From IMG/VR virus record IMGVR_UViG_3300025121_000282, positions 124,001-188,000 of that record: a DNA stretch of 64,000 nt; one strand, given 5' to 3'. Both the position numbers and the translations under genes were made by a program. Of this stretch, positions 1-64,000 are shown piece after piece. The notes below the pieces were generated by a model. It was given only the letters and a program-made list of their open reading frames with translations. It did not search any database and had not been told where the DNA came from. The first letter of the stretch is position 1, and each line of letters begins with the position of its first letter.

Positions 1-158
1 ACGACTTTTGAGTTTCTAGACAAGTTTTTGCCCGCGCTGTCGCGGACGAAATGCAGGTGTATTGTGGCCTCCGGAGGTATTTCTGTGTACTTACTCCTGA
101 GTATTTCCTTGACCTCGTTTAAGTCAAAGTACAGTTCCACAATTATTTTACGTCTCAT
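1..158 (-). CDS. hypothetical protein, runs off the window start
   Basis: ATG at 158, frame open to position 1 (MRRKIIVELYFDLNEVKEILRS...). Confidence 0.55.
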   Translation of the reverse strand, partial: MRRKIIVELYFDLNEVKEILRSKYTEIPPEATIHLHFVRDSAGKNLSRNSKV

Positions 159-215
159 TTTGATGGGTTGGTCCCACGAGTGTCTCCCCCGGTAAGACCG
201 GGTTTGAGAAGGCCA

Positions 216-1142
216 TCAGTCATCCAGGCCATACTGACCGGGGAAGTGGCGAGCCTCCATGGTGATCCCGTCCACCGAGATCTGCTTGAAGTTACCCTCC
301 TTAAGGATGTACTCGCGGAACTTGCCAGTGGGAAGCAAGGCTCGAACCACCTCGGCCGCCGCGCTGACCATGGTGCGATAACCGCGAACCTCGAAGGGGG
401 TGTTGGACTTGGTCGTCACCGTCTTCGAAGCCACGAAGCCGTAAATGCGGGCAGTCCCCTCGGTCTTGTTGTACTTGAATCCGAGGATGGGTTCTCCATC
501 ATTTCCGAGCAACTGCTCGTAATGAGCCTCACGGGCATCGATGGAGGCCGAACGAGCCCGCTCCCCGGTCTTCTCCGCCAGAATGTCCGCAATTGCGGCG
601 GCATAATCAGCGGCCGTGATTGCAAGGCCTTTCCCGACCAGAGAAAAGGCTTTTTTGACCACATTCTCATTGAGACCCAGGGACTCGATGGACACGTTGT
701 TCTGCTTCTCCAAGGCAATCGTCAGACCTGCCAGTTCCGTGAGCAACTTGGCGTCACGGGCCTTGGCCTTTTCGTAGTTGATGTGAGTGGCCAGAACGAG
801 ATCCATGACCTCGCCCGTAGCAAGGACACCCGCCTCCACGAAGGCGCGGATTTCCGCTTCATCCTTTCCCGTAGGGTCAAGATAGCGGCAGAAATCGTTG
901 AAATCGTCCTCCGCCTTGGGGTCATGGGCACCCTTGGGGTCGTTGAAGGTGGGGGTTCCGCCGTCACGTTTGGCCACAAGAGCCTTGGTGATGATGTCCA
1001 CTCGCCCCTTGGAGCTTGCTCGGGCGGCCCACTTGTTCTTGGGCTGGGCCTGATACCCACGGATGCCCACGAACTTTGCCTTGGAATCCAGAGCCGCGAA
1101 CACGGCCAGACCCAACTTGGTGACACCCTGATCAGTACTCAT
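216..1142 (-). CDS. hypothetical phage protein (308 aa)
   Basis: Long ORF with GGGAG SD and TTAAC-N17-GAA motif upstream; the overlapping + strand ORF is a shadow. Confidence 0.8.
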   Translation of the reverse strand: MSTDQGVTKLGLAVFAALDSKAKFVGIRGYQAQPKNKWAARASSKGRVDIITKALVAKRDGGTPTFNDPKGAHDPKAEDDFNDFCRYLDPTGKDEAEIRAFVEAGVLATGEVMDLVLATHINYEKAKARDAKLLTELAGLTIALEKQNNVSIESLGLNENVVKKAFSLVGKGLAITAADYAAAIADILAEKTGERARSASIDAREAHYEQLLGNDGEPILGFKYNKTEGTARIYGFVASKTVTTKSNTPFEVRGYRTMVSAAAEVVRALLPTGKFREYILKEGNFKQISVDGITMEARHFPGQYGLDD

Positions 1143-1187
1143 TGTTTTTAGTCTCCCTGATTGTTGATTACTAGCGGCTACACACTC

Positions 1188-1212
1188 TTCGACCCGAGTC
1201 GTAGTCGGTTAA
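1188..1212 (-). promoter_or_regulatory. TTAAC-N17-GAA promoter-like motif
   Basis: Matches the recurrent motif; overlaps the stop codon of 1209..2042. Confidence 0.65.
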
Positions 1213-2042
1213 TCTGCCGATTTGTCAGTGGTACTGCTAAACATCTTCCTGGTTTCTTCCACACGCCATTCCTTAAAACCCGGAGCAAGAGCGTCGAGGT
1301 AGTCCTCAGCATTGACCTGTCTGGCGTTCCACCTAATGTTTTCCAAGACACGCGGTTCCAATTTCCACAGCAGTCTGACGTTCTCTTGGTTTTGACACCC
1401 CAACGAGGTTACCCAGTATTCTCTGTTCACACGTTTGACAGTAAACGGATAACTCTTGGTGGAAATTACTCGAATACCCGGGTCCCTGTTGGTGTTCCCG
1501 TGCCACAACGGGTTCTTATACTTACACCATCCGGGGATGCCGTAGCGGTTCCACCACAAAGACTTGGCAGGCTTGTAATCAAAGTCCGCCAAATCAAGTA
1601 CTTCTGGGTCTTTCGCTTCGTGACCTGGGAATCCCATTTTAAAGACCCCCAACAATTGGTCATTTTGGTTGTAGACCGAGTCCACGTAGTCCCATTCGTT
1701 GCAGTCATTGAAAATGATTACTCTCCACCCGTTTGAGGCTTTGTACTCGACATTGCCCGCAAATACGAATTGAGGTTCTGTGTCAGAAGTGAGGGTGATG
1801 TAACCAGTCTCAATGAGCTTGAAAAAATCCAGAATCTTAGATTTCATGACTTTTGTGTTTGTCCTATAACCACAAACAGGTAGGGAAGCGCGGTCATAAG
1901 TGGGAAAACCCTCACACTTGTGTACAACCTCATCACATTGCCAATCTGGTTCAGCCCTGCAGACCACACACCAACCATCTGGAGTACTGTGTGCCATTCT
2001 TGCCAGTGTTGCAGCAGAAGGCGAGGATAGGTTGTCACTCAT
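1209..2042 (-). CDS. hypothetical protein (277 aa)
   Basis: Long ORF within the minus-strand block. Confidence 0.7.
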   Translation of the reverse strand: MSDNLSSPSAATLARMAHSTPDGWCVVCRAEPDWQCDEVVHKCEGFPTYDRASLPVCGYRTNTKVMKSKILDFFKLIETGYITLTSDTEPQFVFAGNVEYKASNGWRVIIFNDCNEWDYVDSVYNQNDQLLGVFKMGFPGHEAKDPEVLDLADFDYKPAKSLWWNRYGIPGWCKYKNPLWHGNTNRDPGIRVISTKSYPFTVKRVNREYWVTSLGCQNQENVRLLWKLEPRVLENIRWNARQVNAEDYLDALAPGFKEWRVEETRKMFSSTTDKSAD

Positions 2043-2386
2043 GGCATCTCACTTTTCCTAATTATTTCCAGTATTTCAGTCTCACAAACTGCAAGTTCGC
2101 CTTGAATAAAATTGATCACACGAAATAAGCCAAATTCCTGAATGGCCGAAACAGGACCCCTGAGGTAGATGTCGCCCAATGGTTTTCTGTATGCAGTTAG
2201 CCTAATCGGTCTGAATGGCAGATACTTTAGCAGTGTTTCAACAGGTTCTGCGGTTAGAAACTTGTAGCCACCCTGGATGTATACCGCACTATAATTTTCG
2301 TTGGTTTGGTGGACTGCCTCGATGGTGTTGGATTGAGGAAAGACAACGCGGACACCGTAAATGGTTACAAAATTAAGTATAACTAT
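2039..2386 (-). CDS. hypothetical protein with non-canonical start (not in ORF track)
   Basis: 116-codon open frame exactly filling the gap; its TGA overlaps the next ATG; begins at ATA, or at GTG 2395 followed by in-frame TAG. Confidence 0.55.
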   Translation of the reverse strand: MVILNFVTIYGVRVVFPQSNTIEAVHQTNENYSAVYIQGGYKFLTAEPVETLLKYLPFRPIRLTAYRKPLGDIYLRGPVSAIQEFGLFRVINFIQGELAVCETEILEIIRKSEMP

Positions 2387-2568
2387 GGCCTACACTCTTT
2401 CAATTTGTTTTCAAGTTCTAGAACCTTAGACTCCATCTGTACATAATCGATTGACACTTTGGCCAAAAGAATGGGTACACTGCAAATAAGTGCGATACCT
2501 ATGACTACGAACACCCGGTCTATAGATCGTTCGCGTCGTGTACGGGGAAGAATGAGAGGTACGGACAT
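2383..2568 (-). CDS. small membrane protein
   Basis: One hydrophobic segment followed by a short coiled coil. Confidence 0.6.
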   Translation of the reverse strand: MSVPLILPRTRRERSIDRVFVVIGIALICSVPILLAKVSIDYVQMESKVLELENKLKECRP

Positions 2569-2577
2569 TGTGAGTAC

Positions 2578-2814
2578 TTACCGCTTAAGAAAGGCAACTG
2601 CCACTTTCCAACCTGGGGACAAGATCCGTCCGTCCTTGCTTGAAACCCACCCCTTTTCTCTGGCATAATTCTGGTATATCTCTTCTCCTGGACGGAGAGC
2701 AGGCACCTCAAAAGCGGGGGCTGTAAAAGTCATGACTTGATTACACCACTCAACCATGAGTTTACGGGTGTACTGGTCTTTGAATTCGTCTCTTGGTGTT
2801 GCATTTTCTGCCAT
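2578..2814 (-). CDS. hypothetical protein
   Basis: First ORF after the minus-strand promoter motif at 2848. Confidence 0.65.
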   Translation of the reverse strand: MAENATPRDEFKDQYTRKLMVEWCNQVMTFTAPAFEVPALRPGEEIYQNYAREKGWVSSKDGRILSPGWKVAVAFLKR

Positions 2815-2823
2815 ATGTCACCA

Positions 2824-2873
2824 TTCCCACTGTATTCGTACAGGTTAATTAACCTAGGCTCAGTTGATGTGAA
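2824..2873. promoter_or_regulatory. back-to-back divergent TTAAC-N17-GAA promoters centred on palindrome AGGTTAATTAACCT
   Basis: Minus copy starts at 2848 (GAA at 2826), plus copy at 2849 (GAA at 2871); coincides with the strand switch. Confidence 0.7.
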
Positions 2874-2883
2874 TCTGATTGCA

Positions 2884-3300
2884 ATGCCAATCACACTTGA
2901 AATCACATACCTGAATCACACAGTACAGGACCGCCCTCGTCTACAAGAACTGACCAACCCGGGGCCATCTGTGTTTAAAAACTGGTTGGATGGGACAGAC
3001 CCCGTAAGAGTCGTATTGGCTAGGTCTGATGAGTCCATTTTAGGTTGGATGGGGTGTGACCGTTATGGGGTTATTGGTTGGTTTGTAGACCCTCGGTTCA
3101 GGCATCTGGGCATAGCTACGAAGATGACTAAGCTCATTTCCGAATTAGGCCTACTGGACAGTTACCTGAATGCACAACCTAATGACCCAGTTGTGCATCA
3201 ACTGCTCACCATAATTGGTTACAGGAAGATTTATGACGGAGGGTGGGACTTGTTAGAGTTTGCCATATACACAAATAGGGTTGACTCTGATTTGTTATAG
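2884..3300 (+). CDS. GNAT-family N-acetyltransferase
   Basis: Acetyl-CoA motif A FVDPRFRHLGIATKM. Confidence 0.7.
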   Translation: MPITLEITYLNHTVQDRPRLQELTNPGPSVFKNWLDGTDPVRVVLARSDESILGWMGCDRYGVIGWFVDPRFRHLGIATKMTKLISELGLLDSYLNAQPNDPVVHQLLTIIGYRKIYDGGWDLLEFAIYTNRVDSDLL

Positions 3301-3331
3301 ACGAACAGTGTTACATACTAAAGGAAGTACA

Positions 3332-3679
3332 ATGAACCCAATCGTTGATGAGATTCAGAAGCAATTTACCCAGCTGGGCCACACCTGGGTCAGTATGACT
3401 GTCAAAACTGAATCCAAAACTGAGCGTGCTACAATTCTGAGTTACCATAGGAACAACAACTGGTTCTGCACCTGGACTGCCTCAATGCGCGGTGGTGTTT
3501 TTCGAGGACTGGCTCACCCACACGACGGCCTGAACAACGTGGAAGGTCTGGAAGATTTTATCAGAAGGTGCCCCTCACACCACAAAATGATTCACAACCA
3601 GACCCGAGAGTTTAACAGGCTTCAATTCTTTATCACGGCCGACTACCTGACCAAGTGTGGCCTTGTTATAGTTGACTGA
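3332..3679 (+). CDS. hypothetical protein
   Basis: Promoter motif at 3281 and AAGGA SD. Confidence 0.65.
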   Translation: MNPIVDEIQKQFTQLGHTWVSMTVKTESKTERATILSYHRNNNWFCTWTASMRGGVFRGLAHPHDGLNNVEGLEDFIRRCPSHHKMIHNQTREFNRLQFFITADYLTKCGLVIVD

Positions 3680-4147
3680 GTGGCTCTTCGCGTGAAAAAT
3701 GACATGCAACATCAACTTACTGACCCCATCCAGGTACTAAAGTTCGTCACAGCGGGCAAGGCTACTTTTACCCTAAAATCAGTAAGTACGGGGGTCCACT
3801 ACACTTTTCAGGTCACCAAGGCTCCCCCGAAGCCTGATTTCCCCAATCGTACCCCCATTTACTTCGTGTCGGTACTGGTGGGACCGGATAACACGAAAAA
3901 TTACATGTACTTTGGTACCATTTCTGGGGCTTCAATGCTCTTCAAGATGGGGGCTAAGGCTAAAGTCATGGATGGGGCTAAATCGGTACAAGCCCTTATG
4001 TGGTTCTGGCGCAACCTCGTGGAATTTAGTGTGGTTCGTTCCGAGGTCAAGTTTTACCATGAGGGACGCTGCGCCCGTTGTGGGAAGAAACTCACAACGC
4101 CCGGATCGTTGGAACTTGGGTTTGGTCCCGAGTGCGCCAACAAATAA
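3680..4147 (+). CDS. DUF6011-like zinc-binding phage protein
   Basis: C-terminal CARCGKKLTTPGSLELGFGPEC. Confidence 0.7.
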   Translation: MALRVKNDMQHQLTDPIQVLKFVTAGKATFTLKSVSTGVHYTFQVTKAPPKPDFPNRTPIYFVSVLVGPDNTKNYMYFGTISGASMLFKMGAKAKVMDGAKSVQALMWFWRNLVEFSVVRSEVKFYHEGRCARCGKKLTTPGSLELGFGPECANK

Positions 4148-4220
4148 TTGACCACCACTCTCATAGTCTGAAGAACAATATAAGGGGTACAATCAAAAAT
4201 GGAACACTATCTTGACTCTG

Positions 4221-4478
4221 ATGGCGAAATTGTCCACACTATCTGACGCTCTTCGTTGGCCGGATAGTGTGGAAGAACGCGTTGCACAGCTTCGGGCCAT
4301 TGTCGCACAGAAGCAGTACCGGAATTACCAGGACATGGTTCTGGACCTGTTTACTGCTTCTGCCATTCTCGTTGTGTATGACAGCTTGAATGATAAGAAC
4401 AAGTTGAATCTTATCTCCCGCCCTCTGCGCGAAATGGCAGATATCGCTTTCCGGGTCTACGGGCTTACCAGCAATTAA
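4221..4478 (+). CDS. hypothetical protein resembling a domain of large myovirus proteins
   Basis: LDLFTASAILVVYDSLN motif (recalled, unverified); leader-like N-terminus. Confidence 0.6.
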   Translation: MAKLSTLSDALRWPDSVEERVAQLRAIVAQKQYRNYQDMVLDLFTASAILVVYDSLNDKNKLNLISRPLREMADIAFRVYGLTSN

Positions 4479-4498
4479 CTACCAGGAGGTTATCTACA

Positions 4499-4891
4499 AT
4501 GTCTGATTTTACTTATTCCGTAACTCAGTGGGAAGAGTACCGTGTTGGTCAGGTGGTCCGCATCGACACCATCGGTGCGTTCAACGACTGTGTCATCATG
4601 GGGTTCACCAAGCCCACTAAGCACGGCGATGTGTACGTAAAGCTTGGGCGGCCCATGGTCCATGTTACGTGCGCCGGCACCACTGGTCCGAGCACGAGCC
4701 TGTCCTGTGAAGAGTTCAGCTGCCTCGCCACCAAGCTCCGTTTTGACACGCTGGTGGACAAGGCCGGGCACTGGATTCATTGCGGACCGAGTCAGGTGGA
4801 TTTCAGCATGCTTTTCGGGGACCCTGTGACCGAAGAGTATGTAAAGTGCATTGCGGACAGAGTGAAACCCAAGGCGAGTAATGACACCTAA
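4499..4891 (+). CDS. hypothetical protein
   Basis: AGGAGG SD. Confidence 0.75.
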   Translation: MSDFTYSVTQWEEYRVGQVVRIDTIGAFNDCVIMGFTKPTKHGDVYVKLGRPMVHVTCAGTTGPSTSLSCEEFSCLATKLRFDTLVDKAGHWIHCGPSQVDFSMLFGDPVTEEYVKCIADRVKPKASNDT

Positions 4892-5078
4892 GTGTTCCCA
4901 ATGTGGCGTCATGTCTGTGCCCGGGGGTTTTCGGTTGAGCGGTGACCTGGGCTACAGTCGTGACTATAAAAATTTGGAAAATTTCTGGTGGAACCGGACA
5001 TTTCGATTGTCCCGTTGTGCTTAGCCTGTTACAGGTTGCTTCGCACCAAGATGAATGGTGCATTTGAGGAGTTCAGCG

Positions 5079-5852
5079 ATGCCCAAAACGATTGTGCACA
5101 ACCTCACCAATAAGGTGGTGGTTATCACCGGTGCCACCTCGGGAAATGGAGAGGCACTTGTATACAAGTTTTTGGCAGCCGGGGCTAAAGTCCATGCTGT
5201 GGGTAGGAATAAAGAGAAGCTGTGGAAACTACAGGACTTGGGGGTTATTGCACACCGGGCGGATTTCTCCAGTCTTTCAGACATCCGCACCCTGGTCTCT
5301 GCTCTGCCTGATAAGATCGATATGCTTTTTCACATGGCCGGGAATGCCATAACTGGGAACGATGAGGACAGGGTGCTTGAATTCTGGATTTCAGATTTCA
5401 CGGGACCCATGCTTTTTCTAAATACAATTCGTCCTCGGATGGCTGGGGGTAGTGTTGTAGCCATAAACACGTCGGCCTCTGTGGGTATGGGTAAAATCCC
5501 CTCGATGCACCAATACCAACTCTGCAAAATGGAGATGGTAAATTGGTGGTGGTCAGTACGGAATGACTGGGCAACATCGGGCATCCACATGATGCTGATC
5601 AGTATGGGGGTTGTAGACACCGCCATCTGGGACAGAACAGATGGCATGGGGACTGCGATCAAGACTTGGGTTAAACTGTTTGCCCCTAAACCCGGCGAGT
5701 GTGTTGACACAGTTATTAGCGATGCCCTGGGAAAAGAACTGGTGTCGTACCCTGGATTGTGGGCCAAATTAGTACCCATTGTGGACGGCAAACCGTGCCC
5801 GAAACCATCACACAAATTCGTAGCCACACTTGTAGCAAGGATGGTAACATAA
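5079..5852 (+). CDS. short-chain dehydrogenase/reductase (SDR)
   Basis: TGATSGNG Rossmann motif, catalytic YQLCK (YxxxK), GAGGAG SD. Confidence 0.85.
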   Translation: MPKTIVHNLTNKVVVITGATSGNGEALVYKFLAAGAKVHAVGRNKEKLWKLQDLGVIAHRADFSSLSDIRTLVSALPDKIDMLFHMAGNAITGNDEDRVLEFWISDFTGPMLFLNTIRPRMAGGSVVAINTSASVGMGKIPSMHQYQLCKMEMVNWWWSVRNDWATSGIHMMLISMGVVDTAIWDRTDGMGTAIKTWVKLFAPKPGECVDTVISDALGKELVSYPGLWAKLVPIVDGKPCPKPSHKFVATLVARMVT

Positions 5853-5856
5853 ATTT

Positions 5857-6201
5857 ATGCTGTACGTATACCTCGTATTGGCCTTTATTGCAGGACTACT
5901 GGTAGGTGGGCTTACAGTCAATTATCTAAAGAAAAGGAAACCACTTACAGCTGAGGACCTACGTGACCTAGAAATCAAAGCCTTACTGCTTTGTGCCGAA
6001 GCCTACGAAGAAACAGCCAGAGTGAATGCTCTCTCGGGTATGGGGACTTACGCAGAAACCGTGCGCAAATTCGCTGAAACCATGCGGGTCAAAGCAGCCG
6101 ATCTACTGAAAGATCCTGCAGAAGTGCCACTACCTGTGCAACGTATTGTGCAATTTTCAGTCCACAACGGTGGCAAGAGCGAACTGGACCCGGGGGCATG
6201 A
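5857..6201 (+). CDS. membrane-anchored hypothetical protein
   Basis: N-terminal TM helix followed by KKRK. Confidence 0.65.
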   Translation: MLYVYLVLAFIAGLLVGGLTVNYLKKRKPLTAEDLRDLEIKALLLCAEAYEETARVNALSGMGTYAETVRKFAETMRVKAADLLKDPAEVPLPVQRIVQFSVHNGGKSELDPGA

Positions 6202-6202
6202 G

Positions 6203-6397
6203 ATGAAAGAGAAGTGTGACGCTGTCCTTGAGTGGGAACAATTTCAGGGGGTCATGACACGCAGAGAGGTGGACGGGGTTTCTTTTTATAATTTCAAGTG
6301 TCCTAAATGTCGTATACACGGTTTTACGGATAAATATTACAAACTGTGCAAAAATCTTACCGCTTTCAATAAAGATTGTATGAAACCCCAACACTAA
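6203..6397 (+). CDS. small Cys-containing hypothetical protein
   Basis: CPKC motif; tiles with neighbours. Confidence 0.5.
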   Translation: MKEKCDAVLEWEQFQGVMTRREVDGVSFYNFKCPKCRIHGFTDKYYKLCKNLTAFNKDCMKPQH

Positions 6398-6417
6398 AGT
6401 AGTGGGGGTCCCACGTA

Positions 6418-6675
6418 ATGAACAAGATAAGTTCAGTTCTTTTTGTTCTAGCTGCTGAGTTTGAAAAGTACCAGCGGGTAGACATGGCAGAACTCAGACC
6501 CTACGTTCCAGGTGAGGACCTGAAGGGTGTATCCATTTCTGAGGCAGATTTGAAAGCCGGGTCGCCCAAACCCGGTGACATGGTTGCCAGAAACCCTAAA
6601 AACTATGATGACACTTGGCTAGTTGCAAAAGAGTACTTTGAAGATAATTTCGACCTAGCCGAAGCAGACCATTAA
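6418..6675 (+). CDS. conserved hypothetical protein (GSPKxGDMxARNP type) carrying an N-terminal leader
   Basis: AELRPY...GSPKPGDMVARNPKN..D.WLVA..YF..NF. Confidence 0.7.
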   Translation: MNKISSVLFVLAAEFEKYQRVDMAELRPYVPGEDLKGVSISEADLKAGSPKPGDMVARNPKNYDDTWLVAKEYFEDNFDLAEADH

Positions 6676-6728
6676 CTCTTGTACCCTCTGGTGTAATAAC
6701 CTCACCAGAAACAAGGAGTTATTTCAAG

Positions 6729-6890
6729 ATGAAAACCTTTGACCCCATCCAGGCTGATCGAGCCGCCGCTCGTCGTCATCACTTTGCTAACAATGGAACT
6801 CTTGCCGCTTGGCGTGGTCGTCCTTGTATCGTTGCCAACAAAAGAGCAGACAAAAATAAGAAACATTGCAGAAAGAGTGGCGGGGACTGA
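6729..6890 (+). CDS. small basic protein (53 aa, not in ORF track)
   Basis: AAGGAG SD; MKTFDPIQADRAAARRHHF...; stop overlaps the next ATG. Confidence 0.65.
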   Translation: MKTFDPIQADRAAARRHHFANNGTLAAWRGRPCIVANKRADKNKKHCRKSGGD

Positions 6891-7345
6891 TGTTTAAGGT
6901 CGTAATTGGAGGGAAAGTTATAAGTTTAACAGGTCACCCAATTGAAGACCTTGTAGACCAGACCTGCAGTATACTCCAAGTTACAAAAGAGGACTTTTTA
7001 ACTCGTGACTTGATTCAAGCAGTAGCCCACCAGTACCTCAGGTTCCACTATCTGGATTTGCCCTTCTTTTACTCCAGCACAGTTAGAGACGTATTGTTAG
7101 GTGCGGGATGGCTAATAAACGATACCTCGATTTTAGTTCGAATAAGAGAAGTAGGGGAAGAGGCTATTGCCCAATTTTCTGGAGAAGTGGATGGCCACAA
7201 AATAGGTGACATTGTCACCCACGGGCGGGACGAGGTGTGGATGGGGCCCATTGTACTAATTTGTAGGATGGGTAACGTCTGGGGTGCCAGCATTTGTCAC
7301 ATGGGCTCTTGGTTTCCACTGAGTGAGATTACAAAATGTCCGTAG
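6890..7345 (+). CDS. hypothetical protein
   Basis: TGATG overlap with the upstream gene. Confidence 0.6.
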   Translation: MFKVVIGGKVISLTGHPIEDLVDQTCSILQVTKEDFLTRDLIQAVAHQYLRFHYLDLPFFYSSTVRDVLLGAGWLINDTSILVRIREVGEEAIAQFSGEVDGHKIGDIVTHGRDEVWMGPIVLICRMGNVWGASICHMGSWFPLSEITKCP

Positions 7346-7536
7346 AAAAAGCGCTTCAACGGCCTATAAACTACAGTGCCGTGGATACGAGTGAACAATA
7401 CCGGGTGGACAAAAAGCTAGGGATTTTGGACTGGGAGCCAACAGCCAAGGAGGCCAGAGAATACTCCCGAAAGCGAAGCGAAATGGGCGACCCTGAGTAC
7501 ACAGGGTTGGACAATGACATAGCTTCCAATTTTTAG
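7336..7536 (+). CDS. hypothetical protein
   Basis: Tiled ORF. Confidence 0.55.
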   Translation: MSVEKALQRPINYSAVDTSEQYRVDKKLGILDWEPTAKEAREYSRKRSEMGDPEYTGLDNDIASNF

Positions 7537-7546
7537 AGGTTGTTTT

Positions 7547-7777
7547 GTGAAGGCAACACTAGAATTTGACCTAAGCGACCCCCAAGGCAAAGATGACTTG
7601 AACTGTGCCATATGTGGTCAAGACATACGAGCGGTAATTCTCAAAGTGCTGGAAAACCTAAGAAATAAACGCAAGCACGCTCAGCTTCCCAGGAATCAAA
7701 TCAAACTTATAGAAACACTGGAAACTGATGTAAGAGAATTGATCATGGACCACAAATTAACCGACCTGTTCTATTGA
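7547..7777 (+). CDS. hypothetical protein
   Basis: MKATLEFDL start; GAGG SD. Confidence 0.65.
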   Translation: MKATLEFDLSDPQGKDDLNCAICGQDIRAVILKVLENLRNKRKHAQLPRNQIKLIETLETDVRELIMDHKLTDLFY

Positions 7778-7828
7778 CCAATTATAAACAGAATAGAACT
7801 CCCCCATAACAGGAGGTGATTATAAACT

Positions 7829-8095
7829 ATGCGATCCCCCATCATGTACGATACTGGAACTCCAGAAGGTTTTATTGAAGCGGTAGAAGGCGCTCTGAAC
7901 AAACGCCAGAGGATCAAGGTCACATATCCCGATGGGTGGTCCGAATCAGGATACATCGGTTGGTCTACGGGTTCTCAGAAGGCCATGCTTCTGGCATATA
8001 ACTCTCGCTCCATGGGTGGAGGTAGCATTCGTACCGATCAAGTGGTCAAGGTAGAGACCACCCGAGGTAAACAAGTTTTGTGGGAAAAGAAGTGA
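7829..8095 (+). CDS. conserved phage hypothetical protein
   Basis: AGGAGG SD, promoter at 7774, GYIGWSTG...RSMGGG. Confidence 0.75.
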   Translation: MRSPIMYDTGTPEGFIEAVEGALNKRQRIKVTYPDGWSESGYIGWSTGSQKAMLLAYNSRSMGGGSIRTDQVVKVETTRGKQVLWEKK

Positions 8096-8134
8096 GTTTG
8101 TATAGTTACCCACAACTTTCTAAGTGGGTAACTA

Positions 8135-8674
8135 ATGAAGCGCAAGCTTGCAGCAGAGGGTGGGGTTAAAGACGAGTGGAGAACACCACCCGCTCTCTTT
8201 GAATTTTGCGACCAGTTTATGGGTTGGATGTGTGGAATAAACATCAGCCTTGATGCTGCAGCCAACGACAACAACACAAAGTTTTCTGCAAATTTTATCA
8301 CTAAGGAACAGGACTCCCTAGTCCAGAACTGGAGTGATTTTTGCCCTAAAAATAAGGGCATATTCATAAACCCTCCGTTTAGCAGAGTTTATGACTTTGT
8401 AGGCAAGATTAAGAGGTCCTCAGAACAAGGCTTGTCTACAGTAGCCATCCTGCCAGGGACGTGGTGTGTCCGGTGGATGCATCAGTTCGTGTTCGGGTCT
8501 GCTAGTCACATTTTGGTCCCCAACAAACGTCTCGCGTACCTGGACTGTAATGGGGACAAACAGAATTCTCCCAATTTTGAAACCATCATAGTACTTTGGG
8601 ACGCACTCAGCCATCCCAACACTCCCAGGGTGAGACCTCTCATCGTCAAACCAGACGGAACGTATTCTATCTAG
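8135..8674 (+). CDS. phage N6-adenine DNA methyltransferase (Dam-like)
   Basis: DEWRTP, LDAAA..N.K, catalytic NPPF, R..Y motifs. Confidence 0.85.
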   Translation: MKRKLAAEGGVKDEWRTPPALFEFCDQFMGWMCGINISLDAAANDNNTKFSANFITKEQDSLVQNWSDFCPKNKGIFINPPFSRVYDFVGKIKRSSEQGLSTVAILPGTWCVRWMHQFVFGSASHILVPNKRLAYLDCNGDKQNSPNFETIIVLWDALSHPNTPRVRPLIVKPDGTYSI

Positions 8675-8722
8675 TATTAACTATTAGGTCACACATCTGT
8701 AATTATAACACAGTAGTACAGT

Positions 8723-9088
8723 ATGGCAGAACCTGAATTTTTGACTTGGCTCACTAATGCTCTCAGTGGTTTTCAAGCAGTAGATTCTCTATTAGCGGGT
8801 GAGTTTAAACATTCTGGTGCAGTTTGGCTTTACGACAGTCCTCAAATTGTAGGCATTGCTCACACTGCCCCCAAATGGTTACTAGCCAAGTCTTAGCTGC
8901 CTCACGTTAATTGGAAGGACGACCCAGTACTGCTGGGTTTTGTGCAGCAGGCTGTCCACGCCTCGTTGATGAACCTAGCAGCCAAACGCCCCTACAGGGA
9001 AGCAATTTTGGCAGGTCTCGGCCTTGAAGAGACTCACGCCCATCATCCTATGTACAGGACTCAAAATGCAACTGAGCAGCTACTTTGA
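8723..9088 (+). pseudogene. hypothetical gene with an in-frame TAG at 8894-8896
   Basis: 121-codon frame filling the gap and overlapping the next start; single internal amber. Confidence 0.5.
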
Positions 9089-9575
9089 GGCTTTTCCTGA
9101 GGCTGAAAAGTATCGAGGCTACATAGAGACTCATACTTCCAGGCACTTGCCGAGCGGCGTTTTTGTATTTACTTCAGAGAGTTCACACAACTGGTCTGGT
9201 CCTTTTCCGGGCCATGCAGCCGTTTGGGTAATACAGAGAAGTGTAGGCTGTCCGCCAACCTCCCAAGTATTGATGGAAGTAACAAATAAACTTACTCATC
9301 TTGCAGAAAGGGGCAAGCTGGAGTACCGTGCCGGATTTGCAGCAGACTTATTGAAGATCGAATCCGGTGACCACACCCTGCTCCACCAGTACTCGGGGTG
9401 GGGTACCCTGGAATACCCCTTCCGCATCTGGGTCATGGGAAATGACGACACTAGTTATTCTAAGTGGTTTAGAAGTCTAGAAGAGGCCAAAGACACTGTT
9501 AGCCTACTTGAGGCTAATGAGCCATTGGACTTCATCACAGACTTCTTGTCTTTAGGGTGGACATTTACAAACTAG
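9066..9575 (+). CDS. hypothetical protein
   Basis: AGGA SD; 169 aa. Confidence 0.65.
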   Translation: MQLSSYFEAFPEAEKYRGYIETHTSRHLPSGVFVFTSESSHNWSGPFPGHAAVWVIQRSVGCPPTSQVLMEVTNKLTHLAERGKLEYRAGFAADLLKIESGDHTLLHQYSGWGTLEYPFRIWVMGNDDTSYSKWFRSLEEAKDTVSLLEANEPLDFITDFLSLGWTFTN

Positions 9576-9966
9576 GAGTTACAATAACCAATTTAGGTCA
9601 GGTTTTCCAATTCATAAGCTCAAGAATACTTGAGTTGGAAACACTTATAAGAGAGAACACCAGAGAAAGGGATATATGGCTGATCCACACACGTGAGGTG
9701 GGATTAAAGCCTGATAGCTCTACACCCGGAGTAGTCTCGTTGGTTTCTCCGTCCATGTTCTTTTACGTTGAGAACCGGATTGTAGCTACGCTCAATAAGT
9801 CTGAAGAAGCTCGGCGGGAAATAGATTTGTTAAGGGCATACAGGGCAAGTCTGTCTCCTTGTTATAACTGCGGTGGAAAAGGTGATATTTTATTTTATTT
9901 TATTTCGCACAGGCCGACGCTCATTTTGAGAAATGCCCTAAGTGTAATGGTTCAGGTCGTCCATGA
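9557..9966 (+). pseudogene. coiled-coil protein with a DnaJ-type CxxCxGxG zinc finger, frameshifted in (TATTT)4
   Basis: CYNCGGKG in one frame and CPKCNGSG in another; the repeat at 9886-9905 lies between them. Confidence 0.6.
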
Positions 9967-10220
9967 AGTACAGCGGATCAGAAATGGTTATAGACTCGAC
10001 CCCTCCCAGGGAGTTTAACCAGTTGTACCGTGGGTACCTGGAAGGAGCCGTTGTGGACACCACTTTCCTGCCCAAGTGGGGTGGCTATTCAGACGCTATT
10101 CGTAAGGATTGGGTTAGAATTGTCAAGCTGCCTCGGTGCCACCATCACAAGTACCGTTGTCGTAGTATTGACTCTGACGGACTAGTAGCAAATGGGTGTA
10201 AACGTGAAAAGCTGGCTTAA
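9963..10220 (+). CDS. hypothetical protein
   Basis: ATGA overlap. Confidence 0.5.
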   Translation: MKYSGSEMVIDSTPPREFNQLYRGYLEGAVVDTTFLPKWGGYSDAIRKDWVRIVKLPRCHHHKYRCRSIDSDGLVANGCKREKLA

Positions 10221-10509
10221 GCCTATCCCCGTGATAGCGTTCCTGACTCTACTTGGGATGGGGTTTGTAGACTGGTGGTTGTCTACTCAACCCATGCCAG
10301 ATCGTGCCCACTGGGTCCACCATGGGTTTATAGCATTTCTCAGCCTGGGGTTTGTCATTGCTATCTGGAAGATCAGTAGAACTTGTGATGCCCGGCATCC
10401 ACATGAGAACTTCCAGTGTATTTTAACAAAGGGACACCAGGGCTGTCACACGGGAATTTACATACGTACAGAGAAAGTAGAATGGTGGACAGACGATGGC
10501 CAAAGATGA
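10192..10509 (+). CDS. membrane protein (2 TM) with C/H-rich tail
   Basis: Two hydrophobic segments; C..GH.G.H. Confidence 0.6.
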   Translation: MGVNVKSWLKPIPVIAFLTLLGMGFVDWWLSTQPMPDRAHWVHHGFIAFLSLGFVIAIWKISRTCDARHPHENFQCILTKGHQGCHTGIYIRTEKVEWWTDDGQR

Positions 10510-10699
10510 CGCCGAGAGACTAGAAGTAAGTGTCAACATCCACTCGTGTGGTACCCTGGAGTCGTACAATTTCCACTACGACGCAAAGTTTTGTCCAAAG
10601 TGTGATGTGTGGACGGAAAAGAAATGTGGGTACGAATATCCAGAGTGTAGAACCATGTGTTCTACCAGACCTGACAAGCCATCGGGGACAGACAAATGA
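10496..10699 (+). CDS. small Cys-rich zinc-binding protein
   Basis: DA.FC..C..W.E..C...C..C..RP. Confidence 0.6.
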   Translation: MAKDDAERLEVSVNIHSCGTLESYNFHYDAKFCPKCDVWTEKKCGYEYPECRTMCSTRPDKPSGTDK

Positions 10700-10980
10700 C
10701 ACCTTGGAGACTGTGCGATAAAACATGGTGGGTAGCCTACTGCGTGGGGCTTGTTGTAGGCTCAGCCTACGCGCAATACGTGGCACGAGAAGTACTTAAC
10801 GTCACCGTATTTTTCCTGGTTGTTGTGGTGTGCCTTGTTATAATCAAGAGGCTCTTTTTCAAATATGTACTTAAGCTACGTAAACACCCTATCCGCGATT
10901 GGTCCAGTAGCAGATTTTGCCACATTTGTGGTGCAGACGCCGATAAGAGAGAGCCTTGCAATACAAGTTTGCACTCCTAG
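10696..10980 (+). CDS. membrane protein (2 TM) with CxxC
   Basis: Hydrophobic segments; CHICG. Confidence 0.55.
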   Translation: MTPWRLCDKTWWVAYCVGLVVGSAYAQYVAREVLNVTVFFLVVVVCLVIIKRLFFKYVLKLRKHPIRDWSSSRFCHICGADADKREPCNTSLHS

Positions 10981-10994
10981 TTGTATACTTTTGT

Positions 10995-11492
10995 ATGAAA
11001 CTAGACGATGCAATTCTGGAAGTGCTCAAGCCGCTAGACCGCCCCTCCGAAGTTCCTGAAATATGTAGGTCTTTGAAGAGATACGGGCTAGACTCGTCGT
11101 GGAAAGAAATATCCAACACACTATTTGACTTGAAATCTAGAAATCTAGCGGACTCGGTTTCTATAGGCCCCGGAAAATTACAGTGGGTTTATAAAAACGA
11201 CACTGGTGGTGTCCCTTCTACAAATCAGGACCAAAGAATCAAGGAACTGGAAACTCGTTGTGACCAGTTGTTGACTGCACTTTGCCTTGTAGTGGAGACT
11301 TTTGGCGACCCAAGTGTTCTACTAGAACTGCAAGATAAGGTGGCTGGCTTGGAGTTTATAGCCGAAGAGCCACAATCCACAGACCAATCAGAATTTATAG
11401 TTGATGAGCCTGTCCCTCCGACTGTGACACCCCGGCCAGAACCCAAACTTGTAGACACTCAGTGGGACCCTGACGACCCTATACCTTTCTAA
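10995..11492 (+). CDS. winged-helix protein with coiled coil and an SSB-like acidic C-terminus (DDPIPF)
   Basis: IL..L.....EI...L......EI...L..L......W pattern; ends WDPDDPIPF. Confidence 0.6.
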   Translation: MKLDDAILEVLKPLDRPSEVPEICRSLKRYGLDSSWKEISNTLFDLKSRNLADSVSIGPGKLQWVYKNDTGGVPSTNQDQRIKELETRCDQLLTALCLVVETFGDPSVLLELQDKVAGLEFIAEEPQSTDQSEFIVDEPVPPTVTPRPEPKLVDTQWDPDDPIPF

Positions 11493-11532
11493 TATCACGA
11501 TTAACCGTTTCAAGTCGTAGTAGAATTATAAC

Positions 11533-12126
11533 ATGATCAAGGTATACTCAATCCCTAAGACAGGAGTGTGGGCCGCCGTATCCGGAGGTGTGGACTCTAT
11601 GGCTATGCTTTCTTTTCTTACGACCGGCAAGAAAAGAATCGAGGGCGTAGTCAACATCGGGCATGGTACGGAATACGGTAAGCGAGCCACCGAATTGGTG
11701 GAGAAGTACTGTGCAGAAAAAGAAGTCCCATTCCACTTTGCCCAGGTTACGGGCTCTAACGAGATGGAATGGAGGGATGCCCGCAGGGAAATTTATTCCA
11801 AGTACTCGTGGGTGGCTACTGCGCACCACTTGGACGATGTGATTGAATGGTGGTTGATGACCTCGCTTCGAGGGTCTCCCAAGCTGACTCCCGTAAGGTC
11901 TGGGAACGTGGTCCACCCATTTCTCAGAACTCCGAAGTCTGAACTTGCCCATTGGTGTGAACGGCACCATGTGCCCTACCTGGACGATCCCACCAATGTT
12001 GGTAATTTTAACGAACGGGCCAAAATCCGGGTTCTAATGCCCAGCTTGCTGAACATTTATCCAGGAATTCACACTTCTATCGGCAATTTGCTTGAACTTA
12101 GGGGAGATGCACCACCCAATGAGTAA
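11533..12126 (+). CDS. tilS: tRNA(Ile)-lysidine synthetase-like PP-loop ATPase (catalytic domain only)
   Basis: AVSGGVDSM PP-loop, TAHHLDD, HPFL..PK.E, DPTN....R..IR. Confidence 0.8.
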   Translation: MIKVYSIPKTGVWAAVSGGVDSMAMLSFLTTGKKRIEGVVNIGHGTEYGKRATELVEKYCAEKEVPFHFAQVTGSNEMEWRDARREIYSKYSWVATAHHLDDVIEWWLMTSLRGSPKLTPVRSGNVVHPFLRTPKSELAHWCERHHVPYLDDPTNVGNFNERAKIRVLMPSLLNIYPGIHTSIGNLLELRGDAPPNE

Positions 12127-12490
12127 CGCACCTATTCACTGGGTTACAACCCCCAAAACTGAGCAGTCTCCAGAACCCACCACAAGAGAACAAGAGAACA
12201 AGCCCTCACCCCCGTTAAAGGAAATGGCTGAGTATATGTTGGGAAAAGAGGGCTATACCTTCAAGGGCTCTAACAGAGTGGAATTTGAGGGTGGAGTCCT
12301 TTTGTCTTTCCGTGGTACCAAAAAAGTCGGCTCCGAAAATAGTGCTCGGTATGCTGTGGCTATGATAGAGTCTGACGGCACCATGGCTTGGTTTGAAACC
12401 ATGAGCCGAAAAGAAAAAGAAAAACACACCAAGTTTGTGGGTAATCGTAATCGCGGCAACCGCAGGTCTCAATTGGCAAATAAGGAGTAA
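12119..12490 (+). CDS. hypothetical protein
   Basis: Tiled ORF. Confidence 0.6.
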   Translation: MSNAPIHWVTTPKTEQSPEPTTREQENKPSPPLKEMAEYMLGKEGYTFKGSNRVEFEGGVLLSFRGTKKVGSENSARYAVAMIESDGTMAWFETMSRKEKEKHTKFVGNRNRGNRRSQLANKE

Positions 12491-12496
12491 CTGTAA

Positions 12497-13081
12497 ATGG
12501 CCGCCACTCTGATTGAGCGCCTCATTGCTTATGGTGTTGCAACCAATAAGTCCGAGGAACTAGAAAAGGTTATTCCTGCGAAGTTTGTCCAGGTTGGTGA
12601 TGTGACTGCAGGAATGTACGAACAGGCTTGCAAACTGCTAGGTATCGATTCCACAGCTTTTTACAGGGGTATAGTGGAACTGCTTCCTGACCCATTCGTC
12701 TGGTTTGAAGACAAAAGCGTTGAGACTGGGCATGGCTGGCGGTACTGCAAACATAAGCTGGAACTGCACTCCCCAGATGCGGGCATCAAAGTCAGTGTGA
12801 TGGGACTCGGCACCGACGAGAATGGCAACGAATATGAGGAGTGGGTGGACACCCAGTCTTTTGTTGAGTGCTCTTATGCCTGGATTTTCCCCAAATCGTA
12901 TTGGGACGAGCACAAGCACGTGATGGACAACATTAGACTGCCTCACGTACAGAAATCGCACCCTGGCTTCAAAGCGGGGTGCGACATGGAGTCCCACTTT
13001 GAGTTTAATCAGACTCCGCGTGCAATGAGGGCCTATCTAACTGATTGTGGTTTGATCGAGGTAGAGAGCAAATGGGACTGA
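12497..13081 (+). CDS. hypothetical protein
   Basis: AAGGAG SD; 194 aa. Confidence 0.75.
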   Translation: MAATLIERLIAYGVATNKSEELEKVIPAKFVQVGDVTAGMYEQACKLLGIDSTAFYRGIVELLPDPFVWFEDKSVETGHGWRYCKHKLELHSPDAGIKVSVMGLGTDENGNEYEEWVDTQSFVECSYAWIFPKSYWDEHKHVMDNIRLPHVQKSHPGFKAGCDMESHFEFNQTPRAMRAYLTDCGLIEVESKWD

Positions 13082-13317
13082 GCCTAAGCCTACGAGATAT
13101 AACGGAAAAAGCAGAAAAAACAGAGTACATAGCGTGTGAAGTGAGCCCGTACAGAGTTATCTTGAAGGGTACACCGACAGGACTACGAACGCATCCTGTT
13201 TGGATTGTCCAAAAGCAATCTCCATATGGGCCTTGGGTCGATGTCACCTATCACAATTTCTTGTGCTTTGCAATGAGTACTTTTGCCAATCTAGCGAAAG
13301 TAACTCTGGAGGACTGA
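13072..13317 (+). CDS. hypothetical protein
   Basis: Tiled ORF. Confidence 0.5.
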   Translation: MGLSLSLRDITEKAEKTEYIACEVSPYRVILKGTPTGLRTHPVWIVQKQSPYGPWVDVTYHNFLCFAMSTFANLAKVTLED

Positions 13318-13318
13318 A

Positions 13319-13660
13319 ATGCAGTATTTTTGGATGGACGGCGTCAAGATGTTTGACGGGCCGTACCATGATGTAGAAGAAGCCATCAACTACGCAAAGG
13401 GGATGAAGTCTTTTGCCTCTCCTGAGCACATGCACATTTTTCTTGCCACATTTGATCCAGAGTCTAAAATCCTAGACCTGTACAGAGACGAGTCTGACAA
13501 TGTTATAACTTGGAGGCACCTTGCTTTTCAGGCCCCGAATCCCACTGTGCTTGCTAAGCATGTCACCAAGGAATTGTGGAAGGCTGCTGCTGTAACTGCA
13601 CCTCAAGTTACTACTGTGCACACTTCACACTTCACACTGTTGCATAAACTGTGGATGTAA
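13319..13660 (+). CDS. hypothetical protein
   Basis: GGAGG SD. Confidence 0.65.
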   Translation: MQYFWMDGVKMFDGPYHDVEEAINYAKGMKSFASPEHMHIFLATFDPESKILDLYRDESDNVITWRHLAFQAPNPTVLAKHVTKELWKAAAVTAPQVTTVHTSHFTLLHKLWM

Positions 13661-14059
13661 ATACGGGGACAAATGCTGTGATGTGACCGTTGGGCGTTTG
13701 AAGCAAGAGTACGAATGCACTGGGTCCTGTAGGGACTATTGACTCTTGAACATACCTGTTCTGGCCCACAAGATCAAAAATTGCCGTAAACCAATCGTTC
13801 ACATGGTGGGTCCAAACAGGCCTGTCTTGTGTCGCATGTCCCGCCTTCCTGGTTCTAAATACCTCTCAGACGTAACTTGCAAAATCTGTCTGCGGATGGT
13901 GCACAGTCCTTACTACAACGTATATTGACCGCACCATGATAATGTAGAATGACTCTGCCGCAGTCACGTTGATTGCAATGTCAACGGGGTAACCAAATTT
14001 AAACTAAGGTGAACGGGGTGTAGACTGCACACCCCTAGTAACTTTACCCCTGTTTTAAT

Positions 14060-14749
14060 TTGAGCACTATGATGACTGCAGCCTACTACTATGGCAACAA
14101 GTCCGTTCCTGTTCCCAAGATGGAAACCCGCAAATACAATCGCAAGATCCGCAAAGCGCGCCGCCACTTCAAAATTACATTTGCTGCAAAAAGTTTCCCT
14201 CCTGGAGTTCCCCCGTCAGAAGAGTACTCGCCCAATGTCGAGGAGCCCTGGAATCAATATTTGAAGTCTGGCGTGTACACAAGGTGGCACCGACGCCGGG
14301 CCAAGAAAAACACAGCAGCACGGGGCAGGCAGAACCTCAACAAGATTGCAATTGGGGACAAAGTAGAGCTTGATGGCTTTATTGGTGAGGTTCTGCAACG
14401 TTTGGGGCGTAAGACCTTTAAGGTTAAGGTGTTGGGTTACATACCACAAGTGTCTCGTCCCATGGATGTGTACATCCCGCAGAATGAACACATTGGCAAC
14501 ATCTTTACCATCAAGGTAAGAAATTCGCTGTACACCGCCAGGACTGCTCCGGTCGACGTTTATGGCTATGCCGCAAAACACATCGAGTACTGTGATGTGG
14601 TTTTGAGTACCCCGCACACTCTTAAAGACGAAGGATGGGGGAAAACGTGGCTTGAGTGCAGAGCCATGTGGTTCTGTCTTGGGTGGAATTTTTCAGCGGG
14701 CGTAGAATTCGATAGCTGGCGGGCCCGAAAACTAATTGGAGTTGTCTGA
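14060..14749 (+). CDS. basic hypothetical protein
   Basis: 229-aa ORF with R/K-rich N-terminal half. Confidence 0.65.
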   Translation: MSTMMTAAYYYGNKSVPVPKMETRKYNRKIRKARRHFKITFAAKSFPPGVPPSEEYSPNVEEPWNQYLKSGVYTRWHRRRAKKNTAARGRQNLNKIAIGDKVELDGFIGEVLQRLGRKTFKVKVLGYIPQVSRPMDVYIPQNEHIGNIFTIKVRNSLYTARTAPVDVYGYAAKHIEYCDVVLSTPHTLKDEGWGKTWLECRAMWFCLGWNFSAGVEFDSWRARKLIGVV

Positions 14750-14751
14750 AA

Positions 14752-15117
14752 ATGAAAACATTGCACGTTTGTGTGAATGGTCAAGACTCGGTGGTTGTGC
14801 TAGACCTGTCTAGCGAGATTAAGTCCAGTTGTCAGCTTCGTGTCAACCTAGCTAACACAGTTGGACGGACTGATGGCGGGTTATTGCATGTAAGTTTCCA
14901 GTCCCGTGTGAAAGTGTATCAATACCTACTGACAGGGACAGAAACTTCTTTGTTTGATACCTGTGACACTGCAATTGTAGAGAACTGGGACCAGGAATCA
15001 GCACTCGCGGTTCGTGTCATCTATTGCGAGTTTCATGTGATGTCTAACGGACGCGTTAGGTTTTATAGTGACAAATACCAAACCAATTGGTTTCCCTCTG
15101 CTTTAATCCTGGGCTAA
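14752..15117 (+). CDS. hypothetical protein
   Basis: GGAG SD. Confidence 0.6.
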   Translation: MKTLHVCVNGQDSVVVLDLSSEIKSSCQLRVNLANTVGRTDGGLLHVSFQSRVKVYQYLLTGTETSLFDTCDTAIVENWDQESALAVRVIYCEFHVMSNGRVRFYSDKYQTNWFPSALILG

Positions 15118-15211
15118 AATCGCAGTAGTAACTGCGAGCGGGAACCCGCGAGAACACATTTCAAAACGTTGTGTTGTATTTACCGGACAACATGACAGCA
15201 AGGATAACAAA

Positions 15212-15409
15212 ATGAGACCAGACAATCAATCTTTAGATAAGCCGCTGAGCAAAATTCTTGAAGGCACTAAAGAGTTTTCGAGCGCGGTTACTGAACGGAT
15301 TCGTAGTCCCGATTGGGGTGACGCACACAAGCGTGAAATCTCCCACATTAGGACTAAACTTCTAGAGTTGGAAGCAGAACTGTCCAACCTTCAGATAAAC
15401 AACTGGTAA
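15212..15409 (+). CDS. small helical protein
   Basis: AAGGA SD. Confidence 0.6.
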   Translation: MRPDNQSLDKPLSKILEGTKEFSSAVTERIRSPDWGDAHKREISHIRTKLLELEAELSNLQINNW

Positions 15410-15877
15410 GTTGCAATCTGTAATTATTAATCTGTGGTGTTGTTCTCAGGACCCCACAGCAGAACCTTGTAAGCACACCCACTTCTGTCCGCTATGCTTT
15501 ATTGACGAAATCTGTGACTGCACCTGCTCGGTCACAGATGACCTTGGACTTTCAAAACACGGTCTACCTCGTGGGCACCACACTTTATGTGTGAATTGCT
15601 TAAATAGTATTACTTAGTACCCTACCTTATCTAGTACACCTACTACCAATCATTATCTCTTCAAACATAGTACTTGTGCACAGACAGCGTGTACTTATTA
15701 TTATGTTATGTCGCCCAGCACCAACCAGAACCACTTTCTAGAACCCACAAGAAGGCACACAATAGACCATTGACGGTGTATTAATGACACTGAAGAACCC
15801 CAGAAGAGAGAGTCGGTCAGGCAATCAGGCAGGATCGGCTCGGGGTTTTCAACTGGTTTTTAAGTGGAGATTGAAAA

Positions 15878-16483
15878 ATGCGTCTCGTTGCCCTTCAGAC
15901 TCAGGTTTTTCTTGCTGGTTGCGCTGTCCTCGTTCAGTCGGAGAGTGGTCGGCTCCAGTTTCGCCCCGCGTCGAAGGACGCCAAGGCGGCGCTGGCCCTG
16001 GTGACCATCGACCGGACGGACCCGGCGAATCCGGTGGAGACGGAGACGGTCCTTTTCGAGGGTCGCTACTCGTCCCAGACTTTCGACGCGGTCCGGTCTC
16101 AGGTCGAGATGGCGCTGGGTTGCCAGCTTCCCGACCTTCCTAACCGTCAGCAGACGGTGGAAGTTCAGGCTGATGCCCCGGCCAAGACCCCGAAGTCGAA
16201 GCTCCCTCCGAATGCGTGTCTTTGTGGGTGCGGGGCTACCACTTCGTCTCACAAGTCCCGGTTCGTTCAGGGCCATGACCAGCGGCTGGTTTCCATGATC
16301 CTCAAGGGGGACACGGCGAATCTCTCCCCGGAGCAGCTGACTGTCGGTCAGGCGATCATCGCCAGCAAGGCTGCGGCCCGTGCGGCAAAGGCTGCGACGA
16401 AGCCGGTCCTGCAGGCTGCGGACACGTCGGCCCCCACGTCTGCTTCCGCTCCCGCGGACACTGCTTCGGTGGCTTCTAACTGA
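15878..16483 (+). CDS. protein with a CxCGCG...F..GHD zinc-binding motif and Ala/Lys/Ser-rich tail
   Basis: CLCGCGATTSSHKSRFVQGHDQRL; GGAG SD; own promoter motif at 15770. Confidence 0.75.
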   Translation: MRLVALQTQVFLAGCAVLVQSESGRLQFRPASKDAKAALALVTIDRTDPANPVETETVLFEGRYSSQTFDAVRSQVEMALGCQLPDLPNRQQTVEVQADAPAKTPKSKLPPNACLCGCGATTSSHKSRFVQGHDQRLVSMILKGDTANLSPEQLTVGQAIIASKAAARAAKAATKPVLQAADTSAPTSASAPADTASVASN

Positions 16484-16484
16484 T

Positions 16485-16697
16485 TTGGGTAATGTGGCGC
16501 TGACCGGTATGTCAGCAGCTGCCCTCATCTTGTGAAACACACCATGATTTGCATCCCGGCAAGGAAGGGAAAGAATTGGGTGGGCAGTCACCCACTTGAG
16601 TACTGGAGCCGCGTGGGACCAAACCTCCCATTTGGCAGTCAAGGTGCGCAACGAGGGTAGTAAAATTAATCAGGTAAGACTCCTGAACATTACCCAA
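16485..16697 (+). ncRNA. candidate structured RNA: tRNA-like cloverleaf with a 125-nt insert in the anticodon arm
   Basis: Terminal stem 16485-16495/16687-16697; D-like arm GCTGAC-CGGTAT-GTCAGC; stem GCTGCCCTC/GAGGGTAGT; T-like arm TCAGG-TAAGACT-CCTGA; G-U pairs imply the + strand. Confidence 0.6.
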
Positions 16698-16704
16698 TTT
16701 CTTT

Positions 16705-16740
16705 CAAGGCCTGTGCTGACTTCGGTTGGTGCGGGCCTTG
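16705..16740 (+). other. 16-bp hairpin capped by a C(UUCG)G tetraloop (3' stabiliser or atypical terminator)
   Basis: CAAGGCCTGTGCTGAC-TTCG-GTTGGTGCGGGCCTTG with several G-U pairs; no U-tract. Confidence 0.7.
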
Positions 16741-16744
16741 TCGT

Positions 16745-17233
16745 ATGTATAGTCGTTGCATGGATTACACAGACATACTAAAACAACAAGTAATAGAAGT
16801 GGCCTCTACAGTTTGCCCTAAACTGGATGACATTTCGTCAGACACATATACAGGTATCTGTTCTTATGACCTTAGGAAATTGCATGCCGTTCTTTCAGAT
16901 TTGACTGACTATCAGCAAAATGAATGGAATCTTCGTCCCATCCTAGAACTAACACATTGCAACATTTTTAAAATCTGGATTTCTGCTGCAGATTTTATCA
17001 TTGTGGGAAAACACTCACCTATTGAGTTAAATCCACTACCTAAAGCTGAAGAACCCTGGGCTTGGTTGACGTTGAACTCTGGTAGGACCATCTATTTCCA
17101 CATAAGTAGAAGAATCATGAGTGGTGCCTGCTACCTAGACCAAGAAAAGAGACTCCCCGAAAATCTAGACCTAAGTTTATTTCGTCTTTTGCCTTGGACT
17201 GAAAAATGTGAAAGACCAATTGCTTACATCTGA
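16745..17233 (+). CDS. hypothetical protein
   Basis: 162-aa ORF. Confidence 0.55.
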   Translation: MYSRCMDYTDILKQQVIEVASTVCPKLDDISSDTYTGICSYDLRKLHAVLSDLTDYQQNEWNLRPILELTHCNIFKIWISAADFIIVGKHSPIELNPLPKAEEPWAWLTLNSGRTIYFHISRRIMSGACYLDQEKRLPENLDLSLFRLLPWTEKCERPIAYI

Positions 17234-17267
17234 CATTAACCGTCACATCTGATTATAGAATTATCCT

Positions 17268-17516
17268 ATGGCACAATCTAAGAAATTGACTAATCTTCAC
17301 GTGTTGATGGCGATTGATGTCCTTGGCATTGGCGCCTCGCCACCCACATTGGCGGAAACACTCGGTGTTAGTATTACCACTGTGTACAAATACCTGAACG
17401 AAATGTACTCATTGAGCCTAGCAGAAGCCATGCACATTGGGAATGGCCCAACTGTGTACTTTGTCTTGCCGTTGGGTCGTCGTCATTTGTACACCGAATA
17501 TCATGGTAATTACTGA
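17268..17516 (+). CDS. winged-HTH DNA-binding protein
   Basis: TLAETLGVSITTVYKYLNEM HTH with C-terminal wing. Confidence 0.7.
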   Translation: MAQSKKLTNLHVLMAIDVLGIGASPPTLAETLGVSITTVYKYLNEMYSLSLAEAMHIGNGPTVYFVLPLGRRHLYTEYHGNY

Positions 17517-17541
17517 ATTATAACAAGAAGGACTGATTGTA

Positions 17542-17772
17542 ATGACCGTGCAAGAACTCATTCATCATCTTGAACACTTTCATCCTGACCTGGAAGTGCG
17601 GATTGGGACCCGACCGGTGGGTTACCCCGCGCAGGCCTCTGTGGCTGGGGTAACCCAGATTGTAAATGAGAACCCGTCTGAGGACGAAGACGTGCTAGAA
17701 CCTGGGGTTGTGCTTGTCCTTCAGGGTGAACACCGGGGCTATCTCACCCGTAGTGCCTGGGGTGGGGTTTGA
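17542..17772 (+). CDS. conserved phage hypothetical protein
   Basis: MTVQELIHHLEHFHPDLEV start. Confidence 0.7.
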   Translation: MTVQELIHHLEHFHPDLEVRIGTRPVGYPAQASVAGVTQIVNENPSEDEDVLEPGVVLVLQGEHRGYLTRSAWGGV

Positions 17773-17790
17773 CAATGGCTGATCAATGCT

Positions 17791-18024
17791 TTGGCAATTG
17801 GAAGATTTTTGCATGACGATGGTACGTTCCACCTCAAGGTCATTGGCTTTCCCGGGCATGAGTCCATGTGGGTCTTGGTGAACTTAGAAGAGGGGAACGA
17901 CTTTGAGGGTTGGGGTACATTGGACAATGACCCCATCATGTCCAATTTGAAATGTGGAGACCGAATCCAGTACGGTAATGGTTCTGCCACCGACAAGCCG
18001 CAGTACATAACCCACACAACCTGA
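17791..18024 (+). CDS. DUF2314-like small beta protein
   Basis: E.MWV......G.LDNDP...L..GD.I. Confidence 0.5.
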   Translation: MAIGRFLHDDGTFHLKVIGFPGHESMWVLVNLEEGNDFEGWGTLDNDPIMSNLKCGDRIQYGNGSATDKPQYITHTT

Positions 18025-18037
18025 GAGTCTGACACAG

Positions 18038-18199
18038 ATGAGCGACACAGACTTTGACACACTCGCTGCTGAGATTTTGCAAGACCCTGTAGCTCGTGTA
18101 GCTTACCTGGAAAACAAGCTTCGCAGAGAGATTGCAGACACTTACGGACTTGAGGTGACACTTTCTGTCAAAAAGCGTGAAGACCAGAAGAAAGCCTAA
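18038..18199 (+). CDS. 53-aa protein resembling a HigA-type antitoxin with the HTH missing (not in ORF track)
   Basis: MSDTDFDTLAAEILQDPVARVAYLENKLRREIA joined to DTYGLEVTLSVKK. Confidence 0.5.
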   Translation: MSDTDFDTLAAEILQDPVARVAYLENKLRREIADTYGLEVTLSVKKREDQKKA

Positions 18200-18204
18200 T
18201 TGTA

Positions 18205-18585
18205 ATGAATTTTACCCTCACTCTCGACGAAGTAGACACCCTCATTTTGATCAAGGCTTTGGACCTGTACGCCCGCCTTGGCACAGGTCAGATTGAAGAA
18301 GTGAAAGAGCTTTTTCGCGACACGATGCCCATTGACAACATGGATGAGGCATTGCAACTATTGCTTGAGGCCAAGTTGTTGATGACTGGCATCCATGGCC
18401 GCGGTTCTCACGGGATTGCCAACCCTGAGGTTGGGTTAGGCACTCAGCGCGCCTACGAGATTTGCGACACACTTCGGCATAGTATGGTACTCAATGCCCC
18501 TGCTACACCCTCTTACTCTGTATACTTTCGAGAGCCTCTTCCTCTAACGGGCAAAGCATTCCCCAAAGTTACGATTGAAGAGTGA
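18205..18585 (+). CDS. hypothetical protein
   Basis: ALDLYARLGTGQ-type conserved phage ORF. Confidence 0.7.
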   Translation: MNFTLTLDEVDTLILIKALDLYARLGTGQIEEVKELFRDTMPIDNMDEALQLLLEAKLLMTGIHGRGSHGIANPEVGLGTQRAYEICDTLRHSMVLNAPATPSYSVYFREPLPLTGKAFPKVTIEE

Positions 18586-18805
18586 CGTGTTGTACCTCGC
18601 CCGCATCAAAGTCATAAGCAATAAATACATGGGTGATAGGTCAACCCACGAAATCTTGAGGCTCGTGGTCGCTCCAACAGACGACGAAGCATACGCACTG
18701 ATTGAACAGGCACTCGACCGCCCCGACCCTTATGGAGACAGTATTCGAGTGGAAGTGCTGGAACTGTCTGAAACCATTGGGGACCTCAGTGGAATTCAAA
18801 CCTAA
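18575..18805 (+). CDS. hypothetical protein
   Basis: LVVAPTDDEA motif. Confidence 0.6.
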   Translation: MKSDVLYLARIKVISNKYMGDRSTHEILRLVVAPTDDEAYALIEQALDRPDPYGDSIRVEVLELSETIGDLSGIQT

Positions 18806-19264
18806 GTCACTTGAAGTCACTGACATCACCAGCCTTGGTATTGCTGGTTGGGGTCTTTTGGTTGAACTGGCAATCTCTCTAGGTGCATCAGATTACTGCA
18901 ACGAAATAGAACCTAAAACTGGTAAGCAAATTGCGCAACACCTGGGATGTAACGGGTGGAGAGTCGGGCACCTTAGATACCTGAAGTATGCCTACGAGTC
19001 CGGTAGGTTTCATGTTAAGCATACCGGGATTGATTGACTAGACTATGGTTCGTAGTTTATTATAAAAATAGTGTATGTCTACAACCGGACTGTAAAAATC
19101 ATGAACAGTGACCTTGAAAAAGAAATTGAACTCATAAAAAGGTCCTTGCGGTCAGCAATAGCTGTAACCAGAGGATTGCGCACCATCGATGTAGAATTGG
19201 AAGGACCCGATAATAGGGTGGTTATTAACAAGAAAAAGCTAGACGAATTGGTAAAGATTAAAAA

Positions 19265-19459
19265 ATGAAACCCCTGTACAAGACCACCCTAATTATTTGG
19301 TCAGAATTTCCTGGGGGTGCAGATGAAGCAGACCTCGCCGAGTTTGCTGACGCTGTGGTTACATATGAAGACGCGTTCTGCTCCAAACAAGAATCAATTC
19401 TTGTTAATAATCCAAAAGAAGACCCCGATTGGGTGAAAACAGATATTTTTGGTGACTAG
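19265..19459 (+). CDS. small acidic protein
   Basis: Tiled ORF with ATGA overlap. Confidence 0.6.
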   Translation: MKPLYKTTLIIWSEFPGGADEADLAEFADAVVTYEDAFCSKQESILVNNPKEDPDWVKTDIFGD

Positions 19460-19646
19460 TTATGAAAACTATCTCAGTTAAAATCGGCACCATGTCACTC
19501 AGTAAAGTCAACCACGTCAAAGGCAGGTTGGCCCTCAATGAATTCATCACGTGGCGCGAAAAAGGCCACATGACCCGTCCTGAGACCGGAATTATAGACG
19601 AAATCCGGTCCATCGGTGGGGAAACCGTTTATTTTGTGTGTAGGAT

Positions 19647-20102
19647 ATGAAAATGATTTTTGAACACGTCGAAATTGTCAAACAGGCTCGTGAGTATTTC
19701 AGTGGTCGTCACGCAAACTGCCTTGAGTCCCGCCTGATCGCGGGATTACTCCAGGTGATCGACTGCAACGTGGGTCAAGTGGTAACGGTGTATACCGTCC
19801 ACAAAACTCTTGATGACCATGGCGCACTCGGTGCACTTGTGGGTGTGACTAAATCTGAGATGGACGCACGGGAGATGGCTGTAGGCCACGGTTGGTTCAG
19901 GAGTGGTGGTAAGATAACCAGCTGTTGTGGGTTTGAGACTGTGGCTGGTATTTACCTGTTGCAATCTTCCGAGTTGATTCCACTGAACGTGGATCTGATC
20001 AGGACCCAGGACGAGGTCCGCAAGGGTGCTTTAGCCAAGCTCACTTCGGCAGAAATGGCTGCTTTAGGGATAAAGGACCCGCTGCAAAATGGGAATTTGT
20101 AA
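19647..20102 (+). CDS. hypothetical protein, distant paralog of 49096..49440
   Basis: VYTVH...A..G.G...ALAKLT.AE..AL. Confidence 0.65.
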   Translation: MKMIFEHVEIVKQAREYFSGRHANCLESRLIAGLLQVIDCNVGQVVTVYTVHKTLDDHGALGALVGVTKSEMDAREMAVGHGWFRSGGKITSCCGFETVAGIYLLQSSELIPLNVDLIRTQDEVRKGALAKLTSAEMAALGIKDPLQNGNL

Positions 20103-20448
20103 AGAGTGTGGACACCAGCTTACTGGTGCCATGGTGCTTGGTCTCGTCTATTGCAGAGATTGCCTCACATGCTTTACAACAGCCAAACTAGTAGCTGCCT
20201 CAGGCGGTTGGACACCCGGCCTCACCGTTAACATAGGAGACAAGTTGCTGACCATTGCAAATCGAATCGACCCCACTCCATATGCAATTGCTGCAGCAGC
20301 CAGCTTTGGGGTCACTCCTGAGGTCGTCCAAGCTATCAAAGCTGGGAAGCCGCACCCCACAACGCATCCCCTCGCTTCGCTTCCAATTAGGGCTGAGGGG
20401 CCAGCCAAGATTGATTACTCAGAGTGGTACGACACTGACGTTGATTGA
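20089..20448 (+). CDS. hypothetical protein with N-terminal zinc ribbon
   Basis: CKECG...CRDC. Confidence 0.55.
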   Translation: MGICKECGHQLTGAMVLGLVYCRDCLTCFTTAKLVAASGGWTPGLTVNIGDKLLTIANRIDPTPYAIAAAASFGVTPEVVQAIKAGKPHPTTHPLASLPIRAEGPAKIDYSEWYDTDVD

Positions 20449-20493
20449 CCCGCACTCTCTGTAGACGAAGAAGTGTGGAGGCTAACAACTACA

Positions 20494-20805
20494 ATGATCA
20501 ATATCTACCTGGACGATGAGCGCAACACCCCCGAGGGCTTCAAGCGCACCTACACTGCCCAGGAGACAGTTGAACTTTTGTGGAAGAATAGCGGGAATGT
20601 CGGTGCCCTGAGCCTGGACCATGACCTGGGGGACGAAGCTGTGGTGGGGAGCGGGTATCACGTCCTCACGTGGCTTGAAGACAGGGTATTTCACAACGAG
20701 ATGGACCCCCCAGAAGCTATCTGGGTCCATTCCGCCAACTCTTCTGCTCGCATCAAAATGCTACTTGCCGTCAAAAAGATTTACGAGATTTACAGGAACA
20801 GGTAA
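20494..20805 (+). CDS. cyclic-phosphate-processing receiver domain protein
   Basis: YLDDER.TP, SLDHDLG, GY..L.W, VHSAN motifs. Confidence 0.8.
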   Translation: MINIYLDDERNTPEGFKRTYTAQETVELLWKNSGNVGALSLDHDLGDEAVVGSGYHVLTWLEDRVFHNEMDPPEAIWVHSANSSARIKMLLAVKKIYEIYRNR

Positions 20806-20811
20806 TTAAAA

Positions 20812-21093
20812 GTGGACATCAACAACACAGACACGGGTCGGTTGCTCACCAAGCTGGTAGGACCCAACCCAGGGATTCCGAAGCTTGTCTCTGAAATGAC
20901 CACAACGGAAGTGGCGGAGGTTTTGTACCTCTACTGTAAAGACCACTCCCACGGGACTAACACAGAGCAGAAGACGGTTTCCGCCCTGGAAGAGATGGGA
21001 TTTAGAATGAGCCCCACAAAGAAATCTGACAACCTGCAAGGCTACCAACTGGAGTTGTATGGGTTCATCTCGTCCATTAAAAATCCAATTTAA
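20812..21093 (+). CDS. hypothetical protein
   Basis: Tiled ORF. Confidence 0.55.
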   Translation: MDINNTDTGRLLTKLVGPNPGIPKLVSEMTTTEVAEVLYLYCKDHSHGTNTEQKTVSALEEMGFRMSPTKKSDNLQGYQLELYGFISSIKNPI

Positions 21094-21240
21094 AGACACA
21101 GCATACACAAAACTAAAACGGGTTGTCTCAGCCGTTATTGACGTCTCACTTGCAATAGCGAATGAGACTATCAGGCTCCCCTGTGATATTACAAGTGTTG
21201 TGTTGAACCTTATCGTTCTTAATATGGAGGACTAATTACA

Positions 21241-21597
21241 ATGCCCGCTGTACCCCGCACTTCTCGTATCTCCCCTGTGAACAATGAGCAGGTCCTGTAT
21301 GCTCTTCTTTGGTCGATGTGTGACGCCTGGGAGGGTGGTGACGCAGCAGACCTGGGAGGGTCGGGCGGCCATATCAATGGGGAGTACCTGCGTGGGGTGA
21401 TGGAACACACCCTCCGAACCCTGATGTTCCTGTTTCCTTGGCCAATTGGCGTCGGTTTGAGCGATGCAATGGAAACCCTTTCCAAGGACACCATTGACAT
21501 TTTGACTCTGGTGTGCGAGCAGAATTTGAATGCAGACACGGCAACCCCCGCTCTGTACGCTCGTTGGGTTGAGAAGTTTTTCACCAATCTGGGGTAA
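21241..21597 (+). CDS. hypothetical protein
   Basis: GGAGG SD. Confidence 0.7.
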   Translation: MPAVPRTSRISPVNNEQVLYALLWSMCDAWEGGDAADLGGSGGHINGEYLRGVMEHTLRTLMFLFPWPIGVGLSDAMETLSKDTIDILTLVCEQNLNADTATPALYARWVEKFFTNLG

Positions 21598-21599
21598 AA

Positions 21600-22013
21600 T
21601 TGACAATGGCCCGTCCGTTGAAGGTCCTGGTGACCACCGCTCACTCCCTCCGTTGCCGAGTTGTTACACCGAATGGTGAATACGAAGTGCACCCGTCCCA
21701 CACTTTTGAAGTAACGGGCGACCACGACCCTGAGTCCTCGATTCACCACAGATACAAAGACTTTTTGAACAGACTAGAAGAACCTGACAACTTGAATCTG
21801 GCAGTGTGTATTCAGCTGACAGAAGAGGGTGTGCCTACGAGTCTGAATTGCTATAAGACAACCCGAGAACTTGGAATACTTCAGCTTGGGGCGTTTGGCA
21901 TCAAGCCGCACAACTATAGCTTAGATTTGCTGGATGATAGAGACTTGTTTGGGAACTTGTGTCGCGCCGTTGACAAAATAAAAGCAGCTATAAAGAAACA
22001 AAAATGGGATTAA
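21600..22013 (+). CDS. hypothetical protein
   Basis: Tiled ORF. Confidence 0.6.
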   Translation: MTMARPLKVLVTTAHSLRCRVVTPNGEYEVHPSHTFEVTGDHDPESSIHHRYKDFLNRLEEPDNLNLAVCIQLTEEGVPTSLNCYKTTRELGILQLGAFGIKPHNYSLDLLDDRDLFGNLCRAVDKIKAAIKKQKWD

Positions 22014-22060
22014 CTCCTACCCTGTCTAGGTGAATAGTTATAACAGGAGGACACACTATA

Positions 22061-22420
22061 ATGAGAGTAGCTTTTTTCGCCCACACCACGCCTACCGATG
22101 ACTCCAGCACAGAATGTATTATCAACCTGGAATTGGAGCGGGAGCCCCAGATCGGGTCTTCTATCTTTCTGAAGAAAGCGGAAGAAAGCGGGATTGTTCA
22201 CTCCACCATGTACAAGGTCATCGACGTGCACTATGCCATGGCGGAGGTGCACGACATCACGGAAGAAGAAGCGGACAAAGCGTGGGCTGACGTGTGTAGC
22301 ACCATGCAATTTGCCTCTCGCCGTCCCAAGATCCGTGACCTACACCCTATGGTCCTGGACATGATTCTCCAGTCCAAGGGGTGGAATCGCGTTGAAGTCA
22401 TGGTGGAGGCAGTGAAATGA
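22061..22420 (+). CDS. hypothetical protein
   Basis: Promoter at 22010; AGGAGG SD. Confidence 0.75.
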   Translation: MRVAFFAHTTPTDDSSTECIINLELEREPQIGSSIFLKKAEESGIVHSTMYKVIDVHYAMAEVHDITEEEADKAWADVCSTMQFASRRPKIRDLHPMVLDMILQSKGWNRVEVMVEAVK

Positions 22421-22629
22421 AATCCCGCCTTGACACCTGGAAACAAAATACTCCTCGTCTCCAGTTGGTGGCTTTGATGGCTGGCATCGCTGGCGATGCT
22501 CACAACTTGGTTGATGGTACGGTAACTGACGCAGACCGTACCCAGACATACCATGAACGTATTTATGACAACACCCAAGAGGCCCTGGACATCCTGCGGT
22601 ACTGGCCTAACCTGGATAGTTGGGACTGA
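22417..22629 (+). CDS. hypothetical protein
   Basis: ATGA overlap. Confidence 0.6.
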   Translation: MKSRLDTWKQNTPRLQLVALMAGIAGDAHNLVDGTVTDADRTQTYHERIYDNTQEALDILRYWPNLDSWD

Positions 22630-22632
22630 CAC

Positions 22633-22887
22633 ATGCTGCTGAGTGAACTGGCGGAGGCGATTCAGTTTCTACGTGCTCATCGAATTGAGGGTGTGGTACA
22701 CGCTGGCTATGTGCCTGCTTCATACCCAAACATGACGCCGGCTCACCCATCAGACACCTATATTGTGATTGAGTTGAACGAGGACGACTACCCGGTACCA
22801 GATGTGACCCACAAAGGCCTTCGCAAATTGGGTTGGGTACCCGAAGACGAAGGTAGGATGTGGTATAACCACACAGGAAGACCCTAA
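22633..22887 (+). CDS. hypothetical protein
   Basis: Tiled ORF. Confidence 0.6.
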   Translation: MLLSELAEAIQFLRAHRIEGVVHAGYVPASYPNMTPAHPSDTYIVIELNEDDYPVPDVTHKGLRKLGWVPEDEGRMWYNHTGRP

Positions 22888-23042
22888 TTAACTGATTGGC
22901 CTCAGTGTAGAATTACTCTGGACAGTTAGACCCACCCTAACCTCTGGAGTCGTTATGTAACCCCTGCAGTTTATGACCTTATTTGAGCCTCTCGGCTGTT
23001 AACCAAGAGGCTCAAAAGTACTGTAGACAGAAAGTGTGTACC

Positions 23043-23285
23043 ATGACTTGGCAACGTGAACTCCCTACCCTCCCTCCAGAAGAAGACCCAAAACAACACT
23101 GGTGGTTTTATGGGACAATTGGGCGCGGGGCGTCTATTGAGTATCACATAATCTCTGTGTGGCGCGTGGGGGGCCCCAAAGCGCCGTGGGTTATGTATGG
23201 GCTCCGCAGTTCAATCGTAGAGCCAGTAAACGAAGAGTGGTCTGGCTGGTGGTGTCCCGTTGCAATCCCTGATCCGCCCGTTTAA
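23043..23285 (+). CDS. Trp/Pro-rich protein, paralog of 58970..59218
   Basis: Shared WWFYGT, V.RVGG, MY and W.G.W..I..P. Confidence 0.65.
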   Translation: MTWQRELPTLPPEEDPKQHWWFYGTIGRGASIEYHIISVWRVGGPKAPWVMYGLRSSIVEPVNEEWSGWWCPVAIPDPPV

Positions 23286-23306
23286 AGAATTATAGAAAGA
23301 ACTAAA

Positions 23307-24137
23307 ATGTCTGCAGGAGCCCATTTCCTTGCAATGGACCTTAAGCAGTTGCTTGCAACTCTTACCATCAAGGTGGGTAAGAAAATTCATGGTCACACAT
23401 CTCGGGACCACATTCTTTTGGAATGCGGTTATTCTCATGTGCGAATTGATCGTAGTGGCAGTATTCAAGCTAGGAAGGAAGGGGAAGGGGAAAGGAATAA
23501 CCTTGACCGGGTCTGTCCAGATGTGGATTTTGAAACTGCTTACGTCTGGATGGTAAGTATTCTCATTGCTGGTCGTACGGTAGAGGTTGGCCAGGGTGTT
23601 GATTACAAGTCTATTTGCGGGTGGTGGCCCAGAAGCCATGTCAACATGTCACCCAAAGAACTGGTAAGGCAAGTTGTAGACCGTGGGTGGGACCTAAATC
23701 CTGATTATCAACGAGGGCATGTGTGGACCCCAAGCCACTCTGAAAGATTCATGGGTCATTTTCTTGAGGGCAATATGGTTCCGCCCTTTTATGTGCAGCG
23801 GTGGGACTCAGAAAAGAACGCACCCCCACACCTTAAGGCTGATTACTGGGACCACGCCGAAGTGGTGGATGGCCAGCAGCGCATTCGGGCCATCACAGCT
23901 TGGCTCGATGGGAGTATCCTGGCTGAACTGAGCGACGGGCGTCGGATTGCGTACAGGGACTTTGACGAGGTGGAACGGCGATGCCTTCCTGTGTTTAGCA
24001 TTTACTTCTTTGACATTTCTCGTGCAGAGCGTCTCAAGTTCTATCTTAAACTAAACAGAGCAGGTGTTTACCACACAGACGCCGAAATCGACAAAGTCAG
24101 AAAGTTGTTGGAAAATGAAACAACAACGCGGGAATAG
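23307..24137 (+). CDS. DUF262 (GmrS/ParB-like) domain protein
   Basis: LNPDYQRGHVW, VVDGQQRI, F..LN..G motifs. Confidence 0.8.
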   Translation: MSAGAHFLAMDLKQLLATLTIKVGKKIHGHTSRDHILLECGYSHVRIDRSGSIQARKEGEGERNNLDRVCPDVDFETAYVWMVSILIAGRTVEVGQGVDYKSICGWWPRSHVNMSPKELVRQVVDRGWDLNPDYQRGHVWTPSHSERFMGHFLEGNMVPPFYVQRWDSEKNAPPHLKADYWDHAEVVDGQQRIRAITAWLDGSILAELSDGRRIAYRDFDEVERRCLPVFSIYFFDISRAERLKFYLKLNRAGVYHTDAEIDKVRKLLENETTTRE

Positions 24138-24429
24138 GAAACCTGGGTCCACAGTTTCAAATCGACTGTGGAAACTTACACCTTGTAAACCGGGTTGGCA
24201 ATCAGAATACCCCAAAGACGACGGTGGGCTGTTCACGCGATACCATACCTGGAAAAAGGTATTCGTCTGCCGGAAGTGCGACACTACAGCAAGACGTACA
24301 ACCGACTGTGCAGAGCACCCTAAGTGTCCCGGCTGCCAAACTGTGATGGAAGAATTGCCCTGGAAAGCACAAATCCGCAAGAAGGGCACCAAGAACAGAT
24401 TCGACAAACCTGAGGCAGCTTATGTATAA
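24115..24429 (+). CDS. zinc-ribbon protein
   Basis: CRKC...CPGC. Confidence 0.55.
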   Translation: MKQQRGNRKPGSTVSNRLWKLTPCKPGWQSEYPKDDGGLFTRYHTWKKVFVCRKCDTTARRTTDCAEHPKCPGCQTVMEELPWKAQIRKKGTKNRFDKPEAAYV

Positions 24430-24736
24430 GATGGTATTTTGGAGGTGGCGGATTCTCAGGAATGGGCGGTCCGACAACTGGACCAACGCCCACTCAGTGG
24501 TCGGTATCGAGTTAGACCTGAAGGCAACGATCAAAGCGGTGGAAAAAATCGCGGAACAGTTATACGAGAATAAGAGTTCTCAATTTAGTGTGGAAAGGTG
24601 GACCAAGTTCGAGTGGGAACTTTTGGGAAAACAACCGGCTGATTATATAGACGCCAAAATGCTTGAGAGGTACGAGAAACTCGTGTACCGCGCCTCGATT
24701 GAATATCAGTTGCTACTTGAGAACATCAATCCATAA
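24422..24736 (+). CDS. hypothetical protein
   Basis: Tiled ORF. Confidence 0.55.
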   Translation: MYKMVFWRWRILRNGRSDNWTNAHSVVGIELDLKATIKAVEKIAEQLYENKSSQFSVERWTKFEWELLGKQPADYIDAKMLERYEKLVYRASIEYQLLLENINP

Positions 24737-24742
24737 TTTTAT

Positions 24743-25045
24743 CTAACAACTTGTTACGTTGCCATCCGTAACCCATCCGTGCCAACCACAATGACTGATC
24801 CGTCGAATAGATGGTTTCAGTGTGATGGTTTCAAACGTGTCACCCGTACGCTGCCACCTAGGCGATTTCGATTCCATATCGTATGGCACACCTGCAAGCA
24901 CGTTCGCAAACTGAACATAAATCGGTATACACTGTTTGTTACCACATGGGCAGTCAAACTCAATCCCTACGCCCTTGACTGATTCTGATTCTGATTCTGA
25001 CTTGTAGCCGTCCAGAAAATGTGGATTTAAATCAGACAATCTCAT
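24743..25045 (-). CDS. DUF6527-like zinc-binding protein
   Basis: FDCPCG...W.......TL.PSI....C.WHGW...G. Confidence 0.6.
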   Translation of the reverse strand: MRLSDLNPHFLDGYKSESESESVKGVGIEFDCPCGNKQCIPIYVQFANVLAGVPYDMESKSPRWQRTGDTFETITLKPSIRRISHCGWHGWVTDGNVTSC

Positions 25046-25057
25046 AATTGGCCCACC

Positions 25058-25291
25058 TTAGTATCCGAGGTATTTGAATTCTAGAGGTTCAATCTCACCC
25101 AGTTCGTTCCAAATCCGTTTCCAGTCTTTACCGTCCTCAGTTTCCATATCAATAAGGCTTATGGCATCGTCCTGGAGCTTGTCTAAATCAAGCTTGAATT
25201 GTCTTACAAGCTTCTTACGCTCCGACAATGACAAACTAGGCGCTTCAAAACCACCAGCAGCTTCTCGAAGTTGAGCAGAGAGTCTTTTCAT
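25058..25291 (-). CDS. hypothetical protein with the shared N-terminal leader
   Basis: AAGGAG SD; MKRLSAQLREAAG. Confidence 0.7.
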   Translation of the reverse strand: MKRLSAQLREAAGGFEAPSLSLSERKKLVRQFKLDLDKLQDDAISLIDMETEDGKDWKRIWNELGEIEPLEFKYLGY

Positions 25292-25363
25292 TTATAAACT
25301 CCTTTGCTTGTTGATTGCTATTAAGATGTTATTGACAAGTTCTTCTTAACTAAGAATAGGTAC

Positions 25364-25801
25364 ATGGACACCACACACAACACCGCTCTGACTGTTGCCT
25401 CTCTCGTACGCCACCTGACTCCTCTTTTTGGTCCCCGTTTTGCAATTGAGGAATACCCCGCCGACAACCACGATGGGCGAGACGGAAAGCCCGTTGCCTA
25501 CGTAGAGGTAGACGGCCAGTTCGACTTGTACCCCTTCTCTCAGGAGGTTACGTGTTCCATCCTCGGCACTATGTCTGTGAAAACGGTCTGGCACATCGAC
25601 ATCCTGGTTGACGCATCAGACCCGAGTGTTGGGATTTTTGGGTGTGAGCCTGTGGAGCACACCGAGCACATCGCTCTTGGAGACGCAATTGTGGAAATCG
25701 CACGACTGATGGCGGCCGACCGTGTTGAACTGAGTCTGGACCGTGAAGCAGATGAATTGATCGACGCACAGATGCAGGCGGCACACGGAGCAGAGCGATG
25801 A
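25364..25801 (+). CDS. hypothetical protein
   Basis: Promoter motif at 25332. Confidence 0.7.
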   Translation: MDTTHNTALTVASLVRHLTPLFGPRFAIEEYPADNHDGRDGKPVAYVEVDGQFDLYPFSQEVTCSILGTMSVKTVWHIDILVDASDPSVGIFGCEPVEHTEHIALGDAIVEIARLMAADRVELSLDREADELIDAQMQAAHGAER

Positions 25802-26046
25802 ACTCAAGAAATCAGTATCTTTCAGAAGAAGAATGGAATCAGCTTTGGAACACAGCCGATACCTTGGTGTGCAAGGCGGGCAATTTCGAACTGCGATCCG
25901 GATGTGACATCAAAGAAAGAACCGCTGAAAACCGCCCTGTAATTCGAAAAAATAGGTGGGCCGTTTGGGACTTTTCCAGTGGTGCTGTCTATGTGTGTGC
26001 CAACGAAGAGGTGGCGCATAGGATTTTTAAGGCGTGGACCACATGA
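25798..26046 (+). CDS. hypothetical protein
   Basis: ATGA overlaps at both ends. Confidence 0.6.
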   Translation: MNSRNQYLSEEEWNQLWNTADTLVCKAGNFELRSGCDIKERTAENRPVIRKNRWAVWDFSSGAVYVCANEEVAHRIFKAWTT

Positions 26047-26088
26047 ATACTTTCACTCAGGGTGATGTCATTCGCATAGGTGGACAGA

Positions 26089-26160
26089 GTTCTCCCTGAA
26101 ATAATCACTTATTTCAGTTGATTTTTAAGCCTGGGGGACTCTAAGCTCCCCAGGAGCCGT
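26089..26160 (-). ncRNA. 3' part of the putative omega/reRNA scaffold (5' boundary unknown)
   Basis: Hairpins at 26130-26154 and 26096-26117 (CTGAAATAA/TTATTTCAG) overlapping the tnpB 3' end and finishing in GAAC. Confidence 0.5.
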
Positions 26161-27200
26161 AAGGTTCTGGATCTGATGTTTGTGGCGCCGACGAAGTCGG
26201 CGTCTTGACCGTATCCGCAGGATACGCATCTAAATCTTTCGCCTTTACGGTTCTTTTCCGACTCCTTTAAACACTTTGGACAAATACGGGAAGTATAAGC
26301 AGCTAAAACAGGCACCACTAAAACACGGTTTTCTTGGGCCTTATGTTTTAAGCGCTCATGGACTCTGCGGACCGTCCAAGGAGCCATAGCTTTTCGGAAA
26401 CCTTTATTTCTTTTAGGGTTCTTCCCTTTCTTAATCCCTTTGAGGTCCTCTATTCCGAGAACTGAAATTTGATTCCATGGAATTTTGTTTAAAATTCTCC
26501 CAATATAATTTTCCCGTTCTTTCTGGGCTCTACGGAAACCATTAGAATCAGGAACACGTCTTCTGAGTTTATCTCTTATTTGACGGAATTCGGTACCTAA
26601 ATAAGTGGGCTTAGAACCATCAGACAAAGTAAGAAGTTTGATCACTCCTGAGTCAGCACCCACAGTGGTTTCAGGGTTTGGAACCTTGAGGTCTTGATCA
26701 GGTAAGTCAACCCACACAGCCAAAGAATTTTCAGAAATCTGAATTCCCTTCCCCATTTTAGCACCAGGGACAGCCAACCATTTATTAAGAACCCTTGTTC
26801 TTCTGGTCGGGATTATAATTCGCTCGCCTTTGGCGAGCGACGATAGTTTGATTACTAAATCGAATGACTTTTCACCATTTTCAATGCCCACAACCTTTGC
26901 ATCAAAAACACAATCACCAGTGAAATGAGGTAGACTAAAGCTTTGTCCCGTCTCCGCGGCTGCTTTGCAGCCGCTTGACAAGATCGACAGAGCCTGTCTA
27001 AGTGCTATCGATTTATAGCGTTCTGTGAGTCTCGTGTTTGTTAAACGAGCTAAGGTTTCTTTGTCCAAGCCTCCCGGCTCGGACCACAAGGATTTCAAAT
27101 AAAAGTTTACACCAGCCCGATAAGCTTGAAGAAGATTGGAAATCTTCTGCTTCTTTGAAGCAGTGATAAAATCCAAGCTTACTATGGCTGCTCGTCTCAT
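26109..27200 (-). CDS. tnpB: TnpB / Cas12f-like RNA-guided endonuclease
   Basis: RuvC-I VGADSG, RuvC-II IEDL, zinc ribbon YTSRICPKC..CVSC, RuvC-III DADFVGATNI. Confidence 0.9.
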   Translation of the reverse strand: MRRAAIVSLDFITASKKQKISNLLQAYRAGVNFYLKSLWSEPGGLDKETLARLTNTRLTERYKSIALRQALSILSSGCKAAAETGQSFSLPHFTGDCVFDAKVVGIENGEKSFDLVIKLSSLAKGERIIIPTRRTRVLNKWLAVPGAKMGKGIQISENSLAVWVDLPDQDLKVPNPETTVGADSGVIKLLTLSDGSKPTYLGTEFRQIRDKLRRRVPDSNGFRRAQKERENYIGRILNKIPWNQISVLGIEDLKGIKKGKNPKRNKGFRKAMAPWTVRRVHERLKHKAQENRVLVVPVLAAYTSRICPKCLKESEKNRKGERFRCVSCGYGQDADFVGATNIRSRTLRLLGSLESPRLKNQLK

Positions 27201-27355
27201 TTGGACTTCTGATTTTCCAAATAGTCATCACAAATACGTCGAATAAGTTCTGACAAACCAATTTGTTTGGCTTCAGCTTCTTCTCGTAAAAGTTTTTCTT
27301 GATTCACTGTCAAAAGTATTTGGCATCTTCGAGTTTTTAGTGTTTTAAATTCCAT
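27197..27355 (-). CDS. CopG/ribbon-helix-helix protein (52 aa, not in ORF track)
   Basis: RRCQILLTVNQEKLLREEAEAKQIGLSELIRRICDDYL; ATGA overlap with tnpB. Confidence 0.75.
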   Translation of the reverse strand: MEFKTLKTRRCQILLTVNQEKLLREEAEAKQIGLSELIRRICDDYLENQKSK

Positions 27356-27638
27356 ACACTAAATGGTGTATAAAAGGGTTAACGATTTTGATAGAAACGA
27401 TCATTGACGAGTGTTTCTGACTATTGGAAGAACAACTGGTGAGGAGACATACACGTTTCGGAATGTATATACCAATGATGAGGTCGTTGCTGTCTGGTTC
27501 GTTCAGGACAAAGGCAGCAAACACTACAGCCTAGAGGACCTTGCCAGTGTGTCCTACGATGTTATATGTATGTCCGACAAAATGAAGGATTGACTCCACT
27601 TCTCTAGGGATGAATAACTATAGGAGGTTACAATTACA

Positions 27639-28109
27639 ATGTCTTTTGATTTTATTAATTTCGTCGTTTGCAGTGCCATTCCCGGCGACCTTATCCTGGT
27701 GGATGGTGCAGATTACCAGTACTGGGACGTGGGTGTGGACGACGAACCGTCTGGGAACATCCTCTGGCGCAACAGAGACACCGGGGACACCCTCACCCCT
27801 ACTGACATCATTGATGGTGGATGTAAGGTTGTGGTAGGGTTTCTCACCTCGCTGCTTTACGTGAATGCCTACCGGGTTTCTACTTGTTGGGGCGGACCGG
27901 AAGAGGGTGGTTGGACCTACGAGGTTGGGGAAGCCCTCGCTTCTATCCCCCTCGCTCCTGGCCAGCTGAACGGGGAGGAAATTGACCGCATCTCTTCTCA
28001 GCTTGAGGTGGCCTTGGCCTCCGAAGCTAACCGTCGTCAGGAAATCCGGGTGGTTGTCCAGCGCAAATTTGCCGAGAACTGGCCCGATGAGCGACCCTAT
28101 TATGAGTGA
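27639..28109 (+). CDS. conserved phage hypothetical protein
   Basis: YVNAY....WGGPEEGGW motif; AGGAGG SD. Confidence 0.75.
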   Translation: MSFDFINFVVCSAIPGDLILVDGADYQYWDVGVDDEPSGNILWRNRDTGDTLTPTDIIDGGCKVVVGFLTSLLYVNAYRVSTCWGGPEEGGWTYEVGEALASIPLAPGQLNGEEIDRISSQLEVALASEANRRQEIRVVVQRKFAENWPDERPYYE

Positions 28110-28115
28110 TGCCTC

Positions 28116-28583
28116 GTGGAAGATCCAATCCTCAGCTTCGAGGGGGAGTACTTTTTCCTGTCGAATTTCTACCCGAGTCTTATTGTAATTAAGGGTACGA
28201 CTTTTCCTGCCTTGGAGCATGCCTATCAGGCGATGAAGTCCACCGATGCCTCCGAGCAGCAGAAAATTGCCCGTGCGTCGACCCCTGGCAGGGCCAAAAG
28301 AATGGGGCGTCAGATTGTCCAGCTACGTCCGGAGTGGGAGTCTATTAAGATCGAGGTAATGACCCGACTAGTCAGAATCAAATTCTCAGTCCCTGAACTG
28401 AGACAAAAATTACTGGCCACCGGTGAAGCCAGACTTGAGGAAGGAAATCGGCACTACGACACTTGGTGGGGTATCCACCCGATTGGTAGTGGGAAAGGCA
28501 GGAATGAACTTGGTAGAATACTGATGCAAATCAGGAACGAAATCAGGTACAACTGCGATGAGAATAATCCAGAAGAACTGTAA
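28116..28583 (+). CDS. NADAR (YbiA-like) family protein
   Basis: FLSNFY, EHAYQA.K, AK..GR, KF...L...LL.TG...L.EGN...D..WG, G.N.LG..LM. Confidence 0.9.
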   Translation: MEDPILSFEGEYFFLSNFYPSLIVIKGTTFPALEHAYQAMKSTDASEQQKIARASTPGRAKRMGRQIVQLRPEWESIKIEVMTRLVRIKFSVPELRQKLLATGEARLEEGNRHYDTWWGIHPIGSGKGRNELGRILMQIRNEIRYNCDENNPEEL

Positions 28584-28761
28584 GCCTGAAAATGTGATTT
28601 ACACAGTTCAGTGCAAACATTGTAATAACATAATTGAATTTCTTCAGTCTGAGACAGAACGGATAGCGGACCAATCTTTAGTCAAAATTACTTGTCCGTC
28701 TTGTTCTGAGTACATTTATACACTTAAACGACAACCAAACGTGCCTATCCTCAGCTTATAG
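28558..28761 (+). CDS. zinc-ribbon protein
   Basis: CKHC...CPSC. Confidence 0.6.
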   Translation: MRIIQKNCKPENVIYTVQCKHCNNIIEFLQSETERIADQSLVKITCPSCSEYIYTLKRQPNVPILSL

Positions 28762-28772
28762 GAGAAACCAAA

Positions 28773-29657
28773 ATGACCATTCCCCACATCCAGAGACTGA
28801 CTGGACTTGACGTTACCCTGGGACGTGTTTGGGCACTGATGCCACATGAATACGACATTGCAGGGGCTGCGGCCAAGTACAATGAGATTGCAAACGGGGA
28901 CGCTGACAAATATCCTGCTTGGTATTTCACGTCTCCCGGGACCAAAGTGAAAGGTGCTATCCACACCTATCGTCTGTCCAAAGGCCCAAGCGGGCTCGAA
29001 TTGTCCAACGCGTTTGTCAAGAACGCACAGAGTAGGGGCAGCAGGGAAGAGTTTGAGGCCTGTTTTAACTGGCAATCGGCAAATCTGGAAGGCCTGATCA
29101 ACCCTCCCTCCGATTACATGGGTGGCTTCGGGTGGCGCGTGTTCTACGAAAATTCCATCGCCGACCCGAGCCGCCGAGTCCCTGATTTTTGGGCACTACA
29201 GCGGGGTGCCAGTCCTGGTGCCTATCCCGTGAACAAGGGTGTGGCTGAGGGTAGACCATTGCGATTGGCCGGCATTGGTTTGGCCTACCCGCACGGCAAA
29301 GACCCGAACACGACCCAGAATCATTCCAATCTGGCAGCTTTGGAAGAAGATTGCGACCTTGTGGTTCATGGTGAGGATAAACTGCTGTGGGCGGAAGTTC
29401 GCGGGTGCAGTGCAAACACCAGCGGTGCACCCCAACAGTGGTGTGCTCTGTGTGGCCGAGCTTTGGGGCTCACGGGCTGTGCCCACTGCAACTATCTTTA
29501 CAGGGACAATGGGTTTGATTGCGGCGGAGGCCCGCCGATCTGGGCACGAGTCCAGAAATTGGTGGAAGAACGCCTGTGGCTATTTGCAGAAGACCCGTCC
29601 ATCGCTCGACTGGAGTGGGCTGCTGAAATGGCTAAGTATCAGAAATCTGAGGATTGA
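28773..29657 (+). CDS. hypothetical protein (294 aa) with a Cys cluster
   Basis: AGGAG SD; CALC...CAHC. Confidence 0.7.
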   Translation: MTIPHIQRLTGLDVTLGRVWALMPHEYDIAGAAAKYNEIANGDADKYPAWYFTSPGTKVKGAIHTYRLSKGPSGLELSNAFVKNAQSRGSREEFEACFNWQSANLEGLINPPSDYMGGFGWRVFYENSIADPSRRVPDFWALQRGASPGAYPVNKGVAEGRPLRLAGIGLAYPHGKDPNTTQNHSNLAALEEDCDLVVHGEDKLLWAEVRGCSANTSGAPQQWCALCGRALGLTGCAHCNYLYRDNGFDCGGGPPIWARVQKLVEERLWLFAEDPSIARLEWAAEMAKYQKSED

Positions 29658-29695
29658 CCGGGTTTGTTTCCATGTGAATTATGACATAGAAGGAG
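29652..29695 (+). repeat. promoter+SD cassette, near-identical at 42469 and partly at 30214 and 55007
   Basis: GATTGACCGGGTTTG(T/A)TTCC(A/G)TGTGAATTA...AGAAGGAG. Confidence 0.75.
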
Positions 29696-29707
29696 GTTGT
29701 AATTCAC

Positions 29708-30004
29708 ATGGCCACTATGACTGTTTCCAACCCCGGCAATATGGCAATCGAGACCCACGTCTGGGCTCTCAGCATGGCTGAGGCCAAGAAGGTGCTCAAG
29801 CACACCAAGTCCTCTGCCTATTGGAAACCCCTGCTCAAAAACGGTGGTTATTGGTGGTCCCACTTCGTTCATCCGGTGAACACGGCCATTCGTAACCACC
29901 GAGATTATGTCACGCTCTTCACGGCCGGCTTTGCCACCCCCGAGTTTTCTCAGATGCTCCGCGACTCTGGAGTTGACTACGAAATTATCAAGGGAGGGAA
30001 CTGA
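29708..30004 (+). CDS. hypothetical protein
   Basis: Follows the promoter cassette; AGGAGG SD. Confidence 0.7.
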   Translation: MATMTVSNPGNMAIETHVWALSMAEAKKVLKHTKSSAYWKPLLKNGGYWWSHFVHPVNTAIRNHRDYVTLFTAGFATPEFSQMLRDSGVDYEIIKGGN

Positions 30005-30006
30005 AA

Positions 30007-30219
30007 ATGGCCCGTCGTAAGCCTGAATTCAAATACGAGGTGGTAGTGGAAATTCTGTCTGGAATCACCGATAAGCCTGTGCACTTGGATGGCATCTTCG
30101 TCCACGCTTACAATGGGGAAGAGGCCCTAGCTAAAGGTGAACAGTACGTCCGTGAGAGCGAGTATTGGGACGAACGTATCCAGCCTTCCTACCGAGGAAA
30201 GTGCCAGCGGGTAGATTGA
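30007..30219 (+). CDS. hypothetical protein
   Basis: GGAGG SD; V.A...EEA motif. Confidence 0.65.
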   Translation: MARRKPEFKYEVVVEILSGITDKPVHLDGIFVHAYNGEEALAKGEQYVRESEYWDERIQPSYRGKCQRVD

Positions 30220-30264
30220 CCATCATTTTGTTCTTATGAATTATCGCAGAAGGAGATTATAACA

Positions 30265-30498
30265 ATGGACAACACCAACCTCAAGAATCCAAACGCCCTT
30301 CTCCAGACCCTGGGTGCTGCTTTGAATCAGCACGACCACCACAAAATTGGTGTTCTTAACGTCACTTTTGTCTGTGAGAATGGGGACCGCTTCGAATTTG
30401 GTCTCCCTCAGGCTCTCGATGCCATCGCCAACGACCTTTACTGGGACGAGCGTGGCAACTGGGCCGACGCCACCCACTGCACTGTGGACACCTTCTGA
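30265..30498 (+). CDS. hypothetical protein
   Basis: Promoter at 30216; AAGGAG SD. Confidence 0.7.
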   Translation: MDNTNLKNPNALLQTLGAALNQHDHHKIGVLNVTFVCENGDRFEFGLPQALDAIANDLYWDERGNWADATHCTVDTF

Positions 30499-30779
30499 TG
30501 AGTACTTCTCCCAAGATTGGCGACCTTGGTGTCGAAGCTATTGATGAAGAGGTGGAAAACCGGCTCTTCGGCACTGTCCCCGATGCCACTTTCTCGGTGA
30601 TTTCGTTCTTGTTTAAGGGCACGACGCTGATCTCCATCGAGGTCGAGTCTATCTTGGTTGGAATCTCCAGGTGTTATCGGTGGTCTCAACCCTTGGAAGA
30701 AGTTCTTGTAGACCTTGAAAGTGCCGTTCTCAGAGAAATTTCAGAATTGCACAAGAGACTGCCACCAGAGGCACTCTGA
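30498..30779 (+). CDS. hypothetical protein
   Basis: TGATG overlap. Confidence 0.6.
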   Translation: MSTSPKIGDLGVEAIDEEVENRLFGTVPDATFSVISFLFKGTTLISIEVESILVGISRCYRWSQPLEEVLVDLESAVLREISELHKRLPPEAL

Positions 30780-31126
30780 TAACGCCTGTAGTATCATAAG
30801 TCTGAACCCATAACTAGGAGAAAACTGTTGAAAGACCCGAACGAACAGCCCGCCGAGACGACCTTGACCTTGACCCTGGTCGTTCCTGAGGGGACGACTG
30901 AAGCAGACCTTCGCAATGCCATCGCCCAGGGGGCGCGAACCATTTTGCCCCTCCTTCCTAAGGATAAAGCGTCTCGGCCCCTCTACATGGCGCTCAACAA
31001 CGCCTTTCCACACTAGGGGGTTGCTGTAGAATAAAACCATGTTTGGAATTTTTGTAATCTTGATAGTAGCAATCATCCTTTGTTTGGTCGAACTCGTTGT
31101 GGACATTTTGACGGAGGGCTAGGCTC

Positions 31127-31330
31127 TTGTTTGCATACGAAGGATTCATGACCATCAAATCAAAGGTTGATAACAGAATAATTAATCAGGACTCCTACGT
31201 GGTTGAAGCGCCCAGTAGACAAGAGGCAGTCTTTACCATCATGAAAATGGTCGAGGCGAGCCATCATTTTAAGTCTGCTCCAGAATTGTTATGTTATTTT
31301 GGTCGGGTGTACCGCATCGGGAGGTGTTGA
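31127..31330 (+). CDS. hypothetical protein
   Basis: VVEAPSRQEA motif. Confidence 0.55.
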   Translation: MFAYEGFMTIKSKVDNRIINQDSYVVEAPSRQEAVFTIMKMVEASHHFKSAPELLCYFGRVYRIGRC

Positions 31331-31333
31331 AAT

Positions 31334-31564
31334 ATGAGTCTTCTTGCTGAGTACGACATCTCCTCTCTAAAAGACTTCTTGTTTCCTCCAGAAGTGTGGC
31401 AGAGAAGCCCCTTGGTGAAATACGAGGGTGGGACTTACGATCTAAGTGAAAATGACGTACACATTTACACGCATGACGGCGTCTGGTTTGTGTGCATGGT
31501 CGAGGGCGATACCCTGGCTACTGTTGATTCCCGCCATGTAGCACAATTCAAGTGTATTGATTGA
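31334..31564 (+). CDS. hypothetical protein
   Basis: GGAGG SD. Confidence 0.6.
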   Translation: MSLLAEYDISSLKDFLFPPEVWQRSPLVKYEGGTYDLSENDVHIYTHDGVWFVCMVEGDTLATVDSRHVAQFKCID

Positions 31565-31619
31565 CTTGTGCTCCCCCTGAGTAGAAGAAATTATATCCAA
31601 TATAAGGAAGTCAAATACA

Positions 31620-32252
31620 ATGCCCGCTCCATTCCTCCAGACTCTTAGGCTCCCCATCCAGGGACAGATGGTTGAATTTACCTCTGTGGTTGCAGACCAG
31701 GAAGACTTTGACCGGGCTTTTGAAGTCATGAAGTCAGCTTTTCCTGATGAACCTGGGCTGGCTGCAATCAAAGAGGCTGGGCATTTACCCCTGGCAAAAG
31801 CGGGGTCTAAAACTCAGCCTCTGTTCGACATGTTTGGTGTTAAGACTGAGTTCATGTCCCTCATTGTGCGCGGTACGGGCAAGAAACTCCTTGAGGCTAA
31901 GGACGACAGTAATGTTGTCCATTACGCAATCACGGATGAGGTGGCCAAGGCTATGGAGGCCGCTTTCCAGACCCTTCCTGGTGAAGTGCAGATTGTGATC
32001 CGAAATACGGTAAACAACTCCGTGGACGCTTTGTTGTCGCCCACACCTGACCGCCTGATCCAGATCATCTCGACCTTTATCAGGAAGAACGGGCAAGATA
32101 AAGATACCATCGCTCACATGCTCGTAGCCGCTAAGGAAAGTGTGTATGAGACACTGATGCGGAATACCAATGTTCCAGAATTCGACCCTACCGGGTACTT
32201 TACCCGGTTTTATACCAATTGTTATCTGGCTCTCAACCGATCGGTGCACTAA
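31620..32252 (+). CDS. hypothetical protein (210 aa)
   Basis: Promoter motif at 31561; AAGGA SD. Confidence 0.75.
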   Translation: MPAPFLQTLRLPIQGQMVEFTSVVADQEDFDRAFEVMKSAFPDEPGLAAIKEAGHLPLAKAGSKTQPLFDMFGVKTEFMSLIVRGTGKKLLEAKDDSNVVHYAITDEVAKAMEAAFQTLPGEVQIVIRNTVNNSVDALLSPTPDRLIQIISTFIRKNGQDKDTIAHMLVAAKESVYETLMRNTNVPEFDPTGYFTRFYTNCYLALNRSVH

Positions 32253-32253
32253 G

Positions 32254-32822
32254 ATGAACATTACTGTAACCCAAGGGAACATCGTTGACCACCCTGTAGA
32301 AGTCATCGTGAATGCTGCAAACTCTGACCTTCGGGTTGGAAGCGGGGTTTGTGCTGCCATTCATGCGGCAGCGGGTCCTGAACTTGAGGAATTGTGTAAC
32401 TTTGCTTTGAAGACTTGGGGTCGAACCCCTCCTGGCGAAGTTACGTTTACGCTTCCGGGTAATCTGAGTGCTCGGTTTGTATGCCATGCGGTTGCGCCCA
32501 TTTATCATCAGACCCCTGTTTCCATACGGGGGCCATGCTGATGTCGGTTTATACGCGCGCTATCGGAGACTCTGCCGGGTATCGTTGCAAGTCGATTGCA
32601 TTCCCAGCCTTGGGTACTGGGGTTTATGGTTGGCCCAAGCTTGAGGCTGCGAAGATCGCGGTGTCGGTTGCTCGCATGTACCAAGCCGCAGGCATGGACA
32701 TGGACATCGTATTTGTGGCATACGACGACGAGACCTTTGACATCTACAGTAGCCTGCTTGAATTGACCGACATGGGCAATTACAGGCCTCATCCCGAGGA
32801 TGTGGAACACGTCCCGGCCTGA
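32254..32822 (+). CDS. macrodomain ADP-ribose glycohydrolase (YmdB/MacroD-like), split by a 1-nt frameshift at G5 32528-32532
   Basis: GNI, IVNAANS.L..GSGVCAAIH.AAG and HAV.P in one frame; SIAFPALGTGVYGWP in the next. Confidence 0.8.
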
Positions 32823-32950
32823 CCCTCTTGTACAGTGAGCGGAGAGGGGGTGCAGGAGACACGCCGCACCATACCCGCCATTGTCACCAGCCCAGACGCC
32901 GTGCAGGCCGCATGGAGTCAGGGAGACCGGTCCGTAGGGGTGTCGCACGC

Positions 32951-33226
32951 ATGTCGGTACAGATACGAGTGGCCCGCATCTCGGTTAGGGCCAAAGAGGC
33001 TGTAATTAGAGCAAATGGGAACATGTACCTTGAATTTAGGGAAGTGTACATCCCACTAGCTACTTCGTTCCTTTTCAGGGTTGGGGCTCTTCTCCACTTG
33101 AAAACCCAGATCGGGAACACTTGGTTGGTTTACTACGAAAAAGACTCTAAGCTTCTCCACTGGCGTGACTTAGATCACGACGATTTTCAGTCTATTCTTA
33201 ATAGGACTACATATGAACTCACCTGA
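32951..33226 (+). CDS. hypothetical protein
   Basis: Tiled ORF. Confidence 0.5.
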   Translation: MSVQIRVARISVRAKEAVIRANGNMYLEFREVYIPLATSFLFRVGALLHLKTQIGNTWLVYYEKDSKLLHWRDLDHDDFQSILNRTTYELT

Positions 33227-33399
33227 ACAGGTCATTTCTCGCCGCGAGTACGCCGAGGTTGCTGCATGGAATGTGTACCCATCACGTCGGGACGACAGTC
33301 TCCGGCAACTCTTGGTCCGGTTGCTGGAGAGTGATTTGCTCAAGAATTACACTCCGGACGGATACCGACGCGAAGACAGGCCTTGCAAGGGAATTAAAA

Positions 33400-33786
33400 A
33401 TGCGTAGTCCGTGGTTTGTTGTGCTTATTCATGCAAGCGGGTGTCTTGAAGAGAAACTTCCAGAAATTGAGATTGTTGACTTTCAGGTTAAAGATGCTCA
33501 GGTTAAAGATGCCCTCAATAACCAACCTGACGCCATTCTGAAGAGTCCTGTGAGCCTAAACTGGACCGAGGACATCTCACCCGGTCTAAAGCGATACACC
33601 GGGCAATTCTATCTTGGGAATTGTAATTATGGGGTGGAGGGATTGATGTTCCCTCCCATCTCGGGTATTTCCACTCTAAGGGCAGCAATAGAACCGGATG
33701 GATACCCAGTACCTGACCCAAATTGTCCAAGCCCCAGAGACATTATTGGGTGGGGCTTCAACCACTACAAGGGATCTAAACAATGA
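33400..33786 (+). CDS. hypothetical protein
   Basis: Tiled ORF. Confidence 0.55.
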   Translation: MRSPWFVVLIHASGCLEEKLPEIEIVDFQVKDAQVKDALNNQPDAILKSPVSLNWTEDISPGLKRYTGQFYLGNCNYGVEGLMFPPISGISTLRAAIEPDGYPVPDPNCPSPRDIIGWGFNHYKGSKQ

Positions 33787-34106
33787 GTAATTCTATTGCT
33801 ATGTTTGTGTGCGGGTCTGCGCTCCGTGACGGTTTTCGGCGCCTGCCTGAAGACCTTGTAGAAGAGATTCAAGATTACATGGTAGACCAGTCTTTTTTGG
33901 TAGGGTGGCACCGTACCTATTCTTGCAACGAGGACATTGTCTGGTTTGGAGTTAGTTATGGTTCTGCTAGCAATGGGTTTGACACCATTCCGGAGTGCTC
34001 AGCAGAAGCGGTGGTGAAGGTGCAGGCACTATACGACCAGTTGTCAGACAACCTGAAAAAGCTTGTTGGACTACCAGTGTTGGGCATACTGGTGTACCAA
34101 TCATGA
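33783..34106 (+). CDS. hypothetical protein
   Basis: ATGA overlap. Confidence 0.6.
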   Translation: MSNSIAMFVCGSALRDGFRRLPEDLVEEIQDYMVDQSFLVGWHRTYSCNEDIVWFGVSYGSASNGFDTIPECSAEAVVKVQALYDQLSDNLKKLVGLPVLGILVYQS

Positions 34107-34330
34107 ATTGTAGATGTAATTGTGGCTACACCTGTGGTGGGCCGGAGGTTTGTCCCGTTTTTGGTGAGAATCCAGGTAAATGTATGGAAGACCATCATAG
34201 GTTTGACTGCGACCACAATTGGAATGGGCCCATAACCTCAGTTACAGTGTTCGGGTGTGATAGTGAGTCGGAGACTTGCTCTGTCTGTAAAGCTGTTAAG
34301 GTGTTCCACGATTTGAGTGTGGGCTTGTAA
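34103..34330 (+). CDS. Cys-rich zinc-binding protein
   Basis: CRCNCG..CGG..C...CDHNW...CSVC. Confidence 0.6.
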   Translation: MNCRCNCGYTCGGPEVCPVFGENPGKCMEDHHRFDCDHNWNGPITSVTVFGCDSESETCSVCKAVKVFHDLSVGL

Positions 34331-34649
34331 AACCATCCGGACACGTGGTAATACTCAAATAAACACGCTTCCACTCTAAAAGTGGAGCTTGTCGTGTTTA
34401 AAAATAAACAGTGGGATGGCTATCCAGACCCTGCGACTGTGGACCCAGACCATAGGTCAGACCTAGTTAGGGCTAGGGTCAAAGCAGGCCTCCTTCCTTT
34501 CCCGTCATTGCCCCTAAGTCACAAATACAACACGGTTGCGGCCGTCTGCTCCAGGTGCGGCATAAAGATTTATCAAGGAACTGGGATGCTCTGGTCCAGG
34601 AAATTGGTGTTGTGTAAGTGTTGTATGGTGGGGTAAAAGGACGATTAAG

Positions 34650-34892
34650 ATGCTTTACAGAGTAACTTTCCCTCCAGATACAAATGATGCCCGTCAAGCT
34701 GCCCAGATGCTATCAAGTGCCCCTGGGTACAGGATATTCAGCCAAGATAGGCACGTTATACAGTCTGTAGCCGTTGACGGGGTACAACCAGCTGGTAATA
34801 ACCCCGTATTAGTAGAAGCCACCCCAAAAAGTATCGAGAACGTCCGTTTTTTGGTCACCAACAAGGGTGGATCAATTTCAGTAATTGGGTAA
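34650..34892 (+). CDS. hypothetical protein
   Basis: AAGGA SD. Confidence 0.55.
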   Translation: MLYRVTFPPDTNDARQAAQMLSSAPGYRIFSQDRHVIQSVAVDGVQPAGNNPVLVEATPKSIENVRFLVTNKGGSISVIG

Positions 34893-34906
34893 GGAGACCA
34901 TTTACA

Positions 34907-35245
34907 ATGCACATCTATTGTTGGGACGAAGTACACGAAGAGACAGAAACCCGCTACGTTCCTAAAGAGTTTGAGTTGTTACTGGAGGCTAGTGGCGCCA
35001 ATAACCTCGCTAAAGCCAAGATGATTGCTGCATGGCAAGACAACTCTGAGTACTATGGGAAGGATGGCATCAATACCCAGATCACCTCTTGTGAAGTGGA
35101 GGATGGCGTAATTAAAGCGGTCGGTTTCTTTAAACTCAATAACACTGATTGCAGGGTACTCATTTACTGGAGTGACAACACAATTTCAACCGAAACCCTT
35201 ATCAACAGAGACGCTGCAAAATGGACAACCCTGAAATCGTCCTAG
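34907..35245 (+). CDS. hypothetical protein
   Basis: AAGGAG SD. Confidence 0.65.
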   Translation: MHIYCWDEVHEETETRYVPKEFELLLEASGANNLAKAKMIAAWQDNSEYYGKDGINTQITSCEVEDGVIKAVGFFKLNNTDCRVLIYWSDNTISTETLINRDAAKWTTLKSS

Positions 35246-35526
35246 ACCTAGTTAAAGGGTCTAAGATAGTGGCACAATGGCTTGAAGCATGGCCCCTAGG
35301 TTCCCACTCTCTAGCCGGCATGCAGATGAAAACTGCGGCCACAGAGCACTATGTGGTTGGCACTTGTGTTCACTTCTATTCTAAAGGACCTGGACTCCCT
35401 TGTGAAGTTGTAATGGTAGACCCGGACCCAGAAGGAGGGTCTACCGTTGAAGCCACGATTCAGGACTGTAGCTGTGATAAGCCACATGTAGCTATTAAGC
35501 CAGCGTGGATTAAAGGAGTCAAATAG
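35221..35526 (+). CDS. hypothetical protein
   Basis: Tiled ORF. Confidence 0.55.
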   Translation: MDNPEIVLDLVKGSKIVAQWLEAWPLGSHSLAGMQMKTAATEHYVVGTCVHFYSKGPGLPCEVVMVDPDPEGGSTVEATIQDCSCDKPHVAIKPAWIKGVK

Positions 35527-35552
35527 CATGGTTTGGGATTCTGACGATTTTC

Positions 35553-35801
35553 TTGATGCGAGCAGAAGAGTGTATTGATTCCACACTTTTTGCAAAATGG
35601 CCGGTCATAGTAATACTTTTAATAGCGGCAGTTATACTCACCTATTTAGCTGCCCAACAGTCATCCAAAGAACAAGAGTCGTGTGCTTTTGCCTGCGGTA
35701 CGAATTTGCCGTCTAAACTCGTAAAAGAGCAGGGTTCTGACGAGTTTGAATGTTATTGCAATGGGATGGTCAAAGCTGAGGGCTGGAAAGAACCCGAATG
35801 A
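35553..35801 (+). CDS. membrane protein with a Cys-containing ectodomain
   Basis: TM helix followed by C...C...CYC. Confidence 0.55.
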   Translation: MMRAEECIDSTLFAKWPVIVILLIAAVILTYLAAQQSSKEQESCAFACGTNLPSKLVKEQGSDEFECYCNGMVKAEGWKEPE

Positions 35802-35802
35802 C

Positions 35803-36051
35803 ATGGAACAAACCCCCAACAGCAGAGACAACAAACGGAACATCAGCGGGGGTGTGTTTGCAAAGAAACTTGAAACACCACCCGTGGTAGGTGAGTACAT
35901 TAAGCAGTACACGCGGGCTAATGGCAAGGAACCTGTAATTGTCCGCAAGGGTTCCCGGTTTTTTGTTGGTGAAGGCCGTACCGTCTCCTTCACCCTAGCA
36001 GGACTAATGACTGCAGCCCAAGTCCTGAAAGAAAGAGCAGACCGCAGTTAG
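35803..36051 (+). CDS. hypothetical protein
   Basis: Tiled ORF. Confidence 0.5.
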   Translation: MEQTPNSRDNKRNISGGVFAKKLETPPVVGEYIKQYTRANGKEPVIVRKGSRFFVGEGRTVSFTLAGLMTAAQVLKERADRS

Positions 36052-36074
36052 TATTTTTGTGTTAGTCTAGGAGT

Positions 36075-36536
36075 ATGAACAAACTATCTTCTATCCTCCG
36101 AAACACTGCTCTCAATTTTGACCCAACTCTGTTCGAAGAGGCTAAGAAAAATGCTTCCAAGACCAAATGGGTAAAACCATCGATTTCAGAAGAAATTGAA
36201 GAATTAGAGCGTACTGCTGAAGAAGAGGGTATAGCTCTTGAAGTATTGTTACAGGCCTGTGAAACAGCTAAACTTGTAACCCTGACTGATGACGTATGGT
36301 CTCAACTCGACAACTCGTGGTCGTGGGAAACTGAAACTATAGAGTTGGCAATCGAGTACGCCGACGAGATTGGTAGAGACACAACCCGCATTCTTAGAGG
36401 TGTGGGTGGGACACTGCCTGCCCCTATGGTATTGTTTCGTGAAGGGCACAATCCCTACCTGATAGGGGGAAACACCAGATTATCGGTGTTTAGAGCCCTA
36501 AATGCAACTCCCAAGGTGCTGGCCGTCCATATTTGA
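36075..36536 (+). CDS. ParB/Srx-like domain protein with the shared N-terminal leader
   Basis: LPAPMVL......YLIGGNTRL; starts MNKLSSILRNTA. Confidence 0.6.
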   Translation: MNKLSSILRNTALNFDPTLFEEAKKNASKTKWVKPSISEEIEELERTAEEEGIALEVLLQACETAKLVTLTDDVWSQLDNSWSWETETIELAIEYADEIGRDTTRILRGVGGTLPAPMVLFREGHNPYLIGGNTRLSVFRALNATPKVLAVHI

Positions 36537-36550
36537 GGCATAAGGTTACC

Positions 36551-36943
36551 ATGGACAAAATTGTAAAAGCTGAGGACTTAGACCAGTGGGGCGATGACTA
36601 CGCTGGCACCATTCGGGACCTTTTTGCTGAAAACTACATGGCCATTGCGCCATATGAGCACCCATATGAGGCTTTAGTAAACGAGGATGGTGACATTCTT
36701 GGGGCCTCCACCTTTGGATTTAGACATAGGGATGAAGGAAGTTTTTCCATAACTGTGACCCCAGATGCCCGTCGTCAGGGTGTGGCTAAAAAACTAGTTC
36801 AAAGTATTGTGGACCAGCACAAAAATACCACGCTTAGGCCCTGGGTTGTGAACCCTGTTATGGCCCACTTACTTGAAGGAATGGGCTTTGAGCCTGATGG
36901 GGAATGGTCTCAAGATAATCCGTACATGGAAAGAACACCATAA
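36551..36943 (+). CDS. GNAT-family N-acetyltransferase
   Basis: FSITVTPDARRQGVAKKLV, VVNP.M..LL..MGF. Confidence 0.75.
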   Translation: MDKIVKAEDLDQWGDDYAGTIRDLFAENYMAIAPYEHPYEALVNEDGDILGASTFGFRHRDEGSFSITVTPDARRQGVAKKLVQSIVDQHKNTTLRPWVVNPVMAHLLEGMGFEPDGEWSQDNPYMERTP

Positions 36944-37170
36944 ATATGTACAGAACCGAACTTAGAGACGGTGTAATTGCAATACGATTTGATGGAACTG
37001 AGACCCTGCTGTATGTGGCAAAGCAGGTGAGTCTGTCTGAGGAAGAAATTGATGTTTTAATCAGTGTACTGTCTAAAGCCAAAGAGCGACGGGCTGAATT
37101 TAAAGAGAGACGTCTACCAGATTAACTGTACCCATTCTGAATGGAATTACTGTACAAGGAGACAATTATA

Positions 37171-37347
37171 ATGACTTACGCTGACGCCTGCACACAATTC
37201 AATTCCAAGATTTTGCCCTTCCTTCCTCACGGAGATGCACCCGCTCGGAGAACGGCTTGGAATAACTGGACTGATGGTCTGTGCAAAGACAAGATCATTA
37301 CTCAGAAGCAGTATGACACCTGGGTTCACCCCAAACCCAAGGGTTAG
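37171..37347 (+). CDS. conserved small phage protein
   Basis: D.PA.R.AWNNWTD.LCKD..IT..QY..W; AAGGAG SD. Confidence 0.7.
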   Translation: MTYADACTQFNSKILPFLPHGDAPARRTAWNNWTDGLCKDKIITQKQYDTWVHPKPKG

Positions 37348-37352
37348 TTGCA

Positions 37353-37763
37353 ATGACCGAGGCCTATACCACCTGGATTGCACAGTATGCCGTCAGGAAC
37401 AACAATGTACTGGCGGGTTTCTGTTACAGTGCGTCCGTAGAGATGCAAAAAGCGTTTCCAGAACTTATTCTGTGCCGCGGGTACGTCTATGAGAGCCGTG
37501 AACACTGGTGGCTCAAAACCTTAGATGGTGAAATTGTAGACCCCACGGCTGCTCAATTCACAATCTTCTGCGAGGTACTGTTAAAATCAGACTACGAAGA
37601 GTACTCTCCGGAGATTCACGGGCCAGAGCCAATTGGTCGGTGTATGAAGTGCGGAGACTACTGTTACGAAAGCGTAGAGGGTGCCAGTTCTATTGCCTGT
37701 GGTACTGAATGTCTTGCTGAGTTAAATGAGTATTATAACGGCAAAATCAAATTTGCCAGATAG
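37353..37763 (+). CDS. putative papain/transglutaminase-like (Cys-His-Asp) protein with C-terminal zinc finger
   Basis: GFCY, HWW, IVDPTAAQF; CMKCG...C...C. Confidence 0.55.
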   Translation: MTEAYTTWIAQYAVRNNNVLAGFCYSASVEMQKAFPELILCRGYVYESREHWWLKTLDGEIVDPTAAQFTIFCEVLLKSDYEEYSPEIHGPEPIGRCMKCGDYCYESVEGASSIACGTECLAELNEYYNGKIKFAR

Positions 37764-37830
37764 CGATTAACCATACTGCTCGCCAACAGAATTACTGTAT
37801 CAGCCAATCTAATAAGAGAGCACTTCTATA

Positions 37831-38100
37831 ATGAGCAACATCAAAATCACTATTGTGTATATCGGCGCTCCTCAGGCAGCCGATTACGAACCTACCACCA
37901 AGCACCTGGAAACTTTTGAGGCGGCTCCGTTCCTGGGCGCCGCTTTTAAAACGTGGCGCAAAGTGGAAATTACCAATGACGACTATCGCACGAGGTACCA
38001 GCGCGACCGTTATAGGTCCTTCTTGGGTGGCTGTCCCACCTTGGACGACCCTCGTGAATTCCCTATTGGTACTGGCCGTCAAGCCCCGTCTAACTGTTAA
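37831..38100 (+). CDS. hypothetical protein
   Basis: Promoter at 37767. Confidence 0.6.
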   Translation: MSNIKITIVYIGAPQAADYEPTTKHLETFEAAPFLGAAFKTWRKVEITNDDYRTRYQRDRYRSFLGGCPTLDDPREFPIGTGRQAPSNC

Positions 38101-38117
38101 AACCGGAGGTAATTATA

Positions 38118-38495
38118 ATGGGCATGCGCGGTAAAGACTGGTCCCCCAACGAACTGGTTATATTCATCAATCGAGTCATGGCACAACTGGAATACCCGGA
38201 AGAGAATGACGAGAATGACCTCTTGCGAGAGTGTACGTCTCGTCTCCTGGACATTGAGCGCCAGTGTGCTGCCACCTTTGAGGAACTCCAGATTGTTTTC
38301 CCTGAGAGCAGTGAGCCTGTGGGGGTCATCAAGGTGGAAGACCAAACCTGGGAGTACGTATCTGACCTGGATCGTGTCATGTTTGACACGGATACCAACC
38401 GCTACCCCTGCACCTTTGAAGGACATGACGTGGTGGATTATGACTCTACTGCTTATGCCGGGGTTACCCGTCTCTATAGGCGTGTGAAGGAGTAA
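38118..38495 (+). CDS. hypothetical protein
   Basis: GGAGG SD. Confidence 0.7.
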   Translation: MGMRGKDWSPNELVIFINRVMAQLEYPEENDENDLLRECTSRLLDIERQCAATFEELQIVFPESSEPVGVIKVEDQTWEYVSDLDRVMFDTDTNRYPCTFEGHDVVDYDSTAYAGVTRLYRRVKE

Positions 38496-38501
38496 ACCAC
38501 A

Positions 38502-38846
38502 ATGGAACAGTATTACGGTGACACCATCGTCTGGATGGCCCGCTGCTTCCCTGGTGACTGGACCTGGGAACGTGTTTACGACGCTTTGAACAATGGTACT
38601 GGGCTGGACCCAATTATCATAGCGTACACCTACGACATGCTCACAGCTTGGTGCATCCAGCGTCTCGTCGAGAAGTATGGCGTGTTTGATGGAGACCAGA
38701 TCTTCCGCAACATGGGGCCCGGTCGCACTTGTTATAGAGTGAAAGAGGGAATGTGTAATGCCCTTCTTGCATCGGGAATTCCAGCCCATGTGAAAGGGGT
38801 ATTTTATCCCTGTGGCGATGAGACCAATTCTCTTCTCCCTCTGTAA
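38502..38846 (+). CDS. hypothetical protein
   Basis: AAGGAG SD. Confidence 0.7.
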   Translation: MEQYYGDTIVWMARCFPGDWTWERVYDALNNGTGLDPIIIAYTYDMLTAWCIQRLVEKYGVFDGDQIFRNMGPGRTCYRVKEGMCNALLASGIPAHVKGVFYPCGDETNSLLPL

Positions 38847-38863
38847 TAACAGGATGTTACAAG

Positions 38864-39124
38864 ATGAACGGCAGAGTTTTCTTTAGGAAGTACGGTAGTG
38901 GCCCCAATACCACCTACATGGTTTTGGGTATTATCAAAGCTCCAGAGGGGACATTCCCTGTAGACACGGTTTGCCCTGTTGTGGGTTACACCATCGGAAA
39001 CACTTCAGTCATCACTGTGGTGACAGACCCTGCTGTAACTTTGGACAGAGCGGAAATGACTAGAGGTATGACTGCTACTGAAATTCTCACCAGTGGCATC
39101 TGGAACAAACACCCTGGGGAGTGA
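38864..39124 (+). CDS. hypothetical protein
   Basis: AGGA SD. Confidence 0.6.
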   Translation: MNGRVFFRKYGSGPNTTYMVLGIIKAPEGTFPVDTVCPVVGYTIGNTSVITVVTDPAVTLDRAEMTRGMTATEILTSGIWNKHPGE

Positions 39125-39564
39125 ATTATATGGACGAAGAGTACCTCAACACCGCACTGCAGGTGTGGGCAGATGTCCGATGTAAAGCTGGACTTGCAGA
39201 AATCGAGGCAGCAGCCCTCAACATTTTGAAAGGTGTACCCCCAGACCCGCGGGGCAACAATACCCATGATGGGCACATGCTCGACCCAGAGCGGGGTACC
39301 TTGTGTCTGTGTGAGGTTTGTATTGCAGCGCGCCAATCAGAAGTGGACGAGATTAATCGTAGCGGGTGCGAACCATTCACCCCAGAAGATGTACAGGAAA
39401 TCCGCTATGCGTGGGCACGACTGGCTTTGAGCGATCAGTACGTCAATACGGTTAAAACATCTGTAGGCTTATACTGGGTGGAAATCCATCGAGAAACCCA
39501 ACCGTTTGTCTGGGGAGGGGATAAGAACATAATAACTTATATGGAAGACCTTCCCAGTAACTAA
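39121..39564 (+). CDS. hypothetical protein
   Basis: GTGA overlap. Confidence 0.6.
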   Translation: MNYMDEEYLNTALQVWADVRCKAGLAEIEAAALNILKGVPPDPRGNNTHDGHMLDPERGTLCLCEVCIAARQSEVDEINRSGCEPFTPEDVQEIRYAWARLALSDQYVNTVKTSVGLYWVEIHRETQPFVWGGDKNIITYMEDLPSN

Positions 39565-39774
39565 TTATGCTTTGTAATTTGTAGCTACGAAAATGTGGGC
39601 TACTAACTCAGCTTTTCTCTTAAAGTGATGGTTAGGGTGTAGAGACTTGTACGAGTGGAATACAAGTCTCCAGAATTCATCCCCATCCTTCTCATTTAAC
39701 CCATCAGTTCTAGCCATTTCCTTGGCCTGTTCCCATAATAGTATGTCTCGGTGATTGTCTGTAATACCCGCCAT
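39565..39774 (-). CDS. hypothetical protein
   Basis: AAGGAG SD on the minus strand; convergent with 39121..39564. Confidence 0.6.
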   Translation of the reverse strand: MAGITDNHRDILLWEQAKEMARTDGLNEKDGDEFWRLVFHSYKSLHPNHHFKRKAELVAHIFVATNYKA

Positions 39775-39827
39775 TGTAAATAACTCCTTCTAATAGTATA
39801 ATTGCCGAATAAAGGACCAATTGTAAC

Positions 39828-40118
39828 TTGCAATGTCCACTATGCAAACGCGAAGTCCCCAATTCTTTATTTGAGGAACATCACTTATCCACACGTCGAA
39901 AATCCGACGAGGTTGAGAAGGTGTGCTCGTCATGTCACAGAACCATCCACGTTCTGTTCAGAGACTCAGACTTAAGGAACTCCACCTTGGATTTAGACTC
40001 GGTGGAAGGGTTGCTAGCCAACGAGCAATTTTGTAAAGCGTTGGTTTTCATCCGGAAGCAACCTCCCGAAAGCTCTATAAAGGTAAGAGAGTCGGCCCGC
40101 AGACGAAAGGGACATTGA
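39828..40118 (+). CDS. small HNH-like zinc-binding protein
   Basis: CPLC.R......HHL........C..CH..IH. Confidence 0.7.
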   Translation: MQCPLCKREVPNSLFEEHHLSTRRKSDEVEKVCSSCHRTIHVLFRDSDLRNSTLDLDSVEGLLANEQFCKALVFIRKQPPESSIKVRESARRRKGH

Positions 40119-40178
40119 CTCGTGCCCTCTCTGCAAGAACAATTATAACAGAACTCATCTACAGAGGATTAAACTAAA

Positions 40179-41363
40179 ATGAAAATCAACCTTGCCATGG
40201 TCGAAGCGGCAGTTGCCGGGTGCACCTCATTCGTACGTCGGGAGTTTGTCACCCCCTACGGCAGAGAGTGGGTCTCGTACGATTATTCCTATGCTTACCC
40301 GGCTCTCTTCGAAGAGCACCCCGCACGCCTGGAGTGCCGCGGCATCGTGTTTGACAAGGACACGGGTCAGGTGGTCTGCCGTCCCTACCACAAGTTCTTC
40401 AATGCGGGCGAGATTCCGGGTACCGGGCTGGACAAGCTTGGTCTGGACCGCCCCCACTACATCTTGGAGAAGCTGGACGGGTCGATGATTCGTCCCATGT
40501 GGGTCCATGAAGGTGAAGTCCATTTTGGCACCCGTGCGGGTGTTACCGAAGTTTCGGAGCAGGCCACCGAGTATGCCCGTACCCGGCCTCAGTACCATCA
40601 ACTGTGCGAAGACTTGATGAACATCGGGCACACCCCCATTTTCGAGTGGTGCAGCCTCCAGAACCGGGTGGTGATCGCACACCCTGTCGACCGTCTGGTG
40701 CTGACTGGCATCCGGGACAATCTTACCGGTCTGTATCAGCCCTACACTACCATGCGAGCGATCGCCAACGACTATGGTGTGGAGTGTGTTCGGGCTTTCG
40801 ACCTGAATACCTCTGACCGAGAGGCTTTTGCGGCCTACGTCGCCGACCTTTTGGACATGGAAGGCTTTGTCATCCGATTCGAAGATGGCGAACACCCCGT
40901 GATGGTCAAGGTCAAGGCTGATGACTACGTTCGCCGTCATAAGACCCTGGGCATCCTTCGATCGGAACGAGCCATGTTCGAAACCCTGCTCGACGGTCTG
41001 CTCGACGACGCCAAATCTCGGCTGAATGAGAATGACCTTCCCGCTGTGAATACCTTCGAGGCAGAATTTTACGAGATTCTGAATTGCCGGTCTGCCCATG
41101 CCCTGGAGTTGTTGACCAAGGCCCGGGAGTCTGGGTGCACCCGCAAGGAGTTTGCAACTGAAATCGTCGGGAAGCGCGGGGACCGGGGTGTGCTGTTCAA
41201 CTTGTTCACTCGGGAATACCTCACCATGAAAGAGGTTGCCGATGAATTCATGGCTGTCCTCTCCAAAGAGGGCACCAAAAACGACCCCGACAAGATCCGG
41301 CGCATCCTGATGGCCGATGTGTCGTGGAACCCTGGCCGCAAGATTTCCACCGGAGATGAATAA
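40179..41363 (+). CDS. T4 Rnl1-like ATP-dependent RNA ligase
   Basis: ECRGIVF, RPYHKFFN, motif I EKLDGS, FEW, EGFVI, VKVK...Y...H. Confidence 0.9.
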   Translation: MKINLAMVEAAVAGCTSFVRREFVTPYGREWVSYDYSYAYPALFEEHPARLECRGIVFDKDTGQVVCRPYHKFFNAGEIPGTGLDKLGLDRPHYILEKLDGSMIRPMWVHEGEVHFGTRAGVTEVSEQATEYARTRPQYHQLCEDLMNIGHTPIFEWCSLQNRVVIAHPVDRLVLTGIRDNLTGLYQPYTTMRAIANDYGVECVRAFDLNTSDREAFAAYVADLLDMEGFVIRFEDGEHPVMVKVKADDYVRRHKTLGILRSERAMFETLLDGLLDDAKSRLNENDLPAVNTFEAEFYEILNCRSAHALELLTKARESGCTRKEFATEIVGKRGDRGVLFNLFTREYLTMKEVADEFMAVLSKEGTKNDPDKIRRILMADVSWNPGRKISTGDE

Positions 41364-41364
41364 A

Positions 41365-41613
41365 ATGAAACAAATTAAAATTGGCTCCCGGTCTTTCAAT
41401 ATTCTGACTGTTGCCGAGATTGCCAAGCTTACAAACCAACGGTTGTACCAATACCTTCGTACTGCACGAAGTTACCGGGGGTTGTTTGTTTACCACTGTG
41501 CAACGTGTTATGGTCCTTGCGTTCGACCTGAACCTGTAGGCCGTGACGAGCGTATTCCGGCGCTGGATTGGGCTGTTGCGGCGGCAGACCGTGAAAAACA
41601 GCGTAGGAAATGA
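41365..41613 (+). CDS. hypothetical protein
   Basis: GGAG SD; CATC. Confidence 0.55.
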   Translation: MKQIKIGSRSFNILTVAEIAKLTNQRLYQYLRTARSYRGLFVYHCATCYGPCVRPEPVGRDERIPALDWAVAAADREKQRRK

Positions 41614-41635
41614 CCAACTGACCTAGGACTATAAA

Positions 41636-42271
41636 ATGAACGCCACTCAAATTCGTAAAGAAGCAGAAACAACCGGCACAGACCCCAAAAACTGGGGCCC
41701 TGAAGGTTACCATAGCCTACACTATAATACTCAAAGGGCTGTGCGCAACTTGTATCTGGAACCCGCTCCGTGGGGTACCCCTCAGTATGACACTCCGTTA
41801 ATGTTTACACGCAAACGGGCCATCGAGATGCAGCCGGATTGCGCTGGTAAGCGTTTGGCCGCCCATTTCAATGAGGTCAACGGCGGGCGGTTTGTGTTGG
41901 GAATGGGCATTTATCAAGCCTACTGGCAGTGGCGTCCTGACACTTACAAAGACGCAAATGGTGTCCCTAATCAGCTTGTGGTTGCAGGGGACGGTTTCCC
42001 CATGGCCCGCATCCGGTTTGGTACTGATGGGCTTTGGCGGTGGGACTGGATGCGAAACCCTGACGTGCTTAAAGCCAGTTGTAATTCTGAGATGTGGGGG
42101 ACCTTGACGCAGCCTTACAAGGAATGGACCCCATTTGATCAGTACATGGCTGGTGTGGTAACCAAGAACCTTGGACTCGAAGCTGGTACAGACCTGACCT
42201 TTATGATGGGTGTACCAGTGTCTGAAGACGAATTCATCCGGCTCACCTACGCTGGGCGCAAACTATGCTAG
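41636..42271 (+). CDS. hypothetical protein (211 aa)
   Basis: AGGA SD. Confidence 0.7.
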   Translation: MNATQIRKEAETTGTDPKNWGPEGYHSLHYNTQRAVRNLYLEPAPWGTPQYDTPLMFTRKRAIEMQPDCAGKRLAAHFNEVNGGRFVLGMGIYQAYWQWRPDTYKDANGVPNQLVVAGDGFPMARIRFGTDGLWRWDWMRNPDVLKASCNSEMWGTLTQPYKEWTPFDQYMAGVVTKNLGLEAGTDLTFMMGVPVSEDEFIRLTYAGRKLC

Positions 42272-42474
42272 ACGCGACAAAAATCCTCCAGGGGCTGAAT
42301 GACGAGATTGTGTCTGCTGAATTGCGGGTTGCCAAACTTAAGAACATTGAGTACTTGGTTTCCAGTCTTTTGAAGCTGGAGGGGTGGAACGAAGAACAGG
42401 AAGCCGATTGGATGGAACTCTGCAAAATAGCCGCAAACATCGGATATCCTCGACTGGAGAGACACGGGGATTGA
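42265..42474 (+). CDS. hypothetical protein
   Basis: Tiled ORF. Confidence 0.55.
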   Translation: MLDATKILQGLNDEIVSAELRVAKLKNIEYLVSSLLKLEGWNEEQEADWMELCKIAANIGYPRLERHGD

Positions 42475-42522
42475 CCGGGTTTGATTCCGTGTGAATTACC
42501 GCAGAAGGAGATCACTATTACA

Positions 42523-42921
42523 ATGGGTACTCGGACCTACGTCGTTTTGACTGCCACCAAGGATGATGACAAGAACACCATCATCGCAGTTGCTACCCAC
42601 TCTGGCCGTTTGGCCACTTTCGAGCGACGCACTCGGGTGTGGGTCTGCCATGAGTGCGCGACCGCACCTCAGCTTGGACAGGACATCTCGGAGCTTCCTG
42701 GTGGTGTATCCCGCATCTACCACCCTCGCAGCGGAGACCCTGTGGTGGTTACTGGATATTTTAAGGAGCCCACCAAGGCTGAGGTCGGTTTTTATAACTG
42801 CGTGGTCTTCAAAGAGGGCCAGTACCCGAGTGTTGTACCTGCCTCGGCTGTCCTGAATGGGAAACCTGGGGTAGTTATCGATTACCAACCTGATGGTATG
42901 GGAGCTTGGGAAGAGACTTGA
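42523..42921 (+). CDS. hypothetical protein; N-domain is a tandem paralog of 42934..43161
   Basis: D.KN.I..VA...RVW....C...PQ.GQ. Confidence 0.7.
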   Translation: MGTRTYVVLTATKDDDKNTIIAVATHSGRLATFERRTRVWVCHECATAPQLGQDISELPGGVSRIYHPRSGDPVVVTGYFKEPTKAEVGFYNCVVFKEGQYPSVVPASAVLNGKPGVVIDYQPDGMGAWEET

Positions 42922-42933
42922 AAGGTGACCACA

Positions 42934-43161
42934 ATGTCTGAACTTCATAGTTACTATGTTGCAATCCTTCCTAACGAGGATAAGAAGAATGTCATTGGCA
43001 CAGTGGCTGAAAAACTGTCCGACTTGCCAGAATACCCGGGAAGGCGGGTCTGGCTACTCGAAGGGTGCTGCAACGTACCCCAAGTTGGACAGAATTTACT
43101 CGATACTGTGGGGACTGCTACGCACCACTTTCACTCTTACACACCCCTAAACGCAAGGTAA
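42934..43161 (+). CDS. hypothetical protein (tandem paralog)
   Basis: Same motif as 42523..42921. Confidence 0.65.
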   Translation: MSELHSYYVAILPNEDKKNVIGTVAEKLSDLPEYPGRRVWLLEGCCNVPQVGQNLLDTVGTATHHFHSYTPLNAR

Positions 43162-43166
43162 CCTCA

Positions 43167-43451
43167 ATGGTCAGGGAAAACACCCCAGAACTTGAACCGG
43201 CCAACTACGTCTGGATTTATACCGTCGAGTTTTGGCGGCAAGGGGACCGAGACATATACGAGTACGGCCCCTTTGCCAGTTTGAGCGAGGCTGAAACCGT
43301 GTTCCCCATGTTTAAGGACAGGATGGGTGGGTACCAAGGACGAATTGCTCCAACTGCTGTTCCCAAGCCTGTGGCACTAGAGAAATTGAAACACCCCTAT
43401 TTGCATCACGGTGAAACCCAAGCCAAAGCTGTTCTGTTGTTGGGTTGGTGA
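43167..43451 (+). CDS. hypothetical protein
   Basis: YGPFASLSEAE motif. Confidence 0.6.
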   Translation: MVRENTPELEPANYVWIYTVEFWRQGDRDIYEYGPFASLSEAETVFPMFKDRMGGYQGRIAPTAVPKPVALEKLKHPYLHHGETQAKAVLLLGW

Positions 43452-43505
43452 TTAAAATAGATGTTTTGTGGGTGGTGAGACCTACCAACATAGGGAGACC
43501 CCACA

Positions 43506-43925
43506 ATGGACAAAACATCTGGCGCTCTGCGCGACATTGTAAAAAGCCCAAAACTCAAAGAGATAGAGACACTCCTGGCGAAGCGACTTACCCAGGACTT
43601 ACCCAAAGCCCTGGAGAACATGGGCTGGAAGTTTCTGAGTTCTTGGGCTCCATCCATTCTCAAGGACAGGATTGATAGTTCTTCTTCCGCCAGGAAAGCT
43701 GTAAACGATTTGAGACTGGTGGCTGACTCCGTGGAACGCAGCGAATCGGCTACCGACAAACAAAATTATAAGCGAACCATGGCTATTTTCCATCATTTGA
43801 TTTCTGCCCTGAGTGTATACCAGGAAATCTTCTTCGAAGACCAAGATAAATATATTGAGGACTACTTGTCTGATAGGGTGTGGGACAAGTTTTTGAGTTA
43901 CACCGGAACAGTCGCAGGGGAATAG
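43506..43925 (+). CDS. helical protein with a leader-like N-terminus
   Basis: GGGAG SD; MDKTSGALRDIVK. Confidence 0.65.
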   Translation: MDKTSGALRDIVKSPKLKEIETLLAKRLTQDLPKALENMGWKFLSSWAPSILKDRIDSSSSARKAVNDLRLVADSVERSESATDKQNYKRTMAIFHHLISALSVYQEIFFEDQDKYIEDYLSDRVWDKFLSYTGTVAGE

Positions 43926-43958
43926 ACTAACCAACTGGTCGCATTATGGAATTATAGT

Positions 43959-44279
43959 ATGAACACCGTACCCGACCATCTAGAAGGTAAGGCCCGCGAG
44001 GCCGCCCAAGTAATCATCGACTGTGTGCTGATCCAGAACTCACAAGCACAACTTTCAGAGTCTGTCTTCCTGAGTCCTGAATTTAACCACACCGGATACG
44101 GCAACAACGCGGTTTTGGTTGTTTTGCACGAGGAAGGACCCCACAGGCCTTTCTTCTTGTACAACAATCCCCGCTTGATCGAGATGTACGAGGCTCTCAC
44201 GGAAGAGTTAGCCCTGGTCAGCCTGTGGTGCGAACAGTGTACTGACTGGTGCTCCGCAATCTACACTATGGACAAATAA
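43959..44279 (+). CDS. conserved hypothetical protein
   Basis: F.SP......YG..A.LVV.HE.G...E....W.S.IY. Confidence 0.7.
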   Translation: MNTVPDHLEGKAREAAQVIIDCVLIQNSQAQLSESVFLSPEFNHTGYGNNAVLVVLHEEGPHRPFFLYNNPRLIEMYEALTEELALVSLWCEQCTDWCSAIYTMDK

Positions 44280-44280
44280 C

Positions 44281-44676
44281 ATGCCCTCTATCACCTTTTC
44301 TATCACAGTTGACGCCCCCATCGCTGCCACCGCTCTGGAAATGGCAGTGGTACTCAATCAGGCCCTGACCACGGGTCTTGAGACGACTGATACGAATGTT
44401 GTCATTGTAGACAACAAAGGATTCTTTATTCCCGCTCCGCGAGTTGGGGCAGAAACCGTTCGTGCAATTTCTGAAGAGTCGATGAACCACTTCAGGGCCA
44501 GTGCCGTTCTTGAGTCGGTGCCAGCGGTTTTTGCTCACAACTTGGTTGCTGCTCTCAAGCAGGCCTGTGTCGCCTGGGCTCTGAATGATGACGTGACTAA
44601 GGCTGATCTGTACCTTGCCCGAATGAATCTCATTCTAGACGAGGTTAAGATCGGGTTAACGAAAAGTAGGCTGTGA
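44281..44676 (+). CDS. hypothetical protein
   Basis: Tiled ORF. Confidence 0.6.
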   Translation: MPSITFSITVDAPIAATALEMAVVLNQALTTGLETTDTNVVIVDNKGFFIPAPRVGAETVRAISEESMNHFRASAVLESVPAVFAHNLVAALKQACVAWALNDDVTKADLYLARMNLILDEVKIGLTKSRL

Positions 44677-44960
44677 TGCCCAACACCGAAAAGTCTGAGT
44701 GGTACCTGTGTCTACTTAATAGTGATTCGTCTGTAGACAAAGACGGCATCAGACGGTGGGGCGACGGGGTGATAATTTCTCCGTTTGTGCTGCAGGAAGC
44801 CGGGCTGCAATGCACGCCGGCTCACATTAACGCGTTTCTAGCTGAGACGTATGACTATGTGGGGATGATCGAGAACCAGAGTCTGGAATCAGCAATACGA
44901 GAATTCGGTCATAACACCCACATTTTTGACACTATCACGGGACACACCTGGACTACCTGA
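44673..44960 (+). CDS. hypothetical protein
   Basis: Tiled ORF. Confidence 0.55.
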   Translation: MMPNTEKSEWYLCLLNSDSSVDKDGIRRWGDGVIISPFVLQEAGLQCTPAHINAFLAETYDYVGMIENQSLESAIREFGHNTHIFDTITGHTWTT

Positions 44961-44978
44961 TTATAGGGGCCTTCTAAA

Positions 44979-45335
44979 ATGTACACTCTTGAAACTCTCC
45001 CCATCACCGTACATTACCCCTGGATGGAAAAAGAGGTTCTCACCAAACGGGCAAACCTGACGAACGAGTCCAAGTCGTACTCTGACGAGAACGGAATTCG
45101 ACGTTGGCACTTCAACCGTCGTGTGATTCCGTATTGGGTTTTCAAGGAAGCATTTTGTGTTTGTCCCGACACTCAACGGGAAACCTACGAGCGGGAGACA
45201 CAGGAATTTCTGGAATCCTACCGCAGGAATCAGCCCTCCGAGCCCTCCGATGAAGAGCGGTTTGAGGCACTTGCGGCCCACGGTTCTGGTGTACAGCTTG
45301 TAAATGTTTTTACCGGACGAGTCTGGGTGACTTAA
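44979..45335 (+). CDS. conserved hypothetical protein
   Basis: Y......PS.EE.FE..AA.G.G...VNV.TG. Confidence 0.7.
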   Translation: MYTLETLPITVHYPWMEKEVLTKRANLTNESKSYSDENGIRRWHFNRRVIPYWVFKEAFCVCPDTQRETYERETQEFLESYRRNQPSEPSDEERFEALAAHGSGVQLVNVFTGRVWVT

Positions 45336-46029
45336 ATGGTAATTGTCATCGACCTGAGTACAGGCGAAGAAACACGGGAAGAGAATTGTGAAGTTGAGGT
45401 GGAACCAGTCCCTGTGACCCTTCTACCAATTTTTCCCGAATTAGGACTCCAGGTTGTAGAGGACTCACACTATAATGAAGAAATCTCTGATTAACTGGAC
45501 TCTGATCGGCCACGACCTCCCGTACTATATGACCGGGGATGCGCACCCGGACCTCGATTATGGAAATCCTCCAGCCGGCACCGGGAGGTGTAATCCGTGA
45601 AACGGCAGAAGAGTCACTGGCCAGAATTTTTTCTGGGGCTGACGACCTGCTGTGTAAAATGTTTCCAGGCTAATTGTCCGCGTTTTTTCCCTCAAATTTG
45701 GCTATAATCCTGTCCGCAGCTTCCACCATTGAGGCCCAAGTTACAGTTCCATCTGGCAGCGCCCCAAATGGACGGGAAGACTTGTGGTACTGAACCTCCC
45801 TGTTTCGATGGTTGGCTCTGTAAATAGACACAGCCTGCAAAATTACAGCCCTTGGAACATTGTAGTCTTTGGCCCATTGATCAAAATCACAGGGTCCAGG
45901 GACCCGCAGGCTGTCCTTTAGTCTTCTAAAAATCTTGCTAAATAGAAGTTTCTGCCTTTTAGAGTCCACAATTGACTCCACCAAATTTCGTGTGAAGTAC
46001 ACTATACAACACATTATAAGGTAATTACA

Positions 46030-46314
46030 ATGAACCCTATCACCACTATCCAGCAGCTTGGCGGCATGGGTCGACTTTCGGCCATGATCGGCGCCCACAG
46101 TTTTGTGACTGGCCCCGACTCTCTCACTTTCAAGTGGAAGGTCCAGAGCAGGGCAAATTGTGTTCGCATCATACTGGACCGAGACCTTTACAACCTCTCT
46201 TTCCTCAAGATTCGCGGGACTACGGTGAGGGAGGTCTCTACTGTGGAAATGGTGGACTCCATTGCCCTGAAAAGCGTGTTTGAGCGCGAAACCGGCCTTT
46301 TCCTCAGCCTGTGA
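46030..46314 (+). CDS. conserved phage/plasmid hypothetical protein
   Basis: QLGG...AMIGA...DLY...F...L...FE..TGL; promoter at 45972. Confidence 0.75.
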   Translation: MNPITTIQQLGGMGRLSAMIGAHSFVTGPDSLTFKWKVQSRANCVRIILDRDLYNLSFLKIRGTTVREVSTVEMVDSIALKSVFERETGLFLSL

Positions 46315-46655
46315 AGGAGATTGCAAAATTGGCAAACCACAAATATCTGGAACGTATGCTCCTGTTGCCCATCAACAAAGACGGACCCTGCGACGACGAA
46401 TACCGAGAAGCCGCCTTGCAGGCAATCCACACCGCGGATGTTGTAGCAGTCCGCGGAAATACTGTGGCCACTCACGGCAAAGATGGGGTGGTGTGGATGG
46501 AGACAGCCGGTGGAATCGTTAAGTTCAATTGGTTGCCCGCCAGCGACATTAACCACTATGTCTTTGCGATGAATACCTCGTCACTCCGGGATGTCAGTTC
46601 TGCGTTGGCCGCAAAGTCTCGGATTACGATGGATGAGTTCATCACCCGGTATTAA
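46311..46655 (+). CDS. hypothetical protein
   Basis: GTGA overlap. Confidence 0.6.
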   Translation: MKEIAKLANHKYLERMLLLPINKDGPCDDEYREAALQAIHTADVVAVRGNTVATHGKDGVVWMETAGGIVKFNWLPASDINHYVFAMNTSSLRDVSSALAAKSRITMDEFITRY

Positions 46656-46682
46656 CTTGTACAAAAATCTGGAAAGGACGGG

Positions 46683-46916
46683 GTGCACCGAATGGGTCTC
46701 ATTAACGTTCTTGGTACGTGTGTCGTTTGTAGTTTGGCAGTCAGGGCCGCACACTACTATGCCATGAAATCCATGTTTGGCCTGTTTTATCACCCTGAGT
46801 TGTTCACTGAGGTGGTTTACACGGCTGGACCCCACATTGTTGTTTTCGTGGCTTGTTTGGCACTGCTTGTTGGACTTTTGAAGGTAAAACAACACAAACT
46901 GGCCAGGGGATTTTGA
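46683..46916 (+). CDS. small membrane protein (2 TM)
   Basis: Two hydrophobic segments. Confidence 0.55.
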   Translation: MHRMGLINVLGTCVVCSLAVRAAHYYAMKSMFGLFYHPELFTEVVYTAGPHIVVFVACLALLVGLLKVKQHKLARGF

Positions 46917-46917
46917 G

Positions 46918-47132
46918 ATGCGATTTTCAGAAATGACTGTTGACGAGTTGAAGGCAATTCAACCAGGGACACGGGTCCACACCACCCGAGGCCCTGGTGT
47001 GTTCTCTTACATTCGATTTGGTCCTCCTACGTGGGCTGTCTCTGAGGCTGCTTGTGTTCATCTTGACCACTACCAGGAGACATTGGGTACCAGGGGACGA
47101 CGTTCTCTCTAAACAATGTGGGGTTAATTTAA
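46918..47132 (+). pseudogene. SH3-like small protein, apparently frameshifted at G3 47085-47087
   Basis: Adding one G gives the C-terminus LGYQGTTFSLNNVGLI ending just before the next ATG. Confidence 0.45.
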
Positions 47133-47134
47133 CA

Positions 47135-47437
47135 ATGCGAATGCACAGACGTGTTGCTTGGAACATTACCACTTTTGACCCATTTGTGTACGTAGAGAGA
47201 CTTGACCGTTTTTTCCATCAGGACGACCTCCCTAACTTTCGTGGGTTAACGGCAGGAACCACCTGGGTCAGTTCTCACAGCCGTCTTTTCCGCACCAAAG
47301 CCAAGATGCTCAAATTTCTCAATTCCGATACCCGGTGTCCTGTTGGCGGAGCCGAGGGTTGGATCGTGATGAGGGTGACTTGGAGAGGCGGTCATGTCTG
47401 GACTGGCGAATACGCTGTCATGAAGAAGCCTAATTGA
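47135..47437 (+). CDS. hypothetical protein
   Basis: Tiled ORF. Confidence 0.55.
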   Translation: MRMHRRVAWNITTFDPFVYVERLDRFFHQDDLPNFRGLTAGTTWVSSHSRLFRTKAKMLKFLNSDTRCPVGGAEGWIVMRVTWRGGHVWTGEYAVMKKPN

Positions 47438-47494
47438 CTGTTTCCGCCGTTAGTTGAATAACTGTGTAACTATTATCCTGAGGAGAATCCTGAA

Positions 47495-48088
47495 ATGAAC
47501 CGCATTGTAACTCTTGACCCTGAGGCCCGGAGACTGATGGCCATCGGTTCGGTAACTGTTGGCCTGAGGGGCAGCGCAAATCTTGCGCGTGCTTTGAGTG
47601 CTCTCAAGACGCCTGAAGAGTCCTCTGAACTGGAGGCCCTTCAGGCGTCTTACCAACTTGGGGTTGCCACAGGTAGCATTACCCTCGCTTTCATGAAGGC
47701 CGCTGCCCTGCACACTCCAAATGACCACAGTGTGTTGGGGGCCATCATCGCCATGATCGAGGGTCTCTCATCGCTTCGCGATGAAATGACTGAAACGCTG
47801 GCGCCTTTCAACAACCTGCTCAGTCAGGTGCTCGCTGCAGTTCAGAATTTGGAGTGGGGCACTGACCATGTTCGCGTCAATGGAGACACAATTCACATCG
47901 AAGTGGGCCTCGGTGTGTACTTGACAGTGAATATGGACGAAAGTGGGAAGTGCAAGGTTTGGTACCTAACGAAAGACCGCCACTACCATATTGAAGTGAA
48001 TCACCCCGAGATTGGGTCTCGTGACATCTTTTCTTGTCAAAAAGTTTTTGCGGGGGCTCTGGTTGCTCTCGGGGTTGCGATGGCATAG
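47495..48088 (+). CDS. hypothetical protein
   Basis: Promoter at 47434; AGGAG SD. Confidence 0.7.
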   Translation: MNRIVTLDPEARRLMAIGSVTVGLRGSANLARALSALKTPEESSELEALQASYQLGVATGSITLAFMKAAALHTPNDHSVLGAIIAMIEGLSSLRDEMTETLAPFNNLLSQVLAAVQNLEWGTDHVRVNGDTIHIEVGLGVYLTVNMDESGKCKVWYLTKDRHYHIEVNHPEIGSRDIFSCQKVFAGALVALGVAMA

Positions 48089-48332
48089 TCGGTCTTAGGG
48101 GGCAAAAGATGCAAGTATTGGTTACAAAATGCTGGGGCAATAAGCACGGTTTTTACTACCGACTCGTCCTCTCTGATGGGAGGAAAACAATCGTACCCGG
48201 GACGAGTTGGAACGAGTCGGTAATTGCCGAGGCTTTGAACCGTCTCGCTTCTGTGTATCGCCTCAGAAGCAAGAATGTCAGGTTCTTGTTGGGGTATTCC
48301 TGATCCACGCCTATTACAGATAATGAGTTGAA

Positions 48333-48680
48333 ATGAGCCTTTATTGGTGTACCCGGCATGCTGCGCACCCTCCCGGTTCTGAGGGGTATGCTGACTCTTT
48401 CCTCCGACGAGAGGGAGTTCTGATTCAGGCGGGCTATGAGGAAGCGGCATTTGATGCTATGGAGAGCATGTACCCAAATGACTGCTTGGAATCGCCACTT
48501 AAACTCAGGTTTATGGTGTCACCATTCAAAAAATGGTACGAAGCATACCGGAAATGGGTCTCAGCAAACGGATGGTGTGCTAAGTGTACTCGTCCGTGGC
48601 AAGAAAGTATCTGCATCTGTGGGAATTTCCACAGAGTACCAGAGGGGCTCTTTTGTCTTACGGACGAAGACGTGGGTTGA
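48333..48680 (+). CDS. hypothetical protein with zinc-binding C-terminus
   Basis: CAKC...CIC. Confidence 0.55.
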   Translation: MSLYWCTRHAAHPPGSEGYADSFLRREGVLIQAGYEEAAFDAMESMYPNDCLESPLKLRFMVSPFKKWYEAYRKWVSANGWCAKCTRPWQESICICGNFHRVPEGLFCLTDEDVG

Positions 48681-48697
48681 CCCCACGTCTTCGTCCG
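48661..48697. repeat. perfect 16-bp inverted repeat whose loop is TTGAC
   Basis: CGGACGAAGACGTGGG-TTGAC-CCCACGTCTTCGTCCG. Confidence 0.9.
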
Positions 48698-48742
48698 GTG
48701 AAGAATCCTAGACATCAATCAACTATAAGGACATTATTCACA

Positions 48743-49090
48743 ATGAAGACCGCTTACCTCATCGCCACCCTGGACACCTCAGTCTGCCCTCCCATCGTTG
48801 TCAAGGTCAACACCTACTCCGAGGCCAACCCTACGGTCATGGGGCGGATGACAAATGCGGTTCTGCTCAGCGTGAATGGCTCAGACCTGGATGAGGCCTT
48901 CGACACCATCGAAGTCACGGTGAGGAACCACCCGTCGTATGCCTGGGTCAAGCCCTACATGCCCAAGACCGAGAATGGGCGTAACGATTTTACGGCCTCA
49001 ATCCGATTTCAGGACTACCTCCGCGGTTTCAAGTCCCGGATGGTCTGCTGGAGCCGAACCCGTACTGCTGCCAAGCTGCTGAAAGGGTAA
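48743..49090 (+). CDS. hypothetical protein
   Basis: AAGGA SD. Confidence 0.7.
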   Translation: MKTAYLIATLDTSVCPPIVVKVNTYSEANPTVMGRMTNAVLLSVNGSDLDEAFDTIEVTVRNHPSYAWVKPYMPKTENGRNDFTASIRFQDYLRGFKSRMVCWSRTRTAAKLLKG

Positions 49091-49095
49091 ATCCG

Positions 49096-49440
49096 ATGGA
49101 AGTCACTGATGAGAGAAAAGTGTATGTTGTCCACCACAACATTGGTATGCCAGAGGCATACCCTGGTACTTACGTTGCTATGTGTCTGATCGAGGCCACA
49201 GCAATTCGACTTGCCAGGGGTAAGGGCCCTCAGGGTGCTAATGACGACATTTCCCACGCTTGCGCCAAACTGATTGATGGAACGTGGTACGCCCCGATCA
49301 CACTGCTGAAACCCACAGACGAGGACACAAGACATCAAAATCACAAAGACAGTGTGGCAGCAGTGATGGCTAAAGCCCGCGCAGCAGGCCTAACCAGCGA
49401 AGAAATCTCCCTCTTGAAGTCTGAAGGATTAACAAAATGA
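49096..49440 (+). CDS. hypothetical protein, distant paralog of 19647..20102
   Basis: VYVVH...A.RLARGKG..G...AGLTSEEI..L. Confidence 0.7.
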   Translation: MEVTDERKVYVVHHNIGMPEAYPGTYVAMCLIEATAIRLARGKGPQGANDDISHACAKLIDGTWYAPITLLKPTDEDTRHQNHKDSVAAVMAKARAAGLTSEEISLLKSEGLTK

Positions 49441-49718
49441 ACCTCGCCGAGAAGTATACTGGCAAGACGTTTGTTTTCCATTCCCCGTTCGAGTCGACTC
49501 CCGGCTGGAAGGATGGAGACAGGGGAGAACTTGTCCGACTGATTCCCGAAGGAACGGAGGGCGTGGAAGAGGGCGTTGGTGACCTGTGGATTGGTCGCAA
49601 TCTGGGCTCTGGTGAAGAACATCAGCTTTGGGGTGGAGAAGCCTTCACCGAAACTGGCGAACCTGTAATCTACGAGCACGCGTTCACAAACTGGAAACCG
49701 TCTACGTCGAGAAAGTAA
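49437..49718 (+). CDS. hypothetical protein
   Basis: ATGA overlap. Confidence 0.6.
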   Translation: MNLAEKYTGKTFVFHSPFESTPGWKDGDRGELVRLIPEGTEGVEEGVGDLWIGRNLGSGEEHQLWGGEAFTETGEPVIYEHAFTNWKPSTSRK

Positions 49719-49721
49719 CAC

Positions 49722-50399
49722 ATGGACATTTATCTTGTGCGACATGGCGAGTCAATGGGCAATGTGAACCACAAGGTTCATGAAACCACAGCCGACCACG
49801 CCATCCCGCTTTCATCTGATGGTTTCATGCAGGCTGCAAAAGCGGGAAACTGGCTCAAAGACAATCTCCCCGACCGGAGTTCTCTTGGATTTTTCAGCCG
49901 GGGTCCTAAGAGAACCCACAGGCGGTTGTGGAGTTCCCCCTACCTTCGTACCCGTCAAACGGCAAAGGTCATTCACGAAGTGGTTGGGGAACCTCTGATC
50001 ACGGATTATAAGGAGCACGTCCTGCTTTGTGAACAGCAATTTGGGCTCTTTGACGGTGTGCCTGATGAGGAGTTGCCGGTCAAGTACCCAAACGAGCATG
50101 CCCACTACGCAAAGTGCGAAAAGTTTGAAGGTCGCTTTTTCGCCCGTCTTCCGCTCGGAGAAAGTAGGTTTGATGTAGCTCAGCGAGTACATCAGGCATT
50201 TGGCACTCTTCATAGGGACGCTCAGCGGAATAACATTCACGACCTTGTCATTGTGGCCCATGGGGTGACAATCCGCGCTTTTGTGATGATGTGGTTCAAC
50301 CTACCTTATGAATGGTTTGAAGCTGAACCCAACCCGAAAAATTGTTCAATCCGCCATATTACTGACGGTAAAGACAAGGGTTATGTCTTCACTCCGTAA
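49722..50399 (+). CDS. histidine phosphatase (phosphoglycerate mutase-like) family protein
   Basis: LVRHGES, SSPYLRTRQT, L.EQQFG, GES, VAHG. Confidence 0.9.
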   Translation: MDIYLVRHGESMGNVNHKVHETTADHAIPLSSDGFMQAAKAGNWLKDNLPDRSSLGFFSRGPKRTHRRLWSSPYLRTRQTAKVIHEVVGEPLITDYKEHVLLCEQQFGLFDGVPDEELPVKYPNEHAHYAKCEKFEGRFFARLPLGESRFDVAQRVHQAFGTLHRDAQRNNIHDLVIVAHGVTIRAFVMMWFNLPYEWFEAEPNPKNCSIRHITDGKDKGYVFTP

Positions 50400-50471
50400 T
50401 TGACGGTATGTTCTTCTGTGTGAATTATACTGTAGAGACAGTAATCAACCAATTATAGGAACTACCTAAAA

Positions 50472-50972
50472 ATGCAAAATGCTCGCGTACTCGTTTTCGT
50501 TGACGGGGCCAACATCATGGCCCAGGCGCAAGACTTTTCTCGTCGCCCCAACTTCCGTACGTTGATCGACAGTTGTGTGGGCCACAATTTCCTGGTAGAC
50601 GCCTACGTCTACCTTCCGCTTCCCCACACCAATGGGGAGGGCGTTCTCCGCTTTCACGACCACCTCCGCTCCATGGGGTTGCAGGTTGTCGCCAAACGGG
50701 CGAAGATGCTCCCTGACGGGACCACCAAGTGTGACATGGACATGGAACTCGGGATGGACGCCATGGAACTGTGCCAGGACATCAAGCCCGACATGATGGT
50801 CCTGGCCTCGGGTGACGGGGACTTTGCCCCGCTCATCCAGCGTATCCGTCGTCGTGGAATTGTGACGGCTGTGGCGTCATGCCATGGTAGCTTAGCCAAC
50901 GAGCTTCGGCTCGTCTCCCAGAATTTCGTTGACCTTACCAAGTGGCGTGAATCTCAGAAAGAAAACCAGTAA
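50472..50972 (+). CDS. NYN domain (LabA/DUF88, PIN-like) nuclease
   Basis: FVDGANI, K.D.D..L..D, LASGDGDFAP, S...L. Confidence 0.85.
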   Translation: MQNARVLVFVDGANIMAQAQDFSRRPNFRTLIDSCVGHNFLVDAYVYLPLPHTNGEGVLRFHDHLRSMGLQVVAKRAKMLPDGTTKCDMDMELGMDAMELCQDIKPDMMVLASGDGDFAPLIQRIRRRGIVTAVASCHGSLANELRLVSQNFVDLTKWRESQKENQ

Positions 50973-50998
50973 TTACAACCATAGGGGGCTATTTTAGT

Positions 50999-51259
50999 AT
51001 GAAAACTTTTACAATCTCGGTAACTGTAACCCTAAGCTTCGATGTCATTGCTCTCAACCAGGAAGAAGCGGTGGTAAAGGGGCAGAAGGAACTGAACCGT
51101 TTTGCCTCCAGAAATGATGAGGACCCTGTTTTAGCAGTATCGGAGCTTCTGTCACCCTATTTCAACACGCTGGACACCCCTGAGATCAACCTGTGGCACA
51201 TCACGGACGAGACGGATGGCCCTGGTGTGTCTGACGACAGTGACGTGGAGGGAAAATAA
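50999..51259 (+). CDS. hypothetical protein
   Basis: V.A.NQEEA motif. Confidence 0.6.
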   Translation: MKTFTISVTVTLSFDVIALNQEEAVVKGQKELNRFASRNDEDPVLAVSELLSPYFNTLDTPEINLWHITDETDGPGVSDDSDVEGK

Positions 51260-51261
51260 AA

Positions 51262-51888
51262 ATGAATCCGTTTGGACATCTTGCACTCGCACTCAGCAAG
51301 ACCAATGGTCCTGCCAAAGGTATTGACGAGGCTGTCGGAATCATGAATGCCGTCAACATCGGACTGATTCCTGATTGTGACGTCTTCCGCAAGGCACTCG
51401 CTGCGTGGGGGATCGCAATCAAGGGGAAGGGTGACAACATTAGCAAGATGATTGGATCAGAGCGGACCATGAAAGTGGACCTGCCCAACGGTTGGGAAGC
51501 CCGACCCCATGGTAGTGGTGGCCATAACGCTCTTTTCGACAACTCGGGGGCAACCCGACTCCGGTGGCACATTCACCCCTGGGACCCCATTGCAACCTGG
51601 GTTGAAAATCGCTATTCGATCCGCACCGAGGACCTGTCTGTCTCGAAGGTGGTTTACCGGATTCTCGATGGAGCGGTGGTCATCCATACTTTCCCGTTCG
51701 AATACCCGCACGCTCGAACCATTGCTGACCGGGAAGGTGGAAGGACCTATTACAACCAGCCTGAAGACCGTCAGCAGAGCCGTGCAAATTACATGGCGGG
51801 AGAGGCCGCCCAGGAAATGGCCTCAAAATGGCTCGATGAAAACCGCCCGGGGTGCCGTGATGCCTTGAAATCGTGGAGCATCGATTGA
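51262..51888 (+). CDS. hypothetical protein (208 aa)
   Basis: GGAGG SD. Confidence 0.7.
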   Translation: MNPFGHLALALSKTNGPAKGIDEAVGIMNAVNIGLIPDCDVFRKALAAWGIAIKGKGDNISKMIGSERTMKVDLPNGWEARPHGSGGHNALFDNSGATRLRWHIHPWDPIATWVENRYSIRTEDLSVSKVVYRILDGAVVIHTFPFEYPHARTIADREGGRTYYNQPEDRQQSRANYMAGEAAQEMASKWLDENRPGCRDALKSWSID

Positions 51889-51935
51889 CTTGACGTCTTG
51901 TAGGGTGAAGACTCGTAACAAGGAGTTATAACCCT

Positions 51936-52640
51936 ATGGTCATTTCCGTCGTTTCTGATGTCCACTGTGAGCACGACACCACAAATAAGCTCGCAGCCAT
52001 CCGAGAGATGCCCAAGAAAGAGTTTCTTGTACTGGCAGGCGACATTGGCACCCGGTCGAGCCTGGAGGCCGCTGTTGAGGCCTTCTGTGGCCGCGCAAAC
52101 CATGTCATCATGGTGGCTGGAAATCACGAAGCGTGGGGCCGCACCATTCAGGCTTCACTCGACCAGTGTAAAGAACTGGAATCAAAGTTCCCCAATTTCC
52201 ATTTCCTGAACAACAGTTCCGTCGTGATTGATGGCCAGCGATTCGTGGGCACTTCGTTGTGGTTCCCTGACCACCCTCTCAATTTTGCGTTTCATCATCT
52301 GGATAACGATTTCGCGCGCATTGACAATTTCGTATCTGACGTGTATGCTCACGCGACTGCAGCCAAACGTTATCTGGAAGGAGCCGTTGACACAGACGAT
52401 GTGGTCATCACCCACCATCTTCCGAGCCATGAGTCTGTACACCCCCGGTTCCGTGCGTCTGAGGGAAACAGGTTTTACGTCCACGATGTTTCCCGACTGG
52501 TAGAATACGCTCAGCCGAAGCTGTGGATTCATGGTCACACCCACGACCCCGTGGACTACATGATTGGTGATACCCGAGTAATTTGCAATCCGATGGGGTA
52601 TTATATCTGTCCGATCACAACTGTTGACGTGGAGCAGTAA
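51936..52640 (+). CDS. calcineurin-like metallophosphoesterase
   Basis: SDVH, LAGDI, GNHE, THH.P, HGHTH, NP.GY. Confidence 0.9.
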   Translation: MVISVVSDVHCEHDTTNKLAAIREMPKKEFLVLAGDIGTRSSLEAAVEAFCGRANHVIMVAGNHEAWGRTIQASLDQCKELESKFPNFHFLNNSSVVIDGQRFVGTSLWFPDHPLNFAFHHLDNDFARIDNFVSDVYAHATAAKRYLEGAVDTDDVVITHHLPSHESVHPRFRASEGNRFYVHDVSRLVEYAQPKLWIHGHTHDPVDYMIGDTRVICNPMGYYICPITTVDVEQ

Positions 52641-52641
52641 G

Positions 52642-52920
52642 ATGAACAAACTAACCATCCGTAAACCTACCACCATTCCGCCCGATGTGTACACCCCATC
52701 AAACGATGTTTATGACGGCGATCGGTTGGTTGCGCGCATTCGGGCAACCCACCATATGGGTAGATATCAGATCCTGTGGGTCTTGGGTTGTAGTGGGCTA
52801 AACGCAGAAAAGGTCCCCCAAAACCCCATGTTGATGGAAGAAATCAAATCCGCAATTTGGAAGTTGTGGTCTGAGATCGGGTCTGTGGCTATGGGGGTTG
52901 AAATCCCATCAGTTGATTAG
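52642..52920 (+). CDS. hypothetical protein
   Basis: GGAG SD. Confidence 0.6.
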   Translation: MNKLTIRKPTTIPPDVYTPSNDVYDGDRLVARIRATHHMGRYQILWVLGCSGLNAEKVPQNPMLMEEIKSAIWKLWSEIGSVAMGVEIPSVD

Positions 52921-52960
52921 TGGATTATAAATTTATAAACAGAAAAGGAACACAACAGCC

Positions 52961-53176
52961 ATGAAACTCGAATTCATGACAGTCAAAATTGCAATCCGAA
53001 CGGCCGGGTCCCACAAAACCGGTGCCGATGTGGTTGACTCATGCAACGAACACTTCCGGGCCCTTCGTGACGCGGGCGCCATTGTGGACTGGTGTTACAA
53101 CCCGGATGGCATTGATGGACATGAGACGGTGGAGGCGCCTGAGCCGTACGTGGAAGACAGCGTGTGGTTCCTGTGA
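52961..53176 (+). CDS. hypothetical protein
   Basis: AAGGA SD. Confidence 0.6.
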   Translation: MKLEFMTVKIAIRTAGSHKTGADVVDSCNEHFRALRDAGAIVDWCYNPDGIDGHETVEAPEPYVEDSVWFL

Positions 53177-53421
53177 CTCAAGCCGAAAAACTGACGAAAG
53201 CGTTATTGCTCAGATTCCTCAACCAAAGCTTCGCCTTTGGCTACAACACTACCGTCGAGGTAAAGGGCAAAGAGTGGGATGTTACTTTGAATCAGAAGGG
53301 CCAGATTGTGCTTCGTCCGGTTGATGGCAAGGGTAAAGTCATCAGAATTCACATCACCTTGACAGAACTGCACCCGATTCGACGGGGCGAAGACCTGTTT
53401 AATTTACTCTCGGGGCTGTGA
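53164..53421 (+). CDS. hypothetical protein
   Basis: Tiled ORF. Confidence 0.55.
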   Translation: MVPVTQAEKLTKALLLRFLNQSFAFGYNTTVEVKGKEWDVTLNQKGQIVLRPVDGKGKVIRIHITLTELHPIRRGEDLFNLLSGL

Positions 53422-53425
53422 GAGT

Positions 53426-53980
53426 TTAATTGCCTAAACGCTTGAGGGGCTCACCATTGCGGGTGTATACAGCCTTCTTCTCTACCAAAGACTCAAGCCC
53501 CTTCTTGATTTTATCTTTTGCTTTCTCGCTGAGAAAACCGTTTTCATAATCAGTAGTGTCACCCTCAGAAAGCATGATGTGAACTGAATGCCCAGCAAAA
53601 CTTGGGGCATTCGGCACGTCTCCAAACAACTGGAACTGGTGTTCGTTGCTTAGTGCCTGGAACTTGACGTTCACCTCAGGTAGAAGCCTGCTAACATACT
53701 TTTTAAACTCTTCCTCTAATTTTCGAAGAATAGCTTTGTCGGCCTTGATTTCGTTCCACACAGACGGACCAATGAGGCCTGCCAGCTTCCCGAGCCTTTT
53801 GTAGTCCGAAATTAAGCCATCAATGTCCTCAATTTTTGAGGCTTCTGGCTTCGGAGAGTCTACCACTGTTTTGATAGCTTCCAACAGTTCTTGGGGAGAC
53901 AGCCTCTTAAAGTATACCGTGCGATTTGGCTTGTCCGAACTACCAACTACAGCTTTCAGAGCAGATGCTAGTGTTTTCAT
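53426..53980 (-). CDS. hypothetical protein with the shared N-terminal leader
   Basis: GAGG SD; MKTLASALKAVVG. Confidence 0.7.
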   Translation of the reverse strand: MKTLASALKAVVGSSDKPNRTVYFKRLSPQELLEAIKTVVDSPKPEASKIEDIDGLISDYKRLGKLAGLIGPSVWNEIKADKAILRKLEEEFKKYVSRLLPEVNVKFQALSNEHQFQLFGDVPNAPSFAGHSVHIMLSEGDTTDYENGFLSEKAKDKIKKGLESLVEKKAVYTRNGEPLKRLGN

Positions 53981-53992
53981 TATAGCCTCTGA

Positions 53993-54415
53993 TTATTTGA
54001 ATAGCTTGGTAAAATGATTTGGCCGCATACCCTCGGGTCCTACCCGACGTTCAAATTCCTTTTCTAGGGAAGTTTCTCTTCTTAACTTTGCAATGTCTCC
54101 AGCCTTTATTGTAAAGCTCGTGCCTCTGGAATCAGTAACCAGAGGTACGCTCTCGCCTGTTTCCATACGAGGATAAATGCTGGTGGCTGTTGTAAAACCT
54201 TTTCCATCAGCTGGAAAGATAATCGAATACAACCCCATACTCGGGGACCCGCCATCTCCAAAATCCACTACTCCCACTTTCCCTGTGTGTGGGATGTCTC
54301 GACCGTTGTTATCTTTTACCGAACCCTCTAATCTAAAGAATCCAACACCTAAAGAATCATACTCTGTTTTGTCAGCAGCAATTACACTTCTTAAGGCAGC
54401 AGCTAGTTTTTGCAC
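53993..54415 (-). CDS. hypothetical protein with the shared N-terminal leader (GTG start)
   Basis: AAGGAG SD shortly before GTG 54415; MQKLAAALRSVIA. Confidence 0.7.
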   Translation of the reverse strand: MQKLAAALRSVIAADKTEYDSLGVGFFRLEGSVKDNNGRDIPHTGKVGVVDFGDGGSPSMGLYSIIFPADGKGFTTATSIYPRMETGESVPLVTDSRGTSFTIKAGDIAKLRRETSLEKEFERRVGPEGMRPNHFTKLFK

Positions 54416-54522
54416 GGTAGTTTTCTCCTTTGTTATAAATCGTACAAACTCATTAAAGCACAACCAGATTGACGCTGGTATACGTCAGGTGAAGAGTTAT
54501 AACAAAGGAGGGTTATAACAAA

Positions 54523-54753
54523 ATGAATTCCAAGGACCTCGCAATTTTCGCCAAGTGTGGGGATGGCTCCTTCCTTCCCAGGTACGAGACAGAGATGGAC
54601 TCCGTCCTTAAGTTGGTGGATAAGGGGCTACTGGAATCTGATCCGAGAGGGTACACACCCCTGCTGGACAACCCCAATCGTTCAGTGTGTTCTGTTCGAC
54701 TCTCTCCCCGAGGCGCCCGTGTCCTTGAGGGGGTCTTGAAAATCCTGGACTGA
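54523..54753 (+). CDS. small winged-helix-like protein (tandem paralog 1)
   Basis: KD..IFAKCG...LP......LV...L...SV.L.P.G....G.L.IL. Confidence 0.7.
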   Translation: MNSKDLAIFAKCGDGSFLPRYETEMDSVLKLVDKGLLESDPRGYTPLLDNPNRSVCSVRLSPRGARVLEGVLKILD

Positions 54754-54760
54754 TTAAGGG

Positions 54761-55003
54761 GTGTACTTTATGGCTTCTGCCAAAGATATGATCGTTTTTG
54801 CCAAGTGCGGCCTAGTTACATACTATCTTCCCGAGGACGAGGAAGAAGACGCGATCGCCTCCCGTCTGGTAAAAGCGGAACTGGTGGTCCGTCGTACTGA
54901 CGAGGGACACTGTTTGAGGGACTCCAGACGGATGGTGGATTCCGTCAAACTGACTCCCAAGGGGTCCATCTTCATGGACGGAATCTTGGCGATTCTGGGG
55001 TAA
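54761..55003 (+). CDS. small winged-helix-like protein (tandem paralog 2)
   Basis: Same motif as 54523..54753. Confidence 0.7.
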   Translation: MYFMASAKDMIVFAKCGLVTYYLPEDEEEDAIASRLVKAELVVRRTDEGHCLRDSRRMVDSVKLTPKGSIFMDGILAILG

Positions 55004-55056
55004 AAGGATTGACCGGTTTCGTTTCCATGTGAAGGTCCCCAGAGGGGATTATAAAA

Positions 55057-55560
55057 ATGTCTGTAGATTTTACCGCCTCTCAGTCCCAGACGACCACCAT
55101 CACCAATCCGTGCGACTTCATCGGGTGCTGCGAGTCTGACCGTTGCGGGTACTGCGACAACGGCATTTCAGAAGAACGGGAACACGAGGCGAGCATCAAT
55201 CTCAGCAACGCTAGCATGGCCAAGCTAGTCTATTTGCTGAACCTTCAAGAGTTCTGTGACTATGAAGAATCACACGGAATCCTTCACACAGCAATGGGTG
55301 GTGTGCGTCAGCGGATTTTCCGGATGAGGAATCAGCCTGAGGCCCGGGAGGCCGCTACGGAAGCCCCGTCTGTTATTACCCCCGGTGGGTGGGCGGGCAT
55401 CCGCACAGAGACGGTGGATGGTGTCATCCAGATACATCGGATGGGCCCCACGATCATCCACTGCGGCGTGACTGATGAGCGGATCATAATGCAGTTGGAA
55501 GCCATGGACGCCATTTTGGCGTGGGCACAGGAACGGAATGACCGGGTGTGGTGGGGTTGA
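55057..55560 (+). CDS. conserved hypothetical protein with a Cys cluster
   Basis: INLSNA motif; ends V.WG; promoter at 55009. Confidence 0.7.
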   Translation: MSVDFTASQSQTTTITNPCDFIGCCESDRCGYCDNGISEEREHEASINLSNASMAKLVYLLNLQEFCDYEESHGILHTAMGGVRQRIFRMRNQPEAREAATEAPSVITPGGWAGIRTETVDGVIQIHRMGPTIIHCGVTDERIIMQLEAMDAILAWAQERNDRVWWG

Positions 55561-55612
55561 CCCGTAGACCTCGGTATAGAATTATAGTGCTACAACAGAA
55601 GGAGAAACTAAA

Positions 55613-55858
55613 GTGGCGCTCTGGCATGTACTGATTCTTCGCAACGACGACACCGAGGCCACGGACCAGGAAGCGTACGACGTTTGTCACCAGCTTGGGT
55701 GGGGAAAGCCTGAAGGAGTGGAGCATGGGATTTGGCATGTGCAGCCTACCCCTGAGGAAGAGGCCACCCGGGGCGCCCTGTTCGACAACGGTGGCCAGAT
55801 TCCGGATGTGGTGTGTGAAATCGGTGACTCTTCGTATCGGATCGAAATCCCCAATTGA
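55613..55858 (+). CDS. hypothetical protein
   Basis: Promoter at 55557; AAGGAG SD. Confidence 0.65.
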   Translation: MALWHVLILRNDDTEATDQEAYDVCHQLGWGKPEGVEHGIWHVQPTPEEEATRGALFDNGGQIPDVVCEIGDSSYRIEIPN

Positions 55859-55876
55859 CGATCAGGAGAAAAGTAA

Positions 55877-56206
55877 ATGACACCCGAAGATCGAGACCGG
55901 CTGATTGAGGCCGGGGAAGAACTGAAACGTCAGAGGACTCTGGAAACTTGTTTGCGCACCATTGTAATGTTCCAGGGAAGAGAGTGGGCACCTGGGCGCC
56001 CGATGAAATCCCGATACTTTATTGTGAACGTGCCCAAGGACTGGGCCGGGATTGACAATCCGTTTGACCGGGCTCAACACTACATTAACAGTCCTCACCG
56101 GTTTCCGTTGTTTTATGAAATGCATACGGAGTGGGGTCGATTCGATTCCGCCCGCGTTACTGCCGTCCTGCCTGATCTGGGTGATGACGCTGTAGAAATC
56201 ACGTAA
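55877..56206 (+). CDS. hypothetical protein
   Basis: AGGAG SD. Confidence 0.65.
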   Translation: MTPEDRDRLIEAGEELKRQRTLETCLRTIVMFQGREWAPGRPMKSRYFIVNVPKDWAGIDNPFDRAQHYINSPHRFPLFYEMHTEWGRFDSARVTAVLPDLGDDAVEIT

Positions 56207-56221
56207 TTGGGGTTATTCCCC

Positions 56222-57745
56222 CTATTCCCACTCGATGGTGGCAGGTGGCTTGTGGGAAATGTCATAGACTACCCGACAGATGCCTGGAACCTCGTTGGTG
56301 ATTCTGGTCGAAATCTTGTCCAGGACGTCATAGCCCATCCTGGACCAGTTGGCGGTCATCCCGTCTAAAGAGTCGCAAATTCTGACGACAACAGTGTCAC
56401 CATAGGTCCGCTCGTCCCCCACTACTCCTACCGATTTTACTGGTGCATACACAGCAAAATACTGCCAAAATTTCTTACTGGCATTGGTGGAGTACTCAGC
56501 CTCAACTACTTCAGAAACTATGTGGTTTGCTTTACGTGCAGCTGAGACCCGCTGCGGCGTAACCTCCCCTACAATTCTTATGGCCAAACCCGGGCCGGGA
56601 AAAGGCTGTCTCCAGAGCATCTTGTCGGGGATGCCGAGTTCTTTCCCCAACTCTCGGACCTCGTCCTTGAACATGAACCTAAGCGGCTCACACACCTTTA
56701 AACCAAGTTCTTTGGGTAAACCCCCCACGTTGTGATGACTCTTGATCACACTGGATGGGCCCTTGGTTGACATACTTTCGATAACATCGGGGTATAAAGT
56801 CCCCTGGGCTAAGAAGTCAAACTTCTCCCTACCCACTGCTGTCATGAATGCATTAATAAACTCGCGCCCAATAATCTTGCGTTTGGTTTCGGGGTCGGTT
56901 ACCCCCCTCAATGCATATAGGAATTGTTCTGAGGCGTCGTAGCACTTCACCCCAATCCCGTACCCGTCAAACATGTTCATGGTGTCTTCTACTTCTTCTT
57001 GCCTGAGAAGACCAGTATCCACAAACACACAAGTCAACCTGTCACCTATGGCATCATGAAGGAGTTTGGCAACTACGGTTGAATCCACACCTCCGGAAAC
57101 ACCACAGAGCACCTTGCTTGTGGGGCCAAGCTGTTCCTGAAGCTCTATCTGGATATTTGATAGTATGGTGTACGAGTTTTTCCTTAACGGAATCCCAGCA
57201 ATTTTTAAAAAGTTGGATAGTATTTTCCCACCAATTGCTGTATGGGAGACTTCTGGGTGAAACTGGACACCATAAAAATGAGCGTCGTCATTTGAGATAG
57301 CAGCAAATAGACCAGATTCTGACAGAGCATCAACTCTGAAACCGTGCGGTACTTGGTCCACTGAAACACCGTGGGACACCCACACTTCGAATTCGCCTTC
57401 AATGCCCCCCAATAATTTTGATTTCTGGAGTGCCTTAATAGAGGCCCGCCCGTACTCACCGTCACCCGTGGTACAAACAGACCCGCCCAAAGCAGTGGTT
57501 AAAAGCTGCATACCATAACAGATTCCAAGTATAGGCGCACCAAAATTTAGAATGCACGGATCTAGCGTAGGTGCTCCAGAGTCGGTGACGACAGCAGGGC
57601 CACCACTCAAGATTATCGCACTTGGGAACAAATCGTCAGTTACTTTATCCCATGGTAAAATTTTGTTTGCAGCACCCATCTCCAGTAGTCTTCTGGAGAT
57701 AAGTTGGGTGTACTGGCTGCCGTAGTCTACTATCAAAATTTCCAT
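56222..57745 (-). CDS. guaA: GMP synthase (glutamine-hydrolysing)
   Basis: DYGSQYTQLI, GICYGMQ, QFHPEV, SGGVDS, QGTLYPDVIES, KSHHNVGGLP, PFPGPGL, KPPATIEWE. Confidence 0.97.
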   Translation of the reverse strand: MEILIVDYGSQYTQLISRRLLEMGAANKILPWDKVTDDLFPSAIILSGGPAVVTDSGAPTLDPCILNFGAPILGICYGMQLLTTALGGSVCTTGDGEYGRASIKALQKSKLLGGIEGEFEVWVSHGVSVDQVPHGFRVDALSESGLFAAISNDDAHFYGVQFHPEVSHTAIGGKILSNFLKIAGIPLRKNSYTILSNIQIELQEQLGPTSKVLCGVSGGVDSTVVAKLLHDAIGDRLTCVFVDTGLLRQEEVEDTMNMFDGYGIGVKCYDASEQFLYALRGVTDPETKRKIIGREFINAFMTAVGREKFDFLAQGTLYPDVIESMSTKGPSSVIKSHHNVGGLPKELGLKVCEPLRFMFKDEVRELGKELGIPDKMLWRQPFPGPGLAIRIVGEVTPQRVSAARKANHIVSEVVEAEYSTNASKKFWQYFAVYAPVKSVGVVGDERTYGDTVVVRICDSLDGMTANWSRMGYDVLDKISTRITNEVPGICRVVYDISHKPPATIEWE

Positions 57746-57752
57746 TTTGTAA

Positions 57753-58859
57753 TTAGCCCTTGTAATTTGTGGTGGGTGTAACAGAAAGCATGTCGTGGAC
57801 GTGAGATTCAGACCTACCAGCTTGGGTTACGGTTGTGAACCGCATCCCACCTCTTAGCCGATTGATAGTTTTAGCGCCCACGTATCCCATGCCCGATTTG
57901 AGCCCACCAACTAACTGAAATAATACTTGAGAAACAGGACCCGTGTATGGGACCAACCCCTCTACACCTTCCGGGACCAGTTTGTCTTGGGCTACCCCGT
58001 CTTGAGAGTACCGGTCGCTGCTACCACTTTCCATAGCACCCACGGAACCCATACCTCTGTATTTCTTATAGTATTTTCCGTCATTAATACCTATTACTCT
58101 CTCTCCAGGGGCCTCGTCGCATCCAGCCAAAATGTTGCCAATCATGACAGCATGAGCACCTGCTGCTATGGCTTTGGTTATGTCTCCGGAGTACCGGATT
58201 CCACCATCAGCTATAATTGACAACCCATCTTCGGAGTCACAGACCGTGGCACAGTCAGAAATAGCCTGAAGTTGTGGAACCCCCGCACCAGAAACCACCC
58301 GGGTGGTACAGATGGAACCGCCACCTATGCCCACTTTCACTACATTTGCGCCAGCTTTATAGAGTCTGTAGGTGCCGTTTGCGTCTGTCACGTTACCGGC
58401 TATAATGGTAATGTCGGCGTCCAGTCCCCTCACATACTCCACCATTGAAACCACATTTTTGCTATTTCCGTGGGCGGAATCTATGACTATGGCGTCGGTT
58501 CTGGCCTCTACGAGTGCCCTGGCTCTAAATCTATTTGGCAAAGAGACACCGATAGCAGCTGCAGTTCTAGTGCCCCATTCTTCTCTGCTTTCTTTGATAG
58601 TGGTACACTGCTTTTCTATGGACATGTTTTTATGTAGTACACCCAAACCGCCACATTTCCACATTTCTCTCAGCATAGCTTCGTCCGTAACAGTGTCCAT
58701 AGCTGAACTTAAAATAGGTATAGACAGTCTTATGCTTCCGATGGTTGTGCCAGTGTCCGCTTCGTTTGGTGTGAATTCGGCATATGCAGGACACAAAAGA
58801 ACGTCATCGTAGGTGAGCCCGTGTGTGCGCTCTAACTCAAATCGGGTAAAATTCTTCAT
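57753..58859 (-). CDS. guaB: IMP dehydrogenase lacking the CBS/Bateman domain
   Basis: LTYDDVLL.P, SSAMDTVT, DSAHG, GIGGGSICTTR, IADGGI, YRGMGS, DRY flap, PEGVEG; only 368 aa. Confidence 0.93.
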   Translation of the reverse strand: MKNFTRFELERTHGLTYDDVLLCPAYAEFTPNEADTGTTIGSIRLSIPILSSAMDTVTDEAMLREMWKCGGLGVLHKNMSIEKQCTTIKESREEWGTRTAAAIGVSLPNRFRARALVEARTDAIVIDSAHGNSKNVVSMVEYVRGLDADITIIAGNVTDANGTYRLYKAGANVVKVGIGGGSICTTRVVSGAGVPQLQAISDCATVCDSEDGLSIIADGGIRYSGDITKAIAAGAHAVMIGNILAGCDEAPGERVIGINDGKYYKKYRGMGSVGAMESGSSDRYSQDGVAQDKLVPEGVEGLVPYTGPVSQVLFQLVGGLKSGMGYVGAKTINRLRGGMRFTTVTQAGRSESHVHDMLSVTPTTNYKG

Positions 58860-58969
58860 TTTGTGTGAGCACCTTTCGACATAGGGTTACCGATTATACA
58901 AACTATTATTAACATAGGGGAAAGGAAGACGAACTATAAGGACACAATCCTTACGGAAAGACTCTTGGT

Positions 58970-59218
58970 ATGTGGCAAACAAGTGTGCCTGAGATGCCAG
59001 ACGATGGCCGTCAATATTGGTGGTTTTACGGGACAAACGGCTTCGAAAGAAGAAGTGGAAAACCACCTCACCTCCGATTTGTGACAGTACGGAGAGTTGG
59101 GGGAGACACTAAACCGCACCCCATGTACATTGCGGACGGCACGTTCATGTTTCCTGAGGGCGGGGGGTGGGTCGGACATTGGCAACGCATTCCAACACCT
59201 GTACTTCCGAGCGAGTAA
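58970..59218 (+). CDS. Trp/Pro-rich protein, paralog of 23043..23285
   Basis: WWFYGT...RVGG; promoter motif at 58909. Confidence 0.65.
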   Translation: MWQTSVPEMPDDGRQYWWFYGTNGFERRSGKPPHLRFVTVRRVGGDTKPHPMYIADGTFMFPEGGGWVGHWQRIPTPVLPSE

Positions 59219-59225
59219 CACCAAA

Positions 59226-59566
59226 ATGACTATTTTGCCAGAACGAACGGTAGAAGAAACAGTGTTCATTACCCCGGAGCAAGCTCAGATTTTCGGCGAC
59301 CAGAGATACCGTTACACCTTGTTCGACAATCTGTCGGAAGGAGACAAACGCCATATCCAAAGGCCATGTACCCGTACAAAAGCCACTTCCAGGATTGCCA
59401 TTACTACTACCCAGTGAATCTCAAGGGTGAGCTAGCTTCTGCTCGACGAGTACTAGCCATTTCAATGGCGACTTTTGGTAATGCGCCTGTGCTGGCTTCC
59501 ATTGGGTACTCAAAAGAGTGGTTCAAGCAATTTGGTGGGCGACAAACCACGAACCCGTCAGAATAG
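59226..59566 (+). pseudogene. hypothetical gene apparently split by a 1-nt frameshift at A3 59359-59361
   Basis: Adding one A fuses MTILPERT... to ...AMYPYKSHF. Confidence 0.4.
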
Positions 59567-59573
59567 AGTGGCA

Positions 59574-59780
59574 ATGCCTGTTCAAACTTGTGATAACTGT
59601 GGCGAAGAAACCAGGGTGATTGACTCCAGACATGGCGAGCATTTCATCCGTCGTCGTCGAGAGTGTATGGCTTGCAAAGTTAGGTTCTCTACCGTAGAAA
59701 TTACTGAGAAAGAGTATAACAGGTTGACGCGGGACTCTGATTTCGTAAAATCAGTCAAAGAGTTTTTCAAGGGGCTGTAA
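59574..59780 (+). CDS. NrdR-like zinc-ribbon protein lacking the ATP-cone
   Basis: CDNCG..TRVIDSR.....IRRRREC..C..RFSTVE. Confidence 0.8.
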   Translation: MPVQTCDNCGEETRVIDSRHGEHFIRRRRECMACKVRFSTVEITEKEYNRLTRDSDFVKSVKEFFKGL

Positions 59781-60059
59781 GTGGACCCAACACTTGAGGT
59801 CGCACGCAAGCTTACGTTTCGGCGACTAAAACCCACCTGCCCCAAAGTGCGGGAGTGTGAGGATGTTCTGTTGGGTGCCATGGCCCAATTGGAAACAAGA
59901 GTAAACAACTCTCCCGACAGGGAAAATCTTATTAATGGGTTTGTTGCAATAAAAACTGCTGTGTACGATTTCTTCTTATTAAACGATGAAATAAGAAATA
60001 AACTCCGCAATGAGTGGGTAGAACACATAGCTGAGTTGATTGACAACCACAATCTATAA
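59781..60059 (+). CDS. hypothetical protein
   Basis: Tiled ORF. Confidence 0.55.
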   Translation: MDPTLEVARKLTFRRLKPTCPKVRECEDVLLGAMAQLETRVNNSPDRENLINGFVAIKTAVYDFFLLNDEIRNKLRNEWVEHIAELIDNHNL

Positions 60060-60071
60060 CTGAATAGTTAT

Positions 60072-60313
60072 ATGAACACTATCAACATTCTCCCAGATGC
60101 CGGCTTTTTCACCCACTCGCGTTTCAGGCTGCCGAAATCATCGGTAAGCCCGAGTACTTGATGCACCCCGCCTGCATTGCGGGCTACCGCGATTATATGA
60201 AGGGCGATTTTGAGGCCATGTTTCACCGACTTGCCATTGACATGGACAAGTGGGGTGAAACCGATGAGGGCCGCAAATTGAACAGTCTCATCTTTCAGTA
60301 TAACGAGGAGTAA
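60072..60313 (+). pseudogene. hypothetical gene apparently frameshifted at T5 60105-60109
   Basis: Adding one T gives a continuous ~80-aa ORF filling the gap. Confidence 0.5.
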
Positions 60314-60318
60314 ATAGA

Positions 60319-61368
60319 GTGGAAAATCTGCCTAATTGTACTTGTGGTGCTTTCTCTTGGGTGGGCGGTGGTGGGTCGTTTGGTCCCAGCTACGCGTTCA
60401 CGCCCCGAGAATGTACAGAATGTGGCGCTCGTCTCCACCGTGTCGACCGTGACGGCTGGTGGTTGGCCCTGATTGTCCAGCCCACAGTCAGCGATGAAAC
60501 TTTCGAGACGTATGCAAACAGTGTTCTGACCATTCAGGCCCGGGTTTACAAGAAAGGGTGGGAAGCGGCTGTAAACGCCGAAGAGGACATCAGGTACAAC
60601 AACCTCGTGGCCTCGTGGGGACTGAACCCTTCGAAAGGCTGTAAGTACACCCCTCGAAAACTTCTGGACGAAAACGGGACCCAGATCGGGTGGGTGGAAG
60701 AGGAAGAAACCCACACCTATCCCGACAGGGAGCCTTACACCTACAAAACCATTGTGTACGATTTCCTCGACCACAATGGAAACAAGATCGAAATCGATAC
60801 CAAAGCCTTCCGCAAGGCCTGGATTGAGATGTTGGATGCCCATCCCCGAAACCCCGGGATCGTCCGAGCGCCGGACCCTATCAATCTTCCTGAGGGGATT
60901 ACGGCTTACGTGCTTCGAAACCAGATTTGGGAGAAAACTCCTCCGCAGGCTGAAGTGTTGCCGTTGCCAAACGACCCCCTCCGTATGGGGTGGGAAGATT
61001 ACTTTGGTAAGGTCTTTGATGCAGTTTGGGCGGCAACTGGCGTGGCCTGCAACCTCACGGAAACCCCGAACCAGTACTATACAGACCGAACTCAGTCCGA
61101 GCCGTGGTACCGCTTTGAGGTTGCAGGCTCCAAATTTACGGTTGGGCCTAGGAAGCGGGTTATTTCGCTTGAGGTCAACTTCCCAAGGTCTTGCAAGGTC
61201 GTTGCAATCCGGGATCTGGCTCTGCGGGACAACACCACCTACGAGGCCAATGCGGCATGGAAAAATGAAACCGAGGTTGCAGATAGCGTTTTGGTCCATG
61301 CCTGGACGCAGGATAAGCTGATCGAGTACCTCACCATTCTGGTCCGAATCGCAACTGAACAGAATTGA
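60319..61368 (+). CDS. hypothetical protein (349 aa)
   Basis: GAGGAG SD; N-terminal CTC...CTEC. Confidence 0.75.
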   Translation: MENLPNCTCGAFSWVGGGGSFGPSYAFTPRECTECGARLHRVDRDGWWLALIVQPTVSDETFETYANSVLTIQARVYKKGWEAAVNAEEDIRYNNLVASWGLNPSKGCKYTPRKLLDENGTQIGWVEEEETHTYPDREPYTYKTIVYDFLDHNGNKIEIDTKAFRKAWIEMLDAHPRNPGIVRAPDPINLPEGITAYVLRNQIWEKTPPQAEVLPLPNDPLRMGWEDYFGKVFDAVWAATGVACNLTETPNQYYTDRTQSEPWYRFEVAGSKFTVGPRKRVISLEVNFPRSCKVVAIRDLALRDNTTYEANAAWKNETEVADSVLVHAWTQDKLIEYLTILVRIATEQN

Positions 61369-61386
61369 CCATTCTGGGGGTCTTGT

Positions 61387-61737
61387 ATGAATGGGAGGTC
61401 TTACGCGAATGTGAACTCAGAGATTTTGCTGCGGGGGCCTGCGCAGTTTGACATGTGTGGCCAATTTCTCGGGTACCCTCTACAAGTGACTGCAGAAAAA
61501 GTATCTCCCGGGTTGGTCAAGAGGTTGGTGAAGTACGCTGTCAACCAGATGGTTGATCACGGTTTTCCGTGTTTTGGAAAAGTACGTGTTTATACCATGG
61601 ATGGCGACGAGCGACCAGCAGACCGAGACTACTGTGTCGAGTTTATCAATAGTAAGGGAAATGGTTTGGGTGTTCAGAGAATTCTCATGAAGAATGGACA
61701 CCCGTTTTTGGACCATGGATTCTATGTCATTAACTGA
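61387..61737 (+). CDS. hypothetical protein
   Basis: Tiled ORF. Confidence 0.55.
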   Translation: MNGRSYANVNSEILLRGPAQFDMCGQFLGYPLQVTAEKVSPGLVKRLVKYAVNQMVDHGFPCFGKVRVYTMDGDERPADRDYCVEFINSKGNGLGVQRILMKNGHPFLDHGFYVIN

Positions 61738-61782
61738 GACTGGTCTGGGCAGAAGTACGCTACAATCTGTAAGGGAGTCTAC

Positions 61783-62586
61783 ATGGACCACAATTCTTTC
61801 CCCATCGGCGCCAAGGTTACAATTGCAATTCCCGCTGAGAATTGGGGTTGGGGCTATCGACCTTTCCCTCAGGAGACGGAAGTCACCGTAACCGGGTATA
61901 GCTGGATCGACTATGGCCGCATTGGTACTGGTGCCAACACTCCTGGTTTCTTTACCAACTCTTGTTGGTTGGTGGTGACTGATGGTACCAAGACAGAGAC
62001 TGTCAGCCACCACTGTCTGAGGGGGGAACAGGTTCGTATCCCTCAAGAAAAAATTGGTGACCTTCCGGACTCTGACTTCTACGAAGATGATGTCGTTGCT
62101 TTTACCCGAGACCATGCTTGGCCCAAGGGCACTGAGCTTGTGGTTTGCAACATCGATTATAACAGTGACATGAGAACTGTCAGGCACTACAGTGTGGGGC
62201 CCAAAGACGGTGGCACTACCTACGCCGACACGGAAGACCTGCGGCTTGTCTCGCGTGGAAACGTGTGGAAGAAGTATCACGGTCTGCCGATGACGTTTCC
62301 TTTCCTCCAGGAAGAGATGGACTTTGCCCTGAGGATTGCAGCATGCGACGAGATGAAAAATCCTCGCCAGGATAACATGTACTCCTGGAATCTAGCAGAG
62401 ATCATGGATGCCATCAAAGCAGGGGAGGTGGATTGTTTCACCAACGGAAGCATCATTGGGTCCCTGGCAGGTGGTAGACCCCGGCTCGTTGCCTACCGGC
62501 TCCATGACCGCGACTTGGCGGAGCGGGCCCGGAAGCACATGCTTACCCGGTTTACGGATGAATTCGTGCGTAGCAGGAGCCGATAA
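61783..62586 (+). CDS. hypothetical protein with SH3-like repeats
   Basis: GGGAG SD; promoter at 61730. Confidence 0.7.
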   Translation: MDHNSFPIGAKVTIAIPAENWGWGYRPFPQETEVTVTGYSWIDYGRIGTGANTPGFFTNSCWLVVTDGTKTETVSHHCLRGEQVRIPQEKIGDLPDSDFYEDDVVAFTRDHAWPKGTELVVCNIDYNSDMRTVRHYSVGPKDGGTTYADTEDLRLVSRGNVWKKYHGLPMTFPFLQEEMDFALRIAACDEMKNPRQDNMYSWNLAEIMDAIKAGEVDCFTNGSIIGSLAGGRPRLVAYRLHDRDLAERARKHMLTRFTDEFVRSRSR

Positions 62587-63158
62587 TGAACGACAACAAC
62601 CTTATTGCTGCCACGGTTTTGCTTGGTGGGCCTGCCGTCTCGATGGCGATGGGTTGTAAGCACCCGATGCAAACCGAGGACGGGCGTGTTTTGGTGTGTA
62701 TGGCCCAGGCTGGAGAGTGTCGCCACAACTCGCGCCACTACGAATCCGGGATGAGTTCTGAGCGGGCTTGGTCGCTTCCGCAGATCGAACCCGGCTGTGA
62801 CCGTAGGTGTGGGTACAGGATGGAGGTAGCCGACCCATCTGTGGACACCGTGTGGACTCGGTACCACAGGCAATACGATTTGGCCGGGTTTGAGTATTAC
62901 AAACGGGCTCAGGACGCTTGCGGCTACAATATCCGTCTTCATGCTCAGCGGAAAGAGCAGGCAAAACGGGATGGGGTACCCATCGACAGTGTGCGTTTTA
63001 CGTACAGTCATGATTCACGAACCTGTCCTGAGTGTTCCAAACCCCAGGTTGTCCCTGCCAACAACTGGGTCGACACGGTTCGTGAGAAACTTAAGGCCGC
63101 GTCTCGTGTGGAAATGTCCAGGTACGGTTATAACTGTACCTACTACGACAATGAATAA
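62586..63158 (+). CDS. Cys-rich hypothetical protein
   Basis: TAATG overlap; AGGAG SD. Confidence 0.6.
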   Translation: MNDNNLIAATVLLGGPAVSMAMGCKHPMQTEDGRVLVCMAQAGECRHNSRHYESGMSSERAWSLPQIEPGCDRRCGYRMEVADPSVDTVWTRYHRQYDLAGFEYYKRAQDACGYNIRLHAQRKEQAKRDGVPIDSVRFTYSHDSRTCPECSKPQVVPANNWVDTVREKLKAASRVEMSRYGYNCTYYDNE

Positions 63159-63435
63159 AACTAAGCCCACCTATGGGAACCCCGAGCGGGCTTTTGAAGT
63201 GCGTGTTCTCGAATTGCACATCGAGTCACTGGAAGACCAGATAGAAGTATCCAGAGCTGGACTGGACAGCCTCAAGAAAGCGGCCGTCGTCCAGATTCTG
63301 GGTTATAACCCAGGCACAATCCGCACTTTAGGATGGAGTTGTCCGGAGTCCCCAATCGGAGAGTGCGTAGTGCCGCTTCGAGGGAGTGACAGAGGGTGCT
63401 GCCTGTTTTGTGATCTGCCTGACGAAAGAAAATAA
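63151..63435 (+). CDS. conserved phage Cys-rich protein
   Basis: C..SPIG.C......C.FC..P.ERK. Confidence 0.65.
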   Translation: MNKTKPTYGNPERAFEVRVLELHIESLEDQIEVSRAGLDSLKKAAVVQILGYNPGTIRTLGWSCPESPIGECVVPLRGSDRGCCLFCDLPDERK

Positions 63436-63439
63436 TTTT

Positions 63440-64000
63440 TTAGTGAATGTTAATCTTGAGGGTCTTATAGCCCTGATACTCATCCTTACCTAACTCGTAC
63501 TTCCACCCCAACTTGTCCAACAACTTCTTCGCCTTTTCAAGCTGGTCGGACTTGCCAGAGATGTAGGTGGTTCCGTTTGGCTCAAGCGGACACATCTTGG
63601 GGTCTCTCGGGTCCATTTCCTTAAAGAATTCCTCAGCCTGCCTAAACTGGGTGGGGAATTTCTTCTGGGCCTCTATTCGGTCTTTCCACCCACCACTTGC
63701 TTCTTTATGCTTAACCACACCATTTTCAATCAAAAAATCTAATAGTTCGTCGATGCTCTTACTGTCAATTTTCCCAAGCTCGTGGGTGTACTCGTTCTCC
63801 CAGGCCAGTTCATCTGGGTCTGTAGACCAAGACCTGGAAATCATGTCTCTGAGTTTATCAGCCTCAGGGTTACTAGTGTGGCGGTCGATGTGGACAACAC
63901 CACCGTAATTGCTCACGTGGGTCTCGTTGTCATTTTCAACAAACTCGTGGCCCAACCACTTAGTCGCTGCTTTAATAGCGTCCTCTTTGGTCAGGTTCTT
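63440..64000 (-). CDS. hypothetical protein, N-terminus beyond the window
   Basis: Frame open to the window end. Confidence 0.65.
   Translation of the reverse strand, partial: KNLTKEDAIKAATKWLGHEFVENDNETHVSNYGGVVHIDRHTSNPEADKLRDMISRSWSTDPDELAWENEYTHELGKIDSKSIDELLDFLIENGVVKHKEASGGWKDRIEAQKKFPTQFRQAEEFFKEMDPRDPKMCPLEPNGTTYISGKSDQLEKAKKLLDKLGWKYELGKDEYQGYKTLKINIH

What the first reader, a model, noticed from the sequence alone, without database searches (positions are those of the whole stretch)
1188..61754. About 30 copies of a non-canonical promoter, TT(G/A)AC-N17-GAA
I counted 31 copies with exact 17-nt spacing. All lie at gene boundaries and are oriented with the downstream genes, including two on the minus strand. 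A uniform-composition estimate gives roughly 4 by chance on both strands. The -35 looks like sigma70 (TTGAC), but the -10 region reads G-AANNN(T/C) rather than TATAAT. Inference: an early promoter class read by a divergent host sigma, or by a phage-encoded or phage-modified polymerase; it may also indicate the host lineage.
Basis: partly seen in the sequence, partly recalled or inferred. Interest (0 to 1): 0.6.

Follow-up and report, generated by a model that had tools for sequence, protein, structure and literature searches.

The report
Jumbo-phage promoter class with unusual -10
The repeated TTGAC-N17-GAA motif is real: it is a promoter class of about 100 copies driving the small-gene block of an uncultured 315-kb groundwater phage, but which sigma factor reads its unusual downstream GAA element could not be settled.

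Summary
TT(G/A)AC-N17-GAA occurs 42 times in the window against 5.6 expected.

The window is bases 124001-188000 of a 314,886-bp groundwater jumbo phage. Genome-wide, 84 strong sites are found against about 1 expected. They concentrate on the + strand of a 100-kb block of small accessory genes.

The full consensus is gATTGACc-N16-GAA(G/T)aA(T/C)nnY-A. The spacer is 17 nt, tolerating 16 or 18.

- Eight sites (seven ATG, one GTG) have a start codon exactly 8 nt after GAA, with no Shine-Dalgarno sequence.
- Shine-Dalgarno motifs never start upstream of that point.
- I therefore infer the transcription start there, which puts GAA at -10 to -8 and TTGAC at -32 to -28.

This geometry is about 3 bp more compact than a canonical sigma70 promoter. 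Canonical TTGACA/TATAAT promoters are not enriched.

The phage has no detectable RNA polymerase and no complete sigma factor. It has only a sigma-region-4 plus winged-helix protein, and 30 related jumbo phages with that protein family lack the motif.

The most likely reading is early promoters read by host RNA polymerase with a sigma70-family factor. Which sigma is unresolved, and no RNA data exist.

The parts
1188..1212 (-). class-1 promoter (TTAAC..GAA), moderate score; predicted TSS 1180; drives the 308-aa gene starting at 1142
   Evidence: 14.9 bits, at a gene boundary
2824..2848 (-). class-1 promoter, one half of a back-to-back divergent pair; ATG of the 78-aa gene at 2814, 2 nt after the predicted TSS
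   Evidence: 14.2 bits
2849..2873 (+). class-1 promoter, the other half of the divergent pair; opens the + strand block
   Evidence: 14.3 bits
3281..3305 (+). class-1 promoter, moderate score; start codon at 3332
   Evidence: 13.9 bits
3672..3696 (+). class-1 promoter with a leaderless gene: ATG at 3704 coincides with the predicted TSS; 147 aa
   Evidence: 20.1 bits; ATG at +32
4148..4172 (+). class-1 promoter; predicted TSS 4180
   Evidence: 25.2 bits
6672..6696 (+). variant class-1 promoter (TTAAC-N17-TAATAAC); start codon at 6729
   Evidence: 15.3 bits, found by the matrix only
7774..7798 (+). class-1 promoter, moderate score; start codon at 7829
   Evidence: 14.5 bits
11501..11525 (+). class-1 promoter with a leaderless gene: ATG at 11533; 197 aa
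   Evidence: 22.6 bits; ATG at +32
13925..13949 (+). class-1 promoter; no ORF start within 130 nt, so a long leader or an unannotated product
   Evidence: 17.6 bits, in an intergenic stretch
15770..15794 (+). class-1 promoter; start codon at 15878
   Evidence: 18.2 bits
17236..17260 (+). class-1 promoter with a leaderless gene: ATG at 17268; 82 aa
   Evidence: 18.0 bits; ATG at +32
20445..20469 (+). class-1 promoter; start codon at 20494
   Evidence: 25.3 bits; the start agrees with an independent gene call in L026
21138..21162 (+). possible class-1 promoter, weak; start codon at 21241
   Evidence: 13.5 bits; lies within a doubtful 58-aa ORF
22010..22034 (+). class-1 promoter; start codon at 22061
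   Evidence: 25.5 bits
22888..22912 (+). class-1 promoter followed by about 400 nt with no called gene, upstream of the GmrSD-like gene
   Evidence: 18.8 bits
25332..25356 (+). class-1 promoter with a leaderless gene: ATG at 25364; 145 aa
   Evidence: 16.1 bits; the same start was called independently in L026
27590..27614 (+). class-1 promoter; the Shine-Dalgarno motif AGGAGG begins exactly at the predicted TSS 27622
   Evidence: 29.5 bits
29654..29678 (+). class-1 promoter of the GTTTCCATGT subclass; start codon at 29708
   Evidence: 32.7 bits
30216..30240 (+). class-1 promoter; start codon at 30265
   Evidence: 26.7 bits
37122..37146 (+). class-1 promoter; start codon at 37171
   Evidence: 22.8 bits
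37767..37791 (+). class-1 promoter; 89-aa gene starts at 37831
   Evidence: 21.5 bits; gene call from L026
40115..40139 (+). class-1 promoter of the T4 Rnl1-like RNA ligase gene (start codon at 40179)
   Evidence: 18.9 bits; Pfam RNA_lig_T4_1
42471..42495 (+). class-1 promoter, the best score in the window; start codon at 42523
   Evidence: 33.4 bits
44827..44851 (+). possible variant promoter (TTAAC-N17-GTA), weak
   Evidence: 13.9 bits, found by the matrix only
45972..45996 (+). class-1 promoter; start codon at 46030
   Evidence: 26.1 bits; the overlapping minus-strand ORF call is probably spurious
47434..47458 (+). class-1 promoter; start codon at 47495
   Evidence: 26.2 bits
48677..48702 (+). 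class-1 promoter with an 18-nt spacer, missed by the N17 pattern; the -35 box sits in the loop of a 15-bp inverted repeat (48661-48697); start codon at 48743
   Evidence: two-block score 22.8; sequence read directly
49429..49453 (+). possible class-1 promoter, weak
   Evidence: 14.7 bits
50400..50424 (+). class-1 promoter; start codon at 50472
   Evidence: 25.2 bits
51885..51909 (+). class-1 promoter; start codon at 51936
   Evidence: 24.8 bits
54469..54493 (+). class-1 promoter; start codon at 54523
   Evidence: 24.1 bits
55009..55033 (+). class-1 promoter of the GTTTCCATGT subclass; start codon at 55057
   Evidence: 32.1 bits
55557..55581 (+). class-1 promoter, moderate score; start codon at 55613
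   Evidence: 13.7 bits
56946..56970 (-). high-scoring match inside the guaA-like gene on the same strand: an internal promoter or a chance match
   Evidence: 19.9 bits, inside 56222-57745
60040..60064 (+). class-1 promoter; the ATG at +32 opens only a short ORF, so the target is uncertain
   Evidence: 21.0 bits
61730..61754 (+). class-1 promoter; start codon at 61783
   Evidence: 22.6 bits

Best explanation
These are bacterial-type, two-block promoters. They drive about 35 transcription units in the window and about 100-120 across the genome, in the small-gene accessory block of a 315-kb jumbo phage.

A sigma70-family factor on the host's multisubunit RNA polymerase binds the upstream block gATTGACc through its region 4. 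The downstream block GAA(G/T)aA(T/C) acts as the melting (-10-like) element and fixes the start at the conserved Y-A dinucleotide 8 nt after GAA.

Because the phage shows no polymerase and no complete sigma factor of its own, the sigma is most likely host-encoded. That would make these early promoters usable on injected DNA.

Shown: the motif, its spacing, its orientation, and its position relative to genes. Inferred: the start site, from leaderless ATGs and Shine-Dalgarno positions.
For: - **Enrichment.** 42 matches against 5.6 expected in the window. Genome-wide, 84 sites of at least 16 bits against about 1 expected, with 73 of them on the + strand.
- **Position.** 32 of 42 pattern matches lie at gene boundaries (p = 1.3e-9). 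51 of the 84 strong sites have a same-strand start codon within 120 nt, against 9% expected by chance.
- **Spacer.** 17 nt in 75 sites, 18 nt in 16 and 16 nt in 7.
- **The start follows GAA, not TTGAC.** In the 18-nt variants, the spacer sub-motif, the ccc|AGA start context and one leaderless ATG all keep their distance from GAA.
- **Start site.** ATG occurs 9 times at +32, 7 of them opening ORFs of at least 60 aa, and no other position between +25 and +45 has more than one such ATG. Shine-Dalgarno 4-mers begin only from +31-33 onward. +31 is a pyrimidine in 87% of sites and +32 a purine in 88%.
- **tRNA.** A tRNA-Leu gene starts 5 nt after a predicted start site.
- **5' ends.** The first 45 nt of the predicted transcripts are less structured than random windows (-5.3 versus -8.2 kcal/mol).
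- **No competing signal.** Neither canonical sigma70 promoters nor intrinsic terminators are enriched.
- **No phage polymerase or complete sigma found.** No RNAP beta subunit, T7-like RNAP or sigma region 2 was detected.
- **Gene content.** The downstream genes are of accessory or counter-defence type: Macro, NADAR, GmrSD-like, an acetyltransferase and an RNA ligase.
Against: - No transcript data exist, so no start site has been measured.
- The geometry does not fit a primary sigma. Measured from the -35 block with a 17-nt spacer, the -10 hexamer would be AAkAAy, but the start would then be only the 4th base after it. Measured from the start site, the hexamer would be gtGAAk, which lacks the essential A at -11 and leaves a spacer of only 14 nt.
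- A second motif, TGTATA(A/G)T, with canonical leaderless spacing, suggests that the polymerase in use can read an ordinary TATAAT. GAA may therefore need a different sigma.
- Very divergent phage sigmas of the gp55 type, or a cryptic polymerase among the unannotated 2191-aa and 1457-aa proteins, cannot be excluded.
- The host is unknown.
Confidence: 0.6

Rival explanations
1. These are middle-type promoters read by host core polymerase carrying a phage-encoded sigma too divergent to detect. It could be a split sigma, in which the conserved sigma-region-4 plus winged-helix protein supplies -35 recognition and an unrecognised sigma2-like protein reads GAA.
For: - Both blocks are nearly invariant (20.9 bits in total), and the GAA element is non-canonical.
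- The compact geometry (TTGAC at -32 to -28) is closer to alternative-sigma arrangements such as ECF AAC-N16/17-CGT, or B. subtilis sigmaH AGGA...GAAT. These two consensus sequences are from my own knowledge and were not verified here.
- The phage encodes a true sigma4 fold (Z 9-10 against ECF sigma4 domains), next to a NusG-like gene.
- A TATAAT-like second promoter class exists that an unmodified host enzyme could read first.
Against: - No sigma region 2 was found with PF04542, TIGR02937 or phrog_351.
- 30 jumbo phages carrying the same sigma4-like family show no enrichment of the motif: 0-11 hits each, against 66 in this genome.
- The TGTATAAT class also precedes structural genes, which fits late rather than very early expression.
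- The motif sits in a block that looks like an early region.
Confidence: 0.22
2. The sites are read by host primary sigma together with a phage-encoded cofactor, analogous to sigma appropriation in T4 middle promoters. The box centred at -30, or the GAA block, would then be the cofactor's site rather than a sigma site.
For: - Measured from the inferred start site, TTGAC is centred at about -30, where the T4 MotA box lies (from my own knowledge).
- The 3-bp compression relative to canonical promoters.
- A sub-class carries an extra conserved spacer element, GTTTCCATGT, forming an imperfect TTC-N5-GAA dyad that could be an operator.
Against: - TTGAC is exactly the sigma70 -35 core, and the 17 +/- 1 nt spacer is typical of a single sigma spanning both blocks.
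- No MotA or AsiA-like protein was identified, although this was not searched specifically.
- Early genes would then depend on a protein that has to be made or injected first.
Confidence: 0.1
3. The sites are not promoters. They would be a repeated protein-binding or recombination site, or a remnant of duplicated intergenic cassettes.
For: - Several copies share long stretches of the spacer (the GTTTCCATGT subclass), as duplicated cassettes would.
- There is no direct expression evidence.
Against: - The flanks and most spacers are unrelated; only the two blocks are conserved.
- The sites show strict strand bias following gene orientation, a fixed distance to leaderless ATGs and a lower bound on Shine-Dalgarno positions.
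- The two blocks are neither a palindrome nor a direct repeat.
- Strain variants about 1% diverged show no change within any site, though this test has very low power.
Confidence: 0.05

Closest known systems
Sigma70-dependent early promoters of large lytic phages (T4 early, T5, lambda PL/PR; from my own knowledge)
   Same: There are many strong, near-consensus copies in front of clusters of small early or host-takeover genes. The architecture is two blocks with a TTGAC -35 core and a 17 +/- 1 nt spacer, read by host polymerase with no phage polymerase involved.
   Different: The downstream block is GAA(G/T)aA(T/C), not TATAAT. The inferred start is 8 nt after GAA, so the whole promoter is about 3 bp more compact. 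An A immediately 5' of TTGAC is conserved in 85% of sites. Canonical TTGACA/TATAAT pairs are not enriched in this genome.
Alternative-sigma promoters: ECF group 4 (AAC-N16/17-CGT) and B. subtilis sigmaH (-10 GAAT). Both consensus sequences are from my own knowledge; a literature search found no citable match
   Same: Both blocks carry high information, the spacing is strict, the distance between the -35 core and the key -10 base is about 18 nt, and the -10 element contains GAA(T), as in sigmaH.
   Different: The -35 block is TTGAC rather than AAC or AGGA. No cognate sigma gene is visible in the phage. About 100 copies in front of phage accessory genes is not what a stress regulon looks like.
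Promoters of jumbo phages with their own multisubunit polymerases (phiKZ, AR9, 201phi2-1; papers listed but not read in detail)
   Same: These are also jumbo phages with dozens of repeated phage-specific promoter motifs in front of early gene clusters.
   Different: From my own knowledge, those promoters are single AT-rich blocks read by phage-encoded polymerases. This genome has no detectable RNAP beta-like or T7-like gene, and its motif has two blocks with a sigma-type spacer.
T4 middle promoters (MotA box at -30 plus a sigma70 -10 element; from my own knowledge)
   Same: The upstream element is centred near -30 rather than -35.
   Different: The sequence is TTGAC, not the MotA box, and the -10 element is not TAnnnT. 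No MotA/AsiA pair was identified.

Membership tests
sigma70-family two-block promoter (general) | Two conserved blocks separated by a spacer of fixed length, tolerating +/- 1 nt | tested here: met
   17 nt in 75 sites, 18 nt in 16, 16 nt in 7, and other spacings at background level
sigma70-family two-block promoter (general) | Located upstream of genes and co-oriented with them | tested here: met
   32 of 42 pattern matches at gene boundaries (p = 1.3e-9). 73 of 84 strong sites lie on the + strand within a + strand gene block. Start codons fall at +46 to +77, or exactly at +32
sigma70-family two-block promoter (general) | Transcripts start a fixed short distance downstream of the -10 block | not testable with these tools
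   No RNA run holds this phage. The start at GAA+8 is inferred from leaderless ATGs and Shine-Dalgarno positions
canonical primary-sigma (group 1) promoter | A -35 hexamer resembling TTGACA | tested here: met
   T, T, G/A, A, C are 99%, 98%, 76/24%, 99% and 100% conserved; the next base is C in 52% of sites
canonical primary-sigma (group 1) promoter | A -10 hexamer resembling TATAAT, with A at -11 and T at -7, placed so that the start is the 6th-9th base downstream | tested here: not met
   With a 17-nt spacer the hexamer is AAkAAy, but the inferred start is then only the 4th base after it. Counting back from the start site, the hexamer is gtGAAk, which has no A at -11. Canonical pairs are not enriched
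ECF (group 4) sigma promoter | A -35 element containing AAC and a -10 element containing CGT or GTC | tested here: not met
   The blocks are TTGAC and GAA. Only the spacing and compactness resemble ECF promoters
ECF (group 4) sigma promoter | A cognate sigma with sigma2 and sigma4 domains is encoded | tested here: not met
   The phage has only a sigma4 plus winged-helix protein and no sigma2 domain. The host genome is unknown
phage-polymerase promoter (T7-like, N4-like or phiKZ-like) | The phage encodes its own RNA polymerase | tested here: not met
   No hit for PF00562 or PF00940, although the PF00940 control search also found nothing, so that result is weak. The giant virion-module proteins have no hit in PHROGs, Pfam or PDB sequences
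phage-polymerase promoter (T7-like, N4-like or phiKZ-like) | A single contiguous motif overlapping the start site, or a hairpin promoter | tested here: not met
   The motif has two blocks with an almost uninformative 16-nt gap (2.6 bits). Hairpins are not enriched around the sites (p = 0.86)

The most novel reading that the evidence does not exclude
The motif reports a previously undescribed sigma specificity. It would belong either to the primary sigma of an uncultured groundwater bacterial lineage or to a cryptic phage sigma with no recognisable region 2. This sigma would pair a classical TTGAC -35 contact with a GAA-type melting element and start transcription about 3 bp closer to the promoter than any characterised sigma70-family holoenzyme. 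The roughly 100 sites would then form a ready-made specificity logo that could be used to identify the host or the factor.
Probability: 0.3. Interest if true: 0.7.

Novelty: new variant of a known kind. Interest (0 to 1): 0.5.

Why it matters
Huge phages from metagenomes have no cultured hosts and almost no functional annotation. A promoter class of 100 or more copies with a sharply defined logo helps in three ways.

1. It partitions a 315-kb genome into transcription units and temporal modules without any expression data.
2. It shows that leaderless mRNAs are used.
3. It gives a sequence signature that can be searched for upstream of housekeeping genes in candidate host genomes, or tested against candidate sigma factors.

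If the non-canonical GAA element and the compact geometry hold up, they would extend the known range of promoter recognition by sigma70-family factors.

Tried and rejected
- **Direct start-site evidence.** The only public runs that hold the phage are groundwater and soil DNA metagenomes, none RNA.
- **Relatives by single proteins.** RNA ligase, terminase and DNA polymerase found nothing in the viral collection.
- **Relatives by promoter sub-motif.** The viral collection gave 0 hits. In the metagenome collection, only copies of the same phage (99-100% identical) carry several sites, and the single hits elsewhere look like chance.
- **Strain variants about 1% diverged.** There were 0 changes in 650 motif and spacer positions against 15 in 1725 flanking positions. 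Only about 5 of those changes are independent events, so the test has no power.
- **Host clues.**
  - The TnpB-like gene has no relative in the genome collection.
  - The guaB-like gene's only hit is a Bdellovibrionales MAG at 56% identity.
  - That MAG has 22 pattern hits against 8 in the control, in 3.4 Mb.
  - Its two sub-motif look-alikes lie inside coding sequence, so the lead was dropped.
- **The sigma4-like protein as the determinant.** 30 related jumbo phages that carry the family lack the motif.
- **A genome with 2-aminoadenine (Z base) replacing adenine, altering -10 recognition.** A PurA/PurZ-like gene with an intein, PurB, guaA and guaB are present, but no MazG-like or HD enzyme is. 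The simpler reading is ordinary AMP and GMP synthesis from IMP.
- **Hairpin (N4-type) promoters or terminator overlap.** There is no excess of secondary structure around the sites.
- **Rfam.** No RNA family was found in the window.
- **Literature.** No described TTGAC-N17-GAA consensus was found.
- **Structure prediction.** Folding the sigma4-like protein from a single sequence failed (pLDDT 37). Folding with an alignment succeeded.

Full report
**Where the window lies.** The window is bases 124001-188000 of a 314,886-bp virus record rated complete, with 47% G+C. Public runs that hold it are groundwater and soil DNA metagenomes from five studies, and none is RNA. The phage collection contains no close relative.

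The genome is laid out as follows:
- Replication and packaging genes lie on the + strand at 0-60 kb.
- Mixed small genes and seven tRNA genes lie on the - strand at 60-124 kb.
- About 200 small + strand genes lie at 124-222 kb. The window is in this block.
- Structural genes lie on the - strand at 234-315 kb.

Window genes with a recognisable family include a T4 Rnl1-like RNA ligase, guaA- and guaB-like genes, a TnpB-like gene, a GmrSD-like gene, an SDR, Macro, NADAR and an acetyltransferase. This is the content of an accessory or host-takeover region.

- TTRAC-N17-GAA matches 42 times against 5.6 +/- 2.6 expected.
- Genome-wide there are 98 forward and 26 reverse matches, and 82 of the forward ones fall in 120-220 kb. 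The count peaks sharply at N17: 98, against 4-29 for other spacings.
- Anchoring on ATTGAC alone still recovers G, A, A at 63%, 66% and 82%.
- A matrix refined by iteration finds 84 sites of at least 16 bits against about 1 expected, and 104 sites of at least 13 bits against 5.6 expected.
- In the window, 32 of the 42 pattern matches lie at gene boundaries where 30.5% is expected (p = 1.3e-9). The 10 matches inside genes are close to the chance expectation.
- An independent gene call on an identical contig (L026) agrees with my start codons wherever the two overlap.

**Anatomy of the motif.** The consensus is g-A-TTGAC-c, then 16 weakly informative bases (T-rich in the middle, ending in r-g-g-t), then GAA-(G/T)-a-A-(T/C)-n-n-Y-A. 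Total information is 20.9 bits: 10.0 in the upstream block, 2.6 in the spacer, 6.3 in GAA through +28, and 2.0 around the start.

The spacer is 17 nt in 75 + strand sites, 18 nt in 16 and 16 nt in 7. At least eleven of the strongest sites share the spacer ending GTTTCCATGT directly before GAA. In the 18-nt variants this element stays attached to GAA. One 18-nt site lies in the window, at 48677-48702.

**Where transcription probably starts.**
- Among the 104 sites, ATG occurs 9 times at position +32, counted from the first T of TTGAC (8 nt after GAA). Seven of these open ORFs of 82-197 aa that have no Shine-Dalgarno-led alternative start.
- No other position between +25 and +45 has more than one such ATG.
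- An 18-nt-spacer site repeats the pattern at the same distance from GAA rather than from TTGAC.
- Shine-Dalgarno 4-mers begin only from +31 to +33 onward. At window 27590 the AGGAGG motif starts exactly at +32.
- +31 is a pyrimidine in 87% of sites and +32 a purine in 88%.
- A tRNA-Leu gene begins 5 nt after one predicted start.
- The first 45 nt of the predicted transcripts are less structured than random windows of the block.

I therefore infer leaderless mRNAs and a start at +32. This places GAA at -10 to -8 and TTGAC at -32 to -28. It is an inference, not a measurement.

**Why the promoter is non-canonical.** Measured from the -35 block with a 17-nt spacer, the -10 hexamer would be AAkAAy. 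That shares four of six bases with TATAAT, including A at -11 and a pyrimidine at -7, but the start would then be only the fourth base after the hexamer. Measured back from the start site, the hexamer would be gtGAAk, which has no A at -11 and leaves a spacer of only 14 nt. The two ways of measuring disagree by 3 bp.

By contrast, a second motif, TGTATA(A/G)T, behaves canonically. It has 23 copies, and 15 of them lie within 50 nt upstream of a same-strand start where about 0.9 would be expected. Its leaderless-type ATGs sit 5-8 nt after the hexamer, which is canonical spacing, and it has no -35 partner. Pairs of canonical TTGACA-N16-18-TATAAT, and intrinsic terminators, are at chance level.

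**Who reads it?**
- No RNAP beta-like or T7-like polymerase gene was detected. The T7-family control search also found nothing, so that negative result is weak.
- The unannotated giant proteins of the structural module have no hit in PHROGs, Pfam or PDB sequences.
- No sigma region 2 was found with PF04542, TIGR02937 or phrog_351.
- The only sigma-related gene lies at genome 18849-19526, next to a NusG-like gene and a clamp-loader gene.
  - With a 55-sequence alignment it folds confidently (pLDDT 88).
  - Residues 43-108 form a sigma region-4 domain (Z 9-10 against ECF sigma4 domains).
  - Residues 113-207 resemble a winged helix (Z 6-7).
  - There is no sigma2 domain.
- This protein's family has 326 representatives and at least 229 loci on viral contigs of up to 620 kb. 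Thirty such jumbo-phage records carry 0-11 copies of ATTGAC-N17-GAA each, similar to controls, against 66 in this genome. The family is therefore unlikely to determine the motif on its own.

**Verdict.** That this is a promoter class is well supported; I put it at about 0.9. The most economical reader is host polymerase with a host sigma70-family factor, which would make these early promoters. The non-canonical -10 element and the compressed geometry keep a cryptic phage sigma, or a cofactor, as live alternatives.

Noticed in passing
window 8099-8106 (+), 16746-16753 (+), 58893-58900 (-, upstream of the guaB-like gene); 23 copies genome-wide: A second promoter-like motif, TGTATA(A/G)T, has no -35 partner. 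15 of its 23 copies lie within 50 nt upstream of a same-strand start codon, where about 0.9 would be expected. They occur in the replication, structural and accessory modules. Several precede apparent leaderless genes, with the ATG 5-8 nt after the motif.
   Followed up: partly
window 3704, 11533, 17268, 25364; genome 87826(-), 210287, 212968, 304936(-): Apparent leaderless genes: the ATG coincides with the predicted transcription start and there is no Shine-Dalgarno sequence. This suggests a host that translates leaderless mRNAs efficiently.
   Followed up: partly
window 29654, 42471, 55009; genome 189566-211030 (at least 11 sites): A promoter sub-class shares the spacer ending GTTTCCATGT directly before GAA, forming an imperfect TTC-N5-GAA dyad. 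It could be an extended -10-proximal contact or an operator.
   Followed up: partly
window 48661-48697: A perfect 15-bp inverted repeat whose 7-nt loop is the -35 box GTTGACC of an 18-nt-spacer promoter. A few other sites (genome 204439, 211929) have similar hairpins, but there is no general enrichment.
   Followed up: partly
window 26109-27200 (-): A TnpB / Cas12f-like (IS605 OrfB-type) gene inside the phage's accessory block. It is present in all strain variants and has no relative in the genome collection.
   Followed up: partly
window 56222-58859 (-); genome 286256-288679 (-) and 229168-230436 (+): The phage carries both purine branches from IMP: guaB- and guaA-like genes in the window, plus an adenylosuccinate-synthetase-like gene interrupted by an intein with a LAGLIDADG endonuclease, and an adenylosuccinate lyase. 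No MazG-like or HD partner was found, so a diaminopurine genome is not supported.
   Followed up: yes
genome 284600-284674 (-): A tRNA with anticodon CUA (amber suppressor type). TAG is the rarest stop codon (72 of 471 called genes), but long ORFs read normally under the standard code, so there is no sign of global recoding.
   Followed up: partly
genome 18328-19526 (+) (L007:824-2022): A NusG-like gene followed by a sigma-region-4 plus winged-helix gene. The latter belongs to a family conserved in at least 229 viral contigs, many of 100-620 kb. It is a candidate hallmark transcription factor of a jumbo-phage clade, and its function is unknown.
   Followed up: partly
early-block 5' leaders, e.g. 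window 7815-7828, 30255-30262, 54512-54519: TTATAA / ATTATA occurs within 20 nt upstream of the start codon in 15 of 182 early-block genes, against 2 of 267 elsewhere. It usually lies between the Shine-Dalgarno sequence and the ATG.
   Followed up: partly
window 32254-32822 (+): The Macro-domain gene is split into 95-aa and 93-aa ORFs in the window's strain, but is a single 189-aa ORF in strain variants that are 99% identical (L025, L027, L031).
   Followed up: no
genome 111532-113064 (-): A phage-encoded PAS-HisKA-HATPase sensor histidine kinase.
   Followed up: no
genome about 309250-309330 (-), upstream of the 894-aa gene at 306563-309247: At least five tandem copies of a 14-nt unit (CCTCACATCTAATT) lie immediately upstream of a large structural-module gene.
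   Followed up: no
genome 24999-28199 (+): The large terminase gene is unusually long (1066 aa), and the terminase similarity is confined to residues 541-1015.
   Followed up: no

What the first reader, a model, noticed from the sequence alone, without database searches (positions are those of the whole stretch)
4221..54415. A shared 12-13 aa N-terminal leader grafted onto unrelated proteins
Seen in sequence: MNKISSVLFVLAA (6418+), MKRLSAQLREAAG (25291-), MNKLSSILRNTAL (36075+), MDKTSGALRDIVK (43506+), MKTLASALKAVVG (53980-), MQKLAAALRSVIA (54415-) and, more loosely, MAKLSTLSDALR (4221+). The consensus is M-x-[KRT]-[LIT]-[SA]-[SAG]-x-L-[RK]-x-h-h-[AG], an amphipathic helix. The downstream bodies are unrelated, and three of the genes run against the dominant + strand. 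From memory (unverified), homologs of 6418 begin near EF.KY, which would make the leader a modular add-on. Established: T4 internal proteins use a ~10-aa capsid targeting sequence that the prohead protease removes. Inference: an undescribed head-packaging or cleavage tag marking an injected proteome that includes a ParB/Srx-like enzyme.
Basis: partly seen in the sequence, partly recalled or inferred. Interest (0 to 1): 0.75.

Follow-up and report, generated by a model that had tools for sequence, protein, structure and literature searches.

The report
Shared N-terminal tag in huge phage
About twenty otherwise unrelated small proteins of an uncultured 315-kb groundwater phage begin with the same 11-12-residue basic tag, which looks like an address label for one shared destination; the phage head is my best guess for that destination, but it is untested.

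Summary
Six of the seven quoted N-termini exist as written and share M-x-[KT]-L-[SA]-x-x-L-[RK]-x-h-[AV]. The seventh (4221+) is not supported.

- **Generalises:** a matrix built only from the six window sequences finds more members among 326 genes outside the window (5 hits against 0.2-0.3 expected, P<0.0005). In all, 19 genes carry the tag, plus two weak candidates.
- **N-terminal:** the motif is about 40-fold or more enriched at N-termini and sits on 16 distinct body families.
- **Acts on the protein:** synonymous codon families differ at the conserved positions.
- **Add-on:** 58 homologs of gene 6418+ start exactly where the tag ends.

The genome is a complete huge phage with a 291-aa HK97-fold capsid protein and a probable gp21/assemblin-like prohead protease. 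Three distant relatives have their own tag "dialects". One orthologous body carries different tags in two of these phages. One dialect is a 30-aa module found in about 3,400 protein clusters. It is absent from Pfam, from solved structures and from other GenBank phages.

Best reading: a modular docking peptide, most plausibly a capsid-targeting signal like the T4 one. The destination is unproven, and no conserved cleavage site was found. The complex prediction gave no answer.

The parts
6418..6675 (+). Tagged gene, 85 aa. The leader is codons 1-12 (6418-6453). The body belongs to a widespread ~71-aa family that lacks the leader elsewhere.
   Evidence: alignment A1: homologs start at residue 13-14. 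No other in-frame start lies before conserved residues Y18-R20. In the AF2 model the body has pLDDT 88-95 and the first 10 residues 54.
25058..25291 (-). Tagged gene, 77 aa. Leader at 25253-25291 (MKRLSAQLREAAG). Nearly the same leader occurs on the unrelated gene at genome 61092(+).
   Evidence: An in-frame stop lies directly upstream.
36075..36536 (+). Tagged gene, 153 aa. Leader at 36075-36113. The folded body is residues ~33-153, with a weak ParB_N-like lead.
43506..43925 (+). Tagged gene, 139 aa. Leader at 43506-43544 (MDKTSGALRDIVK).
53426..53980 (-). Tagged gene, 184 aa. Leader at 53942-53980. It is adjacent to the next tagged gene, but the two bodies show no similarity.
53993..54415 (-). 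Tagged gene, 140 aa, GTG start behind AAAGGAG. Leader at 54377-54415.
63440..64000 (-). 3' part of a further tagged gene (218 aa, MRFSSKLKIVAA...). Its start lies 96 bases beyond the window end, at genome position 188096.
4221..4478 (+). It is not a member by the matrix at its N-terminus; a weak internal match lies at aa 19-29.

Best explanation
The 11-12-residue N-terminal sequence is a modular docking peptide. Its pattern is basic, with hydrophobic residues at positions 4, 8 and 11/12. The phage has placed it on about 20 unrelated accessory proteins so that they all bind one phage-encoded receptor.

The most likely receptor is the inside of the assembling procapsid (scaffold or HK97-fold shell). 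The tagged proteins would then be packaged and delivered with the DNA, as T4 internal proteins are through their capsid-targeting sequence.

Shown:
- The motif is real, N-terminal and selected at the protein level.
- It is added onto pre-existing domains.
- It is present in lineage-specific dialects across a clade of huge phages.
- It is exchanged on at least one orthologous body.

Inferred: that it binds a receptor, and that the receptor is in the capsid. Removal by the prohead protease is possible but has no sequence support.
For: **Enrichment and held-out generalisation:**

**Protein-level selection:** Ser5 is coded by TCT or AGT, Leu by CTN or TTR, Arg by CGN or AGR, and the upstream DNA is not conserved.

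**Add-on nature:**
- Alignment A1 of 6418+ with its homologs.
- The body of genome 59726(+) recurs in the relative LR745208.1 behind a different 78-aa N-terminus.
- The leader lies outside the modelled fold.

**Clade level** (MCP 65-70% identical to this genome's):
- LR745208.1 has 11 proteins with a 30-aa leader, and the 9 checked have unrelated bodies.
- G001 has 8 proteins and G003 has 12 with an R-V-A-x-R-[FY] leader, against 0.55 and 0.82 expected.
- The ortholog pair W01_14562 / G001_29954 (45% identity, E 5e-56) carries different leaders.

**Links to the head:**
- Multi-copy proteins carrying the 30-aa module share linker segments with a head-module gene of LR745208.1 (16 of 162 representatives).
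- One 30-aa-leader gene sits between the scaffold-like gene and the gene next to the MCP.
- In two clade contigs the module ends a >1100-aa ORF just upstream of the protease.
- A W01 head-module protein is orthologous to tagged proteins of G001 and G003.
- The genome encodes an HK97-fold MCP without a delta domain, and a probable assemblin/gp21-fold protease.

**Precedent:** T4 Ip1-3 share nothing but an N-terminal leader that directs packaging into the capsid (PMC12373910).
Against: - There is no direct evidence for virion location.
- The MCP + leader-peptide complex prediction returned 'no answer'.
- No conserved cleavage site follows the leader.
- In this genome the tagged genes are not in the head module. 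Seven cluster at 55-62 kb, downstream of the replication genes.
- The +/-10 kb around the MCP in 80 relatives' contigs shows no enrichment of the short motif, and only 3 of the 80 carry the long module.
- Homology between the short leader and the 30-aa module is only suggestive: hhalign aligns them in register with P=0.0034, and the long-module HMM does not score the short leaders significantly.
- Part of the R-V-A-x-R-F set in G001/G003 belongs to related families, so some of that conservation may come from paralogy.
Confidence: 0.4

Rival explanations
1. The tag binds a common partner that has nothing to do with the capsid. Examples are a phage or host chaperone, a protease adaptor (a shared degron for timed turnover), or a hub protein of the infection programme.
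For: The same evidence that supports modularity and protein-level selection applies. The tagged genes lie mostly among small accessory genes and not in the structural modules. The capsid complex prediction gave no support.
Against: No candidate partner was identified. Several links of the related 30-aa module to head-module proteins favour the capsid.
Confidence: 0.25
2. The tag is a short amphipathic membrane-targeting helix that places the proteins at the inner membrane.
For: Net charge is +1 to +4, and hydrophobic residues are spaced i, i+4, i+7/8, with a hydrophobic moment of 1.0-2.1. The length is similar to known membrane-targeting sequences (own knowledge).
Against: The conserved small residues (Ser/Ala at positions 5, 6 and 12) and the invariant Arg/Pro pattern of the related 30-aa module suggest specific protein contacts. 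There are few aromatic or bulky residues. No hydrophobic stretch is long enough for a Sec signal, and there is no twin-arginine or lipobox motif (sequence).
Confidence: 0.1
3. The tags bind each other (homotypic helix packing), collecting the tagged proteins into one assembly or condensate.
For: Many proteins with the 30-aa module carry two to six copies joined by charged linkers, and some consist of little else (63-86 aa). This would suit cross-linking.
Against: Multi-copy architecture fits multivalent binding to a repeated receptor, such as a capsid lattice, equally well. This genome has no multi-copy member.
Confidence: 0.1
4. There is no function: the resemblance comes from chance, from general N-terminal composition bias (A-rich second and third codons), or from hidden paralogy.
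For: Lys/Asn/Thr at positions 2-3 is a common N-terminal bias (own knowledge). Two paralog pairs exist among the members.
Against: The column-permutation null keeps the position-specific composition and still gives P<0.0005 on held-out genes. There are 16 body families. The leader is absent from 58 homologs of one member. The same phenomenon occurs in three other genomes.
Confidence: 0.03
5. The conserved element is in the nucleic acid, for example an operator for a translational repressor or a recombination site at the 5' ends of gene cassettes.
For: The motif sits at the very 5' end of the coding regions. A weak shared upstream TTTTAT is seen in 5 of 13 tagged against 4 of 208 untagged genes (raw p=3e-5, about 0.14 after correction).
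Against: The conserved residues use non-interconvertible codon families (TCT/AGT, CTN/TTR, CGN/AGR). The DNA before the start codon is not alignable.
Confidence: 0.03

Closest known systems
Capsid targeting sequence (CTS) of T4-type internal proteins (Ip1-3, Alt)
   Same: A roughly 10-residue N-terminal leader is the only similarity among otherwise unrelated, non-essential, fast-turning-over proteins. The genes are scattered and partly clustered. The phage has a gp21/assemblin-fold prohead protease and needs a separate scaffold.
   Different: There is no sequence resemblance: T4's leader is acidic and ends in a L/I-x-E cleavage site, whereas this one is basic and has no conserved site after it. 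Packaging and cleavage are untested here. The phage is unrelated (291-aa HK97-type MCP, Pol I-type polymerase).
Encapsulin cargo-loading peptides
   Same: A short conserved terminal peptide on diverse cargo enzymes docks onto the inner face of an HK97-fold shell. Multi-copy and either-terminus arrangements occur, as they do for the 30-aa module.
   Different: Encapsulin peptides are usually C-terminal with a G-S-L-type core. No encapsulin operon logic is present here, and binding could not be predicted.
C-terminal helix-loop-helix coat-binding domain of P22-type scaffolding proteins, and the shared C-terminal MCP-binding tail of herpesvirus scaffold and protease
   Same: The 30-aa module of the relatives is predicted by its sequence pattern to be a basic helix-turn-helix. 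It occurs at the ends of highly charged, scaffold-like proteins that share segments with head-module genes.
   Different: No structural or sequence homology has been shown. The short leader of this genome would correspond to the first helix only.
The uncharacterised 30-aa module L-R-x-x-L-I-R-L-A-H-x-x-P-x-L-R-x-x-L-L-P-L-L-K, defined here
   Same: It aligns in register with the short leader (M-x-[TK]-L-[RS]-[SA]-x-L-[IR]-R-h-A). It has the same N-terminal position and the same many-unrelated-bodies logic. It occurs in a phage that shares 71 core proteins with this one.
   Different: It is three times longer and far more conserved, and it is often repeated or C-terminal. The statistical link to the short leader is only P of about 0.003.

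Membership tests
T4-type capsid targeting sequence system | A conserved ~10-aa N-terminal leader is the only similarity among unrelated proteins of one phage | tested here: met
   19 genes in 16 body families, with strong N-terminal enrichment.
T4-type capsid targeting sequence system | Leader sequence related to the T4 CTS and ending in the L/I-x-E site cut by the prohead protease | tested here: not met
   The aligned leaders (A4) are basic, and no conserved residue follows position 12. No L/I-x-E is conserved. Position 28 of the 30-aa module is also variable.
T4-type capsid targeting sequence system | The phage encodes a gp21/assemblin-fold prohead protease | tested here: met
   The 488-aa protein at genome 32032-33498 lies between portal and scaffold-like gene. 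The top ten VIA matches are all capsid maturation proteases: Z 7.6 to T4 gp21 and 6.2-8.3 to herpesvirus proteases. Foldseek and the Atlas give weak hits of the same kind. His and Ser columns are invariant. Moderate confidence.
T4-type capsid targeting sequence system | Tagged proteins are present in proheads or virions and are injected | not testable with these tools
   The phage is an uncultured groundwater phage. Only DNA runs hold it.
Encapsulin-type cargo loading | The peptide docks on the HK97-fold shell protein | tested here: inconclusive
   MCP (alignment A6) plus leader peptides (A4): score 0.00 and verdict 'no answer', which the tool says is not evidence either way.
Sec/Tat/lipoprotein signal peptides | A hydrophobic core of ~10 or more residues, a twin-arginine motif, or a lipobox Cys | tested here: not met
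   The sequences show alternating polar and hydrophobic residues, with no h-region, no RR-x-F-L-K and no Cys.
30-aa LRxxLIRLAH...LLPLLK module | Significant match to the module profile | tested here: inconclusive
   The HMM gives at most 1.9 bits for any tagged gene of this genome. hhalign aligns columns 1-17 to 1-17 with P=0.0034. The short-leader matrix ranks the long leaders as the top 7 N-termini in LR745208.1. phrog_2859 bodies occur behind both kinds of leader.
ParB/Srx superfamily (claim for gene 36075+) | ParB_N fold or profile match | tested here: inconclusive
   No Pfam hit at E<=0.1. Atlas structure TM is 0.41-0.47 to ParB_N clusters, but 0.72 to unnamed viral proteins.

The most novel reading that the evidence does not exclude
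A large clade of uncultured huge phages shares a 291-aa MCP that is 65-70% identical to this genome's, found in more than 526 contigs. These phages may run a 'zip-code' system: each lineage uses its own short N-terminal dialect (K-L-S-x-x-L-R-x-x-A; R-V-A-A-R-F; or the 30-aa L-R-S-K-L-I-R-L-A-H...L-L-P-L-L-K module), matched to a co-evolving receptor in the capsid. The packaged and injected effector set of an uncultured phage could then be read directly from its sequence. The 30-aa module would be a new, widespread capsid-docking domain, with about 3,400 clusters at 50% identity and no Pfam, PDB or literature record.
Probability: 0.3. Interest if true: 0.85.

Novelty: new variant of a known kind. 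Interest (0 to 1): 0.74.

Why it matters
If the tag is a packaging signal, it gives a sequence-only way to list the proteins that huge, uncultured phages carry into the cell. Such proteins are the likely first-strike anti-defence and takeover factors. Bodies found behind the related 30-aa module include pentapeptide-repeat, RelA/SpoT-like, WGR and DUF2958 domains.

It would also provide a short portable tag for loading foreign proteins into large capsids, as the T4 CTS is used.

Whatever the destination, the work defines two things not in any library I searched:
- a genome-wide N-terminal motif carried by about 4% of this phage's genes;
- a 30-residue module present in thousands of metagenomic protein clusters.

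Leader-GFP recruitment to co-expressed head proteins would test the idea directly.

Tried and rejected
**Searches that found nothing**
- megablast and tblastn of window DNA and of tagged proteins against GenBank phages.
- IMG/VR scans with single tagged proteins or with TerL.
- A word-based homolog search for the 224-aa tagged protein, which returned only itself.
- PHROGs and Pfam on the tagged proteins: nothing except phrog_2859 for one weak member.
- Pfam prohead-protease models S77 and S78 on the genome. The protease was later found by fold.
- Literature searches for the motif strings, the relative's accession, and phage cargo-targeting terms. They gave no description of this tag, only T4, P1 and SPN3US background.
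- The 30-aa module profile against PDB sequences, which returned only chance-level matches with E>0.4.
- The tool's own profile search of five clade genomes for the 30-aa module. It was empty, but it was run without a positive control.

**Tests that gave no answer**
- MCP + leader complex prediction.
- Search for RNA runs: only DNA metagenomes hold the phage, so I did not lay reads.

**Ideas rejected**
- C-terminal enrichment of the short motif in this genome: 2 against about 0.5 expected, not significant.
- A shared promoter: the TTTTAT signal does not survive correction.
- A general strand bias.
- A conserved cleavage site after the leader.
- Enrichment of the short motif, or regular presence of the long module, next to the MCP in 80 related contigs.


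Full report
**1. What is there**

The window is bases 124,001-188,000 of a single 314,886-bp virus record, judged 100% complete by CheckV, with 47% G+C. I called 464 genes with my own hexamer/RBS caller. Independent metagenome gene calls agree for the two genes I could compare.

Six fit M-x-[KT]-L-[SA]-x-x-L-[RK]-x-h-[AV]. The seventh (4221+) does not score at its N-terminus.

Fifteen of the 19 tagged genes start at the first possible start codon of their ORF. Eleven of them have an in-frame stop only 0-5 codons upstream, so the N-terminal position does not depend on start-site choice.

**2. More than chance**

- A matrix built from the six window sequences, scanned over 326 outside genes, gives 5 scores >=3. 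Residue shuffling expects 0.20, column permutation (which keeps the position-specific N-terminal composition) expects 0.33, and internal windows predict 0.16. P<0.0005.
- One outside hit (genome 61092+, MNKLSVQLREAAA...) is almost identical to the leader of window gene 25291(-), although the two bodies are unrelated.
- Allowing the core to begin at residue 2-5 adds 55360+, 61563+, 60158+, 60589+, 105272-, 67007- and 188096-. That gives 19 tagged genes plus two weak candidates.
- A regex count gives 18 N-terminal occurrences against 0.45 expected.
- A blind all-against-all comparison of N-termini returns this family as the largest cluster in the genome.
- After the leader is removed, the bodies fall into 16 BLAST families.
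- Seven tagged genes, one of them a weak candidate, lie together at 55-62 kb. The rest are scattered, and three lie in the tail/structural region.

**3. Protein, not DNA**

At the conserved positions the genes use codon families that cannot interconvert by single synonymous steps: Ser is TCT or AGT, Leu is CTN or TTR, and Arg is CGN or AGR. The 40 bases upstream do not align. Selection therefore acts on the peptide.

**4. An add-on**

- Gene 6418+ has 58 homologs in public metagenomes, mostly 68-76 aa. They begin M-[ST]-E-F-K-Q-Y-R-R, which aligns with residue 13-14 of the window protein.
- Only a 99%-identical copy of 6418+ shares the 12 extra residues. No alternative in-frame start exists before the invariant residues.
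- AlphaFold2 with that alignment folds residues ~20-80 confidently (pLDDT 88-95). It leaves the leader as a low-confidence extension with no assigned secondary structure. The 'amphipathic helix' therefore rests on the i, i+4, i+7/8 residue pattern only.
- The body of genome 59726+ recurs in a relative behind a different 78-residue N-terminus.
- In 36075+ the structurally conserved part starts near residue 33.

**5. The phage**

- PHROG hits identify a RecD/Dda-like helicase, a DnaB-like helicase, a Pol I-type polymerase and a large terminase.
- The 291-aa protein at 36062-36937 is an HK97-fold major capsid protein (feature score 0.99, TM 0.92).
- The 488-aa protein between the portal and a Pro/Ala/Glu-rich scaffold-like protein has an N-terminal domain whose ten best structural matches are all capsid maturation proteases: Z 7.6 to T4 gp21 and 6.2-8.3 to herpesvirus proteases. 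His and Ser columns are invariant. I call it a probable prohead protease, with moderate confidence.
- The record comes from groundwater metagenomes.

**6. Relatives have their own tags**

The nearest GenBank phage record is the uncultured 485-kb LR745208.1 (TerL 42%, MCP 65%, 71 shared proteins).

- The short-leader matrix ranks seven of its proteins first. All seven begin M-(T)-T-L-R-S-K-L-I-R-L-A-H-E-N-P-A-L-R-P-H-L-L-P-L-L-K-E-A.
- A profile of this 30-residue leader finds 11 copies in that genome. Ten are N-terminal, and the nine checked have unrelated bodies.
- In an exhaustive search of 1.84 billion representative proteins, the profile hits 3,400 at E<=0.001 and 446 at E<=1e-10.
- Among the best 162 hits, 135 have an N-terminal copy. 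Many have further internal or C-terminal copies, and some proteins of 63-86 aa are little more than two copies.
- No Pfam or PHROG family matches more than 2 of the 135 module-bearing proteins scanned, so no library model covers the module. The bodies carry DUF7007, DUF7717, RelA_SpoT, pentapeptide repeats, DUF2958, WGR and many unnamed PHROGs.
- The module has no relative among PDB sequences. It occurs in only this one of 50,697 GenBank phage records, and the motif strings appear in no paper I could search.

The MCP lineage is very conserved: 66-70% identity in the 80 contigs fetched, out of 526 IMG/VR relatives, many of them 230-512 kb. Two complete or near-complete members that I fetched each show another dialect near the N-terminus, h-x-x-[RK]-[VI]-[VA]-x-[RK]-[FYW]:

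- G001: 8 proteins against 0.55 expected, in 6 body families.
- G003: 12 proteins against 0.82 expected, in 11 body families.

The 30-aa-leader protein W01_14562 is orthologous (45% identity, E 5e-56) to G001_29954, which begins with a G001-type leader. The same body therefore carries different tags in different lineages, as expected of interchangeable address labels.

The short leader of this genome aligns in register with the first helix of the 30-aa module (hhalign P=0.0034). The module HMM does not score the short leaders significantly, so common origin is suggestive and not shown.

**7. Where might it point?**

Evidence that bears on the capsid is circumstantial.

- (a) Sixteen of the 162 best module proteins share a non-module segment (…P-[FY]-M-x-G-E-F-T-Q…) with a 192-aa gene that lies between portal and MCP in LR745208.1. 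The neighbouring scaffold-like protein there shares a second linker motif with some module proteins.
- (b) One 30-aa-leader gene sits in that head module, between the scaffold-like gene and the gene next to the MCP.
- (c) In two clade contigs an ORF of more than 1,100 aa just upstream of the protease ends in the module.
- (d) A head-module protein of LR745208.1 is orthologous to N-terminally tagged proteins of G001 and G003.
- (e) The MCP has no delta domain, so a separate scaffold is needed, and a maturation protease is present.

Against the capsid reading:
- This genome's tagged genes are not in the head module.
- Related head-module neighbourhoods are not enriched in either the short motif or the long module.
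- The one complex prediction (MCP with leader peptides) returned 'no answer'.
- No conserved cleavage site follows either kind of leader.

**8. Mechanism and odds**

My estimates:
- About 0.7 that the tag is a modular docking or targeting peptide for a common partner.
- About 0.4 that the partner is the procapsid, so that the proteins are packaged and injected.
- About 0.15-0.2 that the tag is then cut off.

Rivals:
- A non-capsid partner, such as a chaperone, degron or hub (0.25).
- Membrane anchoring (0.1).
- Homotypic assembly (0.1).
- Chance or paralogy (0.03).
- An RNA/DNA element (0.03).

**9. Comparison with known systems**

[quoted passage not shown] Membership in that family fails on sequence and on the cleavage motif. 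Encapsulin cargo peptides and scaffold coat-binding hairpins are the other functional analogues. I therefore file the finding as a new variant of a known kind, not as a member of any described family.

**10. Limits**

- The gene calls are my own.
- The relatives sampled in full number only three.
- The regexes for G001 and G003 were written after seeing the clusters, though the expected counts come from internal positions of the same proteins.
- Some R-V-A-x-R-F proteins are related to each other.
- There are no expression, proteome or binding data.

Noticed in passing
window 6402-6414 and about 43480-43505: GC-rich inverted repeats (GTGGGGGTCCCAC; GGGAGACCCC) lie directly upstream of the start codons of two tagged genes that lack a Shine-Dalgarno site. 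They may be hairpins that affect translation or terminate the upstream gene.
   Followed up: no
genome 303660-304421 (-), outside the window (L004:11660-12421): This 253-aa ORF lies just upstream of the tagged paralog pair. It contains an internal Met followed by a strong leader match (MKFRTLAASLRKVAAVD, aa 150-166). That suggests a possible internal start or a fused gene.
   Followed up: partly
genome 30372-30995 (+) (L008:10372-10995): A GNAT-like 207-aa protein (Pfam Acetyltransf_1, E 2e-4) is encoded between the portal and the probable prohead protease. Its last 11 residues (KVSSLLRHSLR) weakly resemble the leader.
   Followed up: partly
genome 24999-28199 (+) (L008:4999-8199): The large terminase is 1,066 aa. 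Its N-terminal half matches helicases of SPO1-like phages. Its first 15 residues (MDVFSDLIRDIVSKS) resemble the leader of window gene 43506+.
   Followed up: no
upstream regions of tagged genes, e.g. genome 61092, 61563, 67007, 192712: TTTTAT occurs within 80 bases upstream of 5 of 13 tagged genes that have their own intergenic gap, against 4 of 208 untagged genes (raw p=3e-5, not robust after correction). It could be a shared promoter element.
   Followed up: partly
window 56222-58859 (-): Two large minus-strand genes (507 and 368 aa) look by eye like GMP synthase and IMP dehydrogenase, i.e. a phage-borne guanine nucleotide pathway. I did not check this with any tool.
   Followed up: no
proteins P0078, P0090, P0094, P0137, P0139, P0183, P0213: The charged linkers between copies of the 30-aa module hold other recurring mini-motifs (E-P-D-E-P-Y-M-x-G-E-F-T-Q; G-C-E-K-L-P-E-G-P-M-R-D-N-C; F-E-E-G-x-S-x-D-P-T-x-x-M-S-P-E-D). 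The proteins look like mosaics of short modules.
   Followed up: partly
genome-wide (clusters): Other small N-terminal families exist. Three proteins begin ...HAWFS-x-KQAE-x-AG...RPDGTTY. In all four phages several proteins begin M-P-x-Y-E-Y-x-C-x-x-C, a zinc-ribbon-like motif.
   Followed up: no
LR745208.1 404201-405727 (-) (tile L038, about 4201-5727): This head-module protein of 508 aa combines a HAD-like N-terminal domain, an internal leader-like A-R-N-V-A-A-K-Y and a body orthologous to N-terminally tagged proteins of G001 and G003.
   Followed up: partly

What the first reader, a model, noticed from the sequence alone, without database searches (positions are those of the whole stretch)
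16485..16740. tRNA-like cloverleaf RNA with CU-CAU at the anticodon position, interrupted by a 125-nt folded insert
Seen in sequence: the element starts right after the stop of 15878..16483. It has an 11-bp terminal stem (TTGGGTAATGT/ACATTACCCAA) and a D-like arm with GG in the loop (16499-16516). It also has an anticodon-like stem (CTGCC 16519-23/GGTAG 16656-60) and a 5-bp T-like arm with a 7-nt loop (TCAGG-TAAGACT-CCTGA) abutting the 3' acceptor strand, which contains CCA (16694-96). The 5' stem strand is followed by CT-CAT (16524-28). Deleting 16529-16653 yields an exact 7-nt loop CU-CAU-AG and an ~84-nt tRNA-like product. The 5' piece ends in U, the insert ends in G, and GTG (16532-34) can pair with CAT. 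The insert folds into several helices (TTGTG/CGCAA, CACC/GGTG, TTGC/GCAA, GGGTG/CACCC, GTGGGA/TCCCAT). Established: the Azoarcus tRNA-Ile(CAU) group I intron has this CAU^A site and a GUG guide, but it is ~200 nt with a P4-P6 domain and P7 consensus that I cannot find here. The T-loop and variable region are also non-canonical. Inference: this could be an undescribed minimal or protein-spliced tRNA intron, a tRNA decoy against anticodon nucleases, or a new tRNA-mimic ncRNA. TilS (acts on CAU tRNAs) and an Rnl1 ligase are in the same window.
Basis: partly seen in the sequence, partly recalled or inferred. Interest (0 to 1): 0.85.

Follow-up and report, generated by a model that had tools for sequence, protein, structure and literature searches.

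The report
Conserved folded RNA behind a phage gene
The stretch is a real, evolutionarily maintained folded RNA of about 213 bases in an uncultivated giant phage, and it matches no known RNA family. The idea that it is a transfer RNA interrupted by a new kind of intron does not hold up.

Summary
The + strand of 16485-16698 folds far better than shuffled sequence (z = -5.3) and better than any other intergenic gap in the window. It is followed by a 16-bp UUCG hairpin (16705-16740).

Only two diverged sister lineages of the same jumbo phage carry it. Between them the stems evolve as slowly as codon positions 1+2 of the neighbouring gene (about 10% against 32% at position 3). Two pairs changed on both sides, five on one side with pairing kept, and one distal hairpin was replaced by a different hairpin. 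Indels of 3, 11, 1 and 9 nt rule out coding.

The tRNA reading fails.
- ARAGORN and Rfam find nothing.
- The "CU-CAU" letters sit inside or beside a conserved 9-bp helix.
- The "anticodon" becomes ACG, CCG, CAG or CAU depending on the deletion boundary chosen.
- The sister lineage has lost half of the T-like arm, yet its closing stem pairs again through two changes on the 5' strand.
- There is no group I core.

My best reading is a lineage-specific structured RNA in the 3' part of a GC-rich, moron-like cassette. Its function is unknown.

The parts
15677..15704 (+). Sigma-70-like promoter candidate (TGCACA, 16-nt spacer, TATTAT) at the start of the block conserved between the two phage lineages. 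It is the inferred start of the ORF201-RNA transcript.
   Evidence: Consensus scan. The same letters are present in L003. The conserved block starts near 15650. Function is inferred, not shown.
15878..16483 (+). ORF201, a GC-rich (59-72%) gene for a 201-aa protein of unknown function with an invariant CxCGCG...F..GHD motif. Its stop codon ends 1 nt before the RNA.
   Evidence: GC profile. Differences from L003 are 20/18/64 by codon position, which indicates coding. PHROG 5395 is the only match. Family alignment. No Pfam, PDB or fold match.
16485..16697 (+). Structured RNA core: a multi-branch fold closed by terminal stem P1 (16485-16495 with 16687-16697).
   Evidence: z = -5.3. 98% of pair cells are standard pairs across the three variants. 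Eight G.U pairs and a better energy favour the + strand (-86.5 against -79.6 kcal/mol).
16499..16516 (+). Invariant in all variants.
16518..16661 (+). Long arm. P3 is 16518-16526 with 16653-16661 (9 bp). P4 is 16530-16534 with 16647-16651. P5/P6 is 16540-16549 with 16637-16646. Three distal hairpins follow: P7 (16554-16557 with 16567-16570), P8 (16576-16584 with 16591-16599) and P9 (16608-16618 with 16626-16636).
   Evidence: P3 has three one-sided pair-preserving changes. P6 changed U-A to C-G and P7 changed C-G to U-A. P8 has two one-sided changes in L089 and is replaced by a different hairpin in L003.
16670..16686 (+). P10, the 'T-like' hairpin (5 bp, loop UAAGACU). Present only in the window lineage. 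Its 3' half is deleted in the sister lineage.
16705..16740 (+). 16-bp hairpin with a UUCG loop (-25.6 kcal/mol) and no U tract after it. The segment 16698-16744, which holds this hairpin, is the most conserved of the locus (94%). It is the inferred 3' boundary or processing/terminator element of the cassette.
   Evidence: The intrinsic-terminator scan did not list it.
16745..17233 (+). ORF162, the downstream gene of unknown function (70% aa identity between lineages). Its true start may be the ATG at 16760.

Best explanation
The element is a lineage-specific, selectively maintained structured RNA of about 213 nt, made from the + strand. It sits in the 3' untranslated part of a self-contained, GC-rich, moron-like cassette: a promoter-like site near 15677-15704, a 5' UTR, ORF201, this RNA, and a 16-bp UUCG hairpin.

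It acts as a folded RNA. It is not a coding sequence, not a DNA signal, and neither a tRNA nor an intron.

The part conserved in both lineages is a closing stem, an invariant hairpin (P2) and a long arm (P3-P6) ending in three hairpins. The tRNA-like fourth arm is an accessory of one lineage only.

The most likely mode of action is inferred, not shown. The RNA is co-transcribed with ORF201. Together with the terminal hairpin it forms a compact 3' module. That module either protects or defines the 3' end of the ORF201 message, or is released as a stable small RNA that serves as a binding platform for a protein.
For: Shown:
- Exceptional fold stability (z = -5.3 and -5.6; sister lineage z = -4.6). 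It is the most structured intergenic stretch in the window.
- The same architecture is predicted independently in the three variants. The RNAalifold consensus energy is -66.6 against a mean of -85.8 kcal/mol for the single sequences.
- 98% of pair cells are standard pairs. Two pairs changed on both sides, five on one side with pairing kept, and hairpin P8 was replaced wholesale. Only one substitution breaks a pair.
- The stem-bearing 5' and 3' parts differ by 10.5-11% between lineages. Within the same cassette ORF201 differs by 9.5% at codon positions 1+2 and 32% at position 3. The neighbouring ORF162 differs by 26%.
- Indels of 3, 11, 1 and 9 nt exclude a coding frame.
- G.U pairs and energies favour the + strand.
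- The block 15650-16744 is conserved above its flanks (about 83% against 68-75%) and has a deviant GC content.
- The promoter-like site is conserved in both lineages.

Inferred: co-transcription, and the 3' module or stable-RNA role.
Against: - Only three distinct sequences exist, from two real lineages. Covariation is therefore not statistically decisive: 45 of 500 column shuffles reach the observed score.
- The hairpin has no U tract, so termination there is not established.
- Distant homologues of ORF201 (L091, L092) are not followed by this RNA, so it is not an obligate partner of that protein family.
- The higher conservation of the whole cassette could partly reflect a more recent exchange between the lineages.
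- No feature of the sequence points to a specific molecular function.
Confidence: 0.45

Rival explanations
1. The element is a cis-regulatory leader for the downstream gene ORF162. The folded domain would sense a ligand, a protein or temperature, and the 16-bp hairpin just upstream of the ORF162 start would serve as the expression platform (riboswitch-like or attenuator-like control).
For: The order is folded domain, then strong hairpin, then a start codon 5 or 20 nt later. The hairpin and spacer are the most conserved piece of the locus at 94%. Several unpaired junction and loop letters are invariant.
Against: There is no match to any riboswitch or leader family, even at E <= 10. There is no U tract for transcription attenuation. 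I found no conserved alternative pairing between the domain and the hairpin: the GUCAGC/GCUGAC complementarity weakens in L003 (read from the sequences). No promoter was detected between ORF201 and the element, which starts 1 nt after the stop codon. ORF162 has no known function that would suggest a ligand.
Confidence: 0.15
2. The element is a tRNA-derived mimic. It would descend from a tRNA gene and, at least in the window lineage, be recognised by tRNA-handling enzymes such as RNase P, the CCA-adding enzyme, the phage TilS-like enzyme, Rnl1 or host anticodon nucleases. It would act as a processing signal or a decoy without being decoded.
For: - The four-way junction has tRNA-like proportions. 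A 7-bp segment of P1 stacks directly on a 5-bp arm with a 7-nt loop whose letters fit U54, R57, A58 and G53-C61.
- The D-like loop has A..GG.A, and one base separates P2 from P3.
- ARAGORN calls the trimmed form at 92% of its threshold, against 3% of geometry-matched shuffles.
- A TilS-like gene (11533-12126) and an Rnl1 gene (40179-41363) are in the window, and the window has no tRNA.
- Related phages keep tRNA(CAU) next to their TilS-like gene.
Against: - The T-like arm is lost in the sister lineage while the rest stays conserved and the closing stem still pairs.
- U8 and the U55-C56 equivalents are absent.
- The CCA is buried in the stem.
- A profile built from 24 tRNAs of related phages gives no hit at all.
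- The Rfam tRNA model gives nothing.
- There is no similarity to the relatives' tRNA(CAU) genes.
Confidence: 0.12
3. This is the first reader's main model: a tRNA(CAU) gene interrupted after the anticodon by a new, minimal 125-nt intron (16529-16653) that is self-spliced or protein-spliced to give an 84-nt tRNA.
For: A U precedes the proposed 5' site, a G ends the insert, and GUG at 16532-16534 could pair with CAU. The trimmed sequence is called tRNA-Met(CAT) by ARAGORN at a lowered threshold. A true group I intron in a tRNA(CAU) exists next to the TilS-like gene of a related phage, L183.
Against: - No group I signal appears even at E <= 10, although the same search finds the L183 intron at 54 bits.
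- At 125 nt the insert is far below known self-splicing group I introns, and no P3/P7 core is evident. This rests on my own knowledge and on the fold.
- GUG is engaged in the conserved P4 helix.
- Three other boundaries give equally good 'tRNAs' with other anticodons.
- The mature form would have a 4-bp T stem, a G.A pair in the acceptor stem, an 8-nt variable loop and no U8.
- The sister lineage cannot form the tRNA at all.
Confidence: 0.03
4. The RNA fold has no function of its own. Conservation would reflect DNA-level signals (a terminator for ORF201, a promoter for ORF162) and a recent exchange of the cassette between the two lineages. The fold would be a by-product of GC-rich palindromic sequence.
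For: Only two lineages carry it. The whole cassette is more conserved than its flanks. A promoter-like TTGGTG, 16-nt spacer, TATAGT lies in and after the hairpin (read). Covariation statistics are weak.
Against: Within the same cassette the stems change three times more slowly than third codon positions. Nearly all substitutions in helices preserve pairing, including G.U intermediates, which matter only in RNA. After the 9-nt deletion the closing stem still pairs, through two changes on the 5' strand. The stability z-score is far outside that of other intergenic regions.
Confidence: 0.12

Closest known systems
tRNA, and intron-containing tRNA(CAU) genes (the Azoarcus tRNA-Ile group I intron; the split tRNA(CAU) found here in related phage L183)
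   Same: Both have a four-way junction with a hairpin stacked directly on the terminal stem, a GG-containing loop in the first hairpin, and a long structured segment where the anticodon loop would be. The phage also carries a TilS-like gene.
   Different: tRNA finders and covariance models do not detect it. It lacks U8 and the U55-C56 equivalents, and its terminal stem has 11 bp with the CCA buried inside. The 'anticodon' letters are paired. The fourth arm is absent in the sister lineage. The insert has no group I core and is about 125 nt, against about 555 nt in L183.
tRNA-like domains of non-coding RNAs: the tmRNA tRNA-like domain and the bacterial or phage Y RNAs of the YrlA type (PMC4201824)
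   Same: In both, a tRNA-shaped module is embedded in a larger RNA and a long helix replaces the anticodon arm. Such RNAs are known in phages.
   Different: There is no tmRNA call and no conserved tag reading frame. No Ro60/TROVE gene was found, whereas YrlA lies within 4 kb of one on the same strand, and there is no Rfam match. In YrlA the RNA ends lie on the Ro-binding helix, whereas here they lie on the acceptor-like stem.
Phage morons (a promoter, gene and terminator unit with deviant base composition inserted between phage genes; my own knowledge of the concept)
   Same: A GC-rich gene (59-72% against 40-48% around it) lies between a promoter-like site and a strong hairpin. The unit is conserved as a block between lineages whose flanks are more diverged.
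   Different: Classical morons have a simple terminator directly after the gene. Here a 213-nt multi-branch RNA lies between the stop codon and the hairpin, and the hairpin lacks a U tract.
Large junction-type cis-regulatory RNAs (riboswitch aptamer followed by an expression-platform hairpin)
   Same: The size is similar. A closing stem encloses a multi-helix junction, followed by a stable hairpin just before the next gene.
   Different: It matches none of 4227 Rfam families. There is no U tract, no conserved alternative pairing, and no upstream promoter separate from ORF201.

Membership tests
tRNA | Recognised by tRNA gene finders or covariance models | tested here: not met
   ARAGORN found 0 genes in the window. 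It found none in the intact element with the intron options. The Rfam tRNA model gave nothing at gathering score or at E <= 10. A profile of 24 related-phage tRNAs gave no hit. Positive controls were found in L183, L185 and L186.
tRNA | A 7-nt anticodon loop on a 5-bp stem | tested here: not met
   In the native sequence the letters C, U and C are paired in a conserved 9-bp helix. A loop appears only after a hypothetical 125-nt deletion, and four boundaries give four different anticodons.
tRNA | A T arm with G53-C61 and a U54-U55-C56-R57-A58 loop, conserved among relatives | tested here: not met
   The loop UAAGACU fits positions 54, 57 and 58 and the closing pair, but has AA at 55-56. The 3' half of the arm is deleted in the sister lineage in four independent assemblies.
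tRNA | A 7-bp acceptor stem with a free discriminator and CCA, plus U8 | tested here: not met
   The terminal stem has 11 bp and the CCA (16694-16696) is paired within it. Positions 8-9 would be G and C. ARAGORN's sub-threshold drawing has a G.A pair in the acceptor stem.
Group I intron | Match to the conserved catalytic core (Rfam RF00028; P3-P9 with the P7 G-binding site) | tested here: not met
   There was no match at E <= 10 on 15500-17500. The same model scores 54.3 bits on the L183 intron. The predicted fold of the insert is a simple nested arm with three hairpins.
Group I intron | U before the 5' splice site pairing with a guide G, and a terminal G | tested here: inconclusive
   U16528, G16653 and GUG at 16532-16534 exist. 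These are very short features, and the GUG is used in the conserved P4 helix.
Group I intron | A ligated-exon junction present in RNA | not testable with these tools
tmRNA | A tRNA-like domain plus a tag-peptide reading frame | tested here: not met
   ARAGORN and Rfam gave no tmRNA. Indels of 11, 1 and 3 nt between lineages break any frame. A true phage tmRNA was found in L185 as a control.
Y RNA (YrlA type) | Encoded within about 4 kb of a Ro60/TROVE gene on the same strand, with canonical D/T-arm letters (PMC4201824) | tested here: not met
   The flanking ORFs have no TROVE domain. No TROVE match appeared among the 30 ORFs scanned against Pfam, which include every ORF of 250 aa or more. Rfam gave no match. 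The criteria were read.
Known riboswitch or leader classes | Match to a described aptamer family | tested here: not met
   There were no matches among 4227 Rfam families at E <= 10.
Intrinsic terminator (for 16705-16740) | A GC-rich stem followed by a U tract | tested here: not met
   The 16-bp stem is present (-25.6 kcal/mol), but the tail GUCGUAUGUAUAG has no U run and the scan does not list it.
Phage moron | A gene of deviant composition bracketed by its own promoter and terminator | tested here: inconclusive
   The deviant GC content is clear. The promoter is only a consensus match, though conserved in both lineages. Terminator function of the hairpin is unproven.

The most novel reading that the evidence does not exclude
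The window-lineage form could be a tRNA-derived, tRNA-shaped RNA that the phage uses together with its TilS-like and Rnl1 enzymes. It might serve as a substrate, as a decoy for host anticodon nucleases, or as an RNase P-type processing signal at the end of a message. In the extreme version, its 125-nt arm would be removed by an unknown splicing activity to give a CAU tRNA. The evidence does not exclude this for the window lineage. It makes it unlikely, because the sister lineage keeps the RNA without the fourth arm.
Probability: 0.08. Interest if true: 0.75.

Novelty: new variant of a known kind. Interest (0 to 1): 0.35.

Why it matters
If the RNA is functional, it adds an unclassified structured RNA of about 213 nt to the very small set known from jumbo phages. 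It also shows a moron-like cassette carrying an elaborate RNA domain between its gene and its end hairpin. That domain could be a phage device for message stability or for making a small RNA.

Its value is limited for three reasons. It occurs in only two lineages of one uncultivated phage. No function can be assigned. The more exciting reading, a new minimal tRNA intron, is not supported.

The side observation is a cleaner lead for tRNA biology in phages. A related phage carries a tRNA(CAU) split by a group I intron right next to its TilS-like gene.

Tried and rejected
- **RNA families.** Rfam over the whole window at gathering score, and over 15500-17500 at E <= 10, gave nothing.
- **tRNA finders.** ARAGORN at default settings, with intron options and at lowered thresholds, gave only a sub-threshold call on the hand-trimmed form.
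- **Annotated phages.** Near and distant DNA searches of INPHARED gave no match.
- **Protein-anchored searches.** ORF201 and ORF162 found only the same two lineages in 5.8 billion proteins. An exhaustive HMMER search found distant ORF201 homologues, but they lack the RNA.
- **DNA pattern scans.** I used loop and junction letters with free stems.
  - Metagenome contigs returned itself, one known relative and 5 chance hits.
  - Genome contigs returned 6 chance hits.
  - Four viral-contig patterns returned itself plus chance hits.
- **Profile and covariance searches.** An nhmmer profile over all 183 held sequences, and covariance model R1 over the window and related phage loci, found no paralogue and no distant homologue.
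- **Related phages via the TilS-like protein (L183, L185, L186).** These have different synteny, real tRNAs, a tmRNA and a group I intron, but no copy of this RNA and no sequence similarity to it.
- **Other models considered and rejected.**
  - Retron-type RNA: no reverse-transcriptase match among the 30 ORFs scanned, which include every ORF of 250 aa or more.
  - Type III antitoxin: the repeat scan of 15000-18000 reports no repeat unit within the RNA, and there is no ToxN match.
  - TnpB guide RNA: the TnpB-like gene is about 9.5 kb away.
  - Stop-codon readthrough or SECIS: a TAA follows two codons after the stop.
  - Archaeal-type bulge-helix-bulge intron: the bulges do not fit.
- **ORF201 function.** Pfam, PHROGs, PDB sequence search, the ESM Atlas and an AlphaFold model with Foldseek gave no assignment.

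Full report
**Source and setting**

The window is part of IMGVR_UViG_3300025121_000282, a 314,886-bp viral contig. It is densely packed with small + strand ORFs, most of which have no family match. The INPHARED phage collection holds nothing similar.

**Checking the observation**

- An exact 11-bp inverted repeat at 16485-16495 and 16687-16697.
- A 6-bp hairpin with loop CGGUAU at 16499-16516.
- A 5-bp hairpin with a 7-nt loop at 16670-16686, abutting the 3' strand of the terminal stem.
- The short letter strings CTCAT, GTG and CCA.

The + strand of 16485-16698 folds to -86.5 kcal/mol, with z = -5.3 against dinucleotide shuffles. Including the following hairpin gives -111.5 kcal/mol and z = -5.6. 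Sixteen other intergenic gaps in the window range from z = -3.5 to +2.5, so this is the outstanding folded stretch of the window.

The predicted architecture is as follows.
- P1: the closing stem.
- P2: a hairpin.
- A long arm, P3-P4-P5/P6, ending in three hairpins, P7, P8 and P9.
- P10: the T-like hairpin.
- A separate 16-bp UUCG hairpin at 16705-16740, with no U tract after it.

The C, U and C of 'CU-CAU' are paired, and the CCA lies inside P1.

**Relatives**

Protein-anchored look-ups recovered the same locus in two lineages only.
- A near-identical set: L008, L089, L090 and L096, with about 98% identity in ORF162.
- A diverged sister lineage assembled independently from five sequencing runs: L003-L007 and L088.

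Flanking genes of the sister lineage are 68-75% identical in DNA. The block 15650-16744 is about 83% identical.

The following further searches found no other copy and no paralogue:
- an exhaustive HMMER search for ORF201;
- loop-anchored DNA patterns in the metagenome, genome and viral collections;
- an nhmmer profile over all held sequences;
- covariance model R1.

Distant ORF201 homologues are not followed by the RNA.

**Evidence that it is a functional RNA**

ORF201 differs between the lineages at 20, 18 and 64 sites by codon position, the signature of a coding gene. The RNA's stem-bearing 5' and 3' parts differ by only 10.5% and 11%. This matches codon positions 1+2 (9.5%) and is three times less than position 3 (32%) in the same cassette. 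The distal hairpins are 37% diverged and carry indels. Indels of 3, 11, 1 and 9 nt exclude a reading frame.

Of the substitutions that fall in helices, nearly all preserve pairing.
- Two are double changes: U-A to C-G in P6 and C-G to U-A in P7.
- Three in P3 and two in P8 are one-sided changes through G.U pairs.
- An A.A mismatch becomes A-U.
- P8 is replaced by a different hairpin.
- One substitution breaks a pair.

Overall 98% of pair cells are standard pairs, against 35-50% for slid partners. The many G.U pairs and the energies favour the + strand: -86.5 against -79.6 kcal/mol, and -111.5 against -91.5 with the hairpin. With only three distinct sequences the shuffle control is not decisive (45 of 500), so the structure is well supported but not proven.

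**Why the tRNA-with-intron reading fails**

1. Detection fails. ARAGORN finds nothing in the intact element, even with intron options. Rfam gives no tRNA, tmRNA or group I match at E <= 10. The same tools found 23 tRNAs, a tmRNA and a group I intron in related phages, so sensitivity is not the problem.
2. The hand-trimmed form is called only at 92% or less of ARAGORN's threshold. The drawing is poor: a G.A pair in the acceptor stem, a 4-bp T stem and an 8-nt variable loop. At 90% of threshold the window itself gives two chance calls.
3. Among 300 shuffles that keep the helices but permute the letters, 9 reach the 92% level. The sequence-specific resemblance is therefore modest.
4. Four neighbouring deletion boundaries give equally scored 'tRNAs' reading ACG, CCG, CAG or CAU. 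CAU is an artefact of the chosen cut.
5. A profile of 24 tRNAs from related phages does not hit the trimmed form. There is no similarity to their tRNA(CAU) genes or to the L183 intron.
6. The sister lineage has a 9-nt deletion, seen in four independent assemblies, that removes the 3' half of P10 and four pairs of P1. Its 5' strand reads GG where the window reads AA, giving a closing stem UUGGGUG/CACCCAA. The former T-loop U is also changed. No boundary gives a tRNA call there, even at 80% of threshold. Selection common to both lineages therefore acts on the closing stem, P2 and the long arm, not on a cloverleaf.
7. The insert has no group I core, and its GUG is used in the conserved P4 helix.

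**Context and likely mode of action**

ORF201 is a 59-72% GC island in a 40-48% GC neighbourhood. It encodes a small protein whose only conserved feature is a CxCGCG...F..GHD motif. That region is confidently modelled but has no Pfam, PDB or fold match.

The conserved block begins at a promoter-like site, 15677-15704, which is present in both lineages. It ends with the UUCG hairpin, and the segment 16698-16744 that holds the hairpin is the most conserved of the locus at 94%.

This is the layout of a phage moron, with the folded RNA placed between the stop codon (1 nt before P1) and the end hairpin. I therefore read the RNA as a 3' domain of the ORF201 transcript that works through its fold. 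It may stabilise or define the 3' end, or be released as a stable small RNA or protein platform. These last steps are inference.

The main rival is a leader controlling ORF162. No known aptamer class, U tract or conserved alternative pairing supports that reading.

**Comparison with known systems**

The element resembles tRNA-shaped modules of non-coding RNAs (the tmRNA tRNA-like domain, and YrlA-type Y RNAs, PMC4201824) in shape only. The defining features of tRNA, group I introns, tmRNA and YrlA were tested and are not met. No Rfam family fits. I classify it as a new, lineage-restricted variant of phage structured non-coding RNA, of moderate to low interest until expression data or more relatives exist.

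Noticed in passing
L183:9310-9945 (ENA ERZ23491141, KOPF15-1 scaffold_11, 141 kb): This phage's TilS-like protein is 55% identical to the window's. Immediately upstream of that gene it has a tRNA(CAU) gene split in the anticodon loop by an insert of about 555 nt. The insert contains a group I intron core (Rfam RF00028, 54.3 bits, 9615-9863). ARAGORN missed this tRNA.
   Followed up: partly
window 11533-12126; L183, L185, L186: The window has a short TilS-like PP-loop gene (PF01171) but no tRNA in 64 kb. Three related phages have tRNA arrays beside their TilS-like gene: 10 tRNAs, 9 tRNAs plus a tmRNA, and 4 tRNAs. In L185 a tRNA(CAT) lies directly upstream of the gene.
   Followed up: partly
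window 26109-27200 (-): A TnpB-like protein (Cas12f1-like TNB domain plus a weak OrfB_IS605 match) is encoded in the phage. Its guide-RNA region downstream of the gene (below 26109) was read but not analysed.
   Followed up: no
window 40179-41363, 23307-24137, 56222-58859 (-), 49722-52640: The window also encodes an Rnl1-type RNA ligase, a protein with a GmrSD N-terminal domain, GMP synthase and IMP dehydrogenase, a histidine phosphatase and a metallophosphoesterase.
   Followed up: no
window 15878-16483 (ORF201): ORF201 belongs to a family of small, often phage-borne proteins whose only invariant feature is CxCGCG...F..GHD, sometimes repeated several times in one protein. AlphaFold models residues 105-170 with pLDDT of about 95, but no PDB fold or Pfam family matches. 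There is a faint, non-significant resemblance to the SecA C-terminal zinc motif.
   Followed up: partly
window 16726-16762: TTGGTG, 16 nt, then TATAGT lies in the 3' arm of the hairpin and just after it. This places a possible transcription start at the ATG of 16760 and would give a leaderless ORF162. Two of the four codons between the ATGs at 16745 and 16760 change the amino acid between lineages, which favours 16760 as the true start.
   Followed up: no
window 15715-15726 and 16724-16735: A stretch just downstream of the promoter-like site is complementary (9 contiguous pairs) to the 3' arm of the end hairpin. In the sister lineage 8 pairs remain, one of them a wobble pair. This may be chance.
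   Followed up: no
L003:2103-2110: The sister lineage lacks the T-like arm, yet it contains the canonical T-loop string GTTCGAAT flanked by CCCA/TGGG in the variable distal region. The window lineage has no such string there. This is probably coincidence.
   Followed up: no
window 60053-60318 and 63159-63439: These two other intergenic gaps have moderately low folding z-scores, -2.9 and -3.5 for the first and -3.3 on the minus strand for the second. Neither has an Rfam match.
   Followed up: no
window 15410-15650: The stretch just upstream of the conserved cassette includes a Cys-rich 68-aa ORF at 15411-15617. It does not align with the sister lineage, which has different sequence there. This marks the left edge of the cassette.
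   Followed up: no
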